Shown piece after piece: positions 1 through 32,000 of a stretch of 32,000 bases of DNA. The stretch comes from Edaphobacter aggregans (lineage in GTDB: Bacteria; Acidobacteriota; Terriglobia; Terriglobales; Acidobacteriaceae). Numbering within the stretch: position 1 is the first letter of the stretch; the number at the start of each line of letters is the position of its first letter. The stretch spans positions 1,260,001-1,292,000 of the forward strand of contig NZ_RSDW01000001.1 in assembly GCF_003945235.1 (NCBI RefSeq), written 5' to 3'. Below the pieces are notes generated by a model. That model was not told the DNA's origin. It saw nothing but the letters and a program-made list of their open reading frames with translations, and made no database searches. The translations under genes and the position numbers were made by a program.

Positions 1-2785
1 GATCGACGTGGCTCCAGAGCGTGGTGTGGGATGGGTCTTCGCAATCGAGAGTGTAGTGCCCAATGAACTCGAAGGTAAGTTGATTATTACGGACAAGCAT
101 CTCAGCAGGAAGCGTCAGCGTTGCTTCGAGGAGAGTGTTGTTCTCGTTACGAATGATGTTGGCTTGATTGTCTGCCGAGCCCGTACCTGCATCGGACGGA
201 TTAACGGGCGTCTGTTTTGTATTGACCTGAAGTGTCGCGAAGAGAGTACCGTTCAGGCTTACCTTCAGGTGGCTGAGAGATGGAATCAGACCAGGCGAGA
301 AGTGATAGCGCAGGTGCATGGTCGCGGTTTTGACGACCTGGGTCTGCGGCAGCGAGAAGTTAACGGTGTGGTAGGCATCGACGCCGCGCAGCACGATGGT
401 TTCGGATACACCGATGTCGGCCAGCGTGAAGACATTGTCGAATGTGCCAGGCGCTGCTGGGCGGGCTTCCATGCCGCTCTGTGCGGTGTCGTTGACGTCT
501 GTTTGGACTGACGAATTCGGAATAGCACGAACCTGTGCCGCGAGTCTGGTGGCGCCTGCCAGCAAAAGAACAAAAAGCAGTGGTGCAATGCTTGTGGCGA
601 GTCTGCCCTTCGGCTGACTTTTCTTCGTCTTCATCAATCCGCGTATCGTTTGCGAAAGCCCGTGCATGGACAACTGGAAAATTCGGCCCAGGCTTCTCAT
701 TGGACGGTCCAATTCGCGAGCTTCGCCCCAGTTCAGCCAGGTATCGGCACGGGAGTAAAGCACCATCGTCAACGCCTCCTCCTCCTGAAGAGAGAGGGGG
801 TCGAACTGGGCGCGGAGAACATTGCCGCTGACGCTGATAACCGTGGCAGGCAAGGTCGCTTCTCCGTCGAGGACAGGAAAGGTCATCCTGATGGAGTCAC
901 CGGGAGTAGCCGTAAAGTCGCGGCTCATCCGCATCATCACGCCACCGCTGGAAAGATCCGAGGTGACACCCTGAATTGCCGTTCCGTTTGCGAGTTGGAT
1001 CGTCGAGGGAACTGCCATCGAAACACGCACGGTCTGTCGGCGCTGCTGGCTCTCCCACGCAACCGCAGTGCAGACGCCCAGGATGATGATGTTAAAGCAG
1101 ACCCATATCAGGTTCATCACGATGGTTCCGGGATGAGTACCGTCGTACAGCCCGCTGATCACAGGAATCGGGATGTAGAAGAACCTGGGAATTGCCATCA
1201 ACATGCCGAGAACGTTGGTGCCGAGCATAAAGAGGAACGGCTGCGCGATGCGGGTATCAAAGAACCTACGGTTGACCACGCCGCCCTTCGCCGTGACATC
1301 GAAGCTGCCGAACTTCGGATTGACCAGCGCGAGCATCGTAGGCAAAAAGATGTATGGCGCGAGTACCGTCTCATATATCTCGTTCCAGAACGAGTGGCGG
1401 TGTTGCCCCTGGATCCGCGAGTTCGTAATGTTAGACAGGATCAGGTGAGGCAGAGCATAGGCGAGGATCGCAGCCCAGTATCCGGGTACATTGACGTGCC
1501 CAAAGATGAGATAGATCAACGGCGCGGTCAAGAAGATCAACCGTGGAAACGCATAGAGGAAGTGCGACATCGCGTTGAAGTAGCAGAGCCGTTGCGCCGG
1601 CTTCAGCCCACGGGCAAAGAGAGGGTTGTCCGTGCGCATGATCTGAATCATGCCTCGGGCCCAACGAATGCGCTGTTTCACGTGTCCGCTGAGGCGCTCG
1701 GTTGCAAGACCGGCCGCCTGCGGGATGTTGATGTAGGCCGTATTCCAGCCGTTTATCTGCATGCGCAGCGAAGTGTGCGCGTCCTCGGTGACCGTCTCCA
1801 CGGCGATTCCGCCGATCTGGTTTAGTGCAGTACGGCGAAGGACTGCGCAGGAGCCGCAGAAGAATGTTGCATTCCAGAAGTCATTGCCGTCCTGCACGAT
1901 GCCATAGAAGAGTTCTCCTTCGTTGGGAATCACGCGGAACTGGCCCAAGTTGCGTTCGAACGGATCGGGCGAATAGAAGTGGTGCGGCGTCTGGAGCATC
2001 CCCAGCTTGCTGTCGCGCAAAAACCAGCCCAGCGTGACCTGCAGGAAACTGCGTGTAGGAACGTGGTCGCAGTCGAAGATGGCCACGAAGGGAGAGTCGA
2101 GCCGGGCCAGAGCGCGGTTGATGTTTCCAGCCTTGGCGTGCGCGTTGTCGTCTCGCGTCATATAGCCAATACCGGCCTCTTCGGCAAACTGCCGAAACTC
2201 CTCGCGCTTGCCGTCGTCAAGGATGTAGACGTTGAGTTTGTCGGCCGGCCAGTCGATGTTCATCGCCGCAAGCGCGGTGTATTTCACAACGCTGAGGGGC
2301 TCGTTATAGGTGGGAATCAACAGATCGACAGCGGGCCACTTATCGGGGTCGTCGGGCAAAGGGACCGGTGTACGGCGCAGCGGCCACACGGTCTGCAAAT
2401 AGCCCAGAAACAGAATGACGAACGCGTAGGCCTCGGCCACGAGGAGCAGGCACATGAAGAAGCCGTCCAGCAAGCTCCATGTCGAGCCAGGATCGAGGAA
2501 AAATTTAGTCGTCGTCGCAATGCGCCAGAACCCGTAACGAAAGGTCGAGTACATCGACACAATCATGAGGGTCAGGGTGACAAGGTACGAGCTAGAGCTG
2601 CGGTCCATCCAGATGGCGACCAGGATCGTAAGTATTCCCAGCACCAATTGCTGCGGCCACGTCAGTTCCAATATTCCAGTGAAGCCAAGAAAAACGATAC
2701 CGCCTAGCAGAATCAAGAATCGCAAAATATGGAGGAAGAAAGCGTCGCCAGACTCAAACTCCTGCCATAGAAACGGCTTCGTCAT
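1..2785 (-). CDS. bcsA: Cellulose synthase catalytic subunit BcsA fused in frame to BcsB (AcsAB-like); 3' end lies outside the window
   Basis: Hand translation of the minus strand from ATG 2785 gives GT2 motifs (DLLIPTYNEP, ILDDGKR, FDCDHVP, TEDAHTS, QRIRWARG) and a PilZ domain (QQRRQTVR ... DLSSGG). The frame runs without a stop through ATG 634 (2785-634=2151, divisible by 3). It continues into MKTKKSQPKGRLATSIAPLLFVLLLAG (signal/anchor) and a BcsB-like N-terminus (VLRGVDAYHTVNFSLP, LSHLKVSLNG). The ORF is absent from the track because no stop lies inside the window. Confidence 0.9.
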   Translation of the reverse strand, partial: MTKPFLWQEFESGDAFFLHILRFLILLGGIVFLGFTGILELTWPQQLVLGILTILVAIWMDRSSSSYLVTLTLMIVSMYSTFRYGFWRIATTTKFFLDPGSTWSLLDGFFMCLLLVAEAYAFVILFLGYLQTVWPLRRTPVPLPDDPDKWPAVDLLIPTYNEPLSVVKYTALAAMNIDWPADKLNVYILDDGKREEFRQFAEEAGIGYMTRDDNAHAKAGNINRALARLDSPFVAIFDCDHVPTRSFLQVTLGWFLRDSKLGMLQTPHHFYSPDPFERNLGQFRVIPNEGELFYGIVQDGNDFWNATFFCGSCAVLRRTALNQIGGIAVETVTEDAHTSLRMQINGWNTAYINIPQAAGLATERLSGHVKQRIRWARGMIQIMRTDNPLFARGLKPAQRLCYFNAMSHFLYAFPRLIFLTAPLIYLIFGHVNVPGYWAAILAYALPHLILSNITNSRIQGQHRHSFWNEIYETVLAPYIFLPTMLALVNPKFGSFDVTAKGGVVNRRFFDTRIAQPFLFMLGTNVLGMLMAIPRFFYIPIPVISGLYDGTHPGTIVMNLIWVCFNIIILGVCTAVAWESQQRRQTVRVSMAVPSTIQLANGTAIQGVTSDLSSGGVMMRMSRDFTATPGDSIRMTFPVLDGEATLPATVISVSGNVLRAQFDPLSLQEEEALTMVLYSRADTWLNWGEARELDRPMRSLGRIFQLSMHGLSQTIRGLMKTKKSQPKGRLATSIAPLLFVLLLAGATRLAAQVRAIPNSSVQTDVNDTAQSGMEARPAAPGTFDNVFTLADIGVSETIVLRGVDAYHTVNFSLPQTQVVKTATMHLRYHFSPGLIPSLSHLKVSLNGTLFATLQVNTKQTPVNPSDAGTGSADNQANIIRNENNTLLEATLTLPAEMLVRNNQLTFEFIGHYTLDCEDPSHTTLWSHVD

Positions 2786-5211
2786 CGTTCACTCCAGCGC
2801 ACATTGCGGAAGCCGGCGGTGGCCGGTGCTGCAATGGTGCGGAGCCATGTCGCGATATTGAGATAGTCCTCGGACACAGGAGATTCAGGGGCATAGTCGA
2901 CCACGGTCATGCCTTCAGCCAGAGCCTCACTGACCGCAGGCGCGCGACGTATGACGAAAGGCAGAAGCCGCTCGCCGAGCTGGCGACGCAGCACCTCGCG
3001 CACATCCAGATGCAGTGGAAGCGACGCATCAAACTGGTTGAGTAAATAGTAAGGCTGAAGCTGCCGCCCATCCGCATCGACGGCGCCATGGAAGAACTTT
3101 TCGATGGACTGCAGACTGATGACCGAGTTCATATCAGGCGCTAACGGCACTAGAATAGTCGGATTCATACGCGCCATGTGGCGGACGATCCAACCCGAGC
3201 TCGGCGTTAGGTCCAACAAAATACGGTGCGTGCCACGGCTGTTGTTGACGATCTCCTCGATCAGGTGGTCCTGCGCGGCCTCGTCGCCTATCTTCTGATC
3301 GACGTCATAGCTGACCAGATAGATCGGAGCATCTGTGCTTCCGCTGGGTGGCGAGAATGTACGCACGGTTCCCTGCCGCAGCTCACTGGCTCCAAAGTAG
3401 AACGGCAGCAGACCGTGAGACGTGGTGTCGGTAAGCAGCACTTTTTCGCCAAGCGAAGAGAGCGAACGTCCGACCGTAGCCACCAGGCTGGTCTTACCGA
3501 CGCCACCGGCCAGCGAGAAGACGGCCAGCACTGGAGTCCGTGTCTCCTTCTGGCGAACCGGTGTCGGTTCGGGCTGTTCTTGTCCTGGTTGTTCGAAGAC
3601 TCCTTTAAGCGCGTACCAGCGAGCCGCAACGCGCTCACGTGAGTGCTGCAATGTCTCTGCAACAGAGGACTGTGGAGGAAGCGGCGTTGGCACAACGGGT
3701 CTGACTGGAGCCGACGATACCGGTGGTGCGTAGAGCCACGCTGGACCTGCTGGGTCGGATACATAAGCCGCGCGCTGCGCCGATGAGATCGTTGACGACC
3801 CGGGCAGCGGTTCCGAAGTGCGCTGTGGAGGGTCAGAGTAGGAAGAGACAGGCCGATAGCCGAAGTCGTCTTGCGCACGCCGTCCACGGGAGGTTTCAGG
3901 AGCAACCGGCGGCTGCGAGAACGGAGAGACCGCTCTGAGCGAACCCGATGGCGAGGATGGGCGTGCCGAAACTACAGGTCTCGGCGTGGGGATGCTCGTC
4001 GGCTCCAGATCTACACTAAGGTCGCGCCGGGAACCAAACCCGGAATCGAACCCTGCCTGAGGCTGCTCGACAGAGGGCCAACCCACGTTGCGCTCACCGG
4101 AATCCGGCTGAGGAGCCCGTGTCCACGGGGAAGGCTTCGGATCAGTATGTCTCTTGCCTCCTGCAACCGCATTAGGCACTTCAGATGACGAGGTAGATCG
4201 CTGGGAAGAACTAGGCTGTTCGGGCAAGGGCCTGATAGCCGGAGAAGGCGCGGATCCAGACGAGGAACCAAGAATCGCCGGCGGCGGAACAAACGAGGCC
4301 CGGCTCAGCGAATGAATCGTCGGCCTCACCGGTTCAGCAGGAGCATCAATTGCTTTTGGCATCTCAAACTCTGGCCCACGGTAGATCTGTCGGACACCGG
4401 AAGCCTCATCCGGGCTGTACCCAAGCGGTCGCCGCTGGGAGACCTGCGATGACGGCGACGTGTACTCGATCCTGGGTGGCGCAGGGGGAGGAGGAACGGG
4501 AGCAGCCTCGGCAGGTTTGGGAGCCGCAGTGTAGCTAGTGTTCACTTCAGAACGAGGAACGGATGGCGCCTGAGAGACCAATGGATTCTGAGATAACGGC
4601 TCCGACTGCGACGGAATAGGCGGTGGTGGTGCCGTGACCGGCGATGGCGGACCCACAGATGCCTGTGGCTGCGGAGTATATGGATCGGAGATGTGGCCCG
4701 GGACCTGCGCATATCCTTGCGACCCAGCCATTTCCCGACGGCGAATCTCAGATTCGGCATATCGAGCGGCCTGTCGTTGTGCCGAAGCATGCGCCTCGGC
4801 AATCTCGCGTTCTTCTCTGCGCGCAGCAGCTTCGGCTACGGCAGCGGCTTCAGCCCTGCGAGCTGCCTCAACACGCTCGGCAGCTGCGGTACGGGCGGCT
4901 TCTTCGGCTTCACGCAACGACCGCTGCATCGACGAGTCAGAATTCGGAGCCTGTGCGGCTTCTGCTGCTTTGCGAGCTGCCGAATCCGCTGCTACTGCGG
5001 CCGCCTCAGCCTCGGCCTGGGCCATCAACGCCTGCTCGCGAACCTGCTCCGCGGCGCGGTGTCTTAGCTGGGCGCGATACTCACGTCGCGATGCAGAAAA
5101 ATCCCGATACTTCGCTCCATGCAGGTTTGCCCACGAGTAGAGTACGGCCACATCTTCGGGCGTCTCTGCGGAGTCCAGCTCTTCCATCTTGTCTGCGCCG
5201 CGCGGATCCAT
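2782..5211 (-). CDS. bcsQ: BcsQ/YhjQ-like cellulose synthase operon ATPase with a long N-terminal coiled-coil and Pro/Ser-rich extension
   Basis: The C-terminal ~250 aa resemble E. coli BcsQ by eye (LAGGVGKTS deviant Walker A; LLNQFD...LLPFVIRRAPAVSEALAEG...DY...ATWL). The N-terminus is Ala/Glu/Arg-rich, followed by about 400 aa of P/S-rich low complexity. The stop overlaps the bcsA start (ATGA at 2782-2785). The start is uncertain: ATG 5244 (track), 5211 (AGGACGAG upstream) or 5187. Confidence 0.8.
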   Translation of the reverse strand: MDPRGADKMEELDSAETPEDVAVLYSWANLHGAKYRDFSASRREYRAQLRHRAAEQVREQALMAQAEAEAAAVAADSAARKAAEAAQAPNSDSSMQRSLREAEEAARTAAAERVEAARRAEAAAVAEAAARREEREIAEAHASAQRQAARYAESEIRRREMAGSQGYAQVPGHISDPYTPQPQASVGPPSPVTAPPPPIPSQSEPLSQNPLVSQAPSVPRSEVNTSYTAAPKPAEAAPVPPPPAPPRIEYTSPSSQVSQRRPLGYSPDEASGVRQIYRGPEFEMPKAIDAPAEPVRPTIHSLSRASFVPPPAILGSSSGSAPSPAIRPLPEQPSSSQRSTSSSEVPNAVAGGKRHTDPKPSPWTRAPQPDSGERNVGWPSVEQPQAGFDSGFGSRRDLSVDLEPTSIPTPRPVVSARPSSPSGSLRAVSPFSQPPVAPETSRGRRAQDDFGYRPVSSYSDPPQRTSEPLPGSSTISSAQRAAYVSDPAGPAWLYAPPVSSAPVRPVVPTPLPPQSSVAETLQHSRERVAARWYALKGVFEQPGQEQPEPTPVRQKETRTPVLAVFSLAGGVGKTSLVATVGRSLSSLGEKVLLTDTTSHGLLPFYFGASELRQGTVRTFSPPSGSTDAPIYLVSYDVDQKIGDEAAQDHLIEEIVNNSRGTHRILLDLTPSSGWIVRHMARMNPTILVPLAPDMNSVISLQSIEKFFHGAVDADGRQLQPYYLLNQFDASLPLHLDVREVLRRQLGERLLPFVIRRAPAVSEALAEGMTVVDYAPESPVSEDYLNIATWLRTIAAPATAGFRNVRWSER

Positions 5212-5539
5212 AATTTCTCGTCCTGAACACCTTGATAACGACATTAGCCAACGTCATTTGAAACTGTACTATTGGTATCTCTTGACGGAGTAGCTGCACA
5301 TTTTGTTATGCAATAGCCTGAGGCTACTGCGCGCGTAACTTCAAGTCAATCAACCGACCGTGCGACTTAAGTGTGACCCTTCCTGCTGTGACTTTCTCGA
5401 CGCTTACCGCTCCAATATTTGCTGCTTCTGTGAGCGCCCTCGCCCAACTCCTTGGATGCATCCATATGCTGCCGTCTGGGCAAATCCACAGCGCAGATTT
5501 ACACGCCCCATTTGTGCTAAGTTGGTAAGGTGGTTGTTC

Positions 5540-5615
5540 GAGAGCGTAGCTCAGTTGGTAGAGCATCGCCCTTTTAAGGCGTTGGTCCTGGGTTCGAGCC
5601 CCAGCGCTCTCACCA
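5540..5615 (+). tRNA. tRNA-Lys (anticodon UUU), CCA encoded
   Basis: Manual cloverleaf, 76 nt. Acceptor GAGAGCG/CGCTCTC; D arm GCTC-AGTTGGTA-GAGC; anticodon arm TCGCC-CTTTTAA-GGCGT; variable loop TGGTC; T arm CTGGG-TTCGAGC-CCCAG; then A-CCA. Confidence 0.95.
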
Positions 5616-5616
5616 T
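5565..5616 (+). repeat. attL: 52-bp direct repeat (3' part of tRNA-Lys)
   Basis: ATCGCCCTTTTAAGGCGTTGGTCCTGGGTTCGAGCCCCAGCGCTCTCACCAT is identical to 21513-21564. Confidence 0.9.
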
Positions 5617-5655
5617 AAAATCAGTAACTTACAAGCACAACTAAAACCACAAAAA

Positions 5656-5699
5656 CCATCGGGGATACAAAAGGGATACTTCACTGGATACCCCGATGG
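5656..5699 (+). promoter_or_regulatory. Hairpin carrying three GGATAC repeats; candidate integrase arm-type sites (P' arm) and possible tRNA terminator
   Basis: The stem CCATCGGGG (5656-5664) pairs with CCCCGATGG (5691-5699). GGATAC occurs at 5663, 5673 and 5686. The 19-mer GGGATACAAAAGGGATACT (5662-5680) is repeated at 21368-21386. Confidence 0.5.
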
Positions 5700-5737
5700 A
5701 CTCTTTTCCTCCCATAGTTTCCACGCCCACCATTTCC

Positions 5738-6462
5738 GGCATCCAACGAACCAGATAGACCTAGTAGTTCCTTGAGCCCTCATTCGGACGAGTGAGGGTC
5801 TTTTTTTGTTCCCCCTATTCCTGTCACTCTCGGCCCTGTAGCCACCCCACCGTGTCTACATCCACGCACGCCGTTAATGGCATCTAACCAACCAGAGATG
5901 GATCTAGTAGTTCCTTTTCGGACCCTCATTCGGGAAGAGTGAGGGTCGCTTTTTGTGCTCCCCTTCTGTTTTCCAAACTCATAGGCATCCAATCACTCTT
6001 TATGGTGCGTCAAAAAATCCGGCGCACTTTTGAGGTCGCCTTCGGTTGTAGGTCGTGAAGAGCCCTCAACCTGACCAAAGTGCGCCACCCCTCCATATGA
6101 ACGTCATGGCTTTCGGAAGAGATGAAAGCCTTTGCCCGTAGGTTGCAGCCCATGCCGCACCGTGTCTACATCCAAGCAGATAGACCAGGCATCCAACAAA
6201 TCAGCAGAGCTAACCAGCTACAACCCTTTGAGACCCTCATTCGGATAGACGAGTGGGGGTCCTTTTTTGTGCCTTCTCCCACTCGATAGCATCTACATCC
6301 ACCCCACCAAATTCAGGCATCCAACGAACCAGATGGTGCAAAATGCTTTGCTTCTGAGGCCCTCACTCCGACGAGTGAGGGTTCTTTTTGCTCTGTTCAC
6401 TTTTCCGACACACAAGGCATCCAATCTTTCCACTGTGCGTCCTAAGAAAATAGGCGCACTTT
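5738..6462 (+). repeat. Array of six divergent sRNA-like modules (GGCATCCAA box, variable segment, GC hairpin, T tract)
   Basis: Units lie at 5738-5807, 5879-5954, 6188-6268 and 6316-6389 (hairpin CCCTCA..TGAGGG followed by T5-7). Two further units lie at 5984-6031 and 6416-6462 (hairpin GTGCG..CGCAC followed by T3-4). No credible ORFs are present. T tracts occur only on the + strand. Confidence 0.6.
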
Positions 6463-6587
6463 GATCTCTCCGGTCTAGGAAGTTGCTAACCACCCTAGCA
6501 GCCCCTACAAAGCGCCCCGCCCTCCCCCAGTCCCGGTACGAGGAACCAGGCCATGGCACTTGCGATACACTCTGCACATACCAAACC

Positions 6588-6890
6588 ATGCAGCCCACTA
6601 ACCTCATACTCATGCAGCCCGTCGTACGTCACCGCGTCTACGTCCATGTAACCCACGCTCCTCATCAGTATGGTGAGCACTTCACAGTCCGATATCTCGA
6701 AGAGGATCTAAAGACTCCTTTGGGGCGCATGTATAGGTACACCCGTATAGACCAAGTGAGGGAGATTCTGAAGCGTGCAGACTATGCGCCTGAGCAGTGG
6801 GGGAAGTTTGAGGAGGGGCTCCGTTGCCGTGGTGTGGGTGCGTGCTATTTGGATCTTAAGAGCGAGCAATATAAGAAGCTGAAGCGGTAG
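6588..6890 (+). CDS. Hypothetical protein (island cargo)
   Basis: ORF 6483-6890. The first in-frame ATGs are at 6588 and 6612. I recognise no motif. Confidence 0.45.
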   Translation: MQPTNLILMQPVVRHRVYVHVTHAPHQYGEHFTVRYLEEDLKTPLGRMYRYTRIDQVREILKRADYAPEQWGKFEEGLRCRGVGACYLDLKSEQYKKLKR

Positions 6891-6913
6891 ATTGAACGGA
6901 AGCACTAAAGATT

Positions 6914-7600
6914 TCAATCTGCAGATTGGCGGGAGCATGAACTGAGGCTTGCTCCCACCTTCAAGTGCTCGTTATCGGTCCATTGGCATATTTTCGTGTG
7001 CTTTATTTTCTTGTCCCTGTCGATGTACAGAATGCAGCCCGGAAAGAAGTAGACTGGATCGGCTTGCCCTTCATCCAACCTACGATACGCTTCAGTGGGG
7101 AAAGAATATGAGTCGCCCGGAAACACTATATCTCCGACCTTCAAAGGCATGATATCTCCCTCAAGGCGCGCGCAAACCTTATCAATCGCTGGGCGTATAT
7201 CAGTCCCCCCGTTGCCAATAACTAGATCCAAGGCAGGAACCACATTAAAGGCGGGAGAGTTTCCGAAATTTTTTACTTTAGCCGTTATCTCAATATCCAT
7301 AGAGCCACGGGGATCATCGACCAACTTGGAAATTGTTATTGGATCAGCCAGTCCAACCCACGGTCGCTGGGACATCTCAAATTCCTGTTGAGCTATTCTT
7401 GCCTGTGTTCGGGAAACACTGATGCTCATATAGAGGGCAACAAGTGCTAAGAGGCTTATAGCGGCAGCCACACCTGTAATCCAATTGAGGTGTTTAGCTG
7501 TCCTAAGCGTTGTCTCACGATTTTTCTTTTCCTCGTCGTATCTTTCATTGCCTTTGGATGAAGACTCGATTTGCACAGGAAGAGGGTTGGGTATTTTCAT
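6914..7600 (-). CDS. Single-pass membrane protein, unknown function
   Basis: The track ORF starts at a TTG (7684); the first ATG is 7600 (MKIPNPL...). It has a charged N-terminus, one TM helix (WITGVAAAISLLALVALYM) and a C-terminal domain of about 150 aa. Confidence 0.6.
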   Translation of the reverse strand: MKIPNPLPVQIESSSKGNERYDEEKKNRETTLRTAKHLNWITGVAAAISLLALVALYMSISVSRTQARIAQQEFEMSQRPWVGLADPITISKLVDDPRGSMDIEITAKVKNFGNSPAFNVVPALDLVIGNGGTDIRPAIDKVCARLEGDIMPLKVGDIVFPGDSYSFPTEAYRRLDEGQADPVYFFPGCILYIDRDKKIKHTKICQWTDNEHLKVGASLSSCSRQSAD

Positions 7601-7803
7601 CAGGGGTTCTTGGACTGAATTGGCTCGGGTGCCAGGCTGTTGCGGATGGCCTTCGTGGTGCTTCTCATGTCTCTTTTTGTTCAAGGGTCATATCCCTGCA
7701 TTTCGCGCACCTAAATCTATCGTGAAAGAGTCCCAAACGCTAGAGCCTAAATCGAGATGAAGACGCAGGCTCATGCTGCCCTTAGGAGTGGTAGGCTGTC
7801 GGC

Positions 7804-8097
7804 ATGGCGATCATCGACTGTAACGTTTACGTATATCGAGATCCTTCGTTTCCCAGCGCGACGATTTGGGTGGAAGCTGACGACGGGAGGGCATGGGTTA
7901 CTGCCGTTGGAAAACTCGGTTTGCTTCAGCATGAAGCGGTGAACTTACCTCATGAATTGAGACATAGTCCTCCATCGGACGTATTGGGTTCTCTCAAACC
8001 GATATACAAATTTCTTGGGAGTTACCCATTCGATGAAGAAGTGCTGGACAATACGTGGGATATCGACACACCGCCCAACATTGCGAAGACCAAATAA
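7804..8097 (+). CDS. Hypothetical protein
   Basis: A 97-aa ATG-started ORF lying between two minus-strand membrane-protein genes. I recognise no motif. Confidence 0.45.
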   Translation: MAIIDCNVYVYRDPSFPSATIWVEADDGRAWVTAVGKLGLLQHEAVNLPHELRHSPPSDVLGSLKPIYKFLGSYPFDEEVLDNTWDIDTPPNIAKTK

Positions 8098-8187
8098 ATG
8101 TGCGGGCCGCTATTACAGACGCACAGACAAACAGAAGATTGCCGAAGCCTTCCACGTTGCATTGGGTTAAACTCCGCCAAACGGGAA

Positions 8188-8760
8188 TCACCTCGGAGGA
8201 GGGGTCCTCACTACGTGACCTTTATTCGCATCGGAATACCAATAGAAATGTCCGTTGGTTTGTCTTTTGGCTTTGTAGGGGAAGCTTTTAAAGCGTCTCC
8301 AGTGAATTATAGGGATACGATATTCCACCATGATCGCCAGTTCTGCGCTCAGTAAAGGTCCGAGTTGATCTGGCCAGACTTCGTTCAAAGCAACTTCAAA
8401 TTTTTCGTCCGTACCTAAGTCACGCGGGTGCCATTCCTCCGACCCCATTGCCGCGTAATCCTCAGAACTCTCATAGGTAGAGGAACGATTCGGGTCTCCA
8501 TACGTAATTTTGCCCAAGCCGAACGATGGTCGAACTGAAGTCAATGGTAGGTGTCCATTATTTGTGACCGTGACGGATGCCGAAAACGGGTTATTTGGGT
8601 CAACGGGATCGGAGATGGAGACGGTAACCCCAGGCCAAAAAGCCCACAATGCAATGACCCCAATGACTAGGCTAGTGACTCCAATCCAAATCCCCAGGTG
8701 TGCAAGACGCTTGGCCTTTCTAGCCTCTGATTCTCTTTGAAGTTGTTTCTTGGTGGTCAT
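8188..8760 (-). CDS. Single-pass membrane protein, unknown function; same architecture as 6914-7600
   Basis: ATG start. It has a basic N-terminus (MTTKKQLQRESEARKAKR), a TM helix (LGIWIGVTSLVIGVIALWAFW) and then a beta-rich-looking domain. Confidence 0.6.
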   Translation of the reverse strand: MTTKKQLQRESEARKAKRLAHLGIWIGVTSLVIGVIALWAFWPGVTVSISDPVDPNNPFSASVTVTNNGHLPLTSVRPSFGLGKITYGDPNRSSTYESSEDYAAMGSEEWHPRDLGTDEKFEVALNEVWPDQLGPLLSAELAIMVEYRIPIIHWRRFKSFPYKAKRQTNGHFYWYSDANKGHVVRTPPPR

Positions 8761-8878
8761 CGTGTTCCCGCCATCATTTCACACAAGAGTTTTCCACACA
8801 GCAAAAAATAAAATCTGTATACACAAACATTCGTTAGTGATTTTATCTGATCATGAGCTTGTCGAGATGGAGTGACCC

Positions 8879-9094
8879 ATGAAGTACCGCGAGAGTTGGG
8901 AACTGCCTAGCATTCCTAATGAAGTCTTCTGGCCTGAGGTCGGACGCAGAAGAAACGAGATAGCGAGTGGAGGCAGGCCAAAGACACTTCGGGACTGTGA
9001 ATACTGCGGACAACAGTACAGCGCCAGGGAGATGCGAAAACATAAGCCTCTATGTCCAAAGGGGCCTAACAAGAAAACCAAGAAAGGAAAATGA
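8879..9094 (+). CDS. Small putative zinc-ribbon protein with a basic tail
   Basis: 71 aa, containing CEYCGQQYSAREMRKHKPLC and a KKTKKGK tail. It is the first gene of a tightly packed three-gene + strand set. Confidence 0.45.
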   Translation: MKYRESWELPSIPNEVFWPEVGRRRNEIASGGRPKTLRDCEYCGQQYSAREMRKHKPLCPKGPNKKTKKGK

Positions 9095-9098
9095 ACCA

Positions 9099-9374
9099 AT
9101 GAAAGCAAGCAAGACTTCTGCCTCTAGCTCTTTCACCAACAACCACGTTTTCTCTGAGGCTGTCAGCCACAACCTACACCTCACCGCTTTTGTAGGGATT
9201 CGACTTCACGAGACCACCGAGTTCCTATACAAACTCAAGATGGAAACAGACGGTAAACCTTTCAGCAAGCGGAACGCGAACAGGATCAACCAGCTTGAGG
9301 TTGAGATTAAGAAGTACAAGCGTCAATTGGAAGAGGCAATGGCAGCAACAAAGCTGATGGAGGTGGCAGCATGA
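9099..9374 (+). CDS. Small coiled-coil protein
   Basis: The in-frame ATG at 9099 lies 5 nt after the previous stop. The C-terminus is heptad-like (INQLEVEIKKYKRQLEEAMAATKLME). The longer track ORF from 8967 would overlap the previous gene. Confidence 0.45.
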   Translation: MKASKTSASSSFTNNHVFSEAVSHNLHLTAFVGIRLHETTEFLYKLKMETDGKPFSKRNANRINQLEVEIKKYKRQLEEAMAATKLMEVAA

Positions 9375-9589
9375 GCATTGTTCTTATCAAAACTGTTGCC
9401 GATGACGTTATTAGCGATTATTTCTCTGGTGATCCGACGAACTGCCCACCAATACCAGAGGTAGGACACTTCATTGAGGGTTCATTTGGTAAGGGCCAAG
9501 TCAGCAAGGTGGAACACATTGTTGACTCATCCCTGTACACAATCAACTTGCATTTCACGAACACTGAACGTTATTACGACGCCAGCTAG
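9371..9589 (+). CDS. Hypothetical small protein
   Basis: ATGA start/stop overlap with the previous gene. A hairpin follows at 9612-9646. Confidence 0.45.
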   Translation: MSIVLIKTVADDVISDYFSGDPTNCPPIPEVGHFIEGSFGKGQVSKVEHIVDSSLYTINLHFTNTERYYDAS

Positions 9590-9611
9590 ATAACCCTTAA
9601 ACACAACAACT

Positions 9612-9658
9612 CCCCCACCGAGCCTCAATGAGAGATCAGGTGGGGGCATTGTGTTGCT
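9612..9658. terminator. Hairpin element A (CCCCCACC..GGTGGGGG followed by CATTGTGTTGCT); homolog of 10892-10934
   Basis: An 8-bp GC stem with loop GAGCCTCAATGAGAGATCA, 22 nt after the stop of 9371-9589. Confidence 0.5.
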
Positions 9659-9749
9659 CATGATCAATACTGCTCAGACCCTTGCTTGCGACAAAGCGTA
9701 GGATTGTCGAATATCAGGCGTAACACTTCCCTTTCTTATTCAAGAATTA

Positions 9750-9779
9750 GACCTTCTCCCCAGGAGGTCATTCTTTTTT
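9750..9779 (+). terminator. Rho-independent terminator, + strand
   Basis: GACCTTCT-CCCC-AGGAGGTC followed by ATTCTTTTTT. The T:G pair in the stem is tolerated only in a + strand RNA. Confidence 0.55.
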
Positions 9780-9796
9780 GCCTGAGTCTTTAAACA

Positions 9797-9841
9797 CAAA
9801 AAAATGGCTCCTACCACCCGATTAAGGATGATAGGAGCCAT
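9797..9841 (-). terminator. Rho-independent terminator, minus strand
   Basis: A perfect 10-bp stem, ATGGCTCCTA/TAGGAGCCAT. On the minus strand it is followed by T7-8 (the A run at 9797-9804). It lies downstream of gene 10007-10498. Confidence 0.6.
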
Positions 9842-10006
9842 TGTTGTTCCATAGTGAATCTATAGGGCAAATTCGCGCACAGTGTTCACGTACGCCTCTA
9901 GTATCAGGTGCCAGAGGGTTTCACTCACATGCCCTAAAAGTTGCACTCAGGGATTCTTCCAGCGATATACTGGTTGAACTACGACAAAGAAACGGGCATC
10001 CGAGTG

Positions 10007-10498
10007 CTAACGATAATGACCAATCATTTCTGAAACTGTGTTGTTTGTCATTCCCTCCACCGAACCATAGGTGAGCAGTATTCCTCTCTCTCCGCAGTCG
10101 ATGAAGACCCGATTCATCTTTGTGTCCGGCGAAGCCATTGGAGCGTGTGAGATTGTGCATTTCGTGGCTCCTTGGTCAATAAGAGCGGTAAGAGCGTCCA
10201 TCACCGAAGGCAGGCCATCTGATTCATGTAGCCAATTTCGGTCGGCATATACCAACTTATTGTTCACGAATTTCAAGGTGTAAATTCGCTTCGTTTGCAC
10301 ATCTACGGCTATTACCGGACTGTCTGAATTGGGCTTGTCGGGGAAGATCAGGCCGGAGGCTTCAATATTCTGTTTAGCTGTCGCCTTGTCCATACCCAGC
10401 CATACAGTTGCCGAGCCGAGTTGTAGTGAAATACCGTGATTAGATTGAGCGAATGCACTAAACGTACATAAAGCGACCAAAGATATGAGACTCTTCAT
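10007..10498 (-). CDS. Secreted protein of unknown function
   Basis: Signal peptide MKSLISLVALCTFSAFAQS; 163 aa. Confidence 0.6.
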   Translation of the reverse strand: MKSLISLVALCTFSAFAQSNHGISLQLGSATVWLGMDKATAKQNIEASGLIFPDKPNSDSPVIAVDVQTKRIYTLKFVNNKLVYADRNWLHESDGLPSVMDALTALIDQGATKCTISHAPMASPDTKMNRVFIDCGERGILLTYGSVEGMTNNTVSEMIGHYR

Positions 10499-10562
10499 TG
10501 CTGGTTGTCCTTTGGGTGCATTCTATCGTGGCAGGTGGGGTGTTTTCCTTATACTCATAGGG

Positions 10563-10868
10563 ATGAAAAAGCCCAATGAACCGAAGCGGTGCTGGCGTAT
10601 TCGCGGGTACGATAGCCTAACCCTGATATTCGATCAGAGCGTTCCCACTGGACAGCTAACCGAAGGCAACATGAAAGAACTGCTCCGTGCCCTCGTCGCG
10701 AAGGATCTGTTACCAAGCGAGCTTATCGGTGCGTATGCGAGACGAGGCACAAAGATACACAATCGGTTTTTAGAGATTCAAAAAGAGAACTTGCCTGAGA
10801 AAAGACGTGTCCTCTACACCTGTGGTGAAAATCCTTACTACACAGCAGATGTAGAAGTGTGCGATTAG
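10563..10868 (+). CDS. Hypothetical protein
   Basis: ORF 10485-10868. The likely ATG is 10563 (MKKPNEPKRCW...). It is divergent from 10007-10498. Confidence 0.45.
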   Translation: MKKPNEPKRCWRIRGYDSLTLIFDQSVPTGQLTEGNMKELLRALVAKDLLPSELIGAYARRGTKIHNRFLEIQKENLPEKRRVLYTCGENPYYTADVEVCD

Positions 10869-10882
10869 TTCCAAGGTCCCCC

Positions 10883-10934
10883 AAAAAATGAGCCCCACCA
10901 CCTCAATGAAGAGATGATGGGGCATTGTGTTGCT
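10883..10934. terminator. Bidirectional terminator, hairpin element B
   Basis: An A6 run (10883-10888), then the stem GCCCCACCA/TGATGGGGC with one mismatch, then CATTGTGTTGCT. It sits between the convergent genes 10563-10868 (+) and the capsid gene (-). Confidence 0.6.
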
Positions 10935-10982
10935 ATCAGGTTGTGTGCAGACTGGTTGATCTGGAGACTGCCTGATTAGCTA

Positions 10983-12200
10983 TTAGGTTGCGGACATAAC
11001 CAGCCGAATCATAGAAGGCGAAGAGGTCTGAATCGTGCTATATCCACCCGCACGCTGTACAGCGAAAAACGCTGTAGCGTTGTATTCCAGGTACCGATCC
11101 ACACTCTTACGTACGACGAGCGGACCCGCCTGACGATAGGTATACGACTTGTAAGCATCGCCCAGAAGGATTGGAGACTTCGATGCGCCCAGATCGTCAA
11201 TCTTCTGAGCGATACGGATGGGCAATCCAAGGAACGACTTGAACGGGTTCCCCTGAAAGTCAGTGGTCAGGATTGGACGGTTCTGGGAGTCCTTGATATC
11301 AAGCAGACTTGCCCAAGTACGCGAGTTCATCCACAGAGCGGCCCCTGCGAGGTAACTTGGGTCGAGCTTCGCGTAGAAATTGATAAGGGTGTCGTACGAT
11401 ATGGTGCTAGCGCCACCAGTAGGTGCGGTATAACCAACTGGAGTAGCAGTAGCCAACGACTGGAAGTTAGAAGCATTACCTGCGATGATTGCTTCGCTGG
11501 CAGTGTTCACCCAAGCCGTATTGATGGTTTCGCTAAGGAACTGCTCAATCGAGAACGCACTGTCCTGAATCAGTTGGTTGCTTACCTTTGTCATCAAGGT
11601 CAGCGTATCGACGTTGGAGGTGAATCCACCTACGCTAGGATCAGTTTCCGTGGCGGCCGTATTCTCTGGATTCAGCGTGAAGCGAACCGCTGTCGGATCT
11701 GCCGTACCCACCTTAATTCCTTCACCCGAATCAGTATTCCAAGTGCGTACACCCGAAAGAATCTCTCCAGTTGCCTTCGTCGCAGTGTGGAGAAGTGGAT
11801 CAAATCCTACGGGCACAAGCACGCCAGCAGCACCGCCCACGGTCATGTCACGCTGTTCATACTTCAGATACTCGCGGTCCTCAGGCTTCAACTTGCCAGT
11901 GATGTAGTTAGCGAATGCACGCATTTCCAGCCTGCTACGCTTCTCATCTACAACACCGTCAATCTGGTCCGCATCCTCTGCGATTGGTCCACGGGGTGGC
12001 CGACTGGAGTGACGCTGTTCTGCCTCAATAGCGGCTGCACGCTCCTCAACATCAATTCGTTCATGAATAAGCTGGGAGTCCTCAATCATCTTTCGTGCGG
12101 ATGCACGATCCTCTCTCGATACGCCATCCTTTGCGAGGATCGCCTGTGCATCGTATACAAGCTTGTTCTTCTGTTCACGCAACGTATTCAAATTCGACAT
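10983..12200 (-). CDS. Major capsid protein, HK97 family, with an N-terminal delta (scaffold) domain
   Basis: 405 aa. The N-terminal ~100 aa are coiled-coil and charged; the remainder is a typical HK97-fold sequence (..GGAAGVLVP.., ..LPIRIAQKIDDLG.., ..AFFAVQRAGG..). It follows the prohead protease gene. Confidence 0.9.
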   Translation of the reverse strand: MSNLNTLREQKNKLVYDAQAILAKDGVSREDRASARKMIEDSQLIHERIDVEERAAAIEAEQRHSSRPPRGPIAEDADQIDGVVDEKRSRLEMRAFANYITGKLKPEDREYLKYEQRDMTVGGAAGVLVPVGFDPLLHTATKATGEILSGVRTWNTDSGEGIKVGTADPTAVRFTLNPENTAATETDPSVGGFTSNVDTLTLMTKVSNQLIQDSAFSIEQFLSETINTAWVNTASEAIIAGNASNFQSLATATPVGYTAPTGGASTISYDTLINFYAKLDPSYLAGAALWMNSRTWASLLDIKDSQNRPILTTDFQGNPFKSFLGLPIRIAQKIDDLGASKSPILLGDAYKSYTYRQAGPLVVRKSVDRYLEYNATAFFAVQRAGGYSTIQTSSPSMIRLVMSAT

Positions 12201-12359
12201 ATTATTCTTAGCCTTTCGTAGCTAGGTAGGGCACAAGACATCCACATAGGCACACAAAGGCGTGCGTCTGGGTCCAGGCGATAAATTGTTAGGTGGGTAT
12301 AGAGAGCACACACAACTTGGTTGAGTGTCTGTGCTGGTGTTGCGTAAGTTGTAAAAGGG

Positions 12360-13097
12360 TTATTTCAGCTTGAGGATTTGAACCTGCATCCTGAGCTTCC
12401 AGAGTTCTTCATCAGCCTTATTGAGAATGCTTCTGTCCTCGTTCTGTGCAGGACAACCGTTCACTCTGCACGCTGGATCTTCGCAGTCTGAGTCCAGGCA
12501 TTGGCTGCAATCGCCAGCAACGCACATCAAGCAATCGCAATCACAGCCATCTTCGTTGCTACGCTTGGCCAACAGGCTTCTCAGTTCCTTTGGGCAGGAT
12601 CTGACATCAACCTGAGTTTGGAGGTACGCGGGGTTAGCCGTAACGGTAAGCTCTGTTAGCTCTAAAGCCTCAACAGTTCTTATCGCCGTGCCCTTGTCAT
12701 CCTTCCACGAATCTCGCGTGCAATAGAATCCAAACGAGCAACCTGCCGTGTCGCCACGTTCAATCGAAATAGCAAGATCGTTTGCATACGATTGCCGCGT
12801 ATCAATCGGACAAGTGAAGCTGACTCCCTTTGAATCAGTTGTGAGCCTTAGATTGCCTGCACGAGTCGAGCCTAAAATCTGCCCACTGTCATGGTTGTGA
12901 AGGAGCAGAACGTTCTTACCGCTATTGAGTGTGTCAGTCACAGCATCAGGCGAAATCACTTCTCTGAAGTTGCCTAAATCCTGACTGCGTTGATTGAACA
13001 CAATTGCACGGCCTGATAACGTCCTCTTTCCATCTGCGGCCGGTTTGGAGATTCGTAACTCCTCTACTGGCAGATGGCGAAGTTCTTTGTTATTCAT
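12360..13097 (-). CDS. Prohead serine protease (HK97/S78 family) with a Cys-rich C-terminal insertion
   Basis: Motifs GRAIVFN, LLLHNHD and GCSFGF fit the HK97 protease His/Ser region. Its ATG overlaps the portal stop by 8 nt. Confidence 0.85.
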   Translation of the reverse strand: MNNKELRHLPVEELRISKPAADGKRTLSGRAIVFNQRSQDLGNFREVISPDAVTDTLNSGKNVLLLHNHDSGQILGSTRAGNLRLTTDSKGVSFTCPIDTRQSYANDLAISIERGDTAGCSFGFYCTRDSWKDDKGTAIRTVEALELTELTVTANPAYLQTQVDVRSCPKELRSLLAKRSNEDGCDCDCLMCVAGDCSQCLDSDCEDPACRVNGCPAQNEDRSILNKADEELWKLRMQVQILKLK

Positions 13098-14391
13098 CTT
13101 TTTGTCCTTCGTTAGAGTCTGCTGGAGCTAATCCAGAGTCAGGCCCAACAGGTTCATCCTGAATCGACTGGGTATCCAGTAGCGTCTCCGCGTTCTGATA
13201 GTTCACAGGTACGCGGTATGCGTTCAAGCACTCAGGACCGGGATTGAGATTCAATGCATGTCGTACCTCTGCAGGACTCAGCCATCCCCCTTGTACGCCA
13301 GCAGTGAACGCTGCGGACTCAGCTACAGAGTCACCGCGAGTAAGTTCAGTGGTATCGAACTCCACGTCATAGTTTCCGGCTAATGTGCTCAGTACCTTCC
13401 GTCTGAGTTCTGATTCAAAGCGTGAAAGCCAAGGACGCAGAGTCTGGGTTACCAGTTGCAAATTCTCCTGCACCAGGTTGGCGTTGGATATCTTCTGAGT
13501 GTCGCCAACCAGATGGGGTGCGATTCTGAAGATCGCGGCAATGTCTGCACGCTGGTAATTGCGAGTCTCAAGGAATTGACTATCCTCTGCACTGATGCCT
13601 AGCTTTTCAATCTTCATGTCTGCGTCAAGAATTGCGACTCTATGCTGACTGCTACCCGTCTGGAGTGTTTCCCAATCCGCACGCATCTTGGCTTTGTCTT
13701 CGGCCTTTACTTTTGCCGTGGTCGTAATCGCCAACGCTGGAACTGCCGAACTTTTGAATAGGGTGCTTCCGTAACGCTCTGCTGCCCTTGCTAGACCAAT
13801 GGATTGGCGTGCCGCATGGATTGGGCTGAGTCCAATAAGTCCACAGATGCTGATACCCAGGAAGTGCAGAACGTCTTTGCCTTTTAGCAGCCTAGCAACA
13901 CCGTCACCATCAGTGGTGCGATACCCAATACTCCCGTCAGGGAGACGTACAGGATTGGTCAGTTCAGGTCGTAGAGGCCAGAATGCAACGGGAGATCCGT
14001 TCGCTCCTGATCGCTGAATCTGTGCATATGCGTTTCCGTGAAGGCAAACCCAAGTTGTCATTAGTTCCCAAAAGGACACAGCAGTCTGCTCGTCTGAGGG
14101 ACTATCACGAAGCAATTTATATACAGGATGCGAGATTGCTTCCTGTCTTCCGTTTGCAGTGCGCGAATATAGTTTGCACGGCAGGCTTCCTAGAGATTCT
14201 GCCAGGATCCGTACGCAAGCCCAAACGGTACTGACCTGCATTGAGTTCTGGGGTGTAATTATTTCGCCTGCATCAGAGTTCGTTCCGAATCCGAAGACCG
14301 ATTGCCAATTACCAGGCACAGGCAGTGAAAAGCCGTTCTCGCTGCGTTTCTCAGTTTTGGTTGTAGGCATTGAGAGCCCTAGCGTAATCAT
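13090..14391 (-). CDS. Phage portal protein, HK97 family
   Basis: VWACVRILAESLGSLPCKLY and the downstream portal-like sequence. The track ORF extends to 14574 but would then overlap terS. The likely start is ATG 14391 or 14370. Confidence 0.85.
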   Translation of the reverse strand: MITLGLSMPTTKTEKRSENGFSLPVPGNWQSVFGFGTNSDAGEIITPQNSMQVSTVWACVRILAESLGSLPCKLYSRTANGRQEAISHPVYKLLRDSPSDEQTAVSFWELMTTWVCLHGNAYAQIQRSGANGSPVAFWPLRPELTNPVRLPDGSIGYRTTDGDGVARLLKGKDVLHFLGISICGLIGLSPIHAARQSIGLARAAERYGSTLFKSSAVPALAITTTAKVKAEDKAKMRADWETLQTGSSQHRVAILDADMKIEKLGISAEDSQFLETRNYQRADIAAIFRIAPHLVGDTQKISNANLVQENLQLVTQTLRPWLSRFESELRRKVLSTLAGNYDVEFDTTELTRGDSVAESAAFTAGVQGGWLSPAEVRHALNLNPGPECLNAYRVPVNYQNAETLLDTQSIQDEPVGPDSGLAPADSNEGQKDE

Positions 14392-14404
14392 TTCTTGTTT
14401 TGTC

Positions 14405-14908
14405 CTATTCTGGTTTCGGGTGAGTGTGCGGCCAGCGTTCGTGGAAGTGTTCATCCAGTTCCCGCATCTCCTGCTCAAACTCATCCCAACGCTTTTCTTC
14501 CTCAGTTCGTGTGTCTGAATCAGGCTTAGGATTGGGGCTGGATGCGGGAGTATTAATGCCATCAGCAACGCCACCTTTGAACGCCTCTAGCAAACTGATA
14601 AGCTTCGTCATCTCTGCACTCTTCAGACCATCCGTTCTAAGCTTCACTGTCAGCTTCACAGCAACCTCAACCAGAAGCCTGTCCGAATGACTGAGAGCAG
14701 GAGATTGCTTGACAATTTCTGCCCATACCTTCTTTTCGTCGGCAGTCAAATGGGCGGGGGCTCTACCGATGGCAGCAGTCGGAGGTTTTGCAGATTGTGC
14801 CGCCTGTGCCGCCATCTCAGCCTCGATTCTGGCCTTATAGCGGCCTTTATTTTGCTGATAGGTTCCACTAAGCATGAGTTCTTGAATGGTCTTGCGAGGT
14901 GTTGGCAT
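14405..14908 (-). CDS. Terminase small subunit, P27-like
   Basis: The N-terminus MPTPRKTIQELMLSGTYQ and the segment APAHLTADEKKVWAEIV...LSHSDRLLVEVAV resemble the P27 TerS family. An AAGGAAG Shine-Dalgarno lies 7 nt upstream of the ATG. The gene sits immediately upstream of portal. Confidence 0.7.
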   Translation of the reverse strand: MPTPRKTIQELMLSGTYQQNKGRYKARIEAEMAAQAAQSAKPPTAAIGRAPAHLTADEKKVWAEIVKQSPALSHSDRLLVEVAVKLTVKLRTDGLKSAEMTKLISLLEAFKGGVADGINTPASSPNPKPDSDTRTEEEKRWDEFEQEMRELDEHFHERWPHTHPKPE

Positions 14909-14967
14909 TTGCTAACTTCCTTCGGTCTTTTGCGTCTAAATTTGCAGTAACACTTTCACTTTTCCGC

Positions 14968-15013
14968 GACCATCCGAGCCCAAACAACGTTGAGGCTGGA
15001 TGGTCATTTTTTT
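14968..15013 (+). terminator. Strong + strand rho-independent terminator, antisense to the terS leader
   Basis: GACCATCC(G)AGCC pairs with GGCTGGATGGTC (12 bp with one bulge), followed by ATTTTTTT. There is no T tract on the minus strand. Confidence 0.6.
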
Positions 15014-15693
15014 GATGAGTGGTTTAGACCGAAATGCGACTCGTGGCTAGTCTCGGAACCTTAAGGCTTCAAGTATTTACCCACCCCTATTGCACTTTTC
15101 CAGCAACTTGCGAGAGGACTCCTATTGCGTAGTCTCTGGAAGAGCTGCCCCATTTTGACGCACGCCACGTTGCCGTCACAACACTACGGCAAACTCGACA
15201 TCATGAGGTGTTTACGAATGCCGGTGAAGACAAGTTGGTGCTAGAATTGTCCGCTTTTCAATAGTGAAAGCAAGGGCCGCGCAGTTAAATCCAAAACAAG
15301 CGAGGCATGTATATGGGTTTTATTCTTTGCATATTTTACGGCGGGAAGATGCACTGTCATCCGATCCCAATTTATGAAATTCCAATAACCCTCGTGCACG
15401 GACCAGGTCCTGTAAATTACCAGCCGTTGATTCACGATTTAACTCTGGTAGCCTCGATTCAGGCCGCAGCAAATAAAGTACAAGATAAAAAGGTGGGTGC
15501 TGCCTTGAGCCAAGGAATACAAGAGGCTGTGAAGGCCATCCAAGCTCGTGCCGGTGAAGGCATTGAGATCAAGGCCATACAAGCCAAAGGCCAGTAAGCG
15601 TGAAAAGGGCGGGAGGGTTTGCGCTCAACCGTCCTTTGTCACCGAGATGACGGGGTTGAAAGAACGCCCTGATTGAAGTCAAGCGAAATCCTG

Positions 15694-16164
15694 TTAGCTT
15701 CCGGCACTTAACGTCACAGGCCCACTGATCTTGAGTTTCACACTCCAACCCACAGCTTTGCTGGTGTCAACGCTGATGTCACGACTCTGCACCAATGCAC
15801 TGAAGCCATAGGTATCCCCCACGGTTGTTTGTCCAGCTTGCACGTTGATCGGAAGAACCAACTTAAAGTCATATTTGAGACCAGATGCGAACGCTGCCTC
15901 TACTGCAACCTGCCCAGCGTCAGAGGCTACGCGATTACCACTAATGTCTAGTGTGCCGTTATCCCTCATCGTGGTGATGAATTCAGAATCAGCCCCTGAC
16001 TGGAAGTTAGATACATCGTCTGTGGACCACTGAGCCCCAGAGATACCAGACGATTTAATTTCTCCAATCGTTACGAACGTGGGAGACCCACCTGCTCCAG
16101 TGACACCACCAATGCTGAGAGATGAACCGCGACCTGCCTGAGCCCTGCTGCCCGTGTATGACAT
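15694..16164 (-). CDS. Phage tail tube (major tail) protein-like
   Basis: 156 aa. The pattern G.SLSIG....F..IGEIKS..G....DV.....S..EFI....D.G.L.......Q......G....F.L.LP......F.A.V.S......VKLKISG.VT matches remembered siphovirus tail-tube (TTP) families. AAGGAG lies 8 nt upstream of the ATG. Confidence 0.55.
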   Translation of the reverse strand: MSYTGSRAQAGRGSSLSIGGVTGAGGSPTFVTIGEIKSSGISGAQWSTDDVSNFQSGADSEFITTMRDNGTLDISGNRVASDAGQVAVEAAFASGLKYDFKLVLPINVQAGQTTVGDTYGFSALVQSRDISVDTSKAVGWSVKLKISGPVTLSAGS

Positions 16165-16221
16165 TTACTGCTCCTTAAATGTTGAAAGCCACCTGTGAGG
16201 GTGGCTGTTGATTAATGCTGC

Positions 16222-16605
16222 TCATGCTCGGTCCCAGAAATCAATCCATAGTCGTCTTGTGCGTGGAGTGTGTAGGATCTGGTACCTGCCTGCCAAGGTT
16301 CCCGTACTTCGACCAGGAATCTCGTTGAACTCAATTAGTTCTGCATCTGCCAATTCGTTACGTGCTGCCACAAACTCGGATGCGTTCATATACTTCTTTT
16401 GCATCAGTTTGGAATCTGGAAAATTTCTGCGAGTCACTCCCCAAAACAACATTGTGTTCGCAATATATCCATAGAGGCGTTTTGCTGCCACAGATAACTT
16501 GTCTTGGTGTTCAATACTCAGAAGTTCTTGCGGTCCAAGGTGCTTAAACGGGATCGGTAGATGTTCAGCGTCGTTATAGTTTGTCATTGGTTCTAATGCC
16601 TTCAT
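16222..16605 (-). CDS. Hypothetical protein, possible winged-helix DNA-binding domain
   Basis: The segment AAKRLYGYIAN...MNASEFVAARNELADAELIEF looks wHTH-like (weak). The start is uncertain: 16650, 16605 or 16587. Confidence 0.45.
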   Translation of the reverse strand: MKALEPMTNYNDAEHLPIPFKHLGPQELLSIEHQDKLSVAAKRLYGYIANTMLFWGVTRRNFPDSKLMQKKYMNASEFVAARNELADAELIEFNEIPGRSTGTLAGRYQILHTPRTRRLWIDFWDRA

Positions 16606-16684
16606 GGAATTTGGATGAAGCCAGCGAGAAGGAGCGCAGGTCGTGGACAATCAACCGCGCATTCAACTTGTGTGGAGAAAAAAA

Positions 16685-16816
16685 GAATGGGTGCAGGAGC
16701 ACTTAACCTGATCTTGCGAATCGAATCGCTACCGAGGGAACTACCTGACCAAACCAGTTGGTCAATCGGCTGCCCATCTAAGGGCTAGATTCAGGAGAGT
16801 GCGTCACTGCACCCAT
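16685..16816. other. 132-nt extended stem with internal hairpins: candidate structured RNA or DNA cruciform
   Basis: AATGGGTGCAG (16685-95) pairs with CTGCACCCATT (16806-16). GCACT (16698-702) pairs with AGTGC (16797-801). CCTGA (16706-10) pairs with TCAGG (16790-94). An inner hairpin pairs TGACCAA (16745-51) with TTGGTCA (16757-63). Confidence 0.4.
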
Positions 16817-17029
16817 TTAAGGGTGGGCTATGTCAGGCCCGAACAGCACGTTTGAAAGAAGGGAGCGTAACCACCCGAGAGAACGTGCTGCCCATGAACG
16901 AACAAACCACGGAAAGGTCACCAAAGAGAATGAGGCTCTTTGGATATGAAACGCAGTTGTGTTCGGTCAATCTTGTTATTAATAATCTTTTATGCTGCTT
17001 TTCCTTGCCGGCATTACTTGCACCACGGT

Positions 17030-17566
17030 TTAGGTCTCTGGAAAGTTCAGATAGGCGTATTCGCCGTGTAGCTCTTTGGCTACCTTGTCGTAGGCTTTCG
17101 CTGCCTCTATCTCTGTCATGTGACGGCCTAACCACTTCATTACGCCGTTGACTCTGATATGTGCCGCCCATTGCTTTGTGTGCCAGGGATCTATTCCTGA
17201 AACACCCTTGTACCTTGAATTCTGTCTAGGTGTGCATTTCTTCCAGGCCGCCTGCTCCTTGGTTCCGACCAGCAGATTAGACTTTCTGCAATCCAGAGTG
17301 TCAGGGGTCCGATGGAACACCGTCATGCTGTCCGGAGGATTCATCAGGAAACGATGGAGCAGAATCGCTGACTGTTTACCGCCTGTTCGGTAGACGTTGG
17401 CACGGAAATATACAGTCCCGTTTCTTTCCTTGTGAGCGTGCCAGTTGTGTTCTGCCACTCTGTCCACGTCCTCAAGGTCAATCAGCACATGGAACTGACC
17501 GAGCTTGCCAGTGATAACCAGAACAGCTTCGTCATTCTTAACAAGAACCGAACTCATGGGAACCAT
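17030..17566 (-). CDS. HNH-like / AP2 domain DNA-binding protein
   Basis: The N-terminal part is HNH_3-like (LLHRFLMNPPDSMTVFHRTPDTLDCRKSNL; the usual DNR is DCR). The C-terminal part is an AP2 domain (SRYKGVS...WAAHIRVNG...LGRHMTEIEAAKAYDKVAKELHGEYAYLNFP). The track start is a TTG; the first ATGs are at 17566 and 17557. Confidence 0.75.
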   Translation of the reverse strand: MVPMSSVLVKNDEAVLVITGKLGQFHVLIDLEDVDRVAEHNWHAHKERNGTVYFRANVYRTGGKQSAILLHRFLMNPPDSMTVFHRTPDTLDCRKSNLLVGTKEQAAWKKCTPRQNSRYKGVSGIDPWHTKQWAAHIRVNGVMKWLGRHMTEIEAAKAYDKVAKELHGEYAYLNFPET

Positions 17567-18209
17567 TGAAAACAGGCTGGAAGATTTACAAATTTCGCCA
17601 AAGAATCTCAAGGTTAGCAGATTGGGTTTAAGTTGTTAACTCTTGTGTTTTCAGTCTTTATATTCTTGTTATTAACAGGGTTGTTAGAGTATGGACGCAA
17701 TGATGGTTAACCCCCATCGTTTTGAACATGCTGTGTGACACGCATGGACTATAACGAGCACTGGTTTAACTAGACAGGGTTGAAAGTCTTGACTGCCATC
17801 AAGATCATCTGGGGCCTAAATTTACGGTCTCTAGTGGGATGTGCACCCTAACCCAACCGCCTAGTCCTCACGGCTCTAGGATTCGTCCGTCGTCTATTAC
17901 CGGACACCTGCGTTGCTTATCAGACAACGGCTTTAGCCATCCAATGTGCAATGATTGCACTCCAGACAACTGGCACCACTGGGGTATCGTTAGAATCCCG
18001 TGGGAACATCTTCATCATTCAGTTTCAGATTGCCCACGGCTTCTGACGGTTGTTCAGAGTTCTGCCATGTGTGGGGTCTGTCTGTTTGGCTTTCATGAGG
18101 AAGAGGAATTATTCTCTCTACCCCTTACATAGATATAGAACTGTCACACTTGTCCAAAATGCATCCAAACCCGAAAATTAAATGAAAATACTTCAATTTA
18201 TTTTCGATA

Positions 18210-18252
18210 GAGGGCAGAATCCTTTGTCACGTATTGCAAGGATTCTGCCCTC
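18210..18252 (-). terminator. 15-bp perfect hairpin downstream of the sigma-like gene
   Basis: GAGGGCAGAATCCTT-N13-AAGGATTCTGCCCTC, starting 26 nt after stop 18278. The U tract is weak. Confidence 0.5.
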
Positions 18253-18277
18253 ATCTCATTGATTAGTCAGGGGCAGC

Positions 18278-19333
18278 TTAGGCACTGGGAAGCCACTTCA
18301 GCTTTACCCTCATCCGCTCCACACGCTTGCGAACAGTAGCGGGGTTCATTCCCAGCCCCTTGGCAATCTCTGCACAGTTGGAGCCTGCCTGTAGCTGGTT
18401 GGCAATCAGCCGATTGGTTCCTGTGACCCAATCAGGCAACTTCTCTACCGTCTTGAGGTCAGGAGGTTGAACATAGCGAGAGGCTGGATGGTGGCGTTCT
18501 TCATCATGAATATATTGCCTGATGACATCTGGATGTTCCTCTTCTTCACCAAACTCAGTCTCAACCAAAAAAGGAACCATGCCGGCGTAATTTGCATTGA
18601 TCTCCCGTTTGGCATCACATCCAACCGTGTGGCAGATTGTTGTAAGCCAGGCGCAGAAATCGCCGGGTCCACCAACAAACTTATTGAGACCGTTGCAGAC
18701 TTTCATGGCTACTATCTGCGAGTAATCATCTTCATCTTTGAATGCGTCAGGCAAACCGTGGATTGCACCTTTGATCTTCTTCTTAGCAAAATCAATGACA
18801 CAATCAAGCAAATATTCCCCGGCTATTTCATGGGCGTTATTTTCAGTTACAAACGGGTCGATGAAGTTTGCATACGCCTTCTCAATCCCGTCTTTGTTGC
18901 GACGGTACTGAATTGCTTCTAGGCTGTTCCCTCTACCATCCCCAGTATCGAGCCAGGATTGCTCAGGGGCGTCTTCTGAGTCTTCAATGGGCTCTGAGTA
19001 CCCTGATTTCGTGATAGGGCATCCAGGTGACATTGTTGTAGGGAATGGATTACGCCTGATCGTTTCAATGTAGACACGCCGTTCTGTGCAGGCTGGTTCG
19101 ATGTAACCGCACTGCTCAGGGAAGCTGACGTACAACGTCTTGCGGGGTCTCTTGGTGCCAACGATGGAGTCATAACGAGCCGCTGTCTTCTGCATCAGTT
19201 CCGGCCACCATGCCATTGTTTGGTCTGCCTTGGTCCTGTGGTCTGGTGTCCAGTTGTGTTCAGGCTGTGGGAAGAAGTCGCTGGGGATAGTCCTTGGTCG
19301 GCATGTGGGAATTGCTTTATGAGCTGCGGCCAT
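18278..19333 (-). CDS. ECF-type sigma-70-like protein with an N-terminal extension of about 160 aa of unknown function
   Basis: Region-2-like DYSQIVAMKVCNGLNKFVGGPGDFCAWLTTICHTVGCDAKRE. Region-4-like LPDWVTGTNRLIANQLQAGSNCAEIAKGLGMNPATVRKRVERMRVKL. Its ATG overlaps the upstream stop (TAATG). Confidence 0.6.
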   Translation of the reverse strand: MAAAHKAIPTCRPRTIPSDFFPQPEHNWTPDHRTKADQTMAWWPELMQKTAARYDSIVGTKRPRKTLYVSFPEQCGYIEPACTERRVYIETIRRNPFPTTMSPGCPITKSGYSEPIEDSEDAPEQSWLDTGDGRGNSLEAIQYRRNKDGIEKAYANFIDPFVTENNAHEIAGEYLLDCVIDFAKKKIKGAIHGLPDAFKDEDDYSQIVAMKVCNGLNKFVGGPGDFCAWLTTICHTVGCDAKREINANYAGMVPFLVETEFGEEEEHPDVIRQYIHDEERHHPASRYVQPPDLKTVEKLPDWVTGTNRLIANQLQAGSNCAEIAKGLGMNPATVRKRVERMRVKLKWLPSA

Positions 19334-19635
19334 TAGTCCTGTTCCTCAACTGAGCAGAGGCTTGCGTGAGGAGTCCTAGCGAATTTCTGAAGGGCAGATG
19401 GAAGGAACATAACTTTACTTCCATGTCGCACAGAGTCGAGAAGGCCGTTGGCCACACACGCATCCAAAGTTCTTAACGAGACACTCAAGGCAAATGCGGC
19501 TGATCGACGGTCATAAAGAAACTTCGGAACTGCTGGTTTGTCAGTGAGATAGGTGTTATCTGCGCTGGCGTGAATGGTGTCAATAATGCCAGCCATAGGG
19601 ACAGGCATAGCAATAGATTCAATAGAATCAATCAT
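19333..19635 (-). CDS. Excisionase/AlpA-like helix-turn-helix protein
   Basis: RRSAAFALSVSLRTLDACVANGLLDSVRHGSKVMFLPSALQKF resembles the Xis/AlpA (HTH_17) family. The track start is a TTG at 19698; ATG 19635 is preceded by AAGGA. Confidence 0.55.
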   Translation of the reverse strand: MIDSIESIAMPVPMAGIIDTIHASADNTYLTDKPAVPKFLYDRRSAAFALSVSLRTLDACVANGLLDSVRHGSKVMFLPSALQKFARTPHASLCSVEEQD

Positions 19636-19698
19636 TTGGAGATATTCCTTTGTATTTATTGGGTTTATTTCAAGGTAGAGATATCCTGTCCTCGGCAA

Positions 19699-20150
19699 GG
19701 CTCAGGGCCATTAGACACAGGCACAAGGCACAGGAGAGGCAGCATATCCATTATGGATAGTTAATAGTGAATAGACTAAGTGTTTGAATCTAAAACGGTT
19801 ACGTGTTTGTGGTTTCTATAAGTGTCCTTGGTTTTTTAGTATTATCCTTTGTTTTGAGCTATTTACAGTAATGATGCTGTAAACACAACTCTCCCCACAT
19901 CTCATTTAAAGGTGTACACTAATAATACGTTAGTGGGTTGACTTTTGTCAAGTACCGGCAAAGTGGAGGGAACAAACAAAAAAAAAGCCCAGAAACCGCC
20001 TTCAAGGTCAAAATAGTTCAATTTATTTCATGCCAGTGCGCTCGGATGCTGTTCCCTGCTCATTATCCCCATACACATATAGGTGGTAAAAGTGACCTAA
20101 ATCCTCTGACACGAACAGAAAAATAAGTTCATTCTGCCTTCTTCCTGCCT
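19699..20150. promoter_or_regulatory. AT-rich control region between int and the xis-like gene, with several palindromes
   Basis: TATCCATTATGGATA at 19745-19759 (7-1-7). TTTACAG-N8-CTGTAAA at 19862-19883. CACTAA-N7-TTAGTG at 19917-19935. TTGAC-TTTT-GTCAA at 19938-19951. Confidence 0.4.
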
Positions 20151-21332
20151 CTACTTCTCAAGCTGTCTGAGCCCTTCCATTGCTAACCGCATGGTCTTCT
20201 CGTTCAGGTGGATGTATCGGGCTGATGTTTGGGCTGACTTGTGACCGGCTGCCTTCATGATGACGAACGCATTCGCGCCGTTCTCAGCCAACCGTGTGCA
20301 GAAACTGTGCCGCAGATCATGCCAGCGGAAATTCTTAATCCTCGCCCGTCTGAGTGCAGAGGCAAACCATTTTTTATTATCTGCAATGGCAAAAACTAAA
20401 TCAGGAGCAGAATTGTTTGGCTTACCCGCTACTCTGCGCTTGCGATGAAGAGAGAGTGACTTGAGTCCTCGGAACGCCTTGAATACGTCTTCGTTCATGT
20501 AAACAACGCGATCCGTGTTTGTCTTCGTGTTGCGAACCATTATTTTCTTTTCTTCAAACTCAACATCTGGCCAGGGCAGACTGTACTGTTCACCCCGACG
20601 CAATCCTGCTCCAAGCGCAATGTCCAACTCGTAGATGTGGTGCTGTGCTCTCTCCTTCAGGGTCGTCTTCGTGGGTCCGCAGGCGTCAACATCGGCCTGC
20701 AGAACTTTACGCAACCGCGCCTCTTCCTTTTCAGAGAGCGCCCTGATTACACCTTCACCCACTGGCTCGGATGCCACATCCCTAGCCGGATTGACGGAAA
20801 CCTTACCCTTCCGTATGCCATGCCGATACACACCTGAGAATGTCGTCTTGAGCCTGTTACGGGTCGCTGGAGCCCTGTCTATGTTCTCCAACCAATCGGA
20901 AATCTCATGCGCCTTCACCCCAGAGGCGATTCTGCTCCCAAACTCTTTTTTGATTTGCCCTAGTCGTCTAGGTGGGTTCTCTTGGTCCTTGTACTTCTTG
21001 GGATTCTTCTGGATGTGGTTCAGCAAAAGGTCACAGAGGTGGGAAACCGTGACACCTGCTATTTCTGCCTCCACCTCGTCTTTTGTTCTCGCGGTTTGCT
21101 TGGCCGTCTCTGGAACAGAACCATTGCCAGACGAACGGATGTATCGAACCTTTTCCAAATAGGCAACAGCATCCTCCCTCCTGCCTATTCTCTTACGCAC
21201 CAGATGCCCGTGGAGGCGATAGCGGACGTACCAGATACCTGAGCCCTCATTCTTCTCGTAAACGCCTGCTACAGCCTTTCCTGTGCGTTTCTTTCTGGGT
21301 GCGGGGTGGGTGGGGTGGGTCATGGCAGTCAT
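20151..21332 (-). CDS. int: Tyrosine recombinase / phage integrase
   Basis: C-terminal catalytic motifs (LRRGE..., WHDLRHSFCTRLAENG, GHKSAQTSARYIHL). N-terminal arm-binding-like domain (GIWYVRYRLHGHLVRKRIG). The start is probably ATG 21332 (GGAGG upstream); the track ORF extends to 21407 over the arm-site repeat. Confidence 0.9.
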   Translation of the reverse strand: MTAMTHPTHPAPRKKRTGKAVAGVYEKNEGSGIWYVRYRLHGHLVRKRIGRREDAVAYLEKVRYIRSSGNGSVPETAKQTARTKDEVEAEIAGVTVSHLCDLLLNHIQKNPKKYKDQENPPRRLGQIKKEFGSRIASGVKAHEISDWLENIDRAPATRNRLKTTFSGVYRHGIRKGKVSVNPARDVASEPVGEGVIRALSEKEEARLRKVLQADVDACGPTKTTLKERAQHHIYELDIALGAGLRRGEQYSLPWPDVEFEEKKIMVRNTKTNTDRVVYMNEDVFKAFRGLKSLSLHRKRRVAGKPNNSAPDLVFAIADNKKWFASALRRARIKNFRWHDLRHSFCTRLAENGANAFVIMKAAGHKSAQTSARYIHLNEKTMRLAMEGLRQLEK

Positions 21333-21367
21333 GCAGAAGAGTCCTCCAGCCGCCATAATACCTGTCT

Positions 21368-21386
21368 GGGGATACAAAAGGGATAC
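21368..21386 (+). promoter_or_regulatory. Candidate integrase arm-type site (P arm)
   Basis: GGGATACAAAAGGGATACT is identical to 5662-5680 and in the same orientation. Confidence 0.5.
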
Positions 21387-21512
21387 TAATTTCCGATTAT
21401 GCTGCAACTCAATGCGCTGTATTGCTCATGAGGCTTCATTTTATACATCAATGTTTAGAGGGGTTTAATACGTATTGAGATGCATAAAGAGGCACTGTGT
21501 GTCAGCAATGTA

Positions 21513-21564
21513 ATCGCCCTTTTAAGGCGTTGGTCCTGGGTTCGAGCCCCAGCGCTCTCACCAT
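21513..21564 (+). repeat. attR: 52-bp copy of the tRNA-Lys 3' end (no 5' half, not a gene)
   Basis: Identical to 5565-5616. The upstream sequence GCAATGTA does not continue the tRNA. Confidence 0.9.
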
Positions 21565-22079
21565 CACTCCCCGAGGCGCTGATCGTTGCCCATCGCTTCC
21601 CTTAATAAATTCTCTCTTCGTTCTGGCAGTCCTCGGACGCGTATAAGTTAGCTCATGCAACCTAGTGTTCCATGTACCGATTTGGGACACAGCCCTCGAT
21701 CATGGGAACCACCCGCAGAGTTATCCACAGCAATTCTGTCAAGCCCCCCAGACACCGAATTCGCCCGTCAATCAAGGGTATTCGTGTGCCGATTAATTCC
21801 ACCCAACCCGCTAAACTAGTTTGTAGAGACTAAAAGAAAGTCCCGCCCTCACCAAGGCCTCCCTCTACCGCTCCGAATTGGCAGGATCAGTGAAAATTAG
21901 CGTTAAGTATTTAGAATTAATACTTTGCCTTTAACTTGTTTACTTGGAATACTTTAGCGGCAACAATCTTCTATATTATTGCAAACAGGATACTTACATA
22001 TTGATCGGGGGAGGGGGGACGACCGGGGCAATCTTCCATCTTGATCCGAGTGGATCCGTAATCCGCAGTCGCCCTCGTT

Positions 22080-23060
22080 TTAGTGTGCAGGCTCTTCGGC
22101 AAACGTCTGTTTTACCCCATCTTCCAGACTGGTAAACGGATCCGTATAACCTGCTGTGCGCAGTCGGGTAACGTCGGCCTGAGTGTAGTGCTGATAGCGA
22201 TTCTTCAGATCGCCCGGAAAAGGGATGTACTCGATCTTGCCGGGCCCATGCACCTGCATAAGCGCCTCGGCCACTGCCTTGAAGGTACGGGCTTCACCAG
22301 TGCCCGCATTGACCACGGCATGAACTGCCCTCCGAGGCCCTTCGGGCAGCAAACCGGCGAAAAACATGTTGATACGCGCAAGATCCTTTACGAAGACGAA
22401 ATCGCGCCGCTGTTCGCCGTCCGCATAGCCGCCCGAGCCCTCGAACATGCGGATGGTTCCGGTATCTTTCAGCTGCCGCGTGAAATGGTGAATGACGCTG
22501 GCCATGCGACCTTTGTGCTGTTCGCGCGGTCCATAGACGTTGAAGTAACGCAGACCGATGACAGTGCTCTTCATCTCGGGAATCAGGCGCCGGACGTAGT
22601 TGTCGAAGACTAGCTTCGAATAGCCGTAGACGTTCAGCGGACGTTCATTCTCTGGAACCTCAGTGAAGTTCGTACTCGCTCCGTAAACGGCGGCCGTGGA
22701 TGCGTAAACAAGCGGAATCTTATGCTCTAACGCGAAGTGCAGGAGTTCCTTCGAGTAAGTAAAGTTGTTGTCCATCATGTAGCGGCCATCGTCTTCCAGC
22801 GTGTTCGAGCAGGCCCCCTGGTGGAGAATTGCGCGGATCTTCGCGCCCTCGAACTCGCCTGCTTTCAGAGCGGAGCGAAACTCACGCTTGTCCATGTAGT
22901 CGGCGTACTCTGCCCCCGCAAGATTGAGGAACTTGGGGCCGGTCAGGTTAGAAGCAGGAGCGAAGTTATCGACCAGCAGAATGTCCCGCTCGCCAATCTG
23001 ATTAAGCTGGTGGATAAGGTTGCTGCCAATGAAGCCTGCACCGCCGGTAACGATGATCAA
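22080..23060 (-). CDS. hldD: ADP-L-glycero-D-manno-heptose 6-epimerase
   Basis: MIIVTGGAGFIGSNL Rossmann start; SDR motif YGYSK; 326 aa. It lies 3 nt downstream of hldE. Confidence 0.9.
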   Translation of the reverse strand: MIIVTGGAGFIGSNLIHQLNQIGERDILLVDNFAPASNLTGPKFLNLAGAEYADYMDKREFRSALKAGEFEGAKIRAILHQGACSNTLEDDGRYMMDNNFTYSKELLHFALEHKIPLVYASTAAVYGASTNFTEVPENERPLNVYGYSKLVFDNYVRRLIPEMKSTVIGLRYFNVYGPREQHKGRMASVIHHFTRQLKDTGTIRMFEGSGGYADGEQRRDFVFVKDLARINMFFAGLLPEGPRRAVHAVVNAGTGEARTFKAVAEALMQVHGPGKIEYIPFPGDLKNRYQHYTQADVTRLRTAGYTDPFTSLEDGVKQTFAEEPAH

Positions 23061-23063
23061 GTT

Positions 23064-24551
23064 TTATTTCTCCTCCCGCTCGGCGGGATTTGTTATGAGC
23101 TTCTTTACGATATTGGTCGTCGAAAAGCCTTCGACTGTGGGTACAATCTCGACACGACCGCCAAAGGCAATGACTTCTTCATGACCTACAACGGTCTCGA
23201 TGGTGTAGTCGCCACCCTTAACCAGTACATTGGGCTTAAGAGCACGAATGAGATCGAGCGGCGTGTCCTCGTCAAAGAGGACGACAGCGTCCACGGCGGC
23301 GAGCGCAGCCATCACCCGCGCTCGCTCTCGCTCTGCGACGATGGGTCGCGTAGGGCCCTTGAGCCGGCAGACCGAAGCGTCTGCGTTAAGTCCGAGCACG
23401 AGCTTCGACCCAAAGCGGCGACAAACCTCCAGCAGCGTGATGTGGCCGACGTGCAGCAGATCGAAGCAGCCATTAGTGAAGACGATGGTCTCGCCTGCAG
23501 CGCGCCATTCCGTCACACGCTTCTGGATGCGCTCAAGATCGAGGATCTTTTCGCCGGCCGTGAGGCCAGTGCTTGGTGTAAGCGCGACGATTAGCTCATG
23601 GCGCGCGATGGGTACAGTACCCGCTTTGCCGACAACGATTCCTGCTGCAAGGTTCGCCAGTTCTACAGCAGTTTCGATCTGTAAGCCTCCCGCCAGACTG
23701 GCAGCCAGAGTTGCAATGACCGTATCGCCTGCACCTGATACGTCAAAGACCTCGCGCGCCCTCGCTGGAGAGTGGTAAGTGCCGTCCGGGCGCAGAACGC
23801 TGATTCCCTTCTCGCTCATAGTCACGGTAAGAAACTTGAAATCATGCTCGGAAAGGAGTGCCTGTCCAGCCGCCAACAGAGCTTCGGTTTGACTCGCAGG
23901 AATGCCGGTCGCGGCTGAAAGTTCTCCGAGGTTAGGGCATACGGTCGTAGCTCCGGAGTATTTGCTGAAGTCAGGTGTCTTCGGATCCGCCAATACCGGA
24001 ATCGACGCTACACGCGCTGCGTAAATTACTGCCTCGCACAAGGCATCTGAGAGCGCACCCTTGGCGTAATCCGAGAGGATCACCGCATGAACCTTTGAGA
24101 CAAGTTCCGTAGCCCGCTCCAGAAGACGTTGTGCCTCGATCGCCGGATGTGCATCATGGCTCTCGATGTCCAAACGCAGCAGCTGCTGCATGCGTCCAAC
24201 GATCCGCGTCTTTGAGATCGTTGGCAACGAACCGGAGACCACCGCCGCCGTATCGATCCCCGCGCGCTGCATGATTGCGGCTAATTCAGACTGCTCTGTG
24301 TCGGTGCCCCAGAAACCAGCGAGAAAGGTCTGGCATCCAAGGCCAGCGAGGTTCATCGCAACATTAGCTGCGCCGCCGGCTCGCTCGTAGCGCTGGGCGT
24401 GGCGGATCACCGGGACCGGAGCCTCAGGTGAGATGCGATCCACCTCACCGTGGATGTAGCGGTCCAGCATGATATCGCCGACGACCAGTACTTTGAGTTG
24501 GCTAAACCCGCCTTCGAGCAGGTTCAGGATCGAATGTAGTTCCGGCAACAT
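23064..24551 (-). CDS. hldE: Bifunctional D-beta-D-heptose 7-phosphate kinase / heptose 1-phosphate adenylyltransferase
   Basis: 495 aa. The N-terminal domain is a PfkB-type kinase (GAGDTV). The C-terminal domain is a cytidylyltransferase (TNGCFDLLHVGH). Confidence 0.9.
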   Translation of the reverse strand: MLPELHSILNLLEGGFSQLKVLVVGDIMLDRYIHGEVDRISPEAPVPVIRHAQRYERAGGAANVAMNLAGLGCQTFLAGFWGTDTEQSELAAIMQRAGIDTAAVVSGSLPTISKTRIVGRMQQLLRLDIESHDAHPAIEAQRLLERATELVSKVHAVILSDYAKGALSDALCEAVIYAARVASIPVLADPKTPDFSKYSGATTVCPNLGELSAATGIPASQTEALLAAGQALLSEHDFKFLTVTMSEKGISVLRPDGTYHSPARAREVFDVSGAGDTVIATLAASLAGGLQIETAVELANLAAGIVVGKAGTVPIARHELIVALTPSTGLTAGEKILDLERIQKRVTEWRAAGETIVFTNGCFDLLHVGHITLLEVCRRFGSKLVLGLNADASVCRLKGPTRPIVAERERARVMAALAAVDAVVLFDEDTPLDLIRALKPNVLVKGGDYTIETVVGHEEVIAFGGRVEIVPTVEGFSTTNIVKKLITNPAEREEK

Positions 24552-24636
24552 GCGCTAAGAGATCTCCTCCAACGTCATCATCGCATCTTCCGTTGACTCT
24601 CCAGACGACACCTTCGTGGTATGTGTGCTTGAAGAG

Positions 24637-25710
24637 TCAACTGAGTGTTGCGCGCACTTCGGCGACGACCTCTTCCACAGTGATCGAAGTCAAGCATTTT
24701 TTGCGTTCGGTGATGCAGTTCTCGAGATTGCAGCCCCAGCAGTCTGTTTGGTGATAGACGACGCGGTGCTGCTTGCCGTACGGGAACCAGACACGAGGCT
24801 TGTTGCGCGCGGCAAAGATGGCGACACAGGGCGTCTGGACAGCCGCCGCGAGATGCATAGGACCGCTGTCGTGTCCGATGAAGATTCGCGCTCTGGCGAA
24901 GGCTGCGGCGCTCTCGCGGGGCGTGAGCTGACCACAGAGGTTTACGATGGGGCCGCCGGAGTTCTGACGCCAGCCATCGGCAGCGTACTCACTGGCTTGG
25001 CTTTCCTCGGGCGCGCCGCTCAGGGCCAGTGCGTGGTCAGGATAGAACCGGGCGAGTTGGGTGAGTAAAGAGCGCCAGTTGTCGCGGCCCCAATCCTTCG
25101 ACTGGACCTTGGTGCCTACACTGACCGCAATGATGCGACGGTCGGCGATAGGGGCGAGAGCTTCGACAGCGCGAACGTGTTCAACGGCGGTCAGGTGTAG
25201 GTCCCAGCTTGCGGGTGTATCGATATGGGCGTCGCCCAGCTCGGCCAGATTGCGGGCCAGGCGTGCGCCTTCGGGCTCCAAGGCTTGCTCAGGCTCCTGT
25301 CGGAGGTTCTCCTGCATATCTGATGTGAGGGGAACGCCTACCAAGCGCCGGATACCGCAGAGCCGGAAGAAGGTTGCGTCCCGGCGGGCGGCTTCGATGC
25401 CACGGGGGGCGGCGAGGTAGACGAGCACTTCGGGGCGCCAGCGTAGGAGTTGCCACCAGAGGGAGGCGAGGTCGCGCAAGCTGCGGGTGCCGACCGTATA
25501 GCGGAAGAATCCATGGACCAGGTTGGTGTTGTCCAGAATGGCTGCTGCTGGAGGGGCCTTTACGTTGACGGGGAAGTTGGTCAGCATGCGGCGTTCGGCG
25601 TTGGGGAAGGCGCGCGCGACCAAGTGGAGCGATGGGAGGGCTATGAGGGTGTCACCGAGGCTGCCGAGGCGATAGATCAGGACTCGCTTGGTCGTTGTGG
25701 AACTGGTCAT
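24637..25710 (-). CDS. Glycosyltransferase family 9 (LPS heptosyltransferase-like)
   Basis: RLGSLGDTLIALP near the N-terminus and GHDSGPMHLAAA near the C-terminus. The likely ATG is 25710 (MTSSTTTKRVLIY). Confidence 0.8.
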   Translation of the reverse strand: MTSSTTTKRVLIYRLGSLGDTLIALPSLHLVARAFPNAERRMLTNFPVNVKAPPAAAILDNTNLVHGFFRYTVGTRSLRDLASLWWQLLRWRPEVLVYLAAPRGIEAARRDATFFRLCGIRRLVGVPLTSDMQENLRQEPEQALEPEGARLARNLAELGDAHIDTPASWDLHLTAVEHVRAVEALAPIADRRIIAVSVGTKVQSKDWGRDNWRSLLTQLARFYPDHALALSGAPEESQASEYAADGWRQNSGGPIVNLCGQLTPRESAAAFARARIFIGHDSGPMHLAAAVQTPCVAIFAARNKPRVWFPYGKQHRVVYHQTDCWGCNLENCITERKKCLTSITVEEVVAEVRATLS

Positions 25711-25815
25711 GGGGTCTGGGTCTAGTCTGCTTGGTTTGAGCCGTTCCGGCAACTACGCCTTCGTTGTAGCTGATAAAGTTTTTCTGGGTTGGGTTGGGAC
25801 GGGAGGGCCCTTTCT

Positions 25816-26394
25816 ATGCTCGATGCTCTTCTGATTACGCGGATGCAGGATGAGAACACGGCGGCCTGGCATGAGACGGAGGTCGCTCACGCTGCGGCTG
25901 ATGGTCTGATGGCGATTGCCATGGCGCAGCACAGGGCCAACTTCGACCTCTGGCACGAGGAAGACAAAGCTCGCGATCCGCAGGCTACCGACGCGGATAT
26001 TGCTGGCGTGAAGCGTGCGATCGATAAGCTGAACCAGCGGCGTAACGATCTGGTAGAGCGGATGGATGCCTGGCTGCTCGATGCTCTGGACCAGAATGAG
26101 CGGGCTCCGCTGCACTCGGAGACTCCGGGGCTGATGATCGACCGACTTTCGATCCTGGCGTTGAAAATTTTCCACACCCGGGAGGAGGCGCACCGGGAAA
26201 CGGCTACGGAGGCGCATCGGCAGAGGAATGCGGAGCGGCTGGCCTTACTCGAGGAACAGCGGGCAGATCTGGCGGCGTGTCTGGACTCCTTGTGGGCCGA
26301 TGTGCTCGACGGGAAACGACGGTTCAAGCTCTACCGGCAGATGAAGATGTATAACGATCCTGAGCTGAATCCCGTTATGTACGGGCGGAAGTAG
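25816..26394 (+). CDS. DUF4254-like protein
   Basis: [25 protein letters not shown] and [18 protein letters not shown] match my memory of DUF4254, a family often found next to heptosyltransferases. The ATG is at 25816; the track start at 25789 is a TTG. Confidence 0.5.
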
Positions 26395-26542
26395 ATTCGT
26401 AAACATGCTGCTAACTTGAGCAAACCGGGCGGTAGTTGACCTTAGAGCCAGGTCTGCGTATAAAACCGAGACGAGAACAAACTGAGAATTTGGCTTCCGT
26501 TAGCTCGGCAAGCCAAGGAGAGCCCAGGCACCAGGATTGACC

Positions 26543-27106
26543 ATGGCACAGACCAAGACTGTAAGTGCAACTGCAATGAAGCGTGCTCCGCGCACGCTAG
26601 CTGGAAGTGTTCCTGTAACCGTCGACGACGGACGCGCTCAGGTGCTTGCCCATTATGAGGCCGCGTTGCGGCTGATGCAGGAAGGCAAGTACGACAAGGC
26701 GCATGCGGCGTTCGACAAGATGCTGGCCGCCGGAGCGGGCGATCTCGCGGACCGCGTCCGGATGTATATCAACGCCTGCGTGCAGCAGGTGTCGAAGGGC
26801 AAGACGCACTTCATCAGCAACGAGGAGCAATATGACTATGCGGTCTCCCTGCTCAACGACGGGCACTATGAGGACGCACGCGAACAGTTCCAGTCGATTC
26901 TGAAACAGAACGACAAGGCGGACTACGCGTTCTACGGCCTTGCGGTGCTGGCGAGCATGACTGGCGACTCGCACACGTGCCTTGAACACCTGACGGAGGC
27001 GATCCGGCAGAATCCGCGGAACCGGATTCAGGCGCGATCGGACTCGGACTTTCAGGATATGGCGGACGATCCGCGATTTACGGAGCTGCTCTATCCGGAG
27101 GTTTAG
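26543..27106 (+). CDS. TPR-repeat protein
   Basis: Repeated helical A/Y/L-rich units of about 34 aa (GKYDKAHAAFDKML.., GHYEDAREQFQSIL.., HTCLEHLTEAIRQNP). Confidence 0.6.
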   Translation: MAQTKTVSATAMKRAPRTLAGSVPVTVDDGRAQVLAHYEAALRLMQEGKYDKAHAAFDKMLAAGAGDLADRVRMYINACVQQVSKGKTHFISNEEQYDYAVSLLNDGHYEDAREQFQSILKQNDKADYAFYGLAVLASMTGDSHTCLEHLTEAIRQNPRNRIQARSDSDFQDMADDPRFTELLYPEV

Positions 27107-27237
27107 TTCTCCATTCCGGAGTTATGCCCCCTGGTCTTTCAGGTCGCAAAGTATTCAAATCAAATACTTTAGCTTTGGACTTCTATGTTAAAGCATTGAA
27201 AACAAATTGTTTCCCTGTAAAGTATTCATTCCAAAGA

Positions 27238-27269
27238 GAAAGCCCCGGAATTACGCTCCCGGGGCTTTT
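27238..27269 (+). terminator. GC hairpin (GAAAGCCCCGG / CCGGGGCTTTC)
   Basis: An 11-bp stem with a 10-nt loop, about 130 nt after the TPR gene stop. The T tract is weak. Confidence 0.4.
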
Positions 27270-27494
27270 CTCCTACTGTTTCTATTATATCGGGTTGAGG
27301 ATAATAAAAACGCGCGCGTAGGTTATTGATGATGAATGGTTTAACCGACTTAATGGCTTGACAGGTTTTGGGAATCCGGAGGAAGTTGCTGATCGAGTTC
27401 TCAACTGTCAATTGCCCGAGTTAGGACAGACTAAAGCAGATTTTCCGGCCGACGACTTTATGTTGTGCCGCTAGCATGAAGACGGGGGTTTGGC

Positions 27495-28601
27495 GTGGCA
27501 TTGGAGAATGCAACCGAAGCGAACAGTGAATTGCGCGATCGACCGCTGAGAGTGGTTGCTATCGGGGGTGGGACGGGGTTGTCGACTCTGCTGCGGGGCT
27601 TGAAGAGGTATGTACCTGCTCCGGATCGGCGGAAGGGGCGACGGTCAGGCGATGCTGCGGCGGCCCGGAGTGTGGAAAACGGCTGCCCTGATGGTCGGTG
27701 CGTGATTGGCGAGCTTTCGGCTGTGGTGACGGTAACCGATGATGGGGGATCGTCAGGGCGACTCCGTGAAGACTTCAAGATGCTTCCGCCGGGCGATGTG
27801 CGGAACTGCCTGGTTGCGCTTTCGGAGGATGAGCACCTGCTGTCAAAGCTGTTTCAGGTGCGCTTCGACCAAGGGCAGCTCGACGGACATAGCTTTGGGA
27901 ATCTCTTCGTGGCTGCGCTTTCGCAGATCACCGGGGATTTCGCGCAGGCGGTGCAAATGTCGTCGCAGATTCTGGCGACCCGGGGGCGGATCTTTCCGGC
28001 TACGAACACGAATGTGAGGCTGGCGGCTCAGATGGATGACGGCTCGGTGGTGCGGGGCGAGACGAACATTACGGCGAGCAGGCAAAGCATCGTGGAGTTG
28101 ATGCTGGAGCCGGCGAGTGCCGATCCTTTGCCGGAGACTCTGGAGGCGATTGCGAATGCGGACCTGATTACGCTTGGGCCGGGGTCGCTGTATACGTCGC
28201 TGATTACGAATCTGCTGGTGCGAGGGATTCCGGAGGCGCTGGCGGCGTCGAAGGCGACGAAGGTGTTTGTGTGCAACCTGATGACCCAAGCGAATGAGTC
28301 GCTGGGACTGACGGCTTCACAACATATCGAGAAGATTTTGCAGCATTGTGGCGGGGTCGACGCGCCGATTTTTGACTATGCGTTGATCAATACAGCCCCG
28401 ATTTCGGCAGAACGGCGGGAGCAGTATGAGCGCGAGGACCAGGAGCCGATTGAGGTGGATTTGGATCGAGTGATGGCGCTCGGAGTGGTCCCGATAACGG
28501 GAGACTTTCTGCATGAGGGAGACGTTCTGCGGCATGACTATGACCGGGTGGCGGAGAGGTTGCTGGATCTGAGGTTATCGCGGGTGGCGACAGTGGCTTG
28601 A
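27495..28601 (+). CDS. YvcK / CofD-family protein (gluconeogenesis-factor-like)
   Basis: VVAIGGGTGLSTLLRGLK, VTVTDDGGSSGRLR and LPPGDVRNCLVALS. GTG start. Confidence 0.8.
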   Translation: MALENATEANSELRDRPLRVVAIGGGTGLSTLLRGLKRYVPAPDRRKGRRSGDAAAARSVENGCPDGRCVIGELSAVVTVTDDGGSSGRLREDFKMLPPGDVRNCLVALSEDEHLLSKLFQVRFDQGQLDGHSFGNLFVAALSQITGDFAQAVQMSSQILATRGRIFPATNTNVRLAAQMDDGSVVRGETNITASRQSIVELMLEPASADPLPETLEAIANADLITLGPGSLYTSLITNLLVRGIPEALAASKATKVFVCNLMTQANESLGLTASQHIEKILQHCGGVDAPIFDYALINTAPISAERREQYEREDQEPIEVDLDRVMALGVVPITGDFLHEGDVLRHDYDRVAERLLDLRLSRVATVA

Positions 28602-28795
28602 TGACCGCAGTAAGACGACCGCGGATTTGCGCGGAGTACGCGGATTAAAGGCGTAACGGTGATCGAAAGAATAACGGCTGATAAAGGCAAGGCGACGGCG
28701 GATAAGGGCGAAACTACGAGCCTGAGGAAAACGGGAATTTTAATTGAAGTATTGTTTCAATATTTTTATTTATATTATTCATTATAAATAATTTA

Positions 28796-28810
28796 TTCAT
28801 TGACAATGAA
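28796..28810. promoter_or_regulatory. Perfect palindrome TTCATT-GAC-AATGAA within a block of about 90 bp that is very AT-rich
   Basis: It lies 15 nt upstream of the GNAT start. TTATTCATT is directly repeated at 28775 and 28793. Confidence 0.35.
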
Positions 28811-28824
28811 ATGATGCCTGAGGG

Positions 28825-29433
28825 GTGGATGTGGCGATAGAAACACCAGTTCTTGATGGTCGACGAGTACGGCTGGAGCCTTTGACCGAAGCGCATCTGG
28901 CTGCACTTGAAGACGTGGTCTTTGATGAGCGCATCTGGCAATACATGATGACGCGGGTGAGGACGCGGGAGGATTTGCGTGGCTGGATGGAGGCTGCGCT
29001 TCGAGCGAAGGAGACCGGGAATGTCCTGCCCTGGGTAACGGTTCTTAAGAGCGAGGGGCGCGTAGTGGGGAGTACGCGGTTTCTCGACCTCGATTTGATG
29101 AACAAGACGGTAGAGATAGGGCATACGTGGATTGCGCCGGGGTATCAGGGCGCAGGCGTGAATCCTGAGGCCAAGTTGCTGCAACTACGGTATGCCTTTG
29201 AGGAGCTTGGACTGAACCGGGTGGCGTTGAAGACGCACCATGAGAATTTGCAGTCGCAGGCGGCGATGCGGAAGATGGGGGCGGTCGAGGAAGGAACGTT
29301 TCGGAACCACTATGTGATGCCGGATGGGTCGGCGAGGCATAGTGTTTGGTTCTCGATTGTTCGGGACGAGTGGCCAGGGGTGAGAGCTCGGCTGGAAGAG
29401 AGGTTGGAGCGGGAGGGGGCTTTGTTTCGTTAG
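28825..29433 (+). CDS. GNAT family N-acetyltransferase (RimJ/RimL-like)
   Basis: VRLEPLTEAHL...; IAPGYQGAGVNPEAKLLQLRYAFEELGLNRVALKTHHENLQSQAAMRKMGAVEEG. The start is GTG 28825 or 28831. Confidence 0.75.
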   Translation: MDVAIETPVLDGRRVRLEPLTEAHLAALEDVVFDERIWQYMMTRVRTREDLRGWMEAALRAKETGNVLPWVTVLKSEGRVVGSTRFLDLDLMNKTVEIGHTWIAPGYQGAGVNPEAKLLQLRYAFEELGLNRVALKTHHENLQSQAAMRKMGAVEEGTFRNHYVMPDGSARHSVWFSIVRDEWPGVRARLEERLEREGALFR

Positions 29434-29504
29434 AGATAGAGGATGGCTCGCGGGGGGAGCGATTCCCTGCTCTGCTGTGAAAGAATGGAAGGTGAAGGAG
29501 CCGC

Positions 29505-30821
29505 ATGCCTGTAACGCTGATTGACGATATCTCCACGACGAAAGAGACCTCCCGCAATATACGCAAGACTGTCCTGCCGAATGGCCTTTTGGTGCTGACC
29601 GAGAGCATGCCCCAGGTGCGGAGCGTTTCGATGGGTGCTTGGATTGGGTCGGGGTCGCGGGATGAGACGGCCGAGATCAATGGCGTATCGCACTTTGTGG
29701 AGCACATGGTGTTCAAGGGGACGACTTCGCGGTCGGCTCAGCAGATTGCGCGTGAGGTGGATACGATCGGCGGCAATCTGGACGCATTTACCGGCAAAGA
29801 GACTGTCTGCTTCAACATCAAGGTGCTGGATGAGAATGTGGCCCCGGCACTGGATGTTCTGGCAGACCTGGTGCTGCATCCGACGTTTACGCCGGAGGAG
29901 TTGGCGCGCGAGCAGGGCGTGATTCTCGAAGAGATCAAGATGGATGAGGACAATCCTGACTATCTGGTCAATGAGATCTTTACGCAGAACTTCTGGAAGG
30001 GCGATGCGCTGGGGCGACCGATTCTGGGGACGAAGAAGACGGTTTCGAGCTTCAACCAGCAGATTGTGTTCGACTTTTACGCCAGCCAGTTTACGCCCCG
30101 GAATATGGTGTTTTCTGCGGCGGGGAACCTGGAGCACGATGCGTTTGTGATGCAGGTGGAGCAGCAATTCCGGTCGCTTTCGGCTACTGGGGACGTTGTG
30201 TTGCAGAAGGAAAAGGCTCCGGTGGCCACGCCACACGTTACGCTGAAGCGGAAGAAGTCGCTGGAGCAGGTGCAGGTTTGTCTGGGTGTTGAGGCTCCGC
30301 CGGTCAATGACAAGGACCGGTATGCGGTTTATATGCTGAATACGATGCTGGGTGGGGGGATGAGCTCGCGACTATTCCAGACGATTCGGGAGGACCGGGG
30401 GCTGGCGTACTCGATTTACTCGGAGATGAATCCGTTTCGAGATACGGGGTCGCTTTGTGTGTATGCCGGGACGTCGGTGGACAAGACGCAGGAGGTGCTG
30501 GAGCTTACCCTGCGGGAGTTGCGGCGTCTGAAAGAAGAGACAGTTAGTGTCGCCGAGTTGAAGCGGGCTAAAGACCAGCTGAAGAGCAATATTGTGATTG
30601 GACTGGAGAGCTCGGGCAGCCGGATGGCGAATCTGGCGCGGCAGCAGATGTATTTTGGACGGTTCTTCGATGTTGACGAGATTACCGCGGAGATTGAGGC
30701 GGTGACTCCGGATGATGTTCAGGCGCTGGCGCGGCGGATGTTTCGGCCGGAGGCGCTGGCTCTGACACTTTTGGGGAATCTTGGAACGATGAAGATCGAG
30801 CGCGAAGAGCTGGCTTGCTGA
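29505..30821 (+). CDS. M16 family zinc peptidase (insulinase-like)
   Basis: GVSHFVEHMVFKGT (HxxEH); 438 aa with the typical two-lobe length. Confidence 0.9.
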   Translation: MPVTLIDDISTTKETSRNIRKTVLPNGLLVLTESMPQVRSVSMGAWIGSGSRDETAEINGVSHFVEHMVFKGTTSRSAQQIAREVDTIGGNLDAFTGKETVCFNIKVLDENVAPALDVLADLVLHPTFTPEELAREQGVILEEIKMDEDNPDYLVNEIFTQNFWKGDALGRPILGTKKTVSSFNQQIVFDFYASQFTPRNMVFSAAGNLEHDAFVMQVEQQFRSLSATGDVVLQKEKAPVATPHVTLKRKKSLEQVQVCLGVEAPPVNDKDRYAVYMLNTMLGGGMSSRLFQTIREDRGLAYSIYSEMNPFRDTGSLCVYAGTSVDKTQEVLELTLRELRRLKEETVSVAELKRAKDQLKSNIVIGLESSGSRMANLARQQMYFGRFFDVDEITAEIEAVTPDDVQALARRMFRPEALALTLLGNLGTMKIEREELAC

Positions 30822-30866
30822 TAGAGTTTTGATCGATATATAGGAAATCTGGACGGGCTGAGGAAT

Positions 30867-31391
30867 ATGAAGACGATGGACGGTTTAGAAGTGCGCGCAC
30901 GACGAATGGCCGAGGCGGGCTTTACGCTGATTGAGCTGCTGATTGTGATGTCGGTGATGCTGATCCTGATGACGCTGGCGCTGCCGCAGATGCTGAAGTT
31001 CCGCAAGCAGGCGCAGGAGACTTCGGCGATTCAGTCGGTGCGGACCATTGGGAATGCAGAGCTGCAGTACAACTCGCAGTACCCGCAGAATGGGTTCGCC
31101 TGCTCGCTGGCTGTGCTGGGGGGCGATCCGAAGTCGGGTGCGCCGACGGCTCAGAGCGCGCAGCTGATTGATCCGACTCTCGCGACCGGGCAGAAGGCTG
31201 GATATACGTTTGCGATCACGAACTGCTCGAAGGTGACGGTGAACAATCAGGATATGTACACATCGTTCCAGATTACGGCGGTGCCGCAGGCGGTAGGTAA
31301 GACGGGTGACCGTGGGTTCTGCACGGATGCAAATAACCTGATTACAGTCGACCGGACGGGTGGAACGAACTGCACGGAGCCTCTGCAGTAG
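30867..31391 (+). CDS. Prepilin-type N-terminal cleavage/methylation domain protein (type IV pilin or pseudopilin-like)
   Basis: AEAGFTLIELLIVMSVMLILMTLALP. Confidence 0.8.
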   Translation: MKTMDGLEVRARRMAEAGFTLIELLIVMSVMLILMTLALPQMLKFRKQAQETSAIQSVRTIGNAELQYNSQYPQNGFACSLAVLGGDPKSGAPTAQSAQLIDPTLATGQKAGYTFAITNCSKVTVNNQDMYTSFQITAVPQAVGKTGDRGFCTDANNLITVDRTGGTNCTEPLQ

Positions 31392-32000
31392 TGATTGCAA
31401 GGGCGATTCTGCTGGTACTGGTTTGTCTGACTCCTCGGCTTTATGCACAGGATGCGGATGCGCTGGTACGCAAGGTCGATGACCACTATAACCATCTGAC
31501 TTCGCTTAAGGCTCGGTATACGGAGCACTACGCGGGCATGGGGATGGATAAGACCGAGTCGGGTACGCTAGTGCTGAAGAAGCCGGGACGGATGCGGTGG
31601 AGTTACGACCAACCGGCGGGCAAGGTCTTCGTACTGGATGGGAAGTATGCGTGGTCGTACACGCCGGGGACAGACCAGGCACAGAGGGTTTCGGCTAAGC
31701 AACTGGATGATCTACGGTCTCCGCTGCGGTTTCTGCTGGGGCATACGCAATTGAAGAAAGAGCTTGATCAGCTTACGGTTACGCCGAGTGGGGCGGGCTT
31801 TCAGATTGCGGGCGTTCCTAAAGGGATGGAGCAGCGGGTAAAGCTGCTGACGCTGGGTGTGGCGGCTTCGGGTGCGATTGAGCGGATGCGGATCGAAGAG
31901 ATCGATGGGGCGGTGACGGAATTCGCGTTCTCTGAGATGCAGGAGAATGTACCGGTCAAGAATGAGGACTTTGTATTTACGCCTCCGGCGGGGGTGAGCG
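31391..32000 (+). CDS. LolA-like outer-membrane lipoprotein carrier family protein (partial; 3' end outside the window)
   Basis: Not in the track because the ORF is open-ended. GTG 31391 overlaps the previous stop (TAGTG). A signal-like segment IARAILLVLVCLTPRLYAQ is followed by LKARYTEHY...GTLVLKKPGRMRWSY... Confidence 0.6.
   Translation, partial: MIARAILLVLVCLTPRLYAQDADALVRKVDDHYNHLTSLKARYTEHYAGMGMDKTESGTLVLKKPGRMRWSYDQPAGKVFVLDGKYAWSYTPGTDQAQRVSAKQLDDLRSPLRFLLGHTQLKKELDQLTVTPSGAGFQIAGVPKGMEQRVKLLTLGVAASGAIERMRIEEIDGAVTEFAFSEMQENVPVKNEDFVFTPPAGVS

Follow-up and report, generated by a model that had tools for sequence, protein, structure and literature searches.

A tRNA-Lys-integrated element of Edaphobacter aggregans is probably a helper-dependent, capsid-encoding phage satellite

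Overview

The stretch of DNA analyzed here (the window, 32,000 nucleotides), from the soil acidobacterium Edaphobacter aggregans, contains a site-specifically integrated element that is probably a helper-dependent, capsid-encoding phage satellite, one of a previously undescribed acidobacterial family that resembles the cf-PICIs yet fails their core definition. The element encodes its own head genes and a sigma factor and has no packaging motor or tail, and it would therefore most likely spread by borrowing these from a helper phage. Both its mobility and its dependence on a helper are inferred here.

A site-specific insertion in tRNA-Lys

The integration target is an intact tRNA-Lys (UUU) gene at 5540-5615 on the forward strand, called as one tRNA-Lys by both ARAGORN (anticodon TTT) and Rfam (tRNA, 71.2 bits). 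An earlier note on this DNA had claimed that the 3' end of this gene is duplicated perfectly and in the same orientation, and the repeat finder recovered exactly this duplication as a 52-nt direct repeat with 100% identity. The copy at 5565-5616 (attL core, forward strand) consists of 51 nt of the tRNA 3' end and one downstream base, and the copy at 21513-21564 (attR core, forward strand) is a displaced tRNA 3' fragment. Since a perfect 52-nt match in 32 kb cannot be of chance origin, the att repeat is real. The 5' half of the tRNA stands at the left copy only, as the note had said: the preceding base differs between the copies, being c at 5564 and a at 21512.

The island between the cores (5617-21512) is 15.9 kb long. 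Its GC content is 0.492, compared with 0.583 in the left flank and 0.570 in the right flank, so that the island, 8-9 GC points below the flanks, bears out the AT-rich interior noticed earlier; a composition like that of the flanks would have spoken against an insertion. The flanks are housekeeping regions, as had been stated; the left one encodes a BcsQ-domain protein, the right one HldD, HldE, and a heptosyltransferase. The signatures used by Islander are found here, namely an intact tDNA followed downstream, in the same orientation, by a displaced cognate 3' fragment, a tyrosine integrase gene within the interval (PF00589, 1.2e-24), and unoccupied sites in related genomes, these being of other species.

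The unoccupied site, which the earlier note had proposed to seek in relatives, was found in five related Acidobacteriaceae of species other than E. aggregans (L001, L006, L021, L022, and L024), where the order is bcs, tRNA-Lys, hldD with a gap of 0.1-0.4 kb between tRNA and hldD. The bases right after the tRNA in L012, L014, and L024 match window positions 21565-21572. Within E. aggregans itself no empty site turned up, and the attP junction (21512 joined to 5617) is absent from IMG/VR. The metagenomic contig L098/L108 matches the window at 99.8% identity across hldD, 99.4% across the intergenic flank, and 100% across the core, whereas past the core the P arm is only 73% identical and int 80%, and the downstream genes differ. 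The drop in identity from 99.4% to 73% is located exactly at the core boundary. Judged from this alignment, L098/L108 comes from a near-identical strain in which the same core is occupied by a different, related element. A near-identical flank next to different content implies that the content of the site turns over by site-specific events. The same content with diverged repeats in all relatives, which the note held to be incompatible with its reading, is contradicted by the empty sites and by L098/L108. The structural claims of the note all hold, and its interpretation of the region as an integrated element is supported.

Integrase, arm-type sites, and an excisionase-like protein

The tyrosine integrase is encoded at 20151-21332 on the reverse strand (Pfam PF00589, Phage_integrase, 1.2e-24; phrog_1, 2.4e-50). 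The int ORF reaches a TTG at 21407, and the likeliest start is the ATG at 21332, which lies 181 bp inward of the right repeat, in accord with the distance of about 180 bp noted before. The protein is 72% identical to the integrase of L093, a sibling element at the same tRNA-Lys/bcsQ site (pN 0.17, pS 0.69), and 77-80% identical to that of L098, also at this site. Arm-type repeats had been reported on both arms, and the repeat finder places the 20-mer GGGGATACAAAAGGGATACT, with GGGATAC twice, at 5661-5680 (P' arm, forward strand, 45 nt past the core) and at 21368-21387 (P arm, forward strand). L093 has GGGTCAC twice, rather than GGGATAC, at the equivalent position of both arms, and the sequences thus suggest that the arm sites co-varied with the integrase between the two elements. 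Because the P-arm sites lie 37 bp upstream of the int ATG, autoregulation of int through them is plausible. The earlier note correctly put int at the end distal to the intact tRNA, but called this unusual; the position is in fact constant across the integrase clade, with int at the attR end in all of L093, L098, L097, and L100.

A small protein of 121 aa (19333-19698, reverse strand) is a putative excisionase/AlpA-like HTH protein, as suggested by its homologues at the same position in L093, L091, and L098. The protein itself matched no family in Pfam or PHROGs; the L093 homologue matches HTH_17 weakly and the L098 homologue matches the excisionase family phrog_66 (8e-4). These weak matches of homologues to HTH_17 or excisionase are what the element offers for the cf-PICI regulator component (AlpA/MerR/Stl type).

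Head genes without a large terminase

The earlier description of the content as phage-like or orphan proteins was right but too broad, the phage-like part being a specific reduced set of head genes and a small-terminase-like gene with no large terminase. Three reverse-strand genes encode an HK97-family portal protein (13090-14454; PF04860, 3.5e-99), which has a counterpart of 454 aa and 100% identity among the NCBI proteins of Edaphobacter aggregans, a prohead serine protease of the S78 family (12360-13097; PF04586, 3.6e-41), and an HK97-fold major capsid protein (10983-12200; PF05065, 7.6e-39; phrog_10, 5.5e-40); portal, prohead protease, and major capsid protein are all cf-PICI components. 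The product of 14405-14908 (reverse strand) is a candidate small terminase with weak PHROG matches (phrog_12559, 1.3e-3; phrog_83, 3e-3). Its sibling homologues score better (phrog_83, 1.6e-6 and 1.8e-8; Terminase_4 weakly), and it shares 34% identity with the protein encoded immediately upstream of a bona fide large terminase in the prophage contig L100. With E values of about 1e-3 for the window protein, the assignment is a weak one that draws mainly on homologues and position. A tail-tube-like protein of the major tail protein family is encoded at 15694-16164 on the reverse strand (phrog_158, 1.8e-13; Pfam Phage_tail_2, 7e-4); it is 39% identical to the tube protein of phage contig L081, and L097 has a tube homologue directly upstream of its portal gene (phrog_158, 3.7e-14). 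The endonuclease encoded at 17030-17611 (reverse strand; phrog_99, 1.3e-24; Pfam AP2, 1.9e-4, and HNH_3, 9e-3) had no sibling match by tblastn, and its HNH_3 + AP2 architecture, typical of homing endonucleases, suggests an enzyme of that kind more than an HNH of the packaging type.

Large terminases of related phage contigs used as tblastn queries gave E > 2 against the window and against five relatives (L085, L086, L091, L093, and L094). The window also has no ORF of suitable size for the cf-PICI component terL. No tail assembly module or lysis genes were found in the 15.9-kb island with Pfam and PHROGs, so the large terminase, tail assembly module, and lysis genes of a complete tailed prophage are all missing. 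No holin was seen in the element; the tail-tube-family gene nevertheless departs from the cf-PICI rule of no tail or holin genes. Head-tail adaptor/connector genes, another cf-PICI component, were not detected in the window with Pfam and PHROGs, although the sibling L098 has Ad1 (adaptor), Hc1 (head closure), and a tail terminator. The window copy, having neither the adaptor nor the head-closure gene of L098, could be a defective member. Of the cf-PICI primase-replicase no sign was found, as no ORF tested matched a primase, helicase, or Rep in Pfam or PHROGs, and no replication module was recognized in the element. A classical PICI/SaPI has pri-rep and no portal/connector genes; here the portal is present and pri-rep was not found.

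Relatives and phage homologues of the element

Eight relatives (L085, L091, L093, L094, L095, L096, L097, and L098) share the gene content without a large terminase, and none has an ORF or called gene of large-terminase size beside the portal gene. Five relatives have mapped or estimated sizes of 13.6 to about 17.5 kb, among them L093 (about 16.0 kb), L085 (13.6 kb, in tRNA-Asn), L097 (16.1 kb, in tRNA-Arg), and L096 (14.7 kb). Perfect tRNA-derived repeats were found in four relatives. The integration targets comprise at least three tRNA genes (Lys, Asn, and Arg) and a tRNA-like fourth target in L096, and L093 is a case of tandem or serial occupation of one tDNA. The portal and int genes have pN of 0.17-0.19 against pS of 0.69-0.81, which is saturated, and such a difference points to strong purifying selection on both.

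In the more distant phage relatives L082, L084, and L088-L090 (39-43% portal identity), an ORF of 562-573 aa stands directly upstream of the portal gene; for the two checked, L082 and L084, Pfam recognized in it both the ATPase and the nuclease domain of a large terminase. The order small terminase, large terminase (phrog_9, 4e-154), portal is found in L100, a 38-kb prophage contig at the same att site. Among the satellites, the neck or tail-joining genes (the tube gene of the window and of L097; the adaptor, head-closure, and tail-terminator genes of L098) are found upstream of the small terminase and portal genes, whereas phage L081 has homologues of these genes downstream of its capsid gene. 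This rearranged gene order implies that the element is not a simple deletion derivative of a phage.

These comparisons bear on the possibility that the element is a decaying cryptic prophage, a once complete HK97-like temperate phage that became immobile after deletions removed its large terminase, tail, and lysis genes. Every recognizable structural gene is a phage homologue, the full prophage-like contig L100 uses the same att site, the window copy is without the neck genes found in L098, and E. aggregans is reported to have multiple predicted prophages, from which satellites were not separated out (Eichorst et al., 2018; PMC5900883). We nevertheless consider such decay unlikely, given that eight independent relatives at no fewer than four integration sites share the same absence of the large terminase while their sizes, where mapped or estimated, stay within the range above. 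The ORFs are intact, strong purifying selection has acted on portal and int over a span in which synonymous divergence became saturated, and the order of genes is not that of the phages. The att cores are also perfect, with a different member at the same core in a near-identical strain.

A predicted ECF-type sigma factor

The gene at 18278-19333 (reverse strand; called by NCBI as 312 aa) encodes a predicted ECF-type sigma factor with an N-terminal extension. It has 89 remote homologues, many of about 200 aa with Sigma70_r2 and r4_2, and the family profile aligns with ECF sigma structures across the two domains (E 6e-13 to 3e-8). In the AF2 model, pLDDT exceeds 90 over about 100-230 and 265-310, and the best fold matches of the model in Foldseek are ECF sigmas. 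The product thus has the sigma-2 and sigma-4 domains in one unit of about 200 aa, as expected of an ECF (group 4) factor. L091, L093, and L098 each have a homologue at the corresponding position, and L096 has a candidate sigma-like protein by a weak phrog_3282 match. Between the sigma gene and the structural genes lies a conserved non-coding region (17612-18180, reverse strand) that aligns with L094 and L093 and has no Rfam match; a hairpin at 18033-18075 has 14 pairs with 5 compensatory changes and 0 broken, in 3 sequences only.

A sigma factor of its own, and head genes kept under purifying selection without a packaging motor, could also be expected of a head module domesticated by the host, as a gene-transfer-agent-like particle or a protein compartment, in which the integrase would be a relic of arrival. 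This we regard as highly improbable, since the genes have no fixed chromosomal locus and travel with integrases to the three or more tRNA genes named above, their content varies between near-identical strains, and the small-terminase-like gene and co-varying arm sites imply element-specific packaging and integration.

Orphan cargo and tRNA-proximal modules

The tRNA-proximal end contains a tandem array (5700-6470, forward strand) of four modules of about 125 nt and two of about 75 nt, identified by repeat finder and motif count. GGCATCYAAY occurs in 6/6 modules (6 matches vs 0.32 expected), and a canonical intrinsic terminator closes 4/6. Homology links the modules to the 5' part of the gene at 6612-6890 (forward strand), encoding a small conserved protein ending ...EQYxKLK, which is kept at this end in the integrase clade, with tblastn matches at the equivalent position in L093 and L108. 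The ORF translations of the following region (6914-10868), which has small ORFs on both strands, include predicted membrane proteins of 256 and 190 aa and a secreted-looking protein of 163 aa, and gave no Pfam or PADLOC match. A further 142-aa orphan (16222-16650, reverse strand) had no Pfam, PHROG, or PDB match. Siblings carry satellite-typical cargo, Abi_alpha in L085 and HicB in L097.

Orphan sequence with no family match makes up about a third of the element (5.6-10.9 kb), and no helper was observed. Packaging or transfer functions hidden among these genes might make the element a self-sufficient miniature virus, or let it move by another route such as conjugative mobilization or natural transformation. 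To this reading we give the least credence of all, because no orphan ORF is big enough for, or resembles, a large terminase, tail, relaxase, or coupling protein, the biggest orphan being the 256-aa predicted membrane protein.

A proposed satellite life cycle

If the element is a helper-dependent satellite, induction, probably by a helper phage, would lead Int and the excisionase-like protein to excise it as a circle joining 21512 to 5617 across one core. Its own sigma factor would then switch on the morphogenetic genes via element-specific promoters, and portal, protease, and capsid protein would form a small head with room for about 16 kb. The candidate small terminase of the element would mark its DNA and recruit the large terminase of the helper to fill these heads, on the assumption that the satellite portal cooperates with a foreign large terminase. 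Tube-like or neck proteins may couple the heads to helper tails before the helper lyses the cell, and Int would reinsert the DNA at the tRNA-Lys of a new host, regenerating the tRNA.

Comparison with known systems

The closest comparison is with the cf-PICIs, whose prototype is EcCIEDL933 (Alqurainy et al., bioRxiv 10.1101/2022.09.08.507074; de Sousa et al., 2023, PMC10085698). Like them, the element is an island of about 15 kb that carries an integrase, with a putative excisionase/AlpA-type gene adjoining int, with its own portal, prohead protease, HK97 capsid protein, candidate small terminase, HNH gene (of homing-endonuclease-like architecture), and accessory cargo, and without tail assembly or lysis genes; its relatives also form a lineage apart from the phages with homologous genes. 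It differs in lacking a large terminase, terL being one of the cf-PICI-specific components among the 11 core components in SatelliteFinder (PMC10085698), and cf-PICIs are described as stealing tails only (bioRxiv 10.1101/2022.09.08.507074; PMC10085698). No primase-replicase was recognized in the window element, and head-tail adaptor/connector genes are absent here though present in the sibling L098. The regulator here is a predicted ECF-type sigma factor, whereas published regulators are AlpA, MerR, and Stl. A tail-tube-family gene is present, whereas tail profiles are forbidden components in the SatelliteFinder cf-PICI model (PMC10085698). The host phylum is Acidobacteriota, while the published cf-PICI clades are from Gammaproteobacteria and Firmicutes (PMC10085698).

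Portal is a forbidden component in the SatelliteFinder PICI model (PMC10085698). The element nevertheless shares with SaPI-type PICIs the size of about 15 kb, integrase-mediated site-specific insertion, and the proposed packaging logic, in which the satellite small terminase would redirect the helper large terminase to satellite DNA. In contrast, SaPIs remodel helper capsid proteins, have no portal or major capsid protein of their own, and carry pri-rep and Stl-type repressors.

In the best-known P4-type islands, int adjoins the intact tRNA; here, int lies at the end with the attR fragment, with its promoter region overlapping the P-arm sites. The intact tDNA, the displaced 3' fragment in direct orientation, and the integrase inside are shared with Islander-type islands (PMC4383910). 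The Streptomyces satellites MulchRoom and MiniFlayer (PMC10690885) likewise have their own capsid and portal, an HNH endonuclease, and a small terminase, for which the element has a candidate, but they encode a large terminase, belong to another phylum, and are kin to different phages.

Site-specific integration at the tRNA-Lys gene

ARAGORN and Rfam agree that the window carries a single tRNA gene, tRNA-Lys(UUU) at 5540-5615 (+). An earlier note had claimed that a duplication of the 3' end of this gene delimits an integrated element of about 16 kb. The repeat finder and direct reading of both copies confirmed a 52-nt direct repeat with 100% identity at 5565-5616 (attL core) and 21513-21564 (attR core), which consists of the final 51 nt of tRNA-Lys and one further base; as claimed, the 5' half of the tRNA precedes only the left copy. 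The supposed AT-richness of the interval was borne out by a GC content of 0.492 between the repeats vs. 0.583 in the left flank and 0.570 in the right flank, and the flanks are indeed housekeeping: a BcsQ-domain protein is encoded to the left, and genes for HldD, HldE and a heptosyltransferase lie to the right. The predicted tyrosine integrase occupies the ORF 20151-21407 (-), whose probable ATG (21332) lies 181 bp short of the right core; the resulting gene (20151-21332, -) matches both Pfam and PHROG profiles. The arm-type 20-mer GGGGATACAAAAGGGATACT, containing the heptamer GGGATAC twice, was found 45 nt past the left core (P' arm) and 145 nt ahead of the right core (P arm). Every feature that the earlier note described is correct. 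These results show site-specific integration at the 3' end of tRNA-Lys with arm-type sites on both arms, and the 5617-21512 interval is almost certainly a real integrative element that was mobile recently. The attP junction had no exact match in IMG/VR.

Occupied and empty sites in related genomes

A scan of species-representative genomes with HldD yielded 80 loci, with Granulicella, Edaphobacter and Tunturibacter at the top, to which the window was aligned (compared loci and contigs bear L-numbers). The order bcs, tRNA-Lys, hldD is conserved across the aligned loci. Empty sites, which the earlier note proposed to look for, are present in L001, L006, L021, L022 and L024, where tRNA and hldD are 0.1-0.4 kb apart; in L012, L014 and L024 the bases directly 3' of the tRNA are those of window positions 21565-21572. 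No island sequence was found in these loci, which belong to other species with approximately 75% nucleotide identity in the flanking genes, and no empty site was found within the same species.

A further comparison is provided by an 18.2-kb IMG/VR contig (L098/L108), in which hldD is 99.8% identical to that of the window at the nucleotide level, the 515-bp intergenic flank 99.4% and the att core 100%. Nucleotide identity is 73% in the P arm and 80% in int, the portal and capsid proteins are only 34% and 30% identical, respectively, and the accessory genes differ. Since similarity is lost precisely at the edge of the core, this att site is occupied, in a near-identical strain, by another member of the element family. 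This pattern fits the prediction of site-specific acquisition or replacement, and is the opposite of relatives sharing the same content between diverged repeats, the scenario that the earlier note had set against its own reading.

The tRNA-Lys/bcsQ site is also occupied by another member, L093, found on a metagenome contig of 239 kb; its integrase, likewise encoded at the distal end, is 72% identical. Where the window has paired GGGATAC, L093 has GGGTCAC twice on each arm; arm sites and integrase have co-varied. In L093 (3050-3254), the displaced tRNA fragment of the island is called as a 73-nt tRNA-Lys by ARAGORN and barely passes the Rfam threshold (30.9 bits). Just past it lies GGGGATACAAAAGGGATACTTC, a P' arm site of the window type, suggesting a second window-type element or remnant in tandem. 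In other Acidobacteriaceae (L005, L016, L007, L008 and L010), tRNA-Lys and hldD are separated by 2.4-7.7 kb of unrelated DNA containing no related integrase; L010 has a tRNA 3' fragment only, within the stretch fetched. The tRNA-Lys/hldD site looks like a general insertion hotspot.

The earlier note regarded the location of int, distal to the intact tRNA, as unusual. The location is real but not anomalous, being constant in an integrase clade that comprises the window, L093, L098, L097 (51% identity) and the prophage L100; in L085, which has an unrelated integrase, int adjoins its tRNA. The layout reflects the side of attP on which int lies, with no sign of rearrangement. The Islander paper makes no statement on int location relative to the tRNA. 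Int probably regulates its own promoter, since the P-arm sites precede its start codon by 37 bp.

Gene content of the element

Next to int, a 121-aa protein (19333-19698, -) has same-position homologues that weakly match HTH_17 or excisionase profiles. Further inward, beyond a sigma factor gene and a non-coding stretch, lie genes for an HNH_3 + AP2 endonuclease (17030-17611, -; phrog_99, 1.3e-24), a 142-aa orphan without a family match (16222-16650, -) and a tail-tube-family protein (15694-16164, -; phrog_158, 1.8e-13). The product of 14405-14908 (-) is small-terminase-like, as judged from weak direct scores, homologues and position. It is followed by the portal (13090-14454, -; PF04860, 3.5e-99), S78 prohead protease (12360-13097, -; PF04586, 3.6e-41) and HK97-type capsid protein (10983-12200, -; PF05065, 7.6e-39). 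For the portal, a homologue search gave a 100% identical Edaphobacter aggregans protein in NCBI; exact-sequence look-ups of the capsid protein and HldD gave no record. Searched against PDB sequences, neither the 142-aa orphan nor the small-terminase-like protein had a match, and the tube-like protein had only a weak one, to SPP1 gp17.1. By tblastn, the endonuclease gene was found in none of the siblings. Near it lies the tail-tube-like gene, for which L097 was the one other element with a homologue; speculatively, a homing endonuclease may have brought neighboring phage DNA into the element.

Past the capsid gene, approximately 5 kb of orphan ORFs gave no credible match in Pfam or PADLOC. Two of these cargo ORFs, 6914-7684 (-, 256 aa) and 8188-8760 (-, 190 aa), share a predicted layout of a charged N-terminus, a single hydrophobic segment and a probable beta-rich domain. 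A small conserved gene (6612-6890, +) precedes the repeat array beside attL. Its product belongs to a family of small proteins ending in EQYxKLK, without a known-family match, encoded at the tRNA-proximal end of three elements in this integrase clade: the window, L093, with two tandem copies (18635-18868 and ~18100-18340, -), and L108 (16943-17155, -).

A predicted sigma factor and candidate control regions

For the 351-aa ORF at 18278-19333 (-), a word-indexed homologue search returned only the self-match. Exhaustive HMMER searching recovered 89 remote homologues, many of about 200 aa with Sigma70_r2 and r4_2 domains, and the family profile matches ECF sigma factor structures across both domains (E 6e-13 to 3e-8). 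AlphaFold models the two helical domains with confidence, and ECF sigma factors rank first among the fold matches of the model. Together, the profile and fold matches identify the predicted product as an ECF-type sigma factor with an N-terminal extension.

Within each element, a box of 20-50 nt recurs two or three times ahead of gene blocks. Its sequence changes from one element to the next, as would be expected of promoters for each element's own sigma factor. In the window, AAATAAATTGAA(G/C)TATTTT is repeated at 18185-18203 and 20010-20028. Boxes in other elements lie at 7117, 7220 and 8019 in L085, 2379, 2484 and 3421 in L095, 4019, 4094 and 4728 in L096, 2071 and 2686 in L094, and ~6690 and ~7300 in L093; the duplicated sibling boxes are 45-50 nt long.

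The non-coding stretch of ~560-570 nt between the sigma and structural genes (17612-18180, -) is conserved in L094 (2041-2599) and L093 (6701-7238), with no homologues outside these two detected by nhmmer. A hairpin at 18033-18075 has 14 pairs, of which five show compensatory changes and none is broken; because just three sequences exist, this conservation is suggestive only. Possible roles of the region are those of a structured leader, an ncRNA or a cis-acting packaging or replication site. The array just inside attL (5700-6470, +) has six modules. Four are ~125 nt long and finish with a canonical intrinsic terminator; the other two, of ~75 nt, have a different hairpin. All six lie on the + strand and carry GGCATCYAAY (6 matches vs. 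0.32 expected). The array is absent from the sibling L093, and Rfam, at both gathering and permissive thresholds, matched the tRNA alone, with neither the array nor the conserved non-coding region giving a match. Because they align with the 5' portion of the neighboring small gene, the modules look like degenerate tandem copies, which may yield short terminated RNAs. We also considered iterons or a pac site, but four canonical terminators on one strand and the homology to the small gene better fit transcribed degenerate gene copies. Leftover ends of earlier insertions are unlikely, as no extra tRNA fragments accompany the modules. Together, the non-coding region and the terminator-bearing array could provide RNA-level control, loosely recalling the RNA-based immunity of P4.

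Absence of the large terminase and the case for a satellite

No candidate ORF for a large terminase was found in the element, and tblastn with large terminases of related phages gave only E > 2 against the window, L085, L086, L091, L093 and L094. We inspected the context of the closest portals (47-79% identity; L085, L091, L093, L094, L095, L096 and L097). These seven loci and L098 all have small-terminase-like, portal, protease and capsid genes, and none has a gene or ORF of large-terminase size beside the portal. The absence is thus a family trait. Members with mappable ends are bounded by perfect, tRNA-derived repeats and span a narrow size range: the window element (tRNA-Lys, 52 bp, 15.9 kb), L093 (tRNA-Lys, 52 bp, ~16.0 kb), L085 (tRNA-Asn, 48 bp, 13.6 kb), L097 (tRNA-Arg, 55 bp, 16.1 kb) and L096 (47 bp, 14.7 kb). 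The distant contigs L082, L084 and L088-L090 (portal 39-43% identity) have an ORF of 562-573 aa immediately before the portal gene, with Pfam large-terminase ATPase and nuclease domains in both ORFs checked (L082 and L084). The prophage-like 38-kb contig L100 (IMG/VR UViG_3300048861_000251) occupies the same tRNA-Lys/hldD site with a 41% identical integrase, and has in order a small terminase (34% identical to that of the window), a large terminase (phrog_9, 4e-154) and the portal. It is a candidate helper lineage.

A decaying prophage, an alternative to a satellite, is argued against by the rates of change: for portal and int compared with L093, L094 or L091, pS is 0.69-0.81 (saturated) and pN 0.17-0.19, indicating that selection has long maintained both genes in the absence of a large terminase. 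Nor is the gene order that of a deleted phage. The phage contig L081 has portal, protease, capsid, adaptor, head closure, tail terminator and tube, whereas the satellites have a small neck/tube cassette upstream of small terminase and portal. In the window and L097 this cassette contains the tube; that of L098 contains adaptor, head closure and tail terminator. Sibling cargo is also typical of satellites (Abi_alpha in L085, HicB in L097). Adaptor genes are missing from the window copy, perhaps a less complete representative of the family. On balance, we consider the element to be probably a helper-dependent, capsid-encoding satellite. In such a life cycle, a helper would trigger excision by Int and the excisionase-like protein, and the element's own sigma factor would express the morphogenetic genes. 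Its portal, protease and capsid protein would assemble small heads, into which the helper large terminase would package element DNA recognized by the element's small terminase. The tube/neck cassette would attach these heads to helper tails, and the helper would then lyse the cell.

A wider reading, advanced tentatively and one that may well prove wrong, is that Acidobacteriota hold a fourth independently evolved lineage of capsid-forming satellites, lacking a large terminase, with their own ECF-type sigma factor driving morphogenesis and with swapped neck/tail-tube cassettes. Keeping only small terminase, portal, protease and capsid, such elements must couple a helper motor to a foreign portal, and cassette swaps would fit different helper tails. 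This raises the question of how a helper large terminase docks on a non-cognate portal. Catalogued phage satellites come nearly all from Proteobacteria and Firmicutes, and acidobacterial virology is young. An acidobacterial family would be an additional vehicle of gene flow and phage defense in a very abundant soil phylum; Abi and toxin-antitoxin cargo is present in the siblings. A satellite-encoded sigma factor would be an unreported mode of control.

Comparison with known systems

Within the literature searched, the element family is undescribed. In a survey of acidobacterial genomes, any region bearing capsid, portal or terminase genes was taken for a probable active prophage, and E. aggregans was one of the genomes listed with several such regions (PMC5900883). 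Elements of the present kind are likely scored as active prophages by such markers, which would inflate estimates of lysogeny. Neither Acidobacteria nor sigma factors appear in the largest satellite survey (PMC10085698).

Among described kinds, the nearest is the capsid-forming PICI (cf-PICI), which is defined by 11 core components including terL, head-tail adaptor and connector, and pri-rep, and whose SatelliteFinder model forbids tail genes (PMC10085698). As originally described, cf-PICIs encode HNH, TerS and TerL and need a helper only for tails (bioRxiv 10.1101/2022.09.08.507074). The window element shares the integrase, portal, protease and capsid but lacks terL, pri-rep and adaptor/connector and has a tail-tube-family gene, and is therefore not filed as a cf-PICI. 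For the regulator, terS and HNH components its candidates are ambiguous: the 121-aa protein with weakly matching homologues, the small-terminase-like protein, and an HNH protein whose HNH_3 + AP2 architecture is typical of homing endonucleases. The Streptomyces satellites MulchRoom and MiniFlayer differ in encoding a large terminase (PMC10690885). The inferred mode of packaging, with a satellite small terminase and a helper large terminase, resembles that of SaPI-type PICIs, which in contrast have no portal and capsid genes. With its own heads and a borrowed motor, the element would thus stand between SaPI-like satellites, which bring only their own small terminase, and cf-PICIs, which borrow only tails.

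Follow-up and report, generated by a model that had tools for sequence, protein, structure and literature searches.

Tandem multicopy small-RNA genes include OmrA/OmrB of E. coli and LhrC1-5 of Listeria. The NsiR1 locus of Anabaena comprises 12 tandem copies of a small-RNA gene, each with its own promoter, and NsiR1 has been reported in all available heterocystous cyanobacterial genomes (PMC4030482). In the soil bacterium Edaphobacter aggregans, a 15.9-kb island with capsid genes occupies tRNA-Lys, and the repeat array described here begins just inside it, next to attL. The array resembles such arrays in that head-to-tail units of 50-80 nt lie on one strand, each with its own intrinsic terminator. 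As in OmrA/OmrB, the centre of the units varies more than their conserved 5' and 3' parts and, just as NsiR1 adjoins hetF, the array adjoins a co-oriented gene. Unlike NsiR1, however, it has no recognisable promoter for each copy and is not conserved in other genomes, and, in contrast to the known tandem small-RNA arrays, it lies in a phage-satellite-like island of the Acidobacteriota and its units 2-4 carry a fossil of the start of the neighbouring gene.

Tandem intrinsic terminators are known behind stable-RNA genes, and those of the array likewise lie downstream of a tRNA and combine a G+C-rich stem of 10-12 bp, a loop of 4-6 nt and T5-7; unlike plain terminators, however, they come six in series, each with a conserved upstream box that terminators do not need. 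RNA-based immunity, exemplified by the CI RNA of the P4 satellite with seqA/seqC and by the c4 RNA of P1/P7, depends on RNA complementarity to repeats in the same transcript. The array shares with these systems short repeats and (here putative) small RNAs that belong to the leader of an operon in the same orientation, but an inverted-repeat search yielded only the mutually pairing terminator arms, unlike in immunity of the P4 type. ToxI-like units, ~34-45 nt in size, are contiguous, have one common terminator and are followed by an endoribonuclease toxin gene. Here, too, direct repeats stand immediately upstream of a co-oriented small gene; however, the units are 100-204 nt apart with a terminator each, the downstream small protein matches no toxin family in Pfam or PHROG, and its homologues elsewhere are not accompanied by repeats. 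Finally, as in duplications of 5' gene fragments, frame-disrupted copies of the first ~12 codons are found in the same orientation and order, whereas, unlike in such duplications, the gene fragment is less well conserved than the part of other origin (box and terminator).

Capsid-forming PICIs, ~14 kb in size, carry genes for an integrase, a regulator, a primase, TerS, TerL and HNH together with portal, protease/capsid and head-tail adaptor genes, and lack tail genes (PMC10085698). Compared with this gene set, the 15.9-kb island encodes an integrase, a capsid protein, an S78 protease and a portal, along with weak TerS-like and HNH/AP2 proteins and a tail-tube-like protein (phrog_158, E = 2e-13); neither a TerL-size ORF nor a primase was found in the island.

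Architecture of the array

The analysed stretch of DNA (the window) spans 32 kb. The island is bounded by a 52-nt exact direct repeat that forms attL (5565-5616), within the 3' part of the plus-strand tRNA-Lys(UUU) gene (5540-5615; ARAGORN; Rfam tRNA, 71 bits), and attR (21513-21564, plus strand), and the minus-strand integrase gene (20151-21407) lies just inside attR. The first plus-strand hairpin after attL, CCATCGGGG...CCCCGATGG followed by ACTCTTTTCC (5656-5709; fold -19.2 kcal/mol, z = -2.2), may be a weak tRNA terminator. It contains GGATAC repeats that recur near attR, as a 20-nt exact repeat at 21368-21387 (family D12), and are therefore probably integrase arm sites, as predicted from this recurrence.

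The array follows. In the window, the box GGCATCYAAY occurs six times, on the plus strand only (5738, 5879, 5984, 6188, 6316 and 6416), compared with 0.32 occurrences expected from shuffled sequence, in which no shuffle reached six; the longer form of the box, GGCATCCAACGAACCAG, with up to three mismatches, occurs four times against 0.11 expected. Across the six repeats the conserved box measures 10-19 bases and is followed by a transcription-stop hairpin. Four units (type 1) have a hairpin of 10-12 bp with T5-7, and two (type 2) a GTGCG/CGCAC hairpin with T3-4; the latter are shorter relatives (~47 nt) that have the box in common with type 1 and end in a different, weaker terminator. Each type-1 copy consists, in this order, of a fossil gene start, 13-14 nt, the box GGCATCCAAC-AAYCAG, 20-25 nt of diverged sequence and a Rho-independent terminator. 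The box-to-box distances are uneven (141, 105, 204, 128 and 100 nt). A first-pass annotation of this DNA had counted at least ten CATCCA cores, and CATCYA is indeed present ten times on the plus strand within 684 nt (5740-6423).

All units are on the plus strand. Unit 1 (type 1, 5712-5807) comprises a degenerate head (5712-5737), the box GGCATCCAACGAACCAG (5738-5754), a middle segment (5755-5775) and, according to the terminator scan and fold, a hairpin (5776-5799) with T7 (5801-5807). Unit 2 (type 1, 5826-5954) has its head at 5826-5866, box at 5879-5895, hairpin at 5921-5947 and T5 at 5950-5954. Next comes unit 5 (type 2, 5984-6031), which has the box GGCATCCAAT, a hairpin at 6004-6028 (GGTGCGTC/GGCGCACT) and T4, and carries no gene-head fossil. 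Unit 3 (type 1, 6144-6268; head 6144-6174, box 6188-6204, hairpin 6232-6261, T6 6263-6268) and unit 4 (type 1, 6285-6389; head 6285-6302, box 6316-6332, hairpin 6358-6383, T5 6385-6389) are followed by unit 6 (type 2, 6416-6462), with the box GGCATCCAAT, a hairpin at 6435-6459 (GTGCG.CCTA/TAGGCGCAC) and T3. The two unit triplets are separated by a plus-strand gap segment (6032-6134; repeat family D10, fold) with two elements beyond the six units annotated at first, namely a degenerate type-1 5' arm, GAGCCCTCAACCTGAC, at 6060-6075 and a GGCTTTC/GAAAGCC hairpin at 6108-6130, followed by TTTG.

The boxes, hairpins, T runs and attL that the first-pass annotation had listed were all recovered at their positions, as was an identical 17-mer, CACCGTGTCTACATCCA, that precedes the boxes of units 2 and 3 (5848-5864 and 6158-6174). 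The similarity of about 35 nt that it had placed upstream of units 1 and 4 corresponds to a common segment of 37 nt with 84% identity (5720-5756 and 6298-6334), only 18 nt of which lie upstream, the remainder being the box and 9 nt.

In related islands, the position of the array is occupied by a minus-strand gene or the integrase gene, and no array is present. The possibility that the array is a remnant of these minus-strand genes was dismissed, as none was detected by tblastn.

Unit heads and the neighbouring small gene

The small gene downstream of the array (6588-6890, plus strand; hypothetical protein EDE15_1048 in NCBI, 100 aa), delimited with the help of homologues and a protein alignment, has its start twice, 24 nt apart (6588 and 6612), and its conserved core begins at the second ATGCAGCCC, at 6612. 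The duplicated start shows that the region is prone to duplication. The first codons of the gene read MQP..HRVYVH and include a box-like CACCGCGTCTACGTCCA at 6629-6645; judged from the alignments, the heads of units 2-4 derive from these codons. Translated, the 17-mer in front of units 2 and 3 reads H-R-V-Y-I-H, which matches the conserved N-terminus encoded by the small gene (6588/6612-6890); that this 17-mer is a fossil of the N-terminal codons of the neighbouring gene had been missed in the first-pass annotation.

The first ~12 codons survive in decayed form in each of units 2, 3 and 4. The head of unit 2 consists of a decayed -10 region and these codons, with ATG changed to CTG and CAG to TAG, and encodes PHRVYIHA; it is collinear with the small gene from ~25 nt upstream of the ATG in alignments to two homologous loci (L022 and L018), and its DNA alignments to the 5' ends of the gene reach z = 3.7-7.3. 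The unit 3 head, TGCAGCCCATGCCGCACCGTGTCTACATCCA, is identical in 27 of 31 positions to the start of the homologue in L021 and encodes (L)QPMPHRVYIQ (z up to 12.4, 0 of 300 shuffles), and the unit 4 head, ATAGCATCTACATCCAC, encodes IYIH (z = 3.2). Taken together, the head-to-gene DNA alignments of units 2 and 3 give z = 4-12, with none of 300 shuffles reaching the observed score. A six-frame hmmsearch recovered the plus-strand fragments LQPMPHRVYIQ, PHRVYIHA and IYIHPTKF with E = 0.001-0.004. Contrary to the earlier statement that the region contains no ORF with a sensible start, a 55-aa ORF with an ATG (6122-6289) runs through unit 3, and is a truncated fossil of the small gene. The heads are thus pseudogenised, with ATG changed to CTG, in-frame stops and this truncated ORF; as in a tandem duplication that takes along 5' fragments of the adjacent gene, they are collinear with the gene, on the same strand and disrupted in frame.

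The spacing between head and box (13-14 nt) is constant in all four type-1 units, and the arrangement TCTAC-N17-19-GGCAT occurs three times against 0.18 expected, only in the array. Both observations point to a single ancestral junction that was amplified later and, given that the heads of units 2-4 are copies of the gene start, the array grew by tandem duplication of a segment of ~115-140 nt. It thus arose locally and is not an imported RNA family, and the amplified segment is likewise shown, by the same alignments, to extend from a box-plus-terminator element to approximately codon 12 of the co-oriented downstream small gene.

The similarity of the box-to-terminator part to the small gene, in local alignments with four gene homologues, is at chance level. 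Accordingly, we rejected the idea that the units are whole decayed copies of the gene: the middle and hairpin had resembled, by eye, the codons for EDLKTPLG and RIDQVRE/EQWGKFE, and MAFFT did align them, but local alignment placed this match at chance level, which leaves homology to the heads alone. A derivation of the heads from tRNA 3' remnants, that is, old att sites, was likewise not supported; the best case, unit 1 against tRNA-Lys(CUU) of L021, has a score that is reached by 6 of 400 shuffles and is non-significant over 36 comparisons.

Conservation, strand specificity and competing explanations

All four type-1 hairpins were called plus-strand terminators by the terminator scan (10-12 pairs, loops of 4-6 nt, T5-7), which found no minus-strand terminator within the array, and each has the G+C-rich stem-loop followed by a U run of a Rho-independent terminator. 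The hairpin, with an 11-bp consensus stem, is the sole consensus structure of the four units. The type-2 hairpins, with only T3-T4, are weak as terminators. The changes in the type-1 stems are one-sided (U-A to U-G in unit 3, U-G to C-G in unit 4, and G-U/A-U at the stem base); all of them preserve pairing solely as plus-strand RNA, through G:U pairs, and the minus-strand folds have mismatched bulges in the stems. The terminator scan and the G:U changes thus bear out the earlier remark that T tracts and pairing are confined to the plus strand. The covariation that had been proposed as a check did not materialise, with no compensatory base pairs in the alignment of the four type-1 units, and the three or four one-sided transitions seen among the four copies do not settle the matter statistically. 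Each module is, by these predictions, strand-specific and capped by a credible intrinsic terminator.

Conservation is concentrated in two blocks. In the box and the hairpin with its T run, 37 of 54 columns (69%) are invariant, compared with 15 of 113 (13%) in the head, middle and tail (Fisher p = 1e-12). Identity amounts to 74-100% in the box and 73-85% in the hairpin and T run, against 44-70% in the middle and 49-68% in the flanks. The box, of 17-19 nt, is the best-conserved element, is identical in units 1 and 4 and is largely unpaired in the predicted folds. The conservation of box and hairpin, together with the G:U pairs that form only on the plus strand, suggests a constraint on short terminated transcripts. 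Our best reading, tentative and somewhat short of an even chance, is that the units are sRNA-like and form a tandem set specific to this lineage.

Unlikely, albeit worth weighing, is an explanation that the first-pass annotation had also raised, under which the stacked intrinsic terminators act in cis as an insulator, with no trans-acting RNA, and would stop read-through from the strongly transcribed tRNA-Lys gene, or from any fossil promoter, before it enters the small gene and continues in antisense direction into the minus-strand genes of the island. The position of the array between tRNA-Lys/attL and the only plus-strand gene at this end of the island fits such an insulator, as do the four strong plus-strand terminators with none on the minus strand, the lack of a detected promoter for individual units, and the presence in related islands of a minus-strand gene or integrase at this site, a buffer that this island does not have. 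One or two terminators would suffice for this purpose, however, and insulation leaves unexplained why the box of 17-19 nt that lies upstream of each hairpin is the best-conserved element and why the type-2 units retain it despite their different hairpin.

We similarly give a low probability to the view that the array is non-functional debris, in which repeated slippage or unequal crossing-over at the end of the island duplicated the gene start with a nearby terminator, the copies are decaying, and gene conversion, either recent or patchy, accounts for the apparent conservation of box and hairpin. Pseudogenisation of the heads is clear, and the array is unique to one locus across all the searched collections. 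Moreover, similarity among the units is mosaic, with units 1 and 4 alike at the box, 2 and 3 at the head, and 1 and 2 at the middle, which indicates recombination among the copies; uneven conservation could in principle stem from patchy gene conversion. Uniform neutral decay, however, would not produce the contrast in invariant columns, and conversion tracts would have to match the box and hairpin in four of four copies while skipping the intervening 20-25 nt; furthermore, none of the four type-1 units has lost its T run or its stem.

Quite improbable is the remaining alternative, that the CATCCA boxes are DNA-level protein-binding repeats, akin to iterons or operators, with incidental hairpins, and are bound by an island protein, for example the HTH/sigma-like 351-aa protein, TerS or the integrase: ten CATCYA on one strand within 684 nt, head and box motifs 23-24 nt apart in units 2-4 and DNA-binding proteins of unassigned specificity in the island would accord with it, but the spacing of the units (100-204 nt) is uneven, no replication gene or AT-rich region adjoins, the motif is missing from other intergenic regions of the island, and the T runs and strand-specific G:U pairs would remain unexplained.

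Putative transcripts, targets and relatives

If the array is indeed a set of sRNA-like units, selection would have retained the box and terminator while the remainder decayed, and the units would be short, terminator-capped plus-strand transcription units with sRNA-like products. These would be ~55-80 nt in size with a transcription start at or in the box, or ~110-125 nt with a start at the fossil gene start. The common 5' box, predicted to be single-stranded, would then do the work, as a seed for pairing or as a site for protein binding, and the variable middle would not. The earlier proposal of trans-acting RNAs with different seed regions is the weakest part of the annotation: since it is the 5' box that is conserved and predicted to be single-stranded, the units, if they are sRNAs, would share one seed, by analogy with the tandem paralogues OmrA/OmrB. 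A more specific version, which we consider distinctly doubtful, holds that four to six paralogous sRNAs with the 5' seed GGCAUCCAAC-AAYCAG, recently duplicated from the promoter-proximal end of one of the island's own genes, target transcripts of the host or a helper phage in trans, or else titrate an RNA-binding protein.

The proposal of a multicopy sRNA-like family is partly supported, by the terminators and the conservation pattern, and not by promoters, Rfam, covariation, island targets or relatives. A promoter scan of 5200-7200 detected no sigma-70 promoter. The homologous -10 of unit 2 is decayed; by eye, units 2-4 display a promoter-like geometry, TCTACA-16/17-[AT]GGCAT, in which the second hexamer lacks A at position 2. 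The target prediction that had been suggested for the units gave no island target that beats shuffles in duplex energy over 19 island start regions; the pair of unit 5 and ORF 7804 reaches p ~0.015, uncorrected. A complement of the box is likewise absent from the 32-kb window, with no candidate scoring above shuffles. A role of the units as antisense to the integrase mRNA was considered for a 13-mer, TGAGCCCTCATTC, that recurs at 21240-21252 (family D9), and was rejected; the best matches between the array and the window are not above those of shuffled arrays, 24% of which reach the observed score. We also discarded the idea that the box is a promoter motif used across the island, possibly by the sigma-like protein (18278-19333), as neither it nor the head motif is enriched elsewhere in the window, and its resemblance to sigma-54 promoters and to the integron attC site (RYYYAAC), which failed inspection by eye.

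Neither conservation in related elements nor covariation, as expected of an sRNA family, was found. The modules are absent from the related loci L018/L019, L021, L022, L023 and L176-L179, which include five related island types, the last four being closer island relatives found through their capsid proteins (62-73% identity); absence from related elements is one of the outcomes that the annotation had named as refuting its reading. A covariance model of the four type-1 units, along the lines that had been suggested, found nothing in eleven related loci. In Rfam 15, only the tRNA passes, the other best matches having E >= 3.6 and lying far below the gathering scores. The 32-kb window contains no further copy of the units, and GTDB representative genomes, scanned for the pattern over 596 Gb, returned only seven single matches, in unrelated phyla; the source locus was not among them, so that this set evidently lacks the source genome. 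On these two scans, a generic REP/MITE repeat, which the annotation had named as a refutation, seems unlikely. Among viral contigs (IMG/VR), the box with the 3' arm gave ten single matches, whose flanks were unrelated and which lacked a hairpin followed by a T run, and the head with the box gave three matches with no unit features; JGI metagenome contigs contained no match to the box with the hairpin. The hairpin alone had more than 120 metagenome and 29 viral matches, all of them unrelated terminators with other loops and flanks. There was no blastn match among INPHARED phages and PLSDB plasmids, and a chimeric six-frame translation of the array yielded nothing at E <= 10 against 5.8 billion proteins.

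If the units are transcribed, they would be among the very few candidate regulatory RNAs in Acidobacteriota, would be borne by a phage-satellite-like element, and would make an unusually clear case of the origin of a multicopy sRNA family, in which each duplication is still marked by fossil start codons from the neighbouring gene and box and terminator remain conserved; the more specific proposal, if true, would capture the step-by-step birth of such a family from the 5' end of a gene, with the fossils still attached. Without transcription, the locus would still illustrate neatly how prone to duplication the end of an island behind a tRNA gene can be, and how terminator-like repeats can mimic an RNA family. 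In either case, the adjacent small protein merits attention. It has a match of 100% identity in Edaphobacter aggregans and homologues at 55-71% identity, no match in Pfam, PHROG or among PDB folds (PDB-fold cut-off E <= 0.001), and an AlphaFold model with a pLDDT of 64.5. The protein retains 65-75% identity between islands with capsids that are only ~30% identical.

Box-plus-terminator modules at the attL end

On the + strand, the first ~850 nt of the island after attL are taken up by a real, strand-specific array of modules, each a box with a terminator. The array points in the same direction as the tRNA and as a small gene (6588-6890), the sole + strand gene at this end. Both repeated elements described in the first-pass annotation exist: the window has six copies of the box GGCATCYAAY, always on the + strand, between 5738 and 6425 (0.32 expected from shuffles), with four occurrences of its 17-nt type-1 form (0.11 expected), and a terminator scan detected four strong intrinsic-type sites, on the + strand only, at 5776-5799, 5921-5947, 6232-6261 and 6358-6383, with T5-7 after every one. 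In the type-1 units 1 (5712-5807), 2 (5826-5954), 3 (6144-6268) and 4 (6285-6389), a variable middle separates box and hairpin, whereas the two type-2 units, 5 (5984-6031) and 6 (6416-6462), have the box and ~12 nt upstream of it in common and carry a different hairpin of 8-9 bp, followed by T4 or T3 only. The series type 1, type 1, type 2 runs twice along the array, and a degenerate remnant and an extra hairpin (6108-6130, followed by TTTG) lie between the two series.

RNAalifold predicted the same 11-bp stem as the sole consensus structure of the type-1 units, and the box is mostly single-stranded in the predicted folds. Wherever the stems of the copies differ, the changes are one-sided transitions that preserve the pair (A-U/G-U, U-A to U-G, U-G to C-G); as had been proposed for unit 3, they stay paired only as + strand RNA, and the - strand folds are mismatched. 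Covariation failed to appear, with zero double compensatory changes in the four copies, and as RNA-level evidence the one-sided changes in these copies are suggestive, not proof.

In the data searched, the array is known from a single locus. The modules, which a functional RNA family would be expected to share with related elements, are absent from all those recovered, both the elements that carry a homologue of the small gene (L018/L019, L021, L022 and L023) and the loci with the closest capsids (L176-L179, 62-73% identity). Pattern scans of IMG/VR, 596 Gb of species-representative genomes and JGI metagenome contigs returned single matches or none, the single matches being mostly in unrelated phyla or having unrelated flanks; zero matches were obtained by blastn of the array against phage and plasmid collections or with the six-frame translated array as a proxy protein query. 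With Rfam matching only the tRNA and conservation beyond the locus absent, the array lies outside every described family. The stem CCCTCAYTC/GAGTGRGGG with a T run was also observed in >150 unrelated metagenome and viral contigs (L024-L172), with differing loops and flanks. Terminator stems of one given sequence have many independent origins, and the hairpin alone, which is seen again in >120 unrelated terminators, is uninformative on family or homology.

Origin of the array by local duplication that included a neighbouring gene start

The product of 6588-6890 is 100% identical to the NCBI hypothetical protein EDE15_1048 of Edaphobacter aggregans and has homologues with 55-71% identity on soil metagenome contigs; the ORF encodes a genuine small protein that is conserved. 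Matches to Pfam, PHROG and PDB folds are all absent. The family, which includes L018 10001-10270, L021 7076-7315, L022 1407-1667 and L023 116-385, follows the pattern MQPxPHRVYIH...ILKRADC..W.KFEEG.RC..GAC, of which MQPxPHRVYIH begins the conserved core. Between islands that share only ~30% identity in capsid and portal, the small protein retains 65-75% identity, and it behaves as a conserved, mobile module. In the relatives, a TATAYAC box lies ~10 nt before the ATG and a Shine-Dalgarno sequence is absent, so that the mRNA may be nearly leaderless.

The 17-mer CAC CGT GTC TAC ATC CA that precedes units 2 and 3 translates as H-R-V-Y-I-H. When the six frames of 5616-6600 were compared with the small-protein profile, three matches were found, all on the + strand: LQPMPHRVYIQ precedes unit 3, PHRVYIHA unit 2 and IYIHPTKF unit 4. 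DNA-level alignment of units 2 and 3, in extended form, with the 5' ends of the gene in the window and in three other elements gave z = 4-12 (0/300 shuffles throughout except one comparison, 1/300); for unit 4 the match is weaker. Unit 3 agrees with the first bases of the L021 homologue at 27 of 31 positions. Unit 2, collinear with the gene from ~25 nt before the start codon onward, shows decay of the -10-like TATAYAC to TGTCAC, of ATG to CTG and of CAG to TAG. From box to terminator, similarity to the gene is at chance level; an apparent alignment of the units as full-length gene copies, also seen by eye, failed this test and was rejected. In all four type-1 units, 13-14 nt separate the box from the head (the segment upstream of it), and the window has three instances of TCTAC-N17-19-GGCAT, all within the array (0.18 expected).

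The array originated by local tandem duplication that carried the first codons of the neighbouring gene along. In the simplest account, a box-plus-terminator element would have been situated upstream of the small gene; a tandem duplication that reached ~12 codons into this gene at one end would have created the head/box junction; and the ~115-140-nt repeat would have been amplified, its copies being shuffled among themselves. The mosaic similarity of the units indicates such shuffling: unit 1 resembles unit 4 in the box region but unit 2 in the middle, and units 2 and 3 resemble each other in the head.

Three smaller observations concern the same region. The gene start ATGCAGCCC is doubled at 6588-6620, in copies 24 nt apart (6588 and 6612) and in frame, a small tandem duplication at exactly the site copied into the array. 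At 6122-6289, an ATG ORF of 55 aa (MKAFARRLQPMPHRVYIQ...) spans unit 3 together with its terminator; it is a truncated small-protein paralogue and most likely a fossil. The tail that follows unit 3 contains the 13-mer CCTTCTCCCACTC (6272-6284), which recurs at L022 409-421, ~100 nt inside the left end of that island (E = 0.008 in a small search), and which may be left over from an ancestor that had the repeat tail in single copy.

Uneven conservation and possible roles

Conservation across the units is strongly uneven. When the four extended units are aligned, invariant columns make up 14/18 of the box and 23/36 of the hairpin and T run vs 10/61 of the head, 3/28 of the middle and 2/24 of the tail; pooled, the contrast is 37/54 vs 15/113 (Fisher p = 1e-12), with regions that were defined post hoc on data already seen, although the contrast is very large all the same. 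Pairwise identities of the units agree. This pattern is unlike that predicted from uniform neutral decay of duplicates. The conserved terminator implies that transcription reaches it, and the conserved box implies a sequence-specific role. We therefore tentatively infer that the modules may give rise to short, terminated + strand transcripts, a reading that we put at somewhat below even chances. The variable middles had been interpreted as the different seeds of a trans-acting RNA family; as RNAs, however, the units would instead have one conserved 5' element in common.

A cis-acting terminator stack, protecting the small gene and the antisense strand of the island from tRNA read-through, would fit the related islands, in which the stretch from the att site to the small gene holds a - strand gene or the integrase gene, but it offers no explanation for the box, and we regard it as unlikely. 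Plain duplication debris is improbable too: uniform neutral decay fails to predict the conservation of box and hairpin, and patchy gene conversion would have to strike the same two blocks in all copies. That the units are binding repeats acting at the DNA level is very doubtful.

Further results, together with the absence of the modules elsewhere, speak against a true sRNA family. A consensus scan of 5200-7200 yielded no sigma-70 promoter; a promoter-like geometry visible by eye, TCTACA, 16-17 nt and [AT]GGCAT, has a second hexamer without A at position 2. The window contains no complement of the box, and duplexes of the units with island start regions were equal to shuffles or worse. Antisense pairing to the integrase gene was rejected, the 13-mer match being at chance level.

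The architecture resembles that of tandem sRNA paralogue arrays, such as OmrA/B and LhrC. Among these arrays, NsiR1 is present in 12 copies in tandem, every one with a promoter of its own (PMC4030482). The defining features of ToxI-like antitoxin repeats and of P4-type RNA immunity are missing from the array, and both readings were rejected. If this is a true sRNA family, the fossil gene starts would make the array a good place to observe the birth of one.

The host island and its other repeats

The last 52 nt of the tRNA-Lys(UUU) gene (5540-5615), at 5565-5616, are repeated exactly at 21513-21564 and bound a 15.9-kb island (5565-21564) with a G+C content of ~0.49 vs 0.57-0.62 in the flanks. 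Its genes, mostly on the - strand, encode a tyrosine integrase adjoining attR, an HTH protein with weak sigma-factor similarity, an HNH/AP2 nuclease, a tail-tube-like protein, a weak TerS-like protein, a portal, an S78 prohead protease and an HK97-type capsid protein, which is 100% identical to an Edaphobacter aggregans protein; neither a TerL-size ORF nor a recognisable primase was found in the island. It is a capsid-encoding, satellite-like element, similar to the capsid-forming PICIs but with only part of the core features listed in PMC10085698, and looks like a satellite (cfPICI-like) or a strongly reduced prophage.

Just inside each island end, the exact 20-mer GGGGATACAAAAGGGATACT occurs in the same orientation (5661-5680 and 21368-21387); the two copies are probably arm-type integrase binding sites, and the left one belongs to the first hairpin after the tRNA. 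The junction immediately after the att core, CACCATAAAATCA[AG]TAACTTAC (window 5611-5637, L022 306-332, L021 5399-5412), is common to islands whose target tRNA genes differ (Lys-UUU, Arg-CCU and partly Lys-CUU). A perfect 12-nt palindrome, TGGATGCATCCA, with a CATCCA core on each strand, is located at 5453-5464 in host DNA, ~80 nt upstream of tRNA-Lys and outside the island, and may be due to chance. In the accessory region of the island, the exact 16-mer GGGGCATTGTGTTGCT is present at 9643-9658 and 10919-10934, 1276 nt apart, and 8879-9055 codes for a homologue (66% identity, E = 3e-22) of a cysteine-rich protein of 74 aa encoded just after the small gene in L021, another module common to these islands.

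Follow-up and report, generated by a model that had tools for sequence, protein, structure and literature searches.

What is a chromosomal island that encodes the proteins of a phage head, probably together with a small terminase subunit (TerS), and in which no large terminase subunit (TerL) can be detected? The island in question is integrated at a tRNA-Lys gene of the soil bacterium Edaphobacter aggregans and is 15.9 kb long. We analysed it within a 32,000-nucleotide stretch of DNA, called the window below, to which all coordinates refer. A first-pass annotation had described a streamlined, TerL-less capsid island and proposed it as a candidate phage satellite. That description has held up: about 18 related islands, an exclusive clade, att repeats and purifying selection all support it. 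The island belongs to a maintained lineage and is not a decayed prophage, and the spread of this lineage has most likely relied on a motor and tails taken from a helper phage.

Attachment site and integration genes

5540-5615, plus strand: tRNA-Lys(UUU), the integration target (ARAGORN; Rfam tRNA, 71 bits), with its 3' part within attL
5565-5616: attL core, a 52-bp perfect direct repeat (repeat search; 100% identical to 21513-21564)
5661-5680: 20-nt motif GGGGATACAAAAGGGATACT, repeated exactly at 21368-21387, just inside the opposite end
19333-19698, minus strand: small protein adjoining the integrase, with homologues beside the integrase in islands L005, L006, L010, L077, L138 and L093
20151-21407, minus strand: tyrosine integrase (PF00589, 1.2e-24; phrog_1, 2.4e-50)
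21513-21564: attR core, which copies part of the tRNA-Lys 3' end (repeat search)

The two att copies are spaced 15,948 bp apart. At the attR boundary GC content goes up from about 0.48 to about 0.57, the island having about 0.48-0.50 and the flank 0.57-0.60. Islands at tRNA-Lys elsewhere, which the first-pass annotation suggested looking for, do exist: the window's att core also flanks L077 and L138, both at the same tRNA-Lys site, and their integrases are close relatives of the window's (phmmer 2e-178 for L077; 2e-216 and 78% amino acid identity for L138). The motif GGGGATACAAAAGGGATACT is found near both ends of L077 as well, and its repeats are candidate arm-type sites of the integrase. The small protein at 19333-19698 is without a Pfam match, and its position suggests a putative excisionase or AlpA-like regulator.

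The head operon and the missing terminase

10892-10923, minus strand: intrinsic terminator at the end of the head operon, about 60 nt past the capsid stop codon
10983-12200, minus strand: HK97-fold major capsid protein, 405 aa (PF05065, 7.6e-39, residues 126-386)
12360-13097, minus strand: S78 prohead protease, 245 aa (PF04586, 3.6e-41; proheadase_HK97, 84.7 bits, cut-off 59)
13090-14391, minus strand: HK97-type portal (PF04860, 3.5e-99; NCBIfam portal_HK97, 268 bits, cut-off 112)
14405-14908, minus strand: probable TerS, divergently related to the Terminase_7 and P27 families
14909-15693: non-coding spacer of 785 bp upstream of terS, longest ORF at most 96 aa

The four genes follow each other on the minus strand in the order terS, portal, protease, capsid; all are intact and tightly packed, the ORFs have the coordinates first given, and Pfam and NCBIfam matches agree with the first-pass assignments of portal, protease and capsid. 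The portal may start at either of two in-frame ATGs, 14391 or 14370, and terS stops at 14405, so that there is no room for TerL in the 14-35 nt between them; this spacing, like the 8-nt overlap of portal and protease (13090-13097), is as first described. Shine-Dalgarno-like motifs (GAAGGA/AAGGAG) lie upstream of terS, protease, capsid and the tail-tube gene described below. In its C-terminal part the protease has an insertion of about 45 aa that is rich in Cys and, among 42 homologues examined, restricted to island proteases. The capsid protein scores 196.7 bits against NCBIfam major_cap_HK97 (cut-off 27.5), and its best identity to capsids of isolated phages is 27%. The N-terminal part that precedes its domain match is likely a delta (scaffolding) domain, a reading drawn from the boundary of the PF05065 match and from the sequence itself rather than from a scaffold-specific match. 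The terminator consists of a 13-bp stem, 8 of whose pairs are GC, and a T-run after it; L077, L138 and L001 have kept its sequence 3' of their capsid genes.

The protein at 14405-14908 is probably TerS, as the first-pass annotation had it, although the direct matches are weak (phrog_12559, 1e-3; phrog_83, 3e-3) and the other support is indirect. The homologue in Granulicella, which phmmer links to the window protein at 2e-22, scores 27.1 bits against Pfam Terminase_7 (cut-off 27). The PF25673 cut-off is attained by L010:9440-9907, and the homologue in L005 matches Terminase_4, _7 and _6. Foldseek ranks small terminases on top, and those weak tblastn matches that have an annotated target all fall on terS of phage D3 and its relatives.

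The spacer upstream of terS holds no ORF longer than 96 aa, in agreement with the first-pass annotation, and its six frames give no TerL, family-ORF or Pfam signal. It contains a promoter-like site (15360-15333, minus strand), is not conserved in other islands, and may be the site of the promoter and of a pac/cos signal.

Neither TerL nor a remnant of it could be detected in any part of the window. Searches by tblastn with two phage TerLs found none there; an HMM of 69 TerL sequences, run with --max, found none in any six-frame fragment of the window (best E=10), the 785-bp spacer and the other gaps included, and none in six-frame fragments of the related islands. Pfam searches of 84 six-frame fragments from the island's intergenic zones gave no match at E<=0.1, and no TerL family appeared among the Pfam matches of 96 and 101 ORFs scanned in 12 related loci. 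As positive controls, the HMM found TerL in 70 of 80 portal-related loci and detected a 99-aa TerL remnant in L051, an unrelated decayed prophage.

Tail-tube gene, cargo and related islands

6588-6890, plus strand: conserved family gene EDE15_1048, about 90-100 aa, at the island end far from the integrase
6914-10868: variable cargo ORFs of 256, 97, 190, 135, 72, 163 and 127 aa
15694-16164, minus strand: tail-tube (major tail) protein homologue, intact, 156 aa (phrog_158, 1.8e-13)
16222-16650, minus strand: 142-aa protein with no family match in Pfam, PHROG or NCBIfam
17030-17611, minus strand: HNH endonuclease with AP2 domain (phrog_99, 1.3e-24; Pfam AP2 and HNH_3 below cut-off)
18278-19333, minus strand: 351-aa regulator whose C-terminal half is divergent ECF-type sigma-70, preceded by an N-terminal extension of about 190 aa

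The first-pass view that the locus holds head and packaging genes only, with no tail genes, has to be given up: profile searches of the island's ORFs confirmed the head genes and found in addition an intact tail-tube ORF. Its product scores 25 bits against NCBIfam tube_lmo2291 (cut-off 27), its counterpart in island L098 (2e-09) scores above the cut-off of Pfam Phage_tail_3, its length fits that of phage tube proteins (142-161 aa), and the gene has a strong AAGGAG Shine-Dalgarno motif. The neighbouring 142-aa protein resembles by eye a 141-aa ORF of L005, with no phmmer link between the two. Residues 200-346 of the 351-aa regulator match sigma70-ECF and related NCBIfam models weakly, and homologues in L093, L096 and L138 have Sigma70_r4; sigma-r4 proteins of L010 and L005 occupy the same position and are linked to each other, not to the window's protein. 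EDE15_1048 has homologues at the same island end in L010, L011, L077, L138 and L093 and forms eight clusters in a big protein database; it has no Pfam, PHROG or PADLOC match, and its low-confidence AlphaFold model returns nothing from Foldseek. The cargo ORFs likewise have no Pfam, PHROG or PADLOC matches, and most are without homologues in related islands.

Genomes of Acidobacteriota and metagenomes together yielded about 18 related islands; a host could be assigned for few of them only, and the hosts named so far are Acidobacteriota. Their core is a TerL-less portal-protease-capsid module, as a rule preceded immediately by terS on the portal side (no TerS is detectable in L011, L077, L138, L156 and L158). 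A tyrosine integrase, HK97-type portal, S78 protease and capsid gene are invariant in the lineage, and TerL, complete tail and lysis genes are absent throughout. In the 13 islands whose sequence extends 5 kb or more upstream of the portal, TerL is never found; nearly all more distant relatives with enough flank have TerL adjoining the portal. The first-pass annotation had allowed that the closest homologues might always lie inside full prophages, but the closest protease and capsid relatives are all in small TerL-less islands. Neighbour-joining trees, the only kind built, recover an exclusive clade of TerL-less islands with bootstrap support of 49/50 for the portal and 96/100 for the capsid, in which portal identity goes down to 30%. 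Protease, capsid, terS and int are under purifying selection (dN/dS 0.11-0.19).

Four relatives, of 9.0-16.9 kb, are bounded by perfect or near-perfect tRNA-derived repeats:

L010: 42-bp repeat, tRNA-Leu, 15.7 kb
L005: 60-bp repeat, tRNA-Leu, 14.9 kb
L077: 47-bp repeat, tRNA-Lys, 9.0 kb
L138: 54-bp repeat, tRNA-Lys, 16.9 kb (repeats located by blastn with the window's att core, not by repeat search)

The flank of L138 is 98% identical to the window's, and a different island variant sits at the same tRNA-Lys; different variants at one att site in near-identical genomes indicate horizontal turnover. Relatives variably carry a tape-measure-like gene (a lone one in L005/L006) or head-tail connectors (L138 only), as well as defence-type cargo (KAP NTPase, HEPN_AbiV and Mrr-like proteins). 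L010 and L005 have a primase-like replication gene that the window's island is without, a point counted against the satellite reading. A 17-bp terminal repeat of the L006 contig, considered as a sign of an excised or packaged form, is best explained by an assembly break inside the att repeats.

The satellite reading, its rivals and known systems

The island is probably a capsid-forming phage satellite that makes its own TerS and head and needs TerL, neck, tail and lysis functions of a helper. Upon helper infection or induction, it would excise with the help of its integrase and the small neighbouring protein, and the sigma-like regulator would switch on the terS-portal-protease-capsid operon as far as the post-capsid terminator. 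The island would assemble its own procapsids, probably small; its TerS would mark island DNA and recruit the helper's TerL, which would have to dock on the island portal, and neck, tail and lysis functions would come from the helper. The lone tail-tube gene, and the tape-measure-like or connector genes of relatives, would modify or adapt the borrowed tail. SaPI TerS operates with the helper's TerL, and cf-PICIs make their own small capsids (10.1101/2022.09.08.507074). Since five islands have no detectable TerS, redirection by TerS cannot be the universal packaging route. It counts against this reading that docking of TerL on the portal is usually specific, and that we know of no demonstrated precedent for a foreign TerL acting on an island's portal.

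Alternatively, portal, capsid and tube may serve mainly as decoys that poison phage assembly, in a defence or interference island that is not packaged. We regard this as unlikely. The defence-type cargo of relatives fits it, a single tube gene might serve to cap the tails of a helper or to disrupt them, and satellites commonly interfere with their helpers (PMC10085698); however, a complete, co-evolving set of portal, protease and a capsid protein with a likely N-terminal scaffolding domain, and TerS besides, exceeds the needs of a decoy, variants turn over at one att site, and PADLOC is blank on the window's cargo. Interference would, moreover, be compatible with satellite transfer, not exclusive of it.

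It is quite improbable that the island is a cryptic prophage in decay, its head genes left over from a complete HK97-like siphophage after deletions took TerL, the lysis genes and most tail genes. A lone tail-tube gene, the gene-free spacer adjoining terS and the lone tape-measure-like or connector genes of relatives could be such leftovers, and decay does occur in the group (the portal of L156 is frameshifted). Yet no gap holds a remnant of TerL or another gene, though the same method finds the one in L051; the lack of TerL is common to one divergent clade; ORFs are intact and under selection, att repeats are perfect, and tail or neck genes upstream of the portal are not in canonical phage order.

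A GTA-like or self-sufficient particle system, with TerL and tail genes elsewhere in the chromosome as in dispersed GTA loci, is improbable to a similar degree. The window covers 32 kb of a 6.15-Mb genome, so TerL might act in trans from the chromosome; but the head genes sit on an att-flanked, integrase-bearing island of distinct GC content, at tRNA sites that differ between hosts, and in classical GTAs such as RcGTA, TerL adjoins the portal. Use as a protein compartment free of DNA, or some other exaptation of the HK97 head module, would account for the missing packaging ATPase and is very improbable indeed, as portal and TerS have no role in a closed compartment, encapsulin systems to our knowledge lack portals, and the context is that of a mobile island.

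Among known systems, HK97-like temperate siphophages (prophage L037 in Pyrinomonadaceae, D3) share the head-module, TerS and tube families with the satellite proposed here, but their genomes, of 35-60 kb, place TerL directly ahead of the portal and contain complete neck, tail and lysis modules. The Streptomyces satellites MulchRoom and MiniFlayer are likewise equipped with TerS and with head genes (portal, capsid) of their own; unlike the island, they have TerL, a scaffold protein and an adaptor in addition. In SaPI1 and SaPIbov1, satellite TerS with helper TerL is the established packaging redirection, the same as proposed here; these elements, however, use the helper's capsid and portal and remodel capsid size, whereas the island brings a portal, protease and capsid of its own. 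The EPIPs of Mycolicibacterium aichiense (preprint, December 2025) have TerS, capsid and tape-measure, with TerL unlisted among their genes (PMC12822802); in this they resemble the island, and in the lone tape-measure L005/L006. They differ in their serine integrase, scaffold protein, adaptor and stopper, and neither a portal nor a protease has been reported in them (PMC12822802); they come from another host phylum and have no sequence relationship to the island.

The cf-PICIs (e.g. EcCIEDL933) are also integrase-bearing chromosomal islands (median 14 kb, about 9-17 kb here) with their own HK97-type portal, prohead protease, capsid and TerS, an HNH gene, no complete tail or lysis genes, and capsid genes in clades apart from those of phages. 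TerL, absent here and in all relatives, is a defining core gene there: the original set has 60 TerL for 61 capsids (10.1101/2022.09.08.507074). The window, furthermore, lacks a head-tail adaptor or connector, found among relatives in L138 only; it has a tail-tube gene, forbidden by the SatelliteFinder cfPICI model; its regulator is sigma-like, not AlpA-type; and the hosts named so far are Acidobacteriota. The island would be cf-PICI-like without TerL.

Head operon and boundaries of the island

The GC content of the window falls from ~0.58 to ~0.48 across roughly 5.6-21.6 kb, and the edges of this island are a perfect 52-bp direct repeat (5565-5616 and 21513-21564), corresponding to the 3' portion of the tRNA-Lys(UUU) gene (5540-5615). 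In locus tags, the island reaches from about EDE15_1048 to past EDE15_1060.

Main features of the island (window coordinates, strand, description; bit scores are given against model cut-offs)
6588-6890: conserved small gene, at the end opposite the integrase
6.9-10.9 kb: cargo region, no recognisable family
10983-12200, minus: capsid (major_cap_HK97, 196.7 bits against 27.5)
12360-13097, minus: S78 protease (proheadase_HK97, 84.7 bits against 59)
13090-14391, minus: portal (portal_HK97, 268.4 bits against 112)
14405-14908, minus: terS, EDE15_1060 (100% identical)
15694-16164, minus: tail-tube homologue, 156 aa (phrog_158, 1.8e-13; tube_lmo2291, 25 bits against 27)
16222-16650, minus: 142-aa protein, no assigned family
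17030-17611, minus: HNH/AP2 endonuclease
18278-19333, minus: 351-aa protein, C-terminal half resembling an ECF sigma factor
19333-19698, minus: small protein adjoining the integrase
20151-21407, minus: tyrosine integrase (PF00589, 1.2e-24), at the end of the island away from the tRNA

Portal, protease and capsid all exceed the curated NCBIfam HK97 equivalog cut-offs. In the first-pass annotation, the coordinates, 8-nt portal/protease overlap, 14- or 35-nt spacing between terS and portal, and Shine-Dalgarno motifs were all correct on re-checking. Its small terminase (TerS) assignment is weak for the window protein itself, which has no Pfam or NCBIfam match and low-scoring PHROG matches, and has indirect support. 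The homologue in Granulicella aggregans (locus L010; phmmer 2e-22) reaches Terminase_7 (PF25673) with 27.1 bits against a cut-off of 27, and that in the related island L005 matches Pfam Terminase_4, _7 and _6. The best Foldseek matches of the AlphaFold model are small terminases (top E=5e-3), and the weak tblastn matches that have an annotated target are all terS of phage D3 and its relatives; a TerS profile found no matches among PDB sequences. The L005 homologue directly precedes a tape-measure-like gene, which prompted the reading of this 167-aa protein as a tail assembly chaperone; that reading was rejected in view of the Terminase_7/_4/_6 matches of the homologues and of Foldseek and tblastn, which point to TerS.

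A strong intrinsic terminator (10923-10892) lies 60 nt past the capsid stop codon. This element is duplicated (9803-9842 and 10892-10923, with 16-nt repeats at 9643 and 10919), and the two copies flank a ~1.07-kb insert with two ORFs, 10007-10498 and 10485-10868, the former being signal-peptide-like by our reading. In the related islands L138 and L077 both copies map to a single place, and the insert was apparently gained as a small piece of cargo.

The C-terminal part of the window protease carries a Cys-rich insertion of ~45 aa, CxCxCxxCxxGxCxxCxxxxCxDxxC (around residues 187-222; 12431-12539), which probably binds metal. Among 42 homologues examined it is confined to island proteases, being common to the window, L010, L005/6 and L011, and missing in L077 and in every one of the 36 further homologues that lie outside the island family. 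Gene order is unusual in many proteobacterial portal-related loci (L038, L039, L041, L045, L070 and others): an S78-matching ORF at ~9350-9950 lies immediately upstream, not downstream, of portal.

Several repeated elements are found near the island ends. An identical 20-nt motif, GGGGATACAAAAGGGATACT, occurs just inside both ends of the window island (5661-5680 and 21368-21387) and of L077 (7477-7496 and 16228-16247), a distinct island also at tRNA-Lys, and is a candidate arm-type binding site of the integrase. Positions 5707-6450, just inside attL, contain 3-4 diverged direct-repeat units (families D1, D2, D4-D6), each with a terminator-like hairpin on the plus strand, GCCCTCAyTC...GAGTGAGGG, and then a T-run at its end (positions 5776, 5921, 6232 and 6358). 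In two of them the opening ~12 codons (..QP..HRVYIH) of the conserved gene 6588-6890 recur as a short copy. This array has no match in Rfam, is not present in islands L077 and L138, and could consist of repeated small-RNA genes or scars of former integrations. The AlphaFold model of the 6588-6890 product has a pLDDT of 65, and its Foldseek search against PDB was uninformative.

Related islands and the large terminase

Homologue clusters are few: only 5 among 5.8 billion proteins for the window TerS-like protein, and only 16 at E<=1e-30 for the capsid. Contexts of these homologues, together with contig scans that took portal and protease alignments as queries, yielded ~18 distinct related loci; the scan with a single portal sequence gave no matches, and the one with the portal alignment was productive. 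All four named hosts are Acidobacteriota, namely Edaphobacter aggregans (window), Granulicella aggregans (L010), Acidobacteriaceae bacterium KBS 89 (L011) and an Acidobacteriaceae MAG (L077), and the other loci come from metagenomes, IMG/VR contigs and further assemblies.

Related islands with both ends identified (direct repeat, target, island size)
L010: 42-bp repeat, tRNA-Leu(UAG), 15.7 kb
L005: 60-bp repeat, tRNA-Leu(UAA), 14.9 kb
L077: 47-bp repeat, tRNA-Lys, 9.0 kb
L138: 54-bp repeat, tRNA-Lys, 16.9 kb (located by blastn with the window att core, not by a repeat search)

Homologous islands at tRNA-Lys elsewhere, which the first-pass annotation had suggested looking for, are L077 and L138. 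The latter (metagenome contig Ga0070734_10000150) has a chromosomal flank 98% identical over 3.4 kb to window positions 2325-5706. Its island shares the integrase (78% amino acid identity) and protease (77%) with that of the window and is largely unrelated in the remainder. A different island beside so similar a flank, at the same tRNA-Lys, points to turnover at one att site, and the sequences are evidence for island replacement within one species-level background. The contig of the related island L006 has a 17-bp terminal repeat suggestive of an excised circle; this was rejected because both contig ends fall in the two att repeats of L005, as from an assembly break.

The backbone of the family has a conserved order: integrase, small integrase-adjoining protein, sigma-region-4 protein, in some islands a Zn-ribbon/Toprim primase (a Zn_ribbon_DnaG/Toprim protein is present in L010 and L005), two small conserved ORFs, terS, portal, protease, capsid, cargo and the small conserved end gene. 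TerS is detectable in ~10 islands and not detectable in L011, L077, L138, L156 and L158.

The large terminase (TerL) is found in none of the 13 related loci that have at least 5 kb upstream of portal, and is present in 70 of 80 portal-related loci of other lineages. TerL-negative loci outside the family are mostly short or truncated contigs; one exception, L079 (Vicinamibacterales), combines full flanks and no TerL with a position outside the island clade. Protease relatives with at least 45% identity are all without TerL, and nearly all those below 45% with enough flank have TerL ~1.4-3 kb upstream.

The absence of TerL from the window, reported in the first-pass annotation together with a proposal to search 14909-15693 and the other gaps in six frames, is confirmed. 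With TerL queries from the two closest annotated phages, tblastn of the window gave nothing below E=0.5. An HMM of 69 TerLs adjoining related portals, run with filters off on all six-frame fragments of at least 25 aa from the window and its relatives, gave nothing (E>5); as positive controls, it recovered a contig-edge TerL in the portal-related locus L062 and a 99-aa TerL remnant in locus L051. Pfam matched no terminase large-subunit family of any type in the called ORFs of the window and relatives, or in 84 six-frame fragments from intergenic zones of the window island. The 785-bp spacer (14909-15693) between the tail-tube gene and terS contained no remnants detectable by tblastn with all family ORFs, repeat search, Pfam on six-frame fragments or Rfam, and is not conserved in other islands.

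In NJ trees, island portals (16 of 124 leaves) and island capsids (13 of 45) each form a clade without any TerL-bearing locus inside, with bootstrap support for island monophyly of 49/50 and 96/100, respectively. Portal identity inside the clade goes down to ~30%, with ORFs still intact, and NG86 dN/dS is 0.11-0.19 for protease, capsid, terS and int (dS near saturation). An exclusive TerL-less clade, deep divergence, intact ORFs and low dN/dS together make the TerL-less state ancestral to a maintained lineage. The loss of TerL is therefore not a recent deletion in the E. aggregans genome, and random decay, already doubted in the first-pass annotation, is an unlikely account of the island. The frameshifted portal of the related locus L156 shows what real decay looks like. 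L051 (Hansschlegelia plantiphila), with its 99-aa C-terminal TerL fragment directly upstream of portal (9423-9719), is a prophage that really has decayed, and it lies outside the island clade.

Tail genes, regulators and cargo

No tail gene had been recognised in the window at first. This was wrong: the tube gene is intact, its length is in line with phage tube proteins of 142-161 aa, and it has the best Shine-Dalgarno motif of the island. Neck and tail genes of the family are single and occupy non-canonical positions. The tube gene is upstream of terS in the window and between terS and portal in island L098, where it scores above the Pfam Phage_tail_3 cut-off; upstream of its portal gene, L138 encodes a gp6-like connector together with a head completion protein. 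L005 (10424-12697) and L006 (6291-8564) encode a 757-aa coiled-coil protein with the lambda tape-measure C-terminal domain PF09718, and have no other tail genes. This tape-measure-like gene, between terS and portal, sits in the exact place expected of TerL. In the window, no holin or lysin was matched, nor any primase, adaptor, stopper or tape measure in Pfam and PHROG. Tai tail interference (PMC11364771) was considered as a parallel for a lone tube gene and offers none.

Activation of the head operon is a plausible role for the 351-aa sigma-like protein. A 37-bp non-coding element upstream of the HNH gene (17673-17707) is 89% identical to one upstream of a small-ORF block in L007, a metagenome island (588-624), and may be a promoter or operator shared by the two. 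PADLOC found nothing meaningful among the window cargo ORFs. Two cargo proteins of 256 and 190 aa (6914-7684 and 8188-8760, minus) have no database family; by our reading of the sequences, each has a single N-terminal transmembrane helix and then a domain of similar appearance. They are possibly superinfection-exclusion or abortive-infection factors. The cargo of relatives includes KAP NTPase, HEPN_AbiV, Mrr-like and SRAP proteins.

Proposed mechanism and comparison with known satellites

In SaPI-type satellites the element's own TerS works with helper TerL, and capsid-forming PICIs (cf-PICIs) make small HK97-type capsids of their own and steal nothing but tails (10.1101/2022.09.08.507074). 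EPIPs, described below, are a third precedent. The window island would combine the first two strategies. It would make a portal-containing procapsid, and its TerS would mark island DNA. DNA translocation, tail attachment and cell lysis appear to be beyond the island's own genes, and for this reason helper-dependent packaging is proposed: a hijacked helper TerL would package island DNA into island-made heads, and neck, tail and lysis functions would come from the helper. Where a tube, tape-measure or connector gene occurs singly, its product would adapt or modify the borrowed tail. The promoter and a pac or cos site may plausibly lie in the 785-bp spacer, and island sizes of 9-17 kb would fit small capsids. 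Satellite behaviour is what we infer for these islands, and the family-level evidence is strong.

The broadest reading, which we hold tentatively and with slightly more doubt than belief, is that the islands represent a further, independent origin of capsid-forming satellites, the first described in Acidobacteriota and the first to pair their own portal, protease and capsid with total dependence on helper TerL, the lone tube, tape-measure and connector genes being interchangeable borrowed-tail adaptors. If so, a foreign motor would have to dock on the satellite portal, steered by the satellite TerS. Known capsid-forming satellites bring their own TerL, so that packaging is self-contained and only tails are stolen; a lineage with portal, protease, capsid and usually TerS, and never TerL, implies that satellite and helper share out the work in another way. 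Compatibility of motor with portal and of TerS with TerL across unrelated elements would become experimentally testable, and phage satellites would be extended to Acidobacteriota, a dominant but little-studied phylum of soils from which few phages have been characterised, and for which the literature searched gave no paper on phage satellites beyond a passing mention. Tools of the SatelliteFinder type would miss such islands because of the missing TerL and connectors and the forbidden tail gene, and prophage callers would report an incomplete prophage.

Of known elements, VEIMEs encode neither portals nor capsids (PMC9618062) and are no match. The island is not a prophage: compared with a complete temperate siphophage, it lacks TerL, neck, tape measure, baseplate/tip and lysis genes, has only the tube, and spans 15.9 kb. 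Nor is it a classical (SaPI-like) PICI, where own portal and capsid genes are forbidden components (PMC10085698), since it has its own portal, protease and capsid. EPIPs, satellites of Mycolicibacterium aichiense, encode TerS, capsid protein and tape measure, with TerL not among the listed genes, and also a serine integrase, scaffold protein, adaptor and stopper (PMC12822802). Only its putative TerS and its capsid link the window island to them in kind; it has no adaptor, stopper or tape measure, and is excluded from this group by its tyrosine integrase, portal and protease.

The cf-PICIs come closest. SatelliteFinder takes TerL as their distinguishing core gene, forbids tail and holin genes, counts a primase-replicase and an AlpA-type regulator among their components, and gives a median size of 14 kb (PMC10085698), to which the 9-17 kb of islands with both ends identified is similar. 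The window island has the PF00589 integrase (1.2e-24) with att repeats, and likewise a putative terS with portal, prohead protease and capsid. It departs from the cf-PICI definition on three points: TerL is absent here and in all relatives, there is no adaptor/connector match in Pfam or PHROG (a terminator directly follows capsid), and a tail gene, the tube at 15694-16164, is present. It also has no primase match, and its regulator is ECF-sigma-like, not AlpA-type. The island would work most like a cf-PICI with an outsourced motor.
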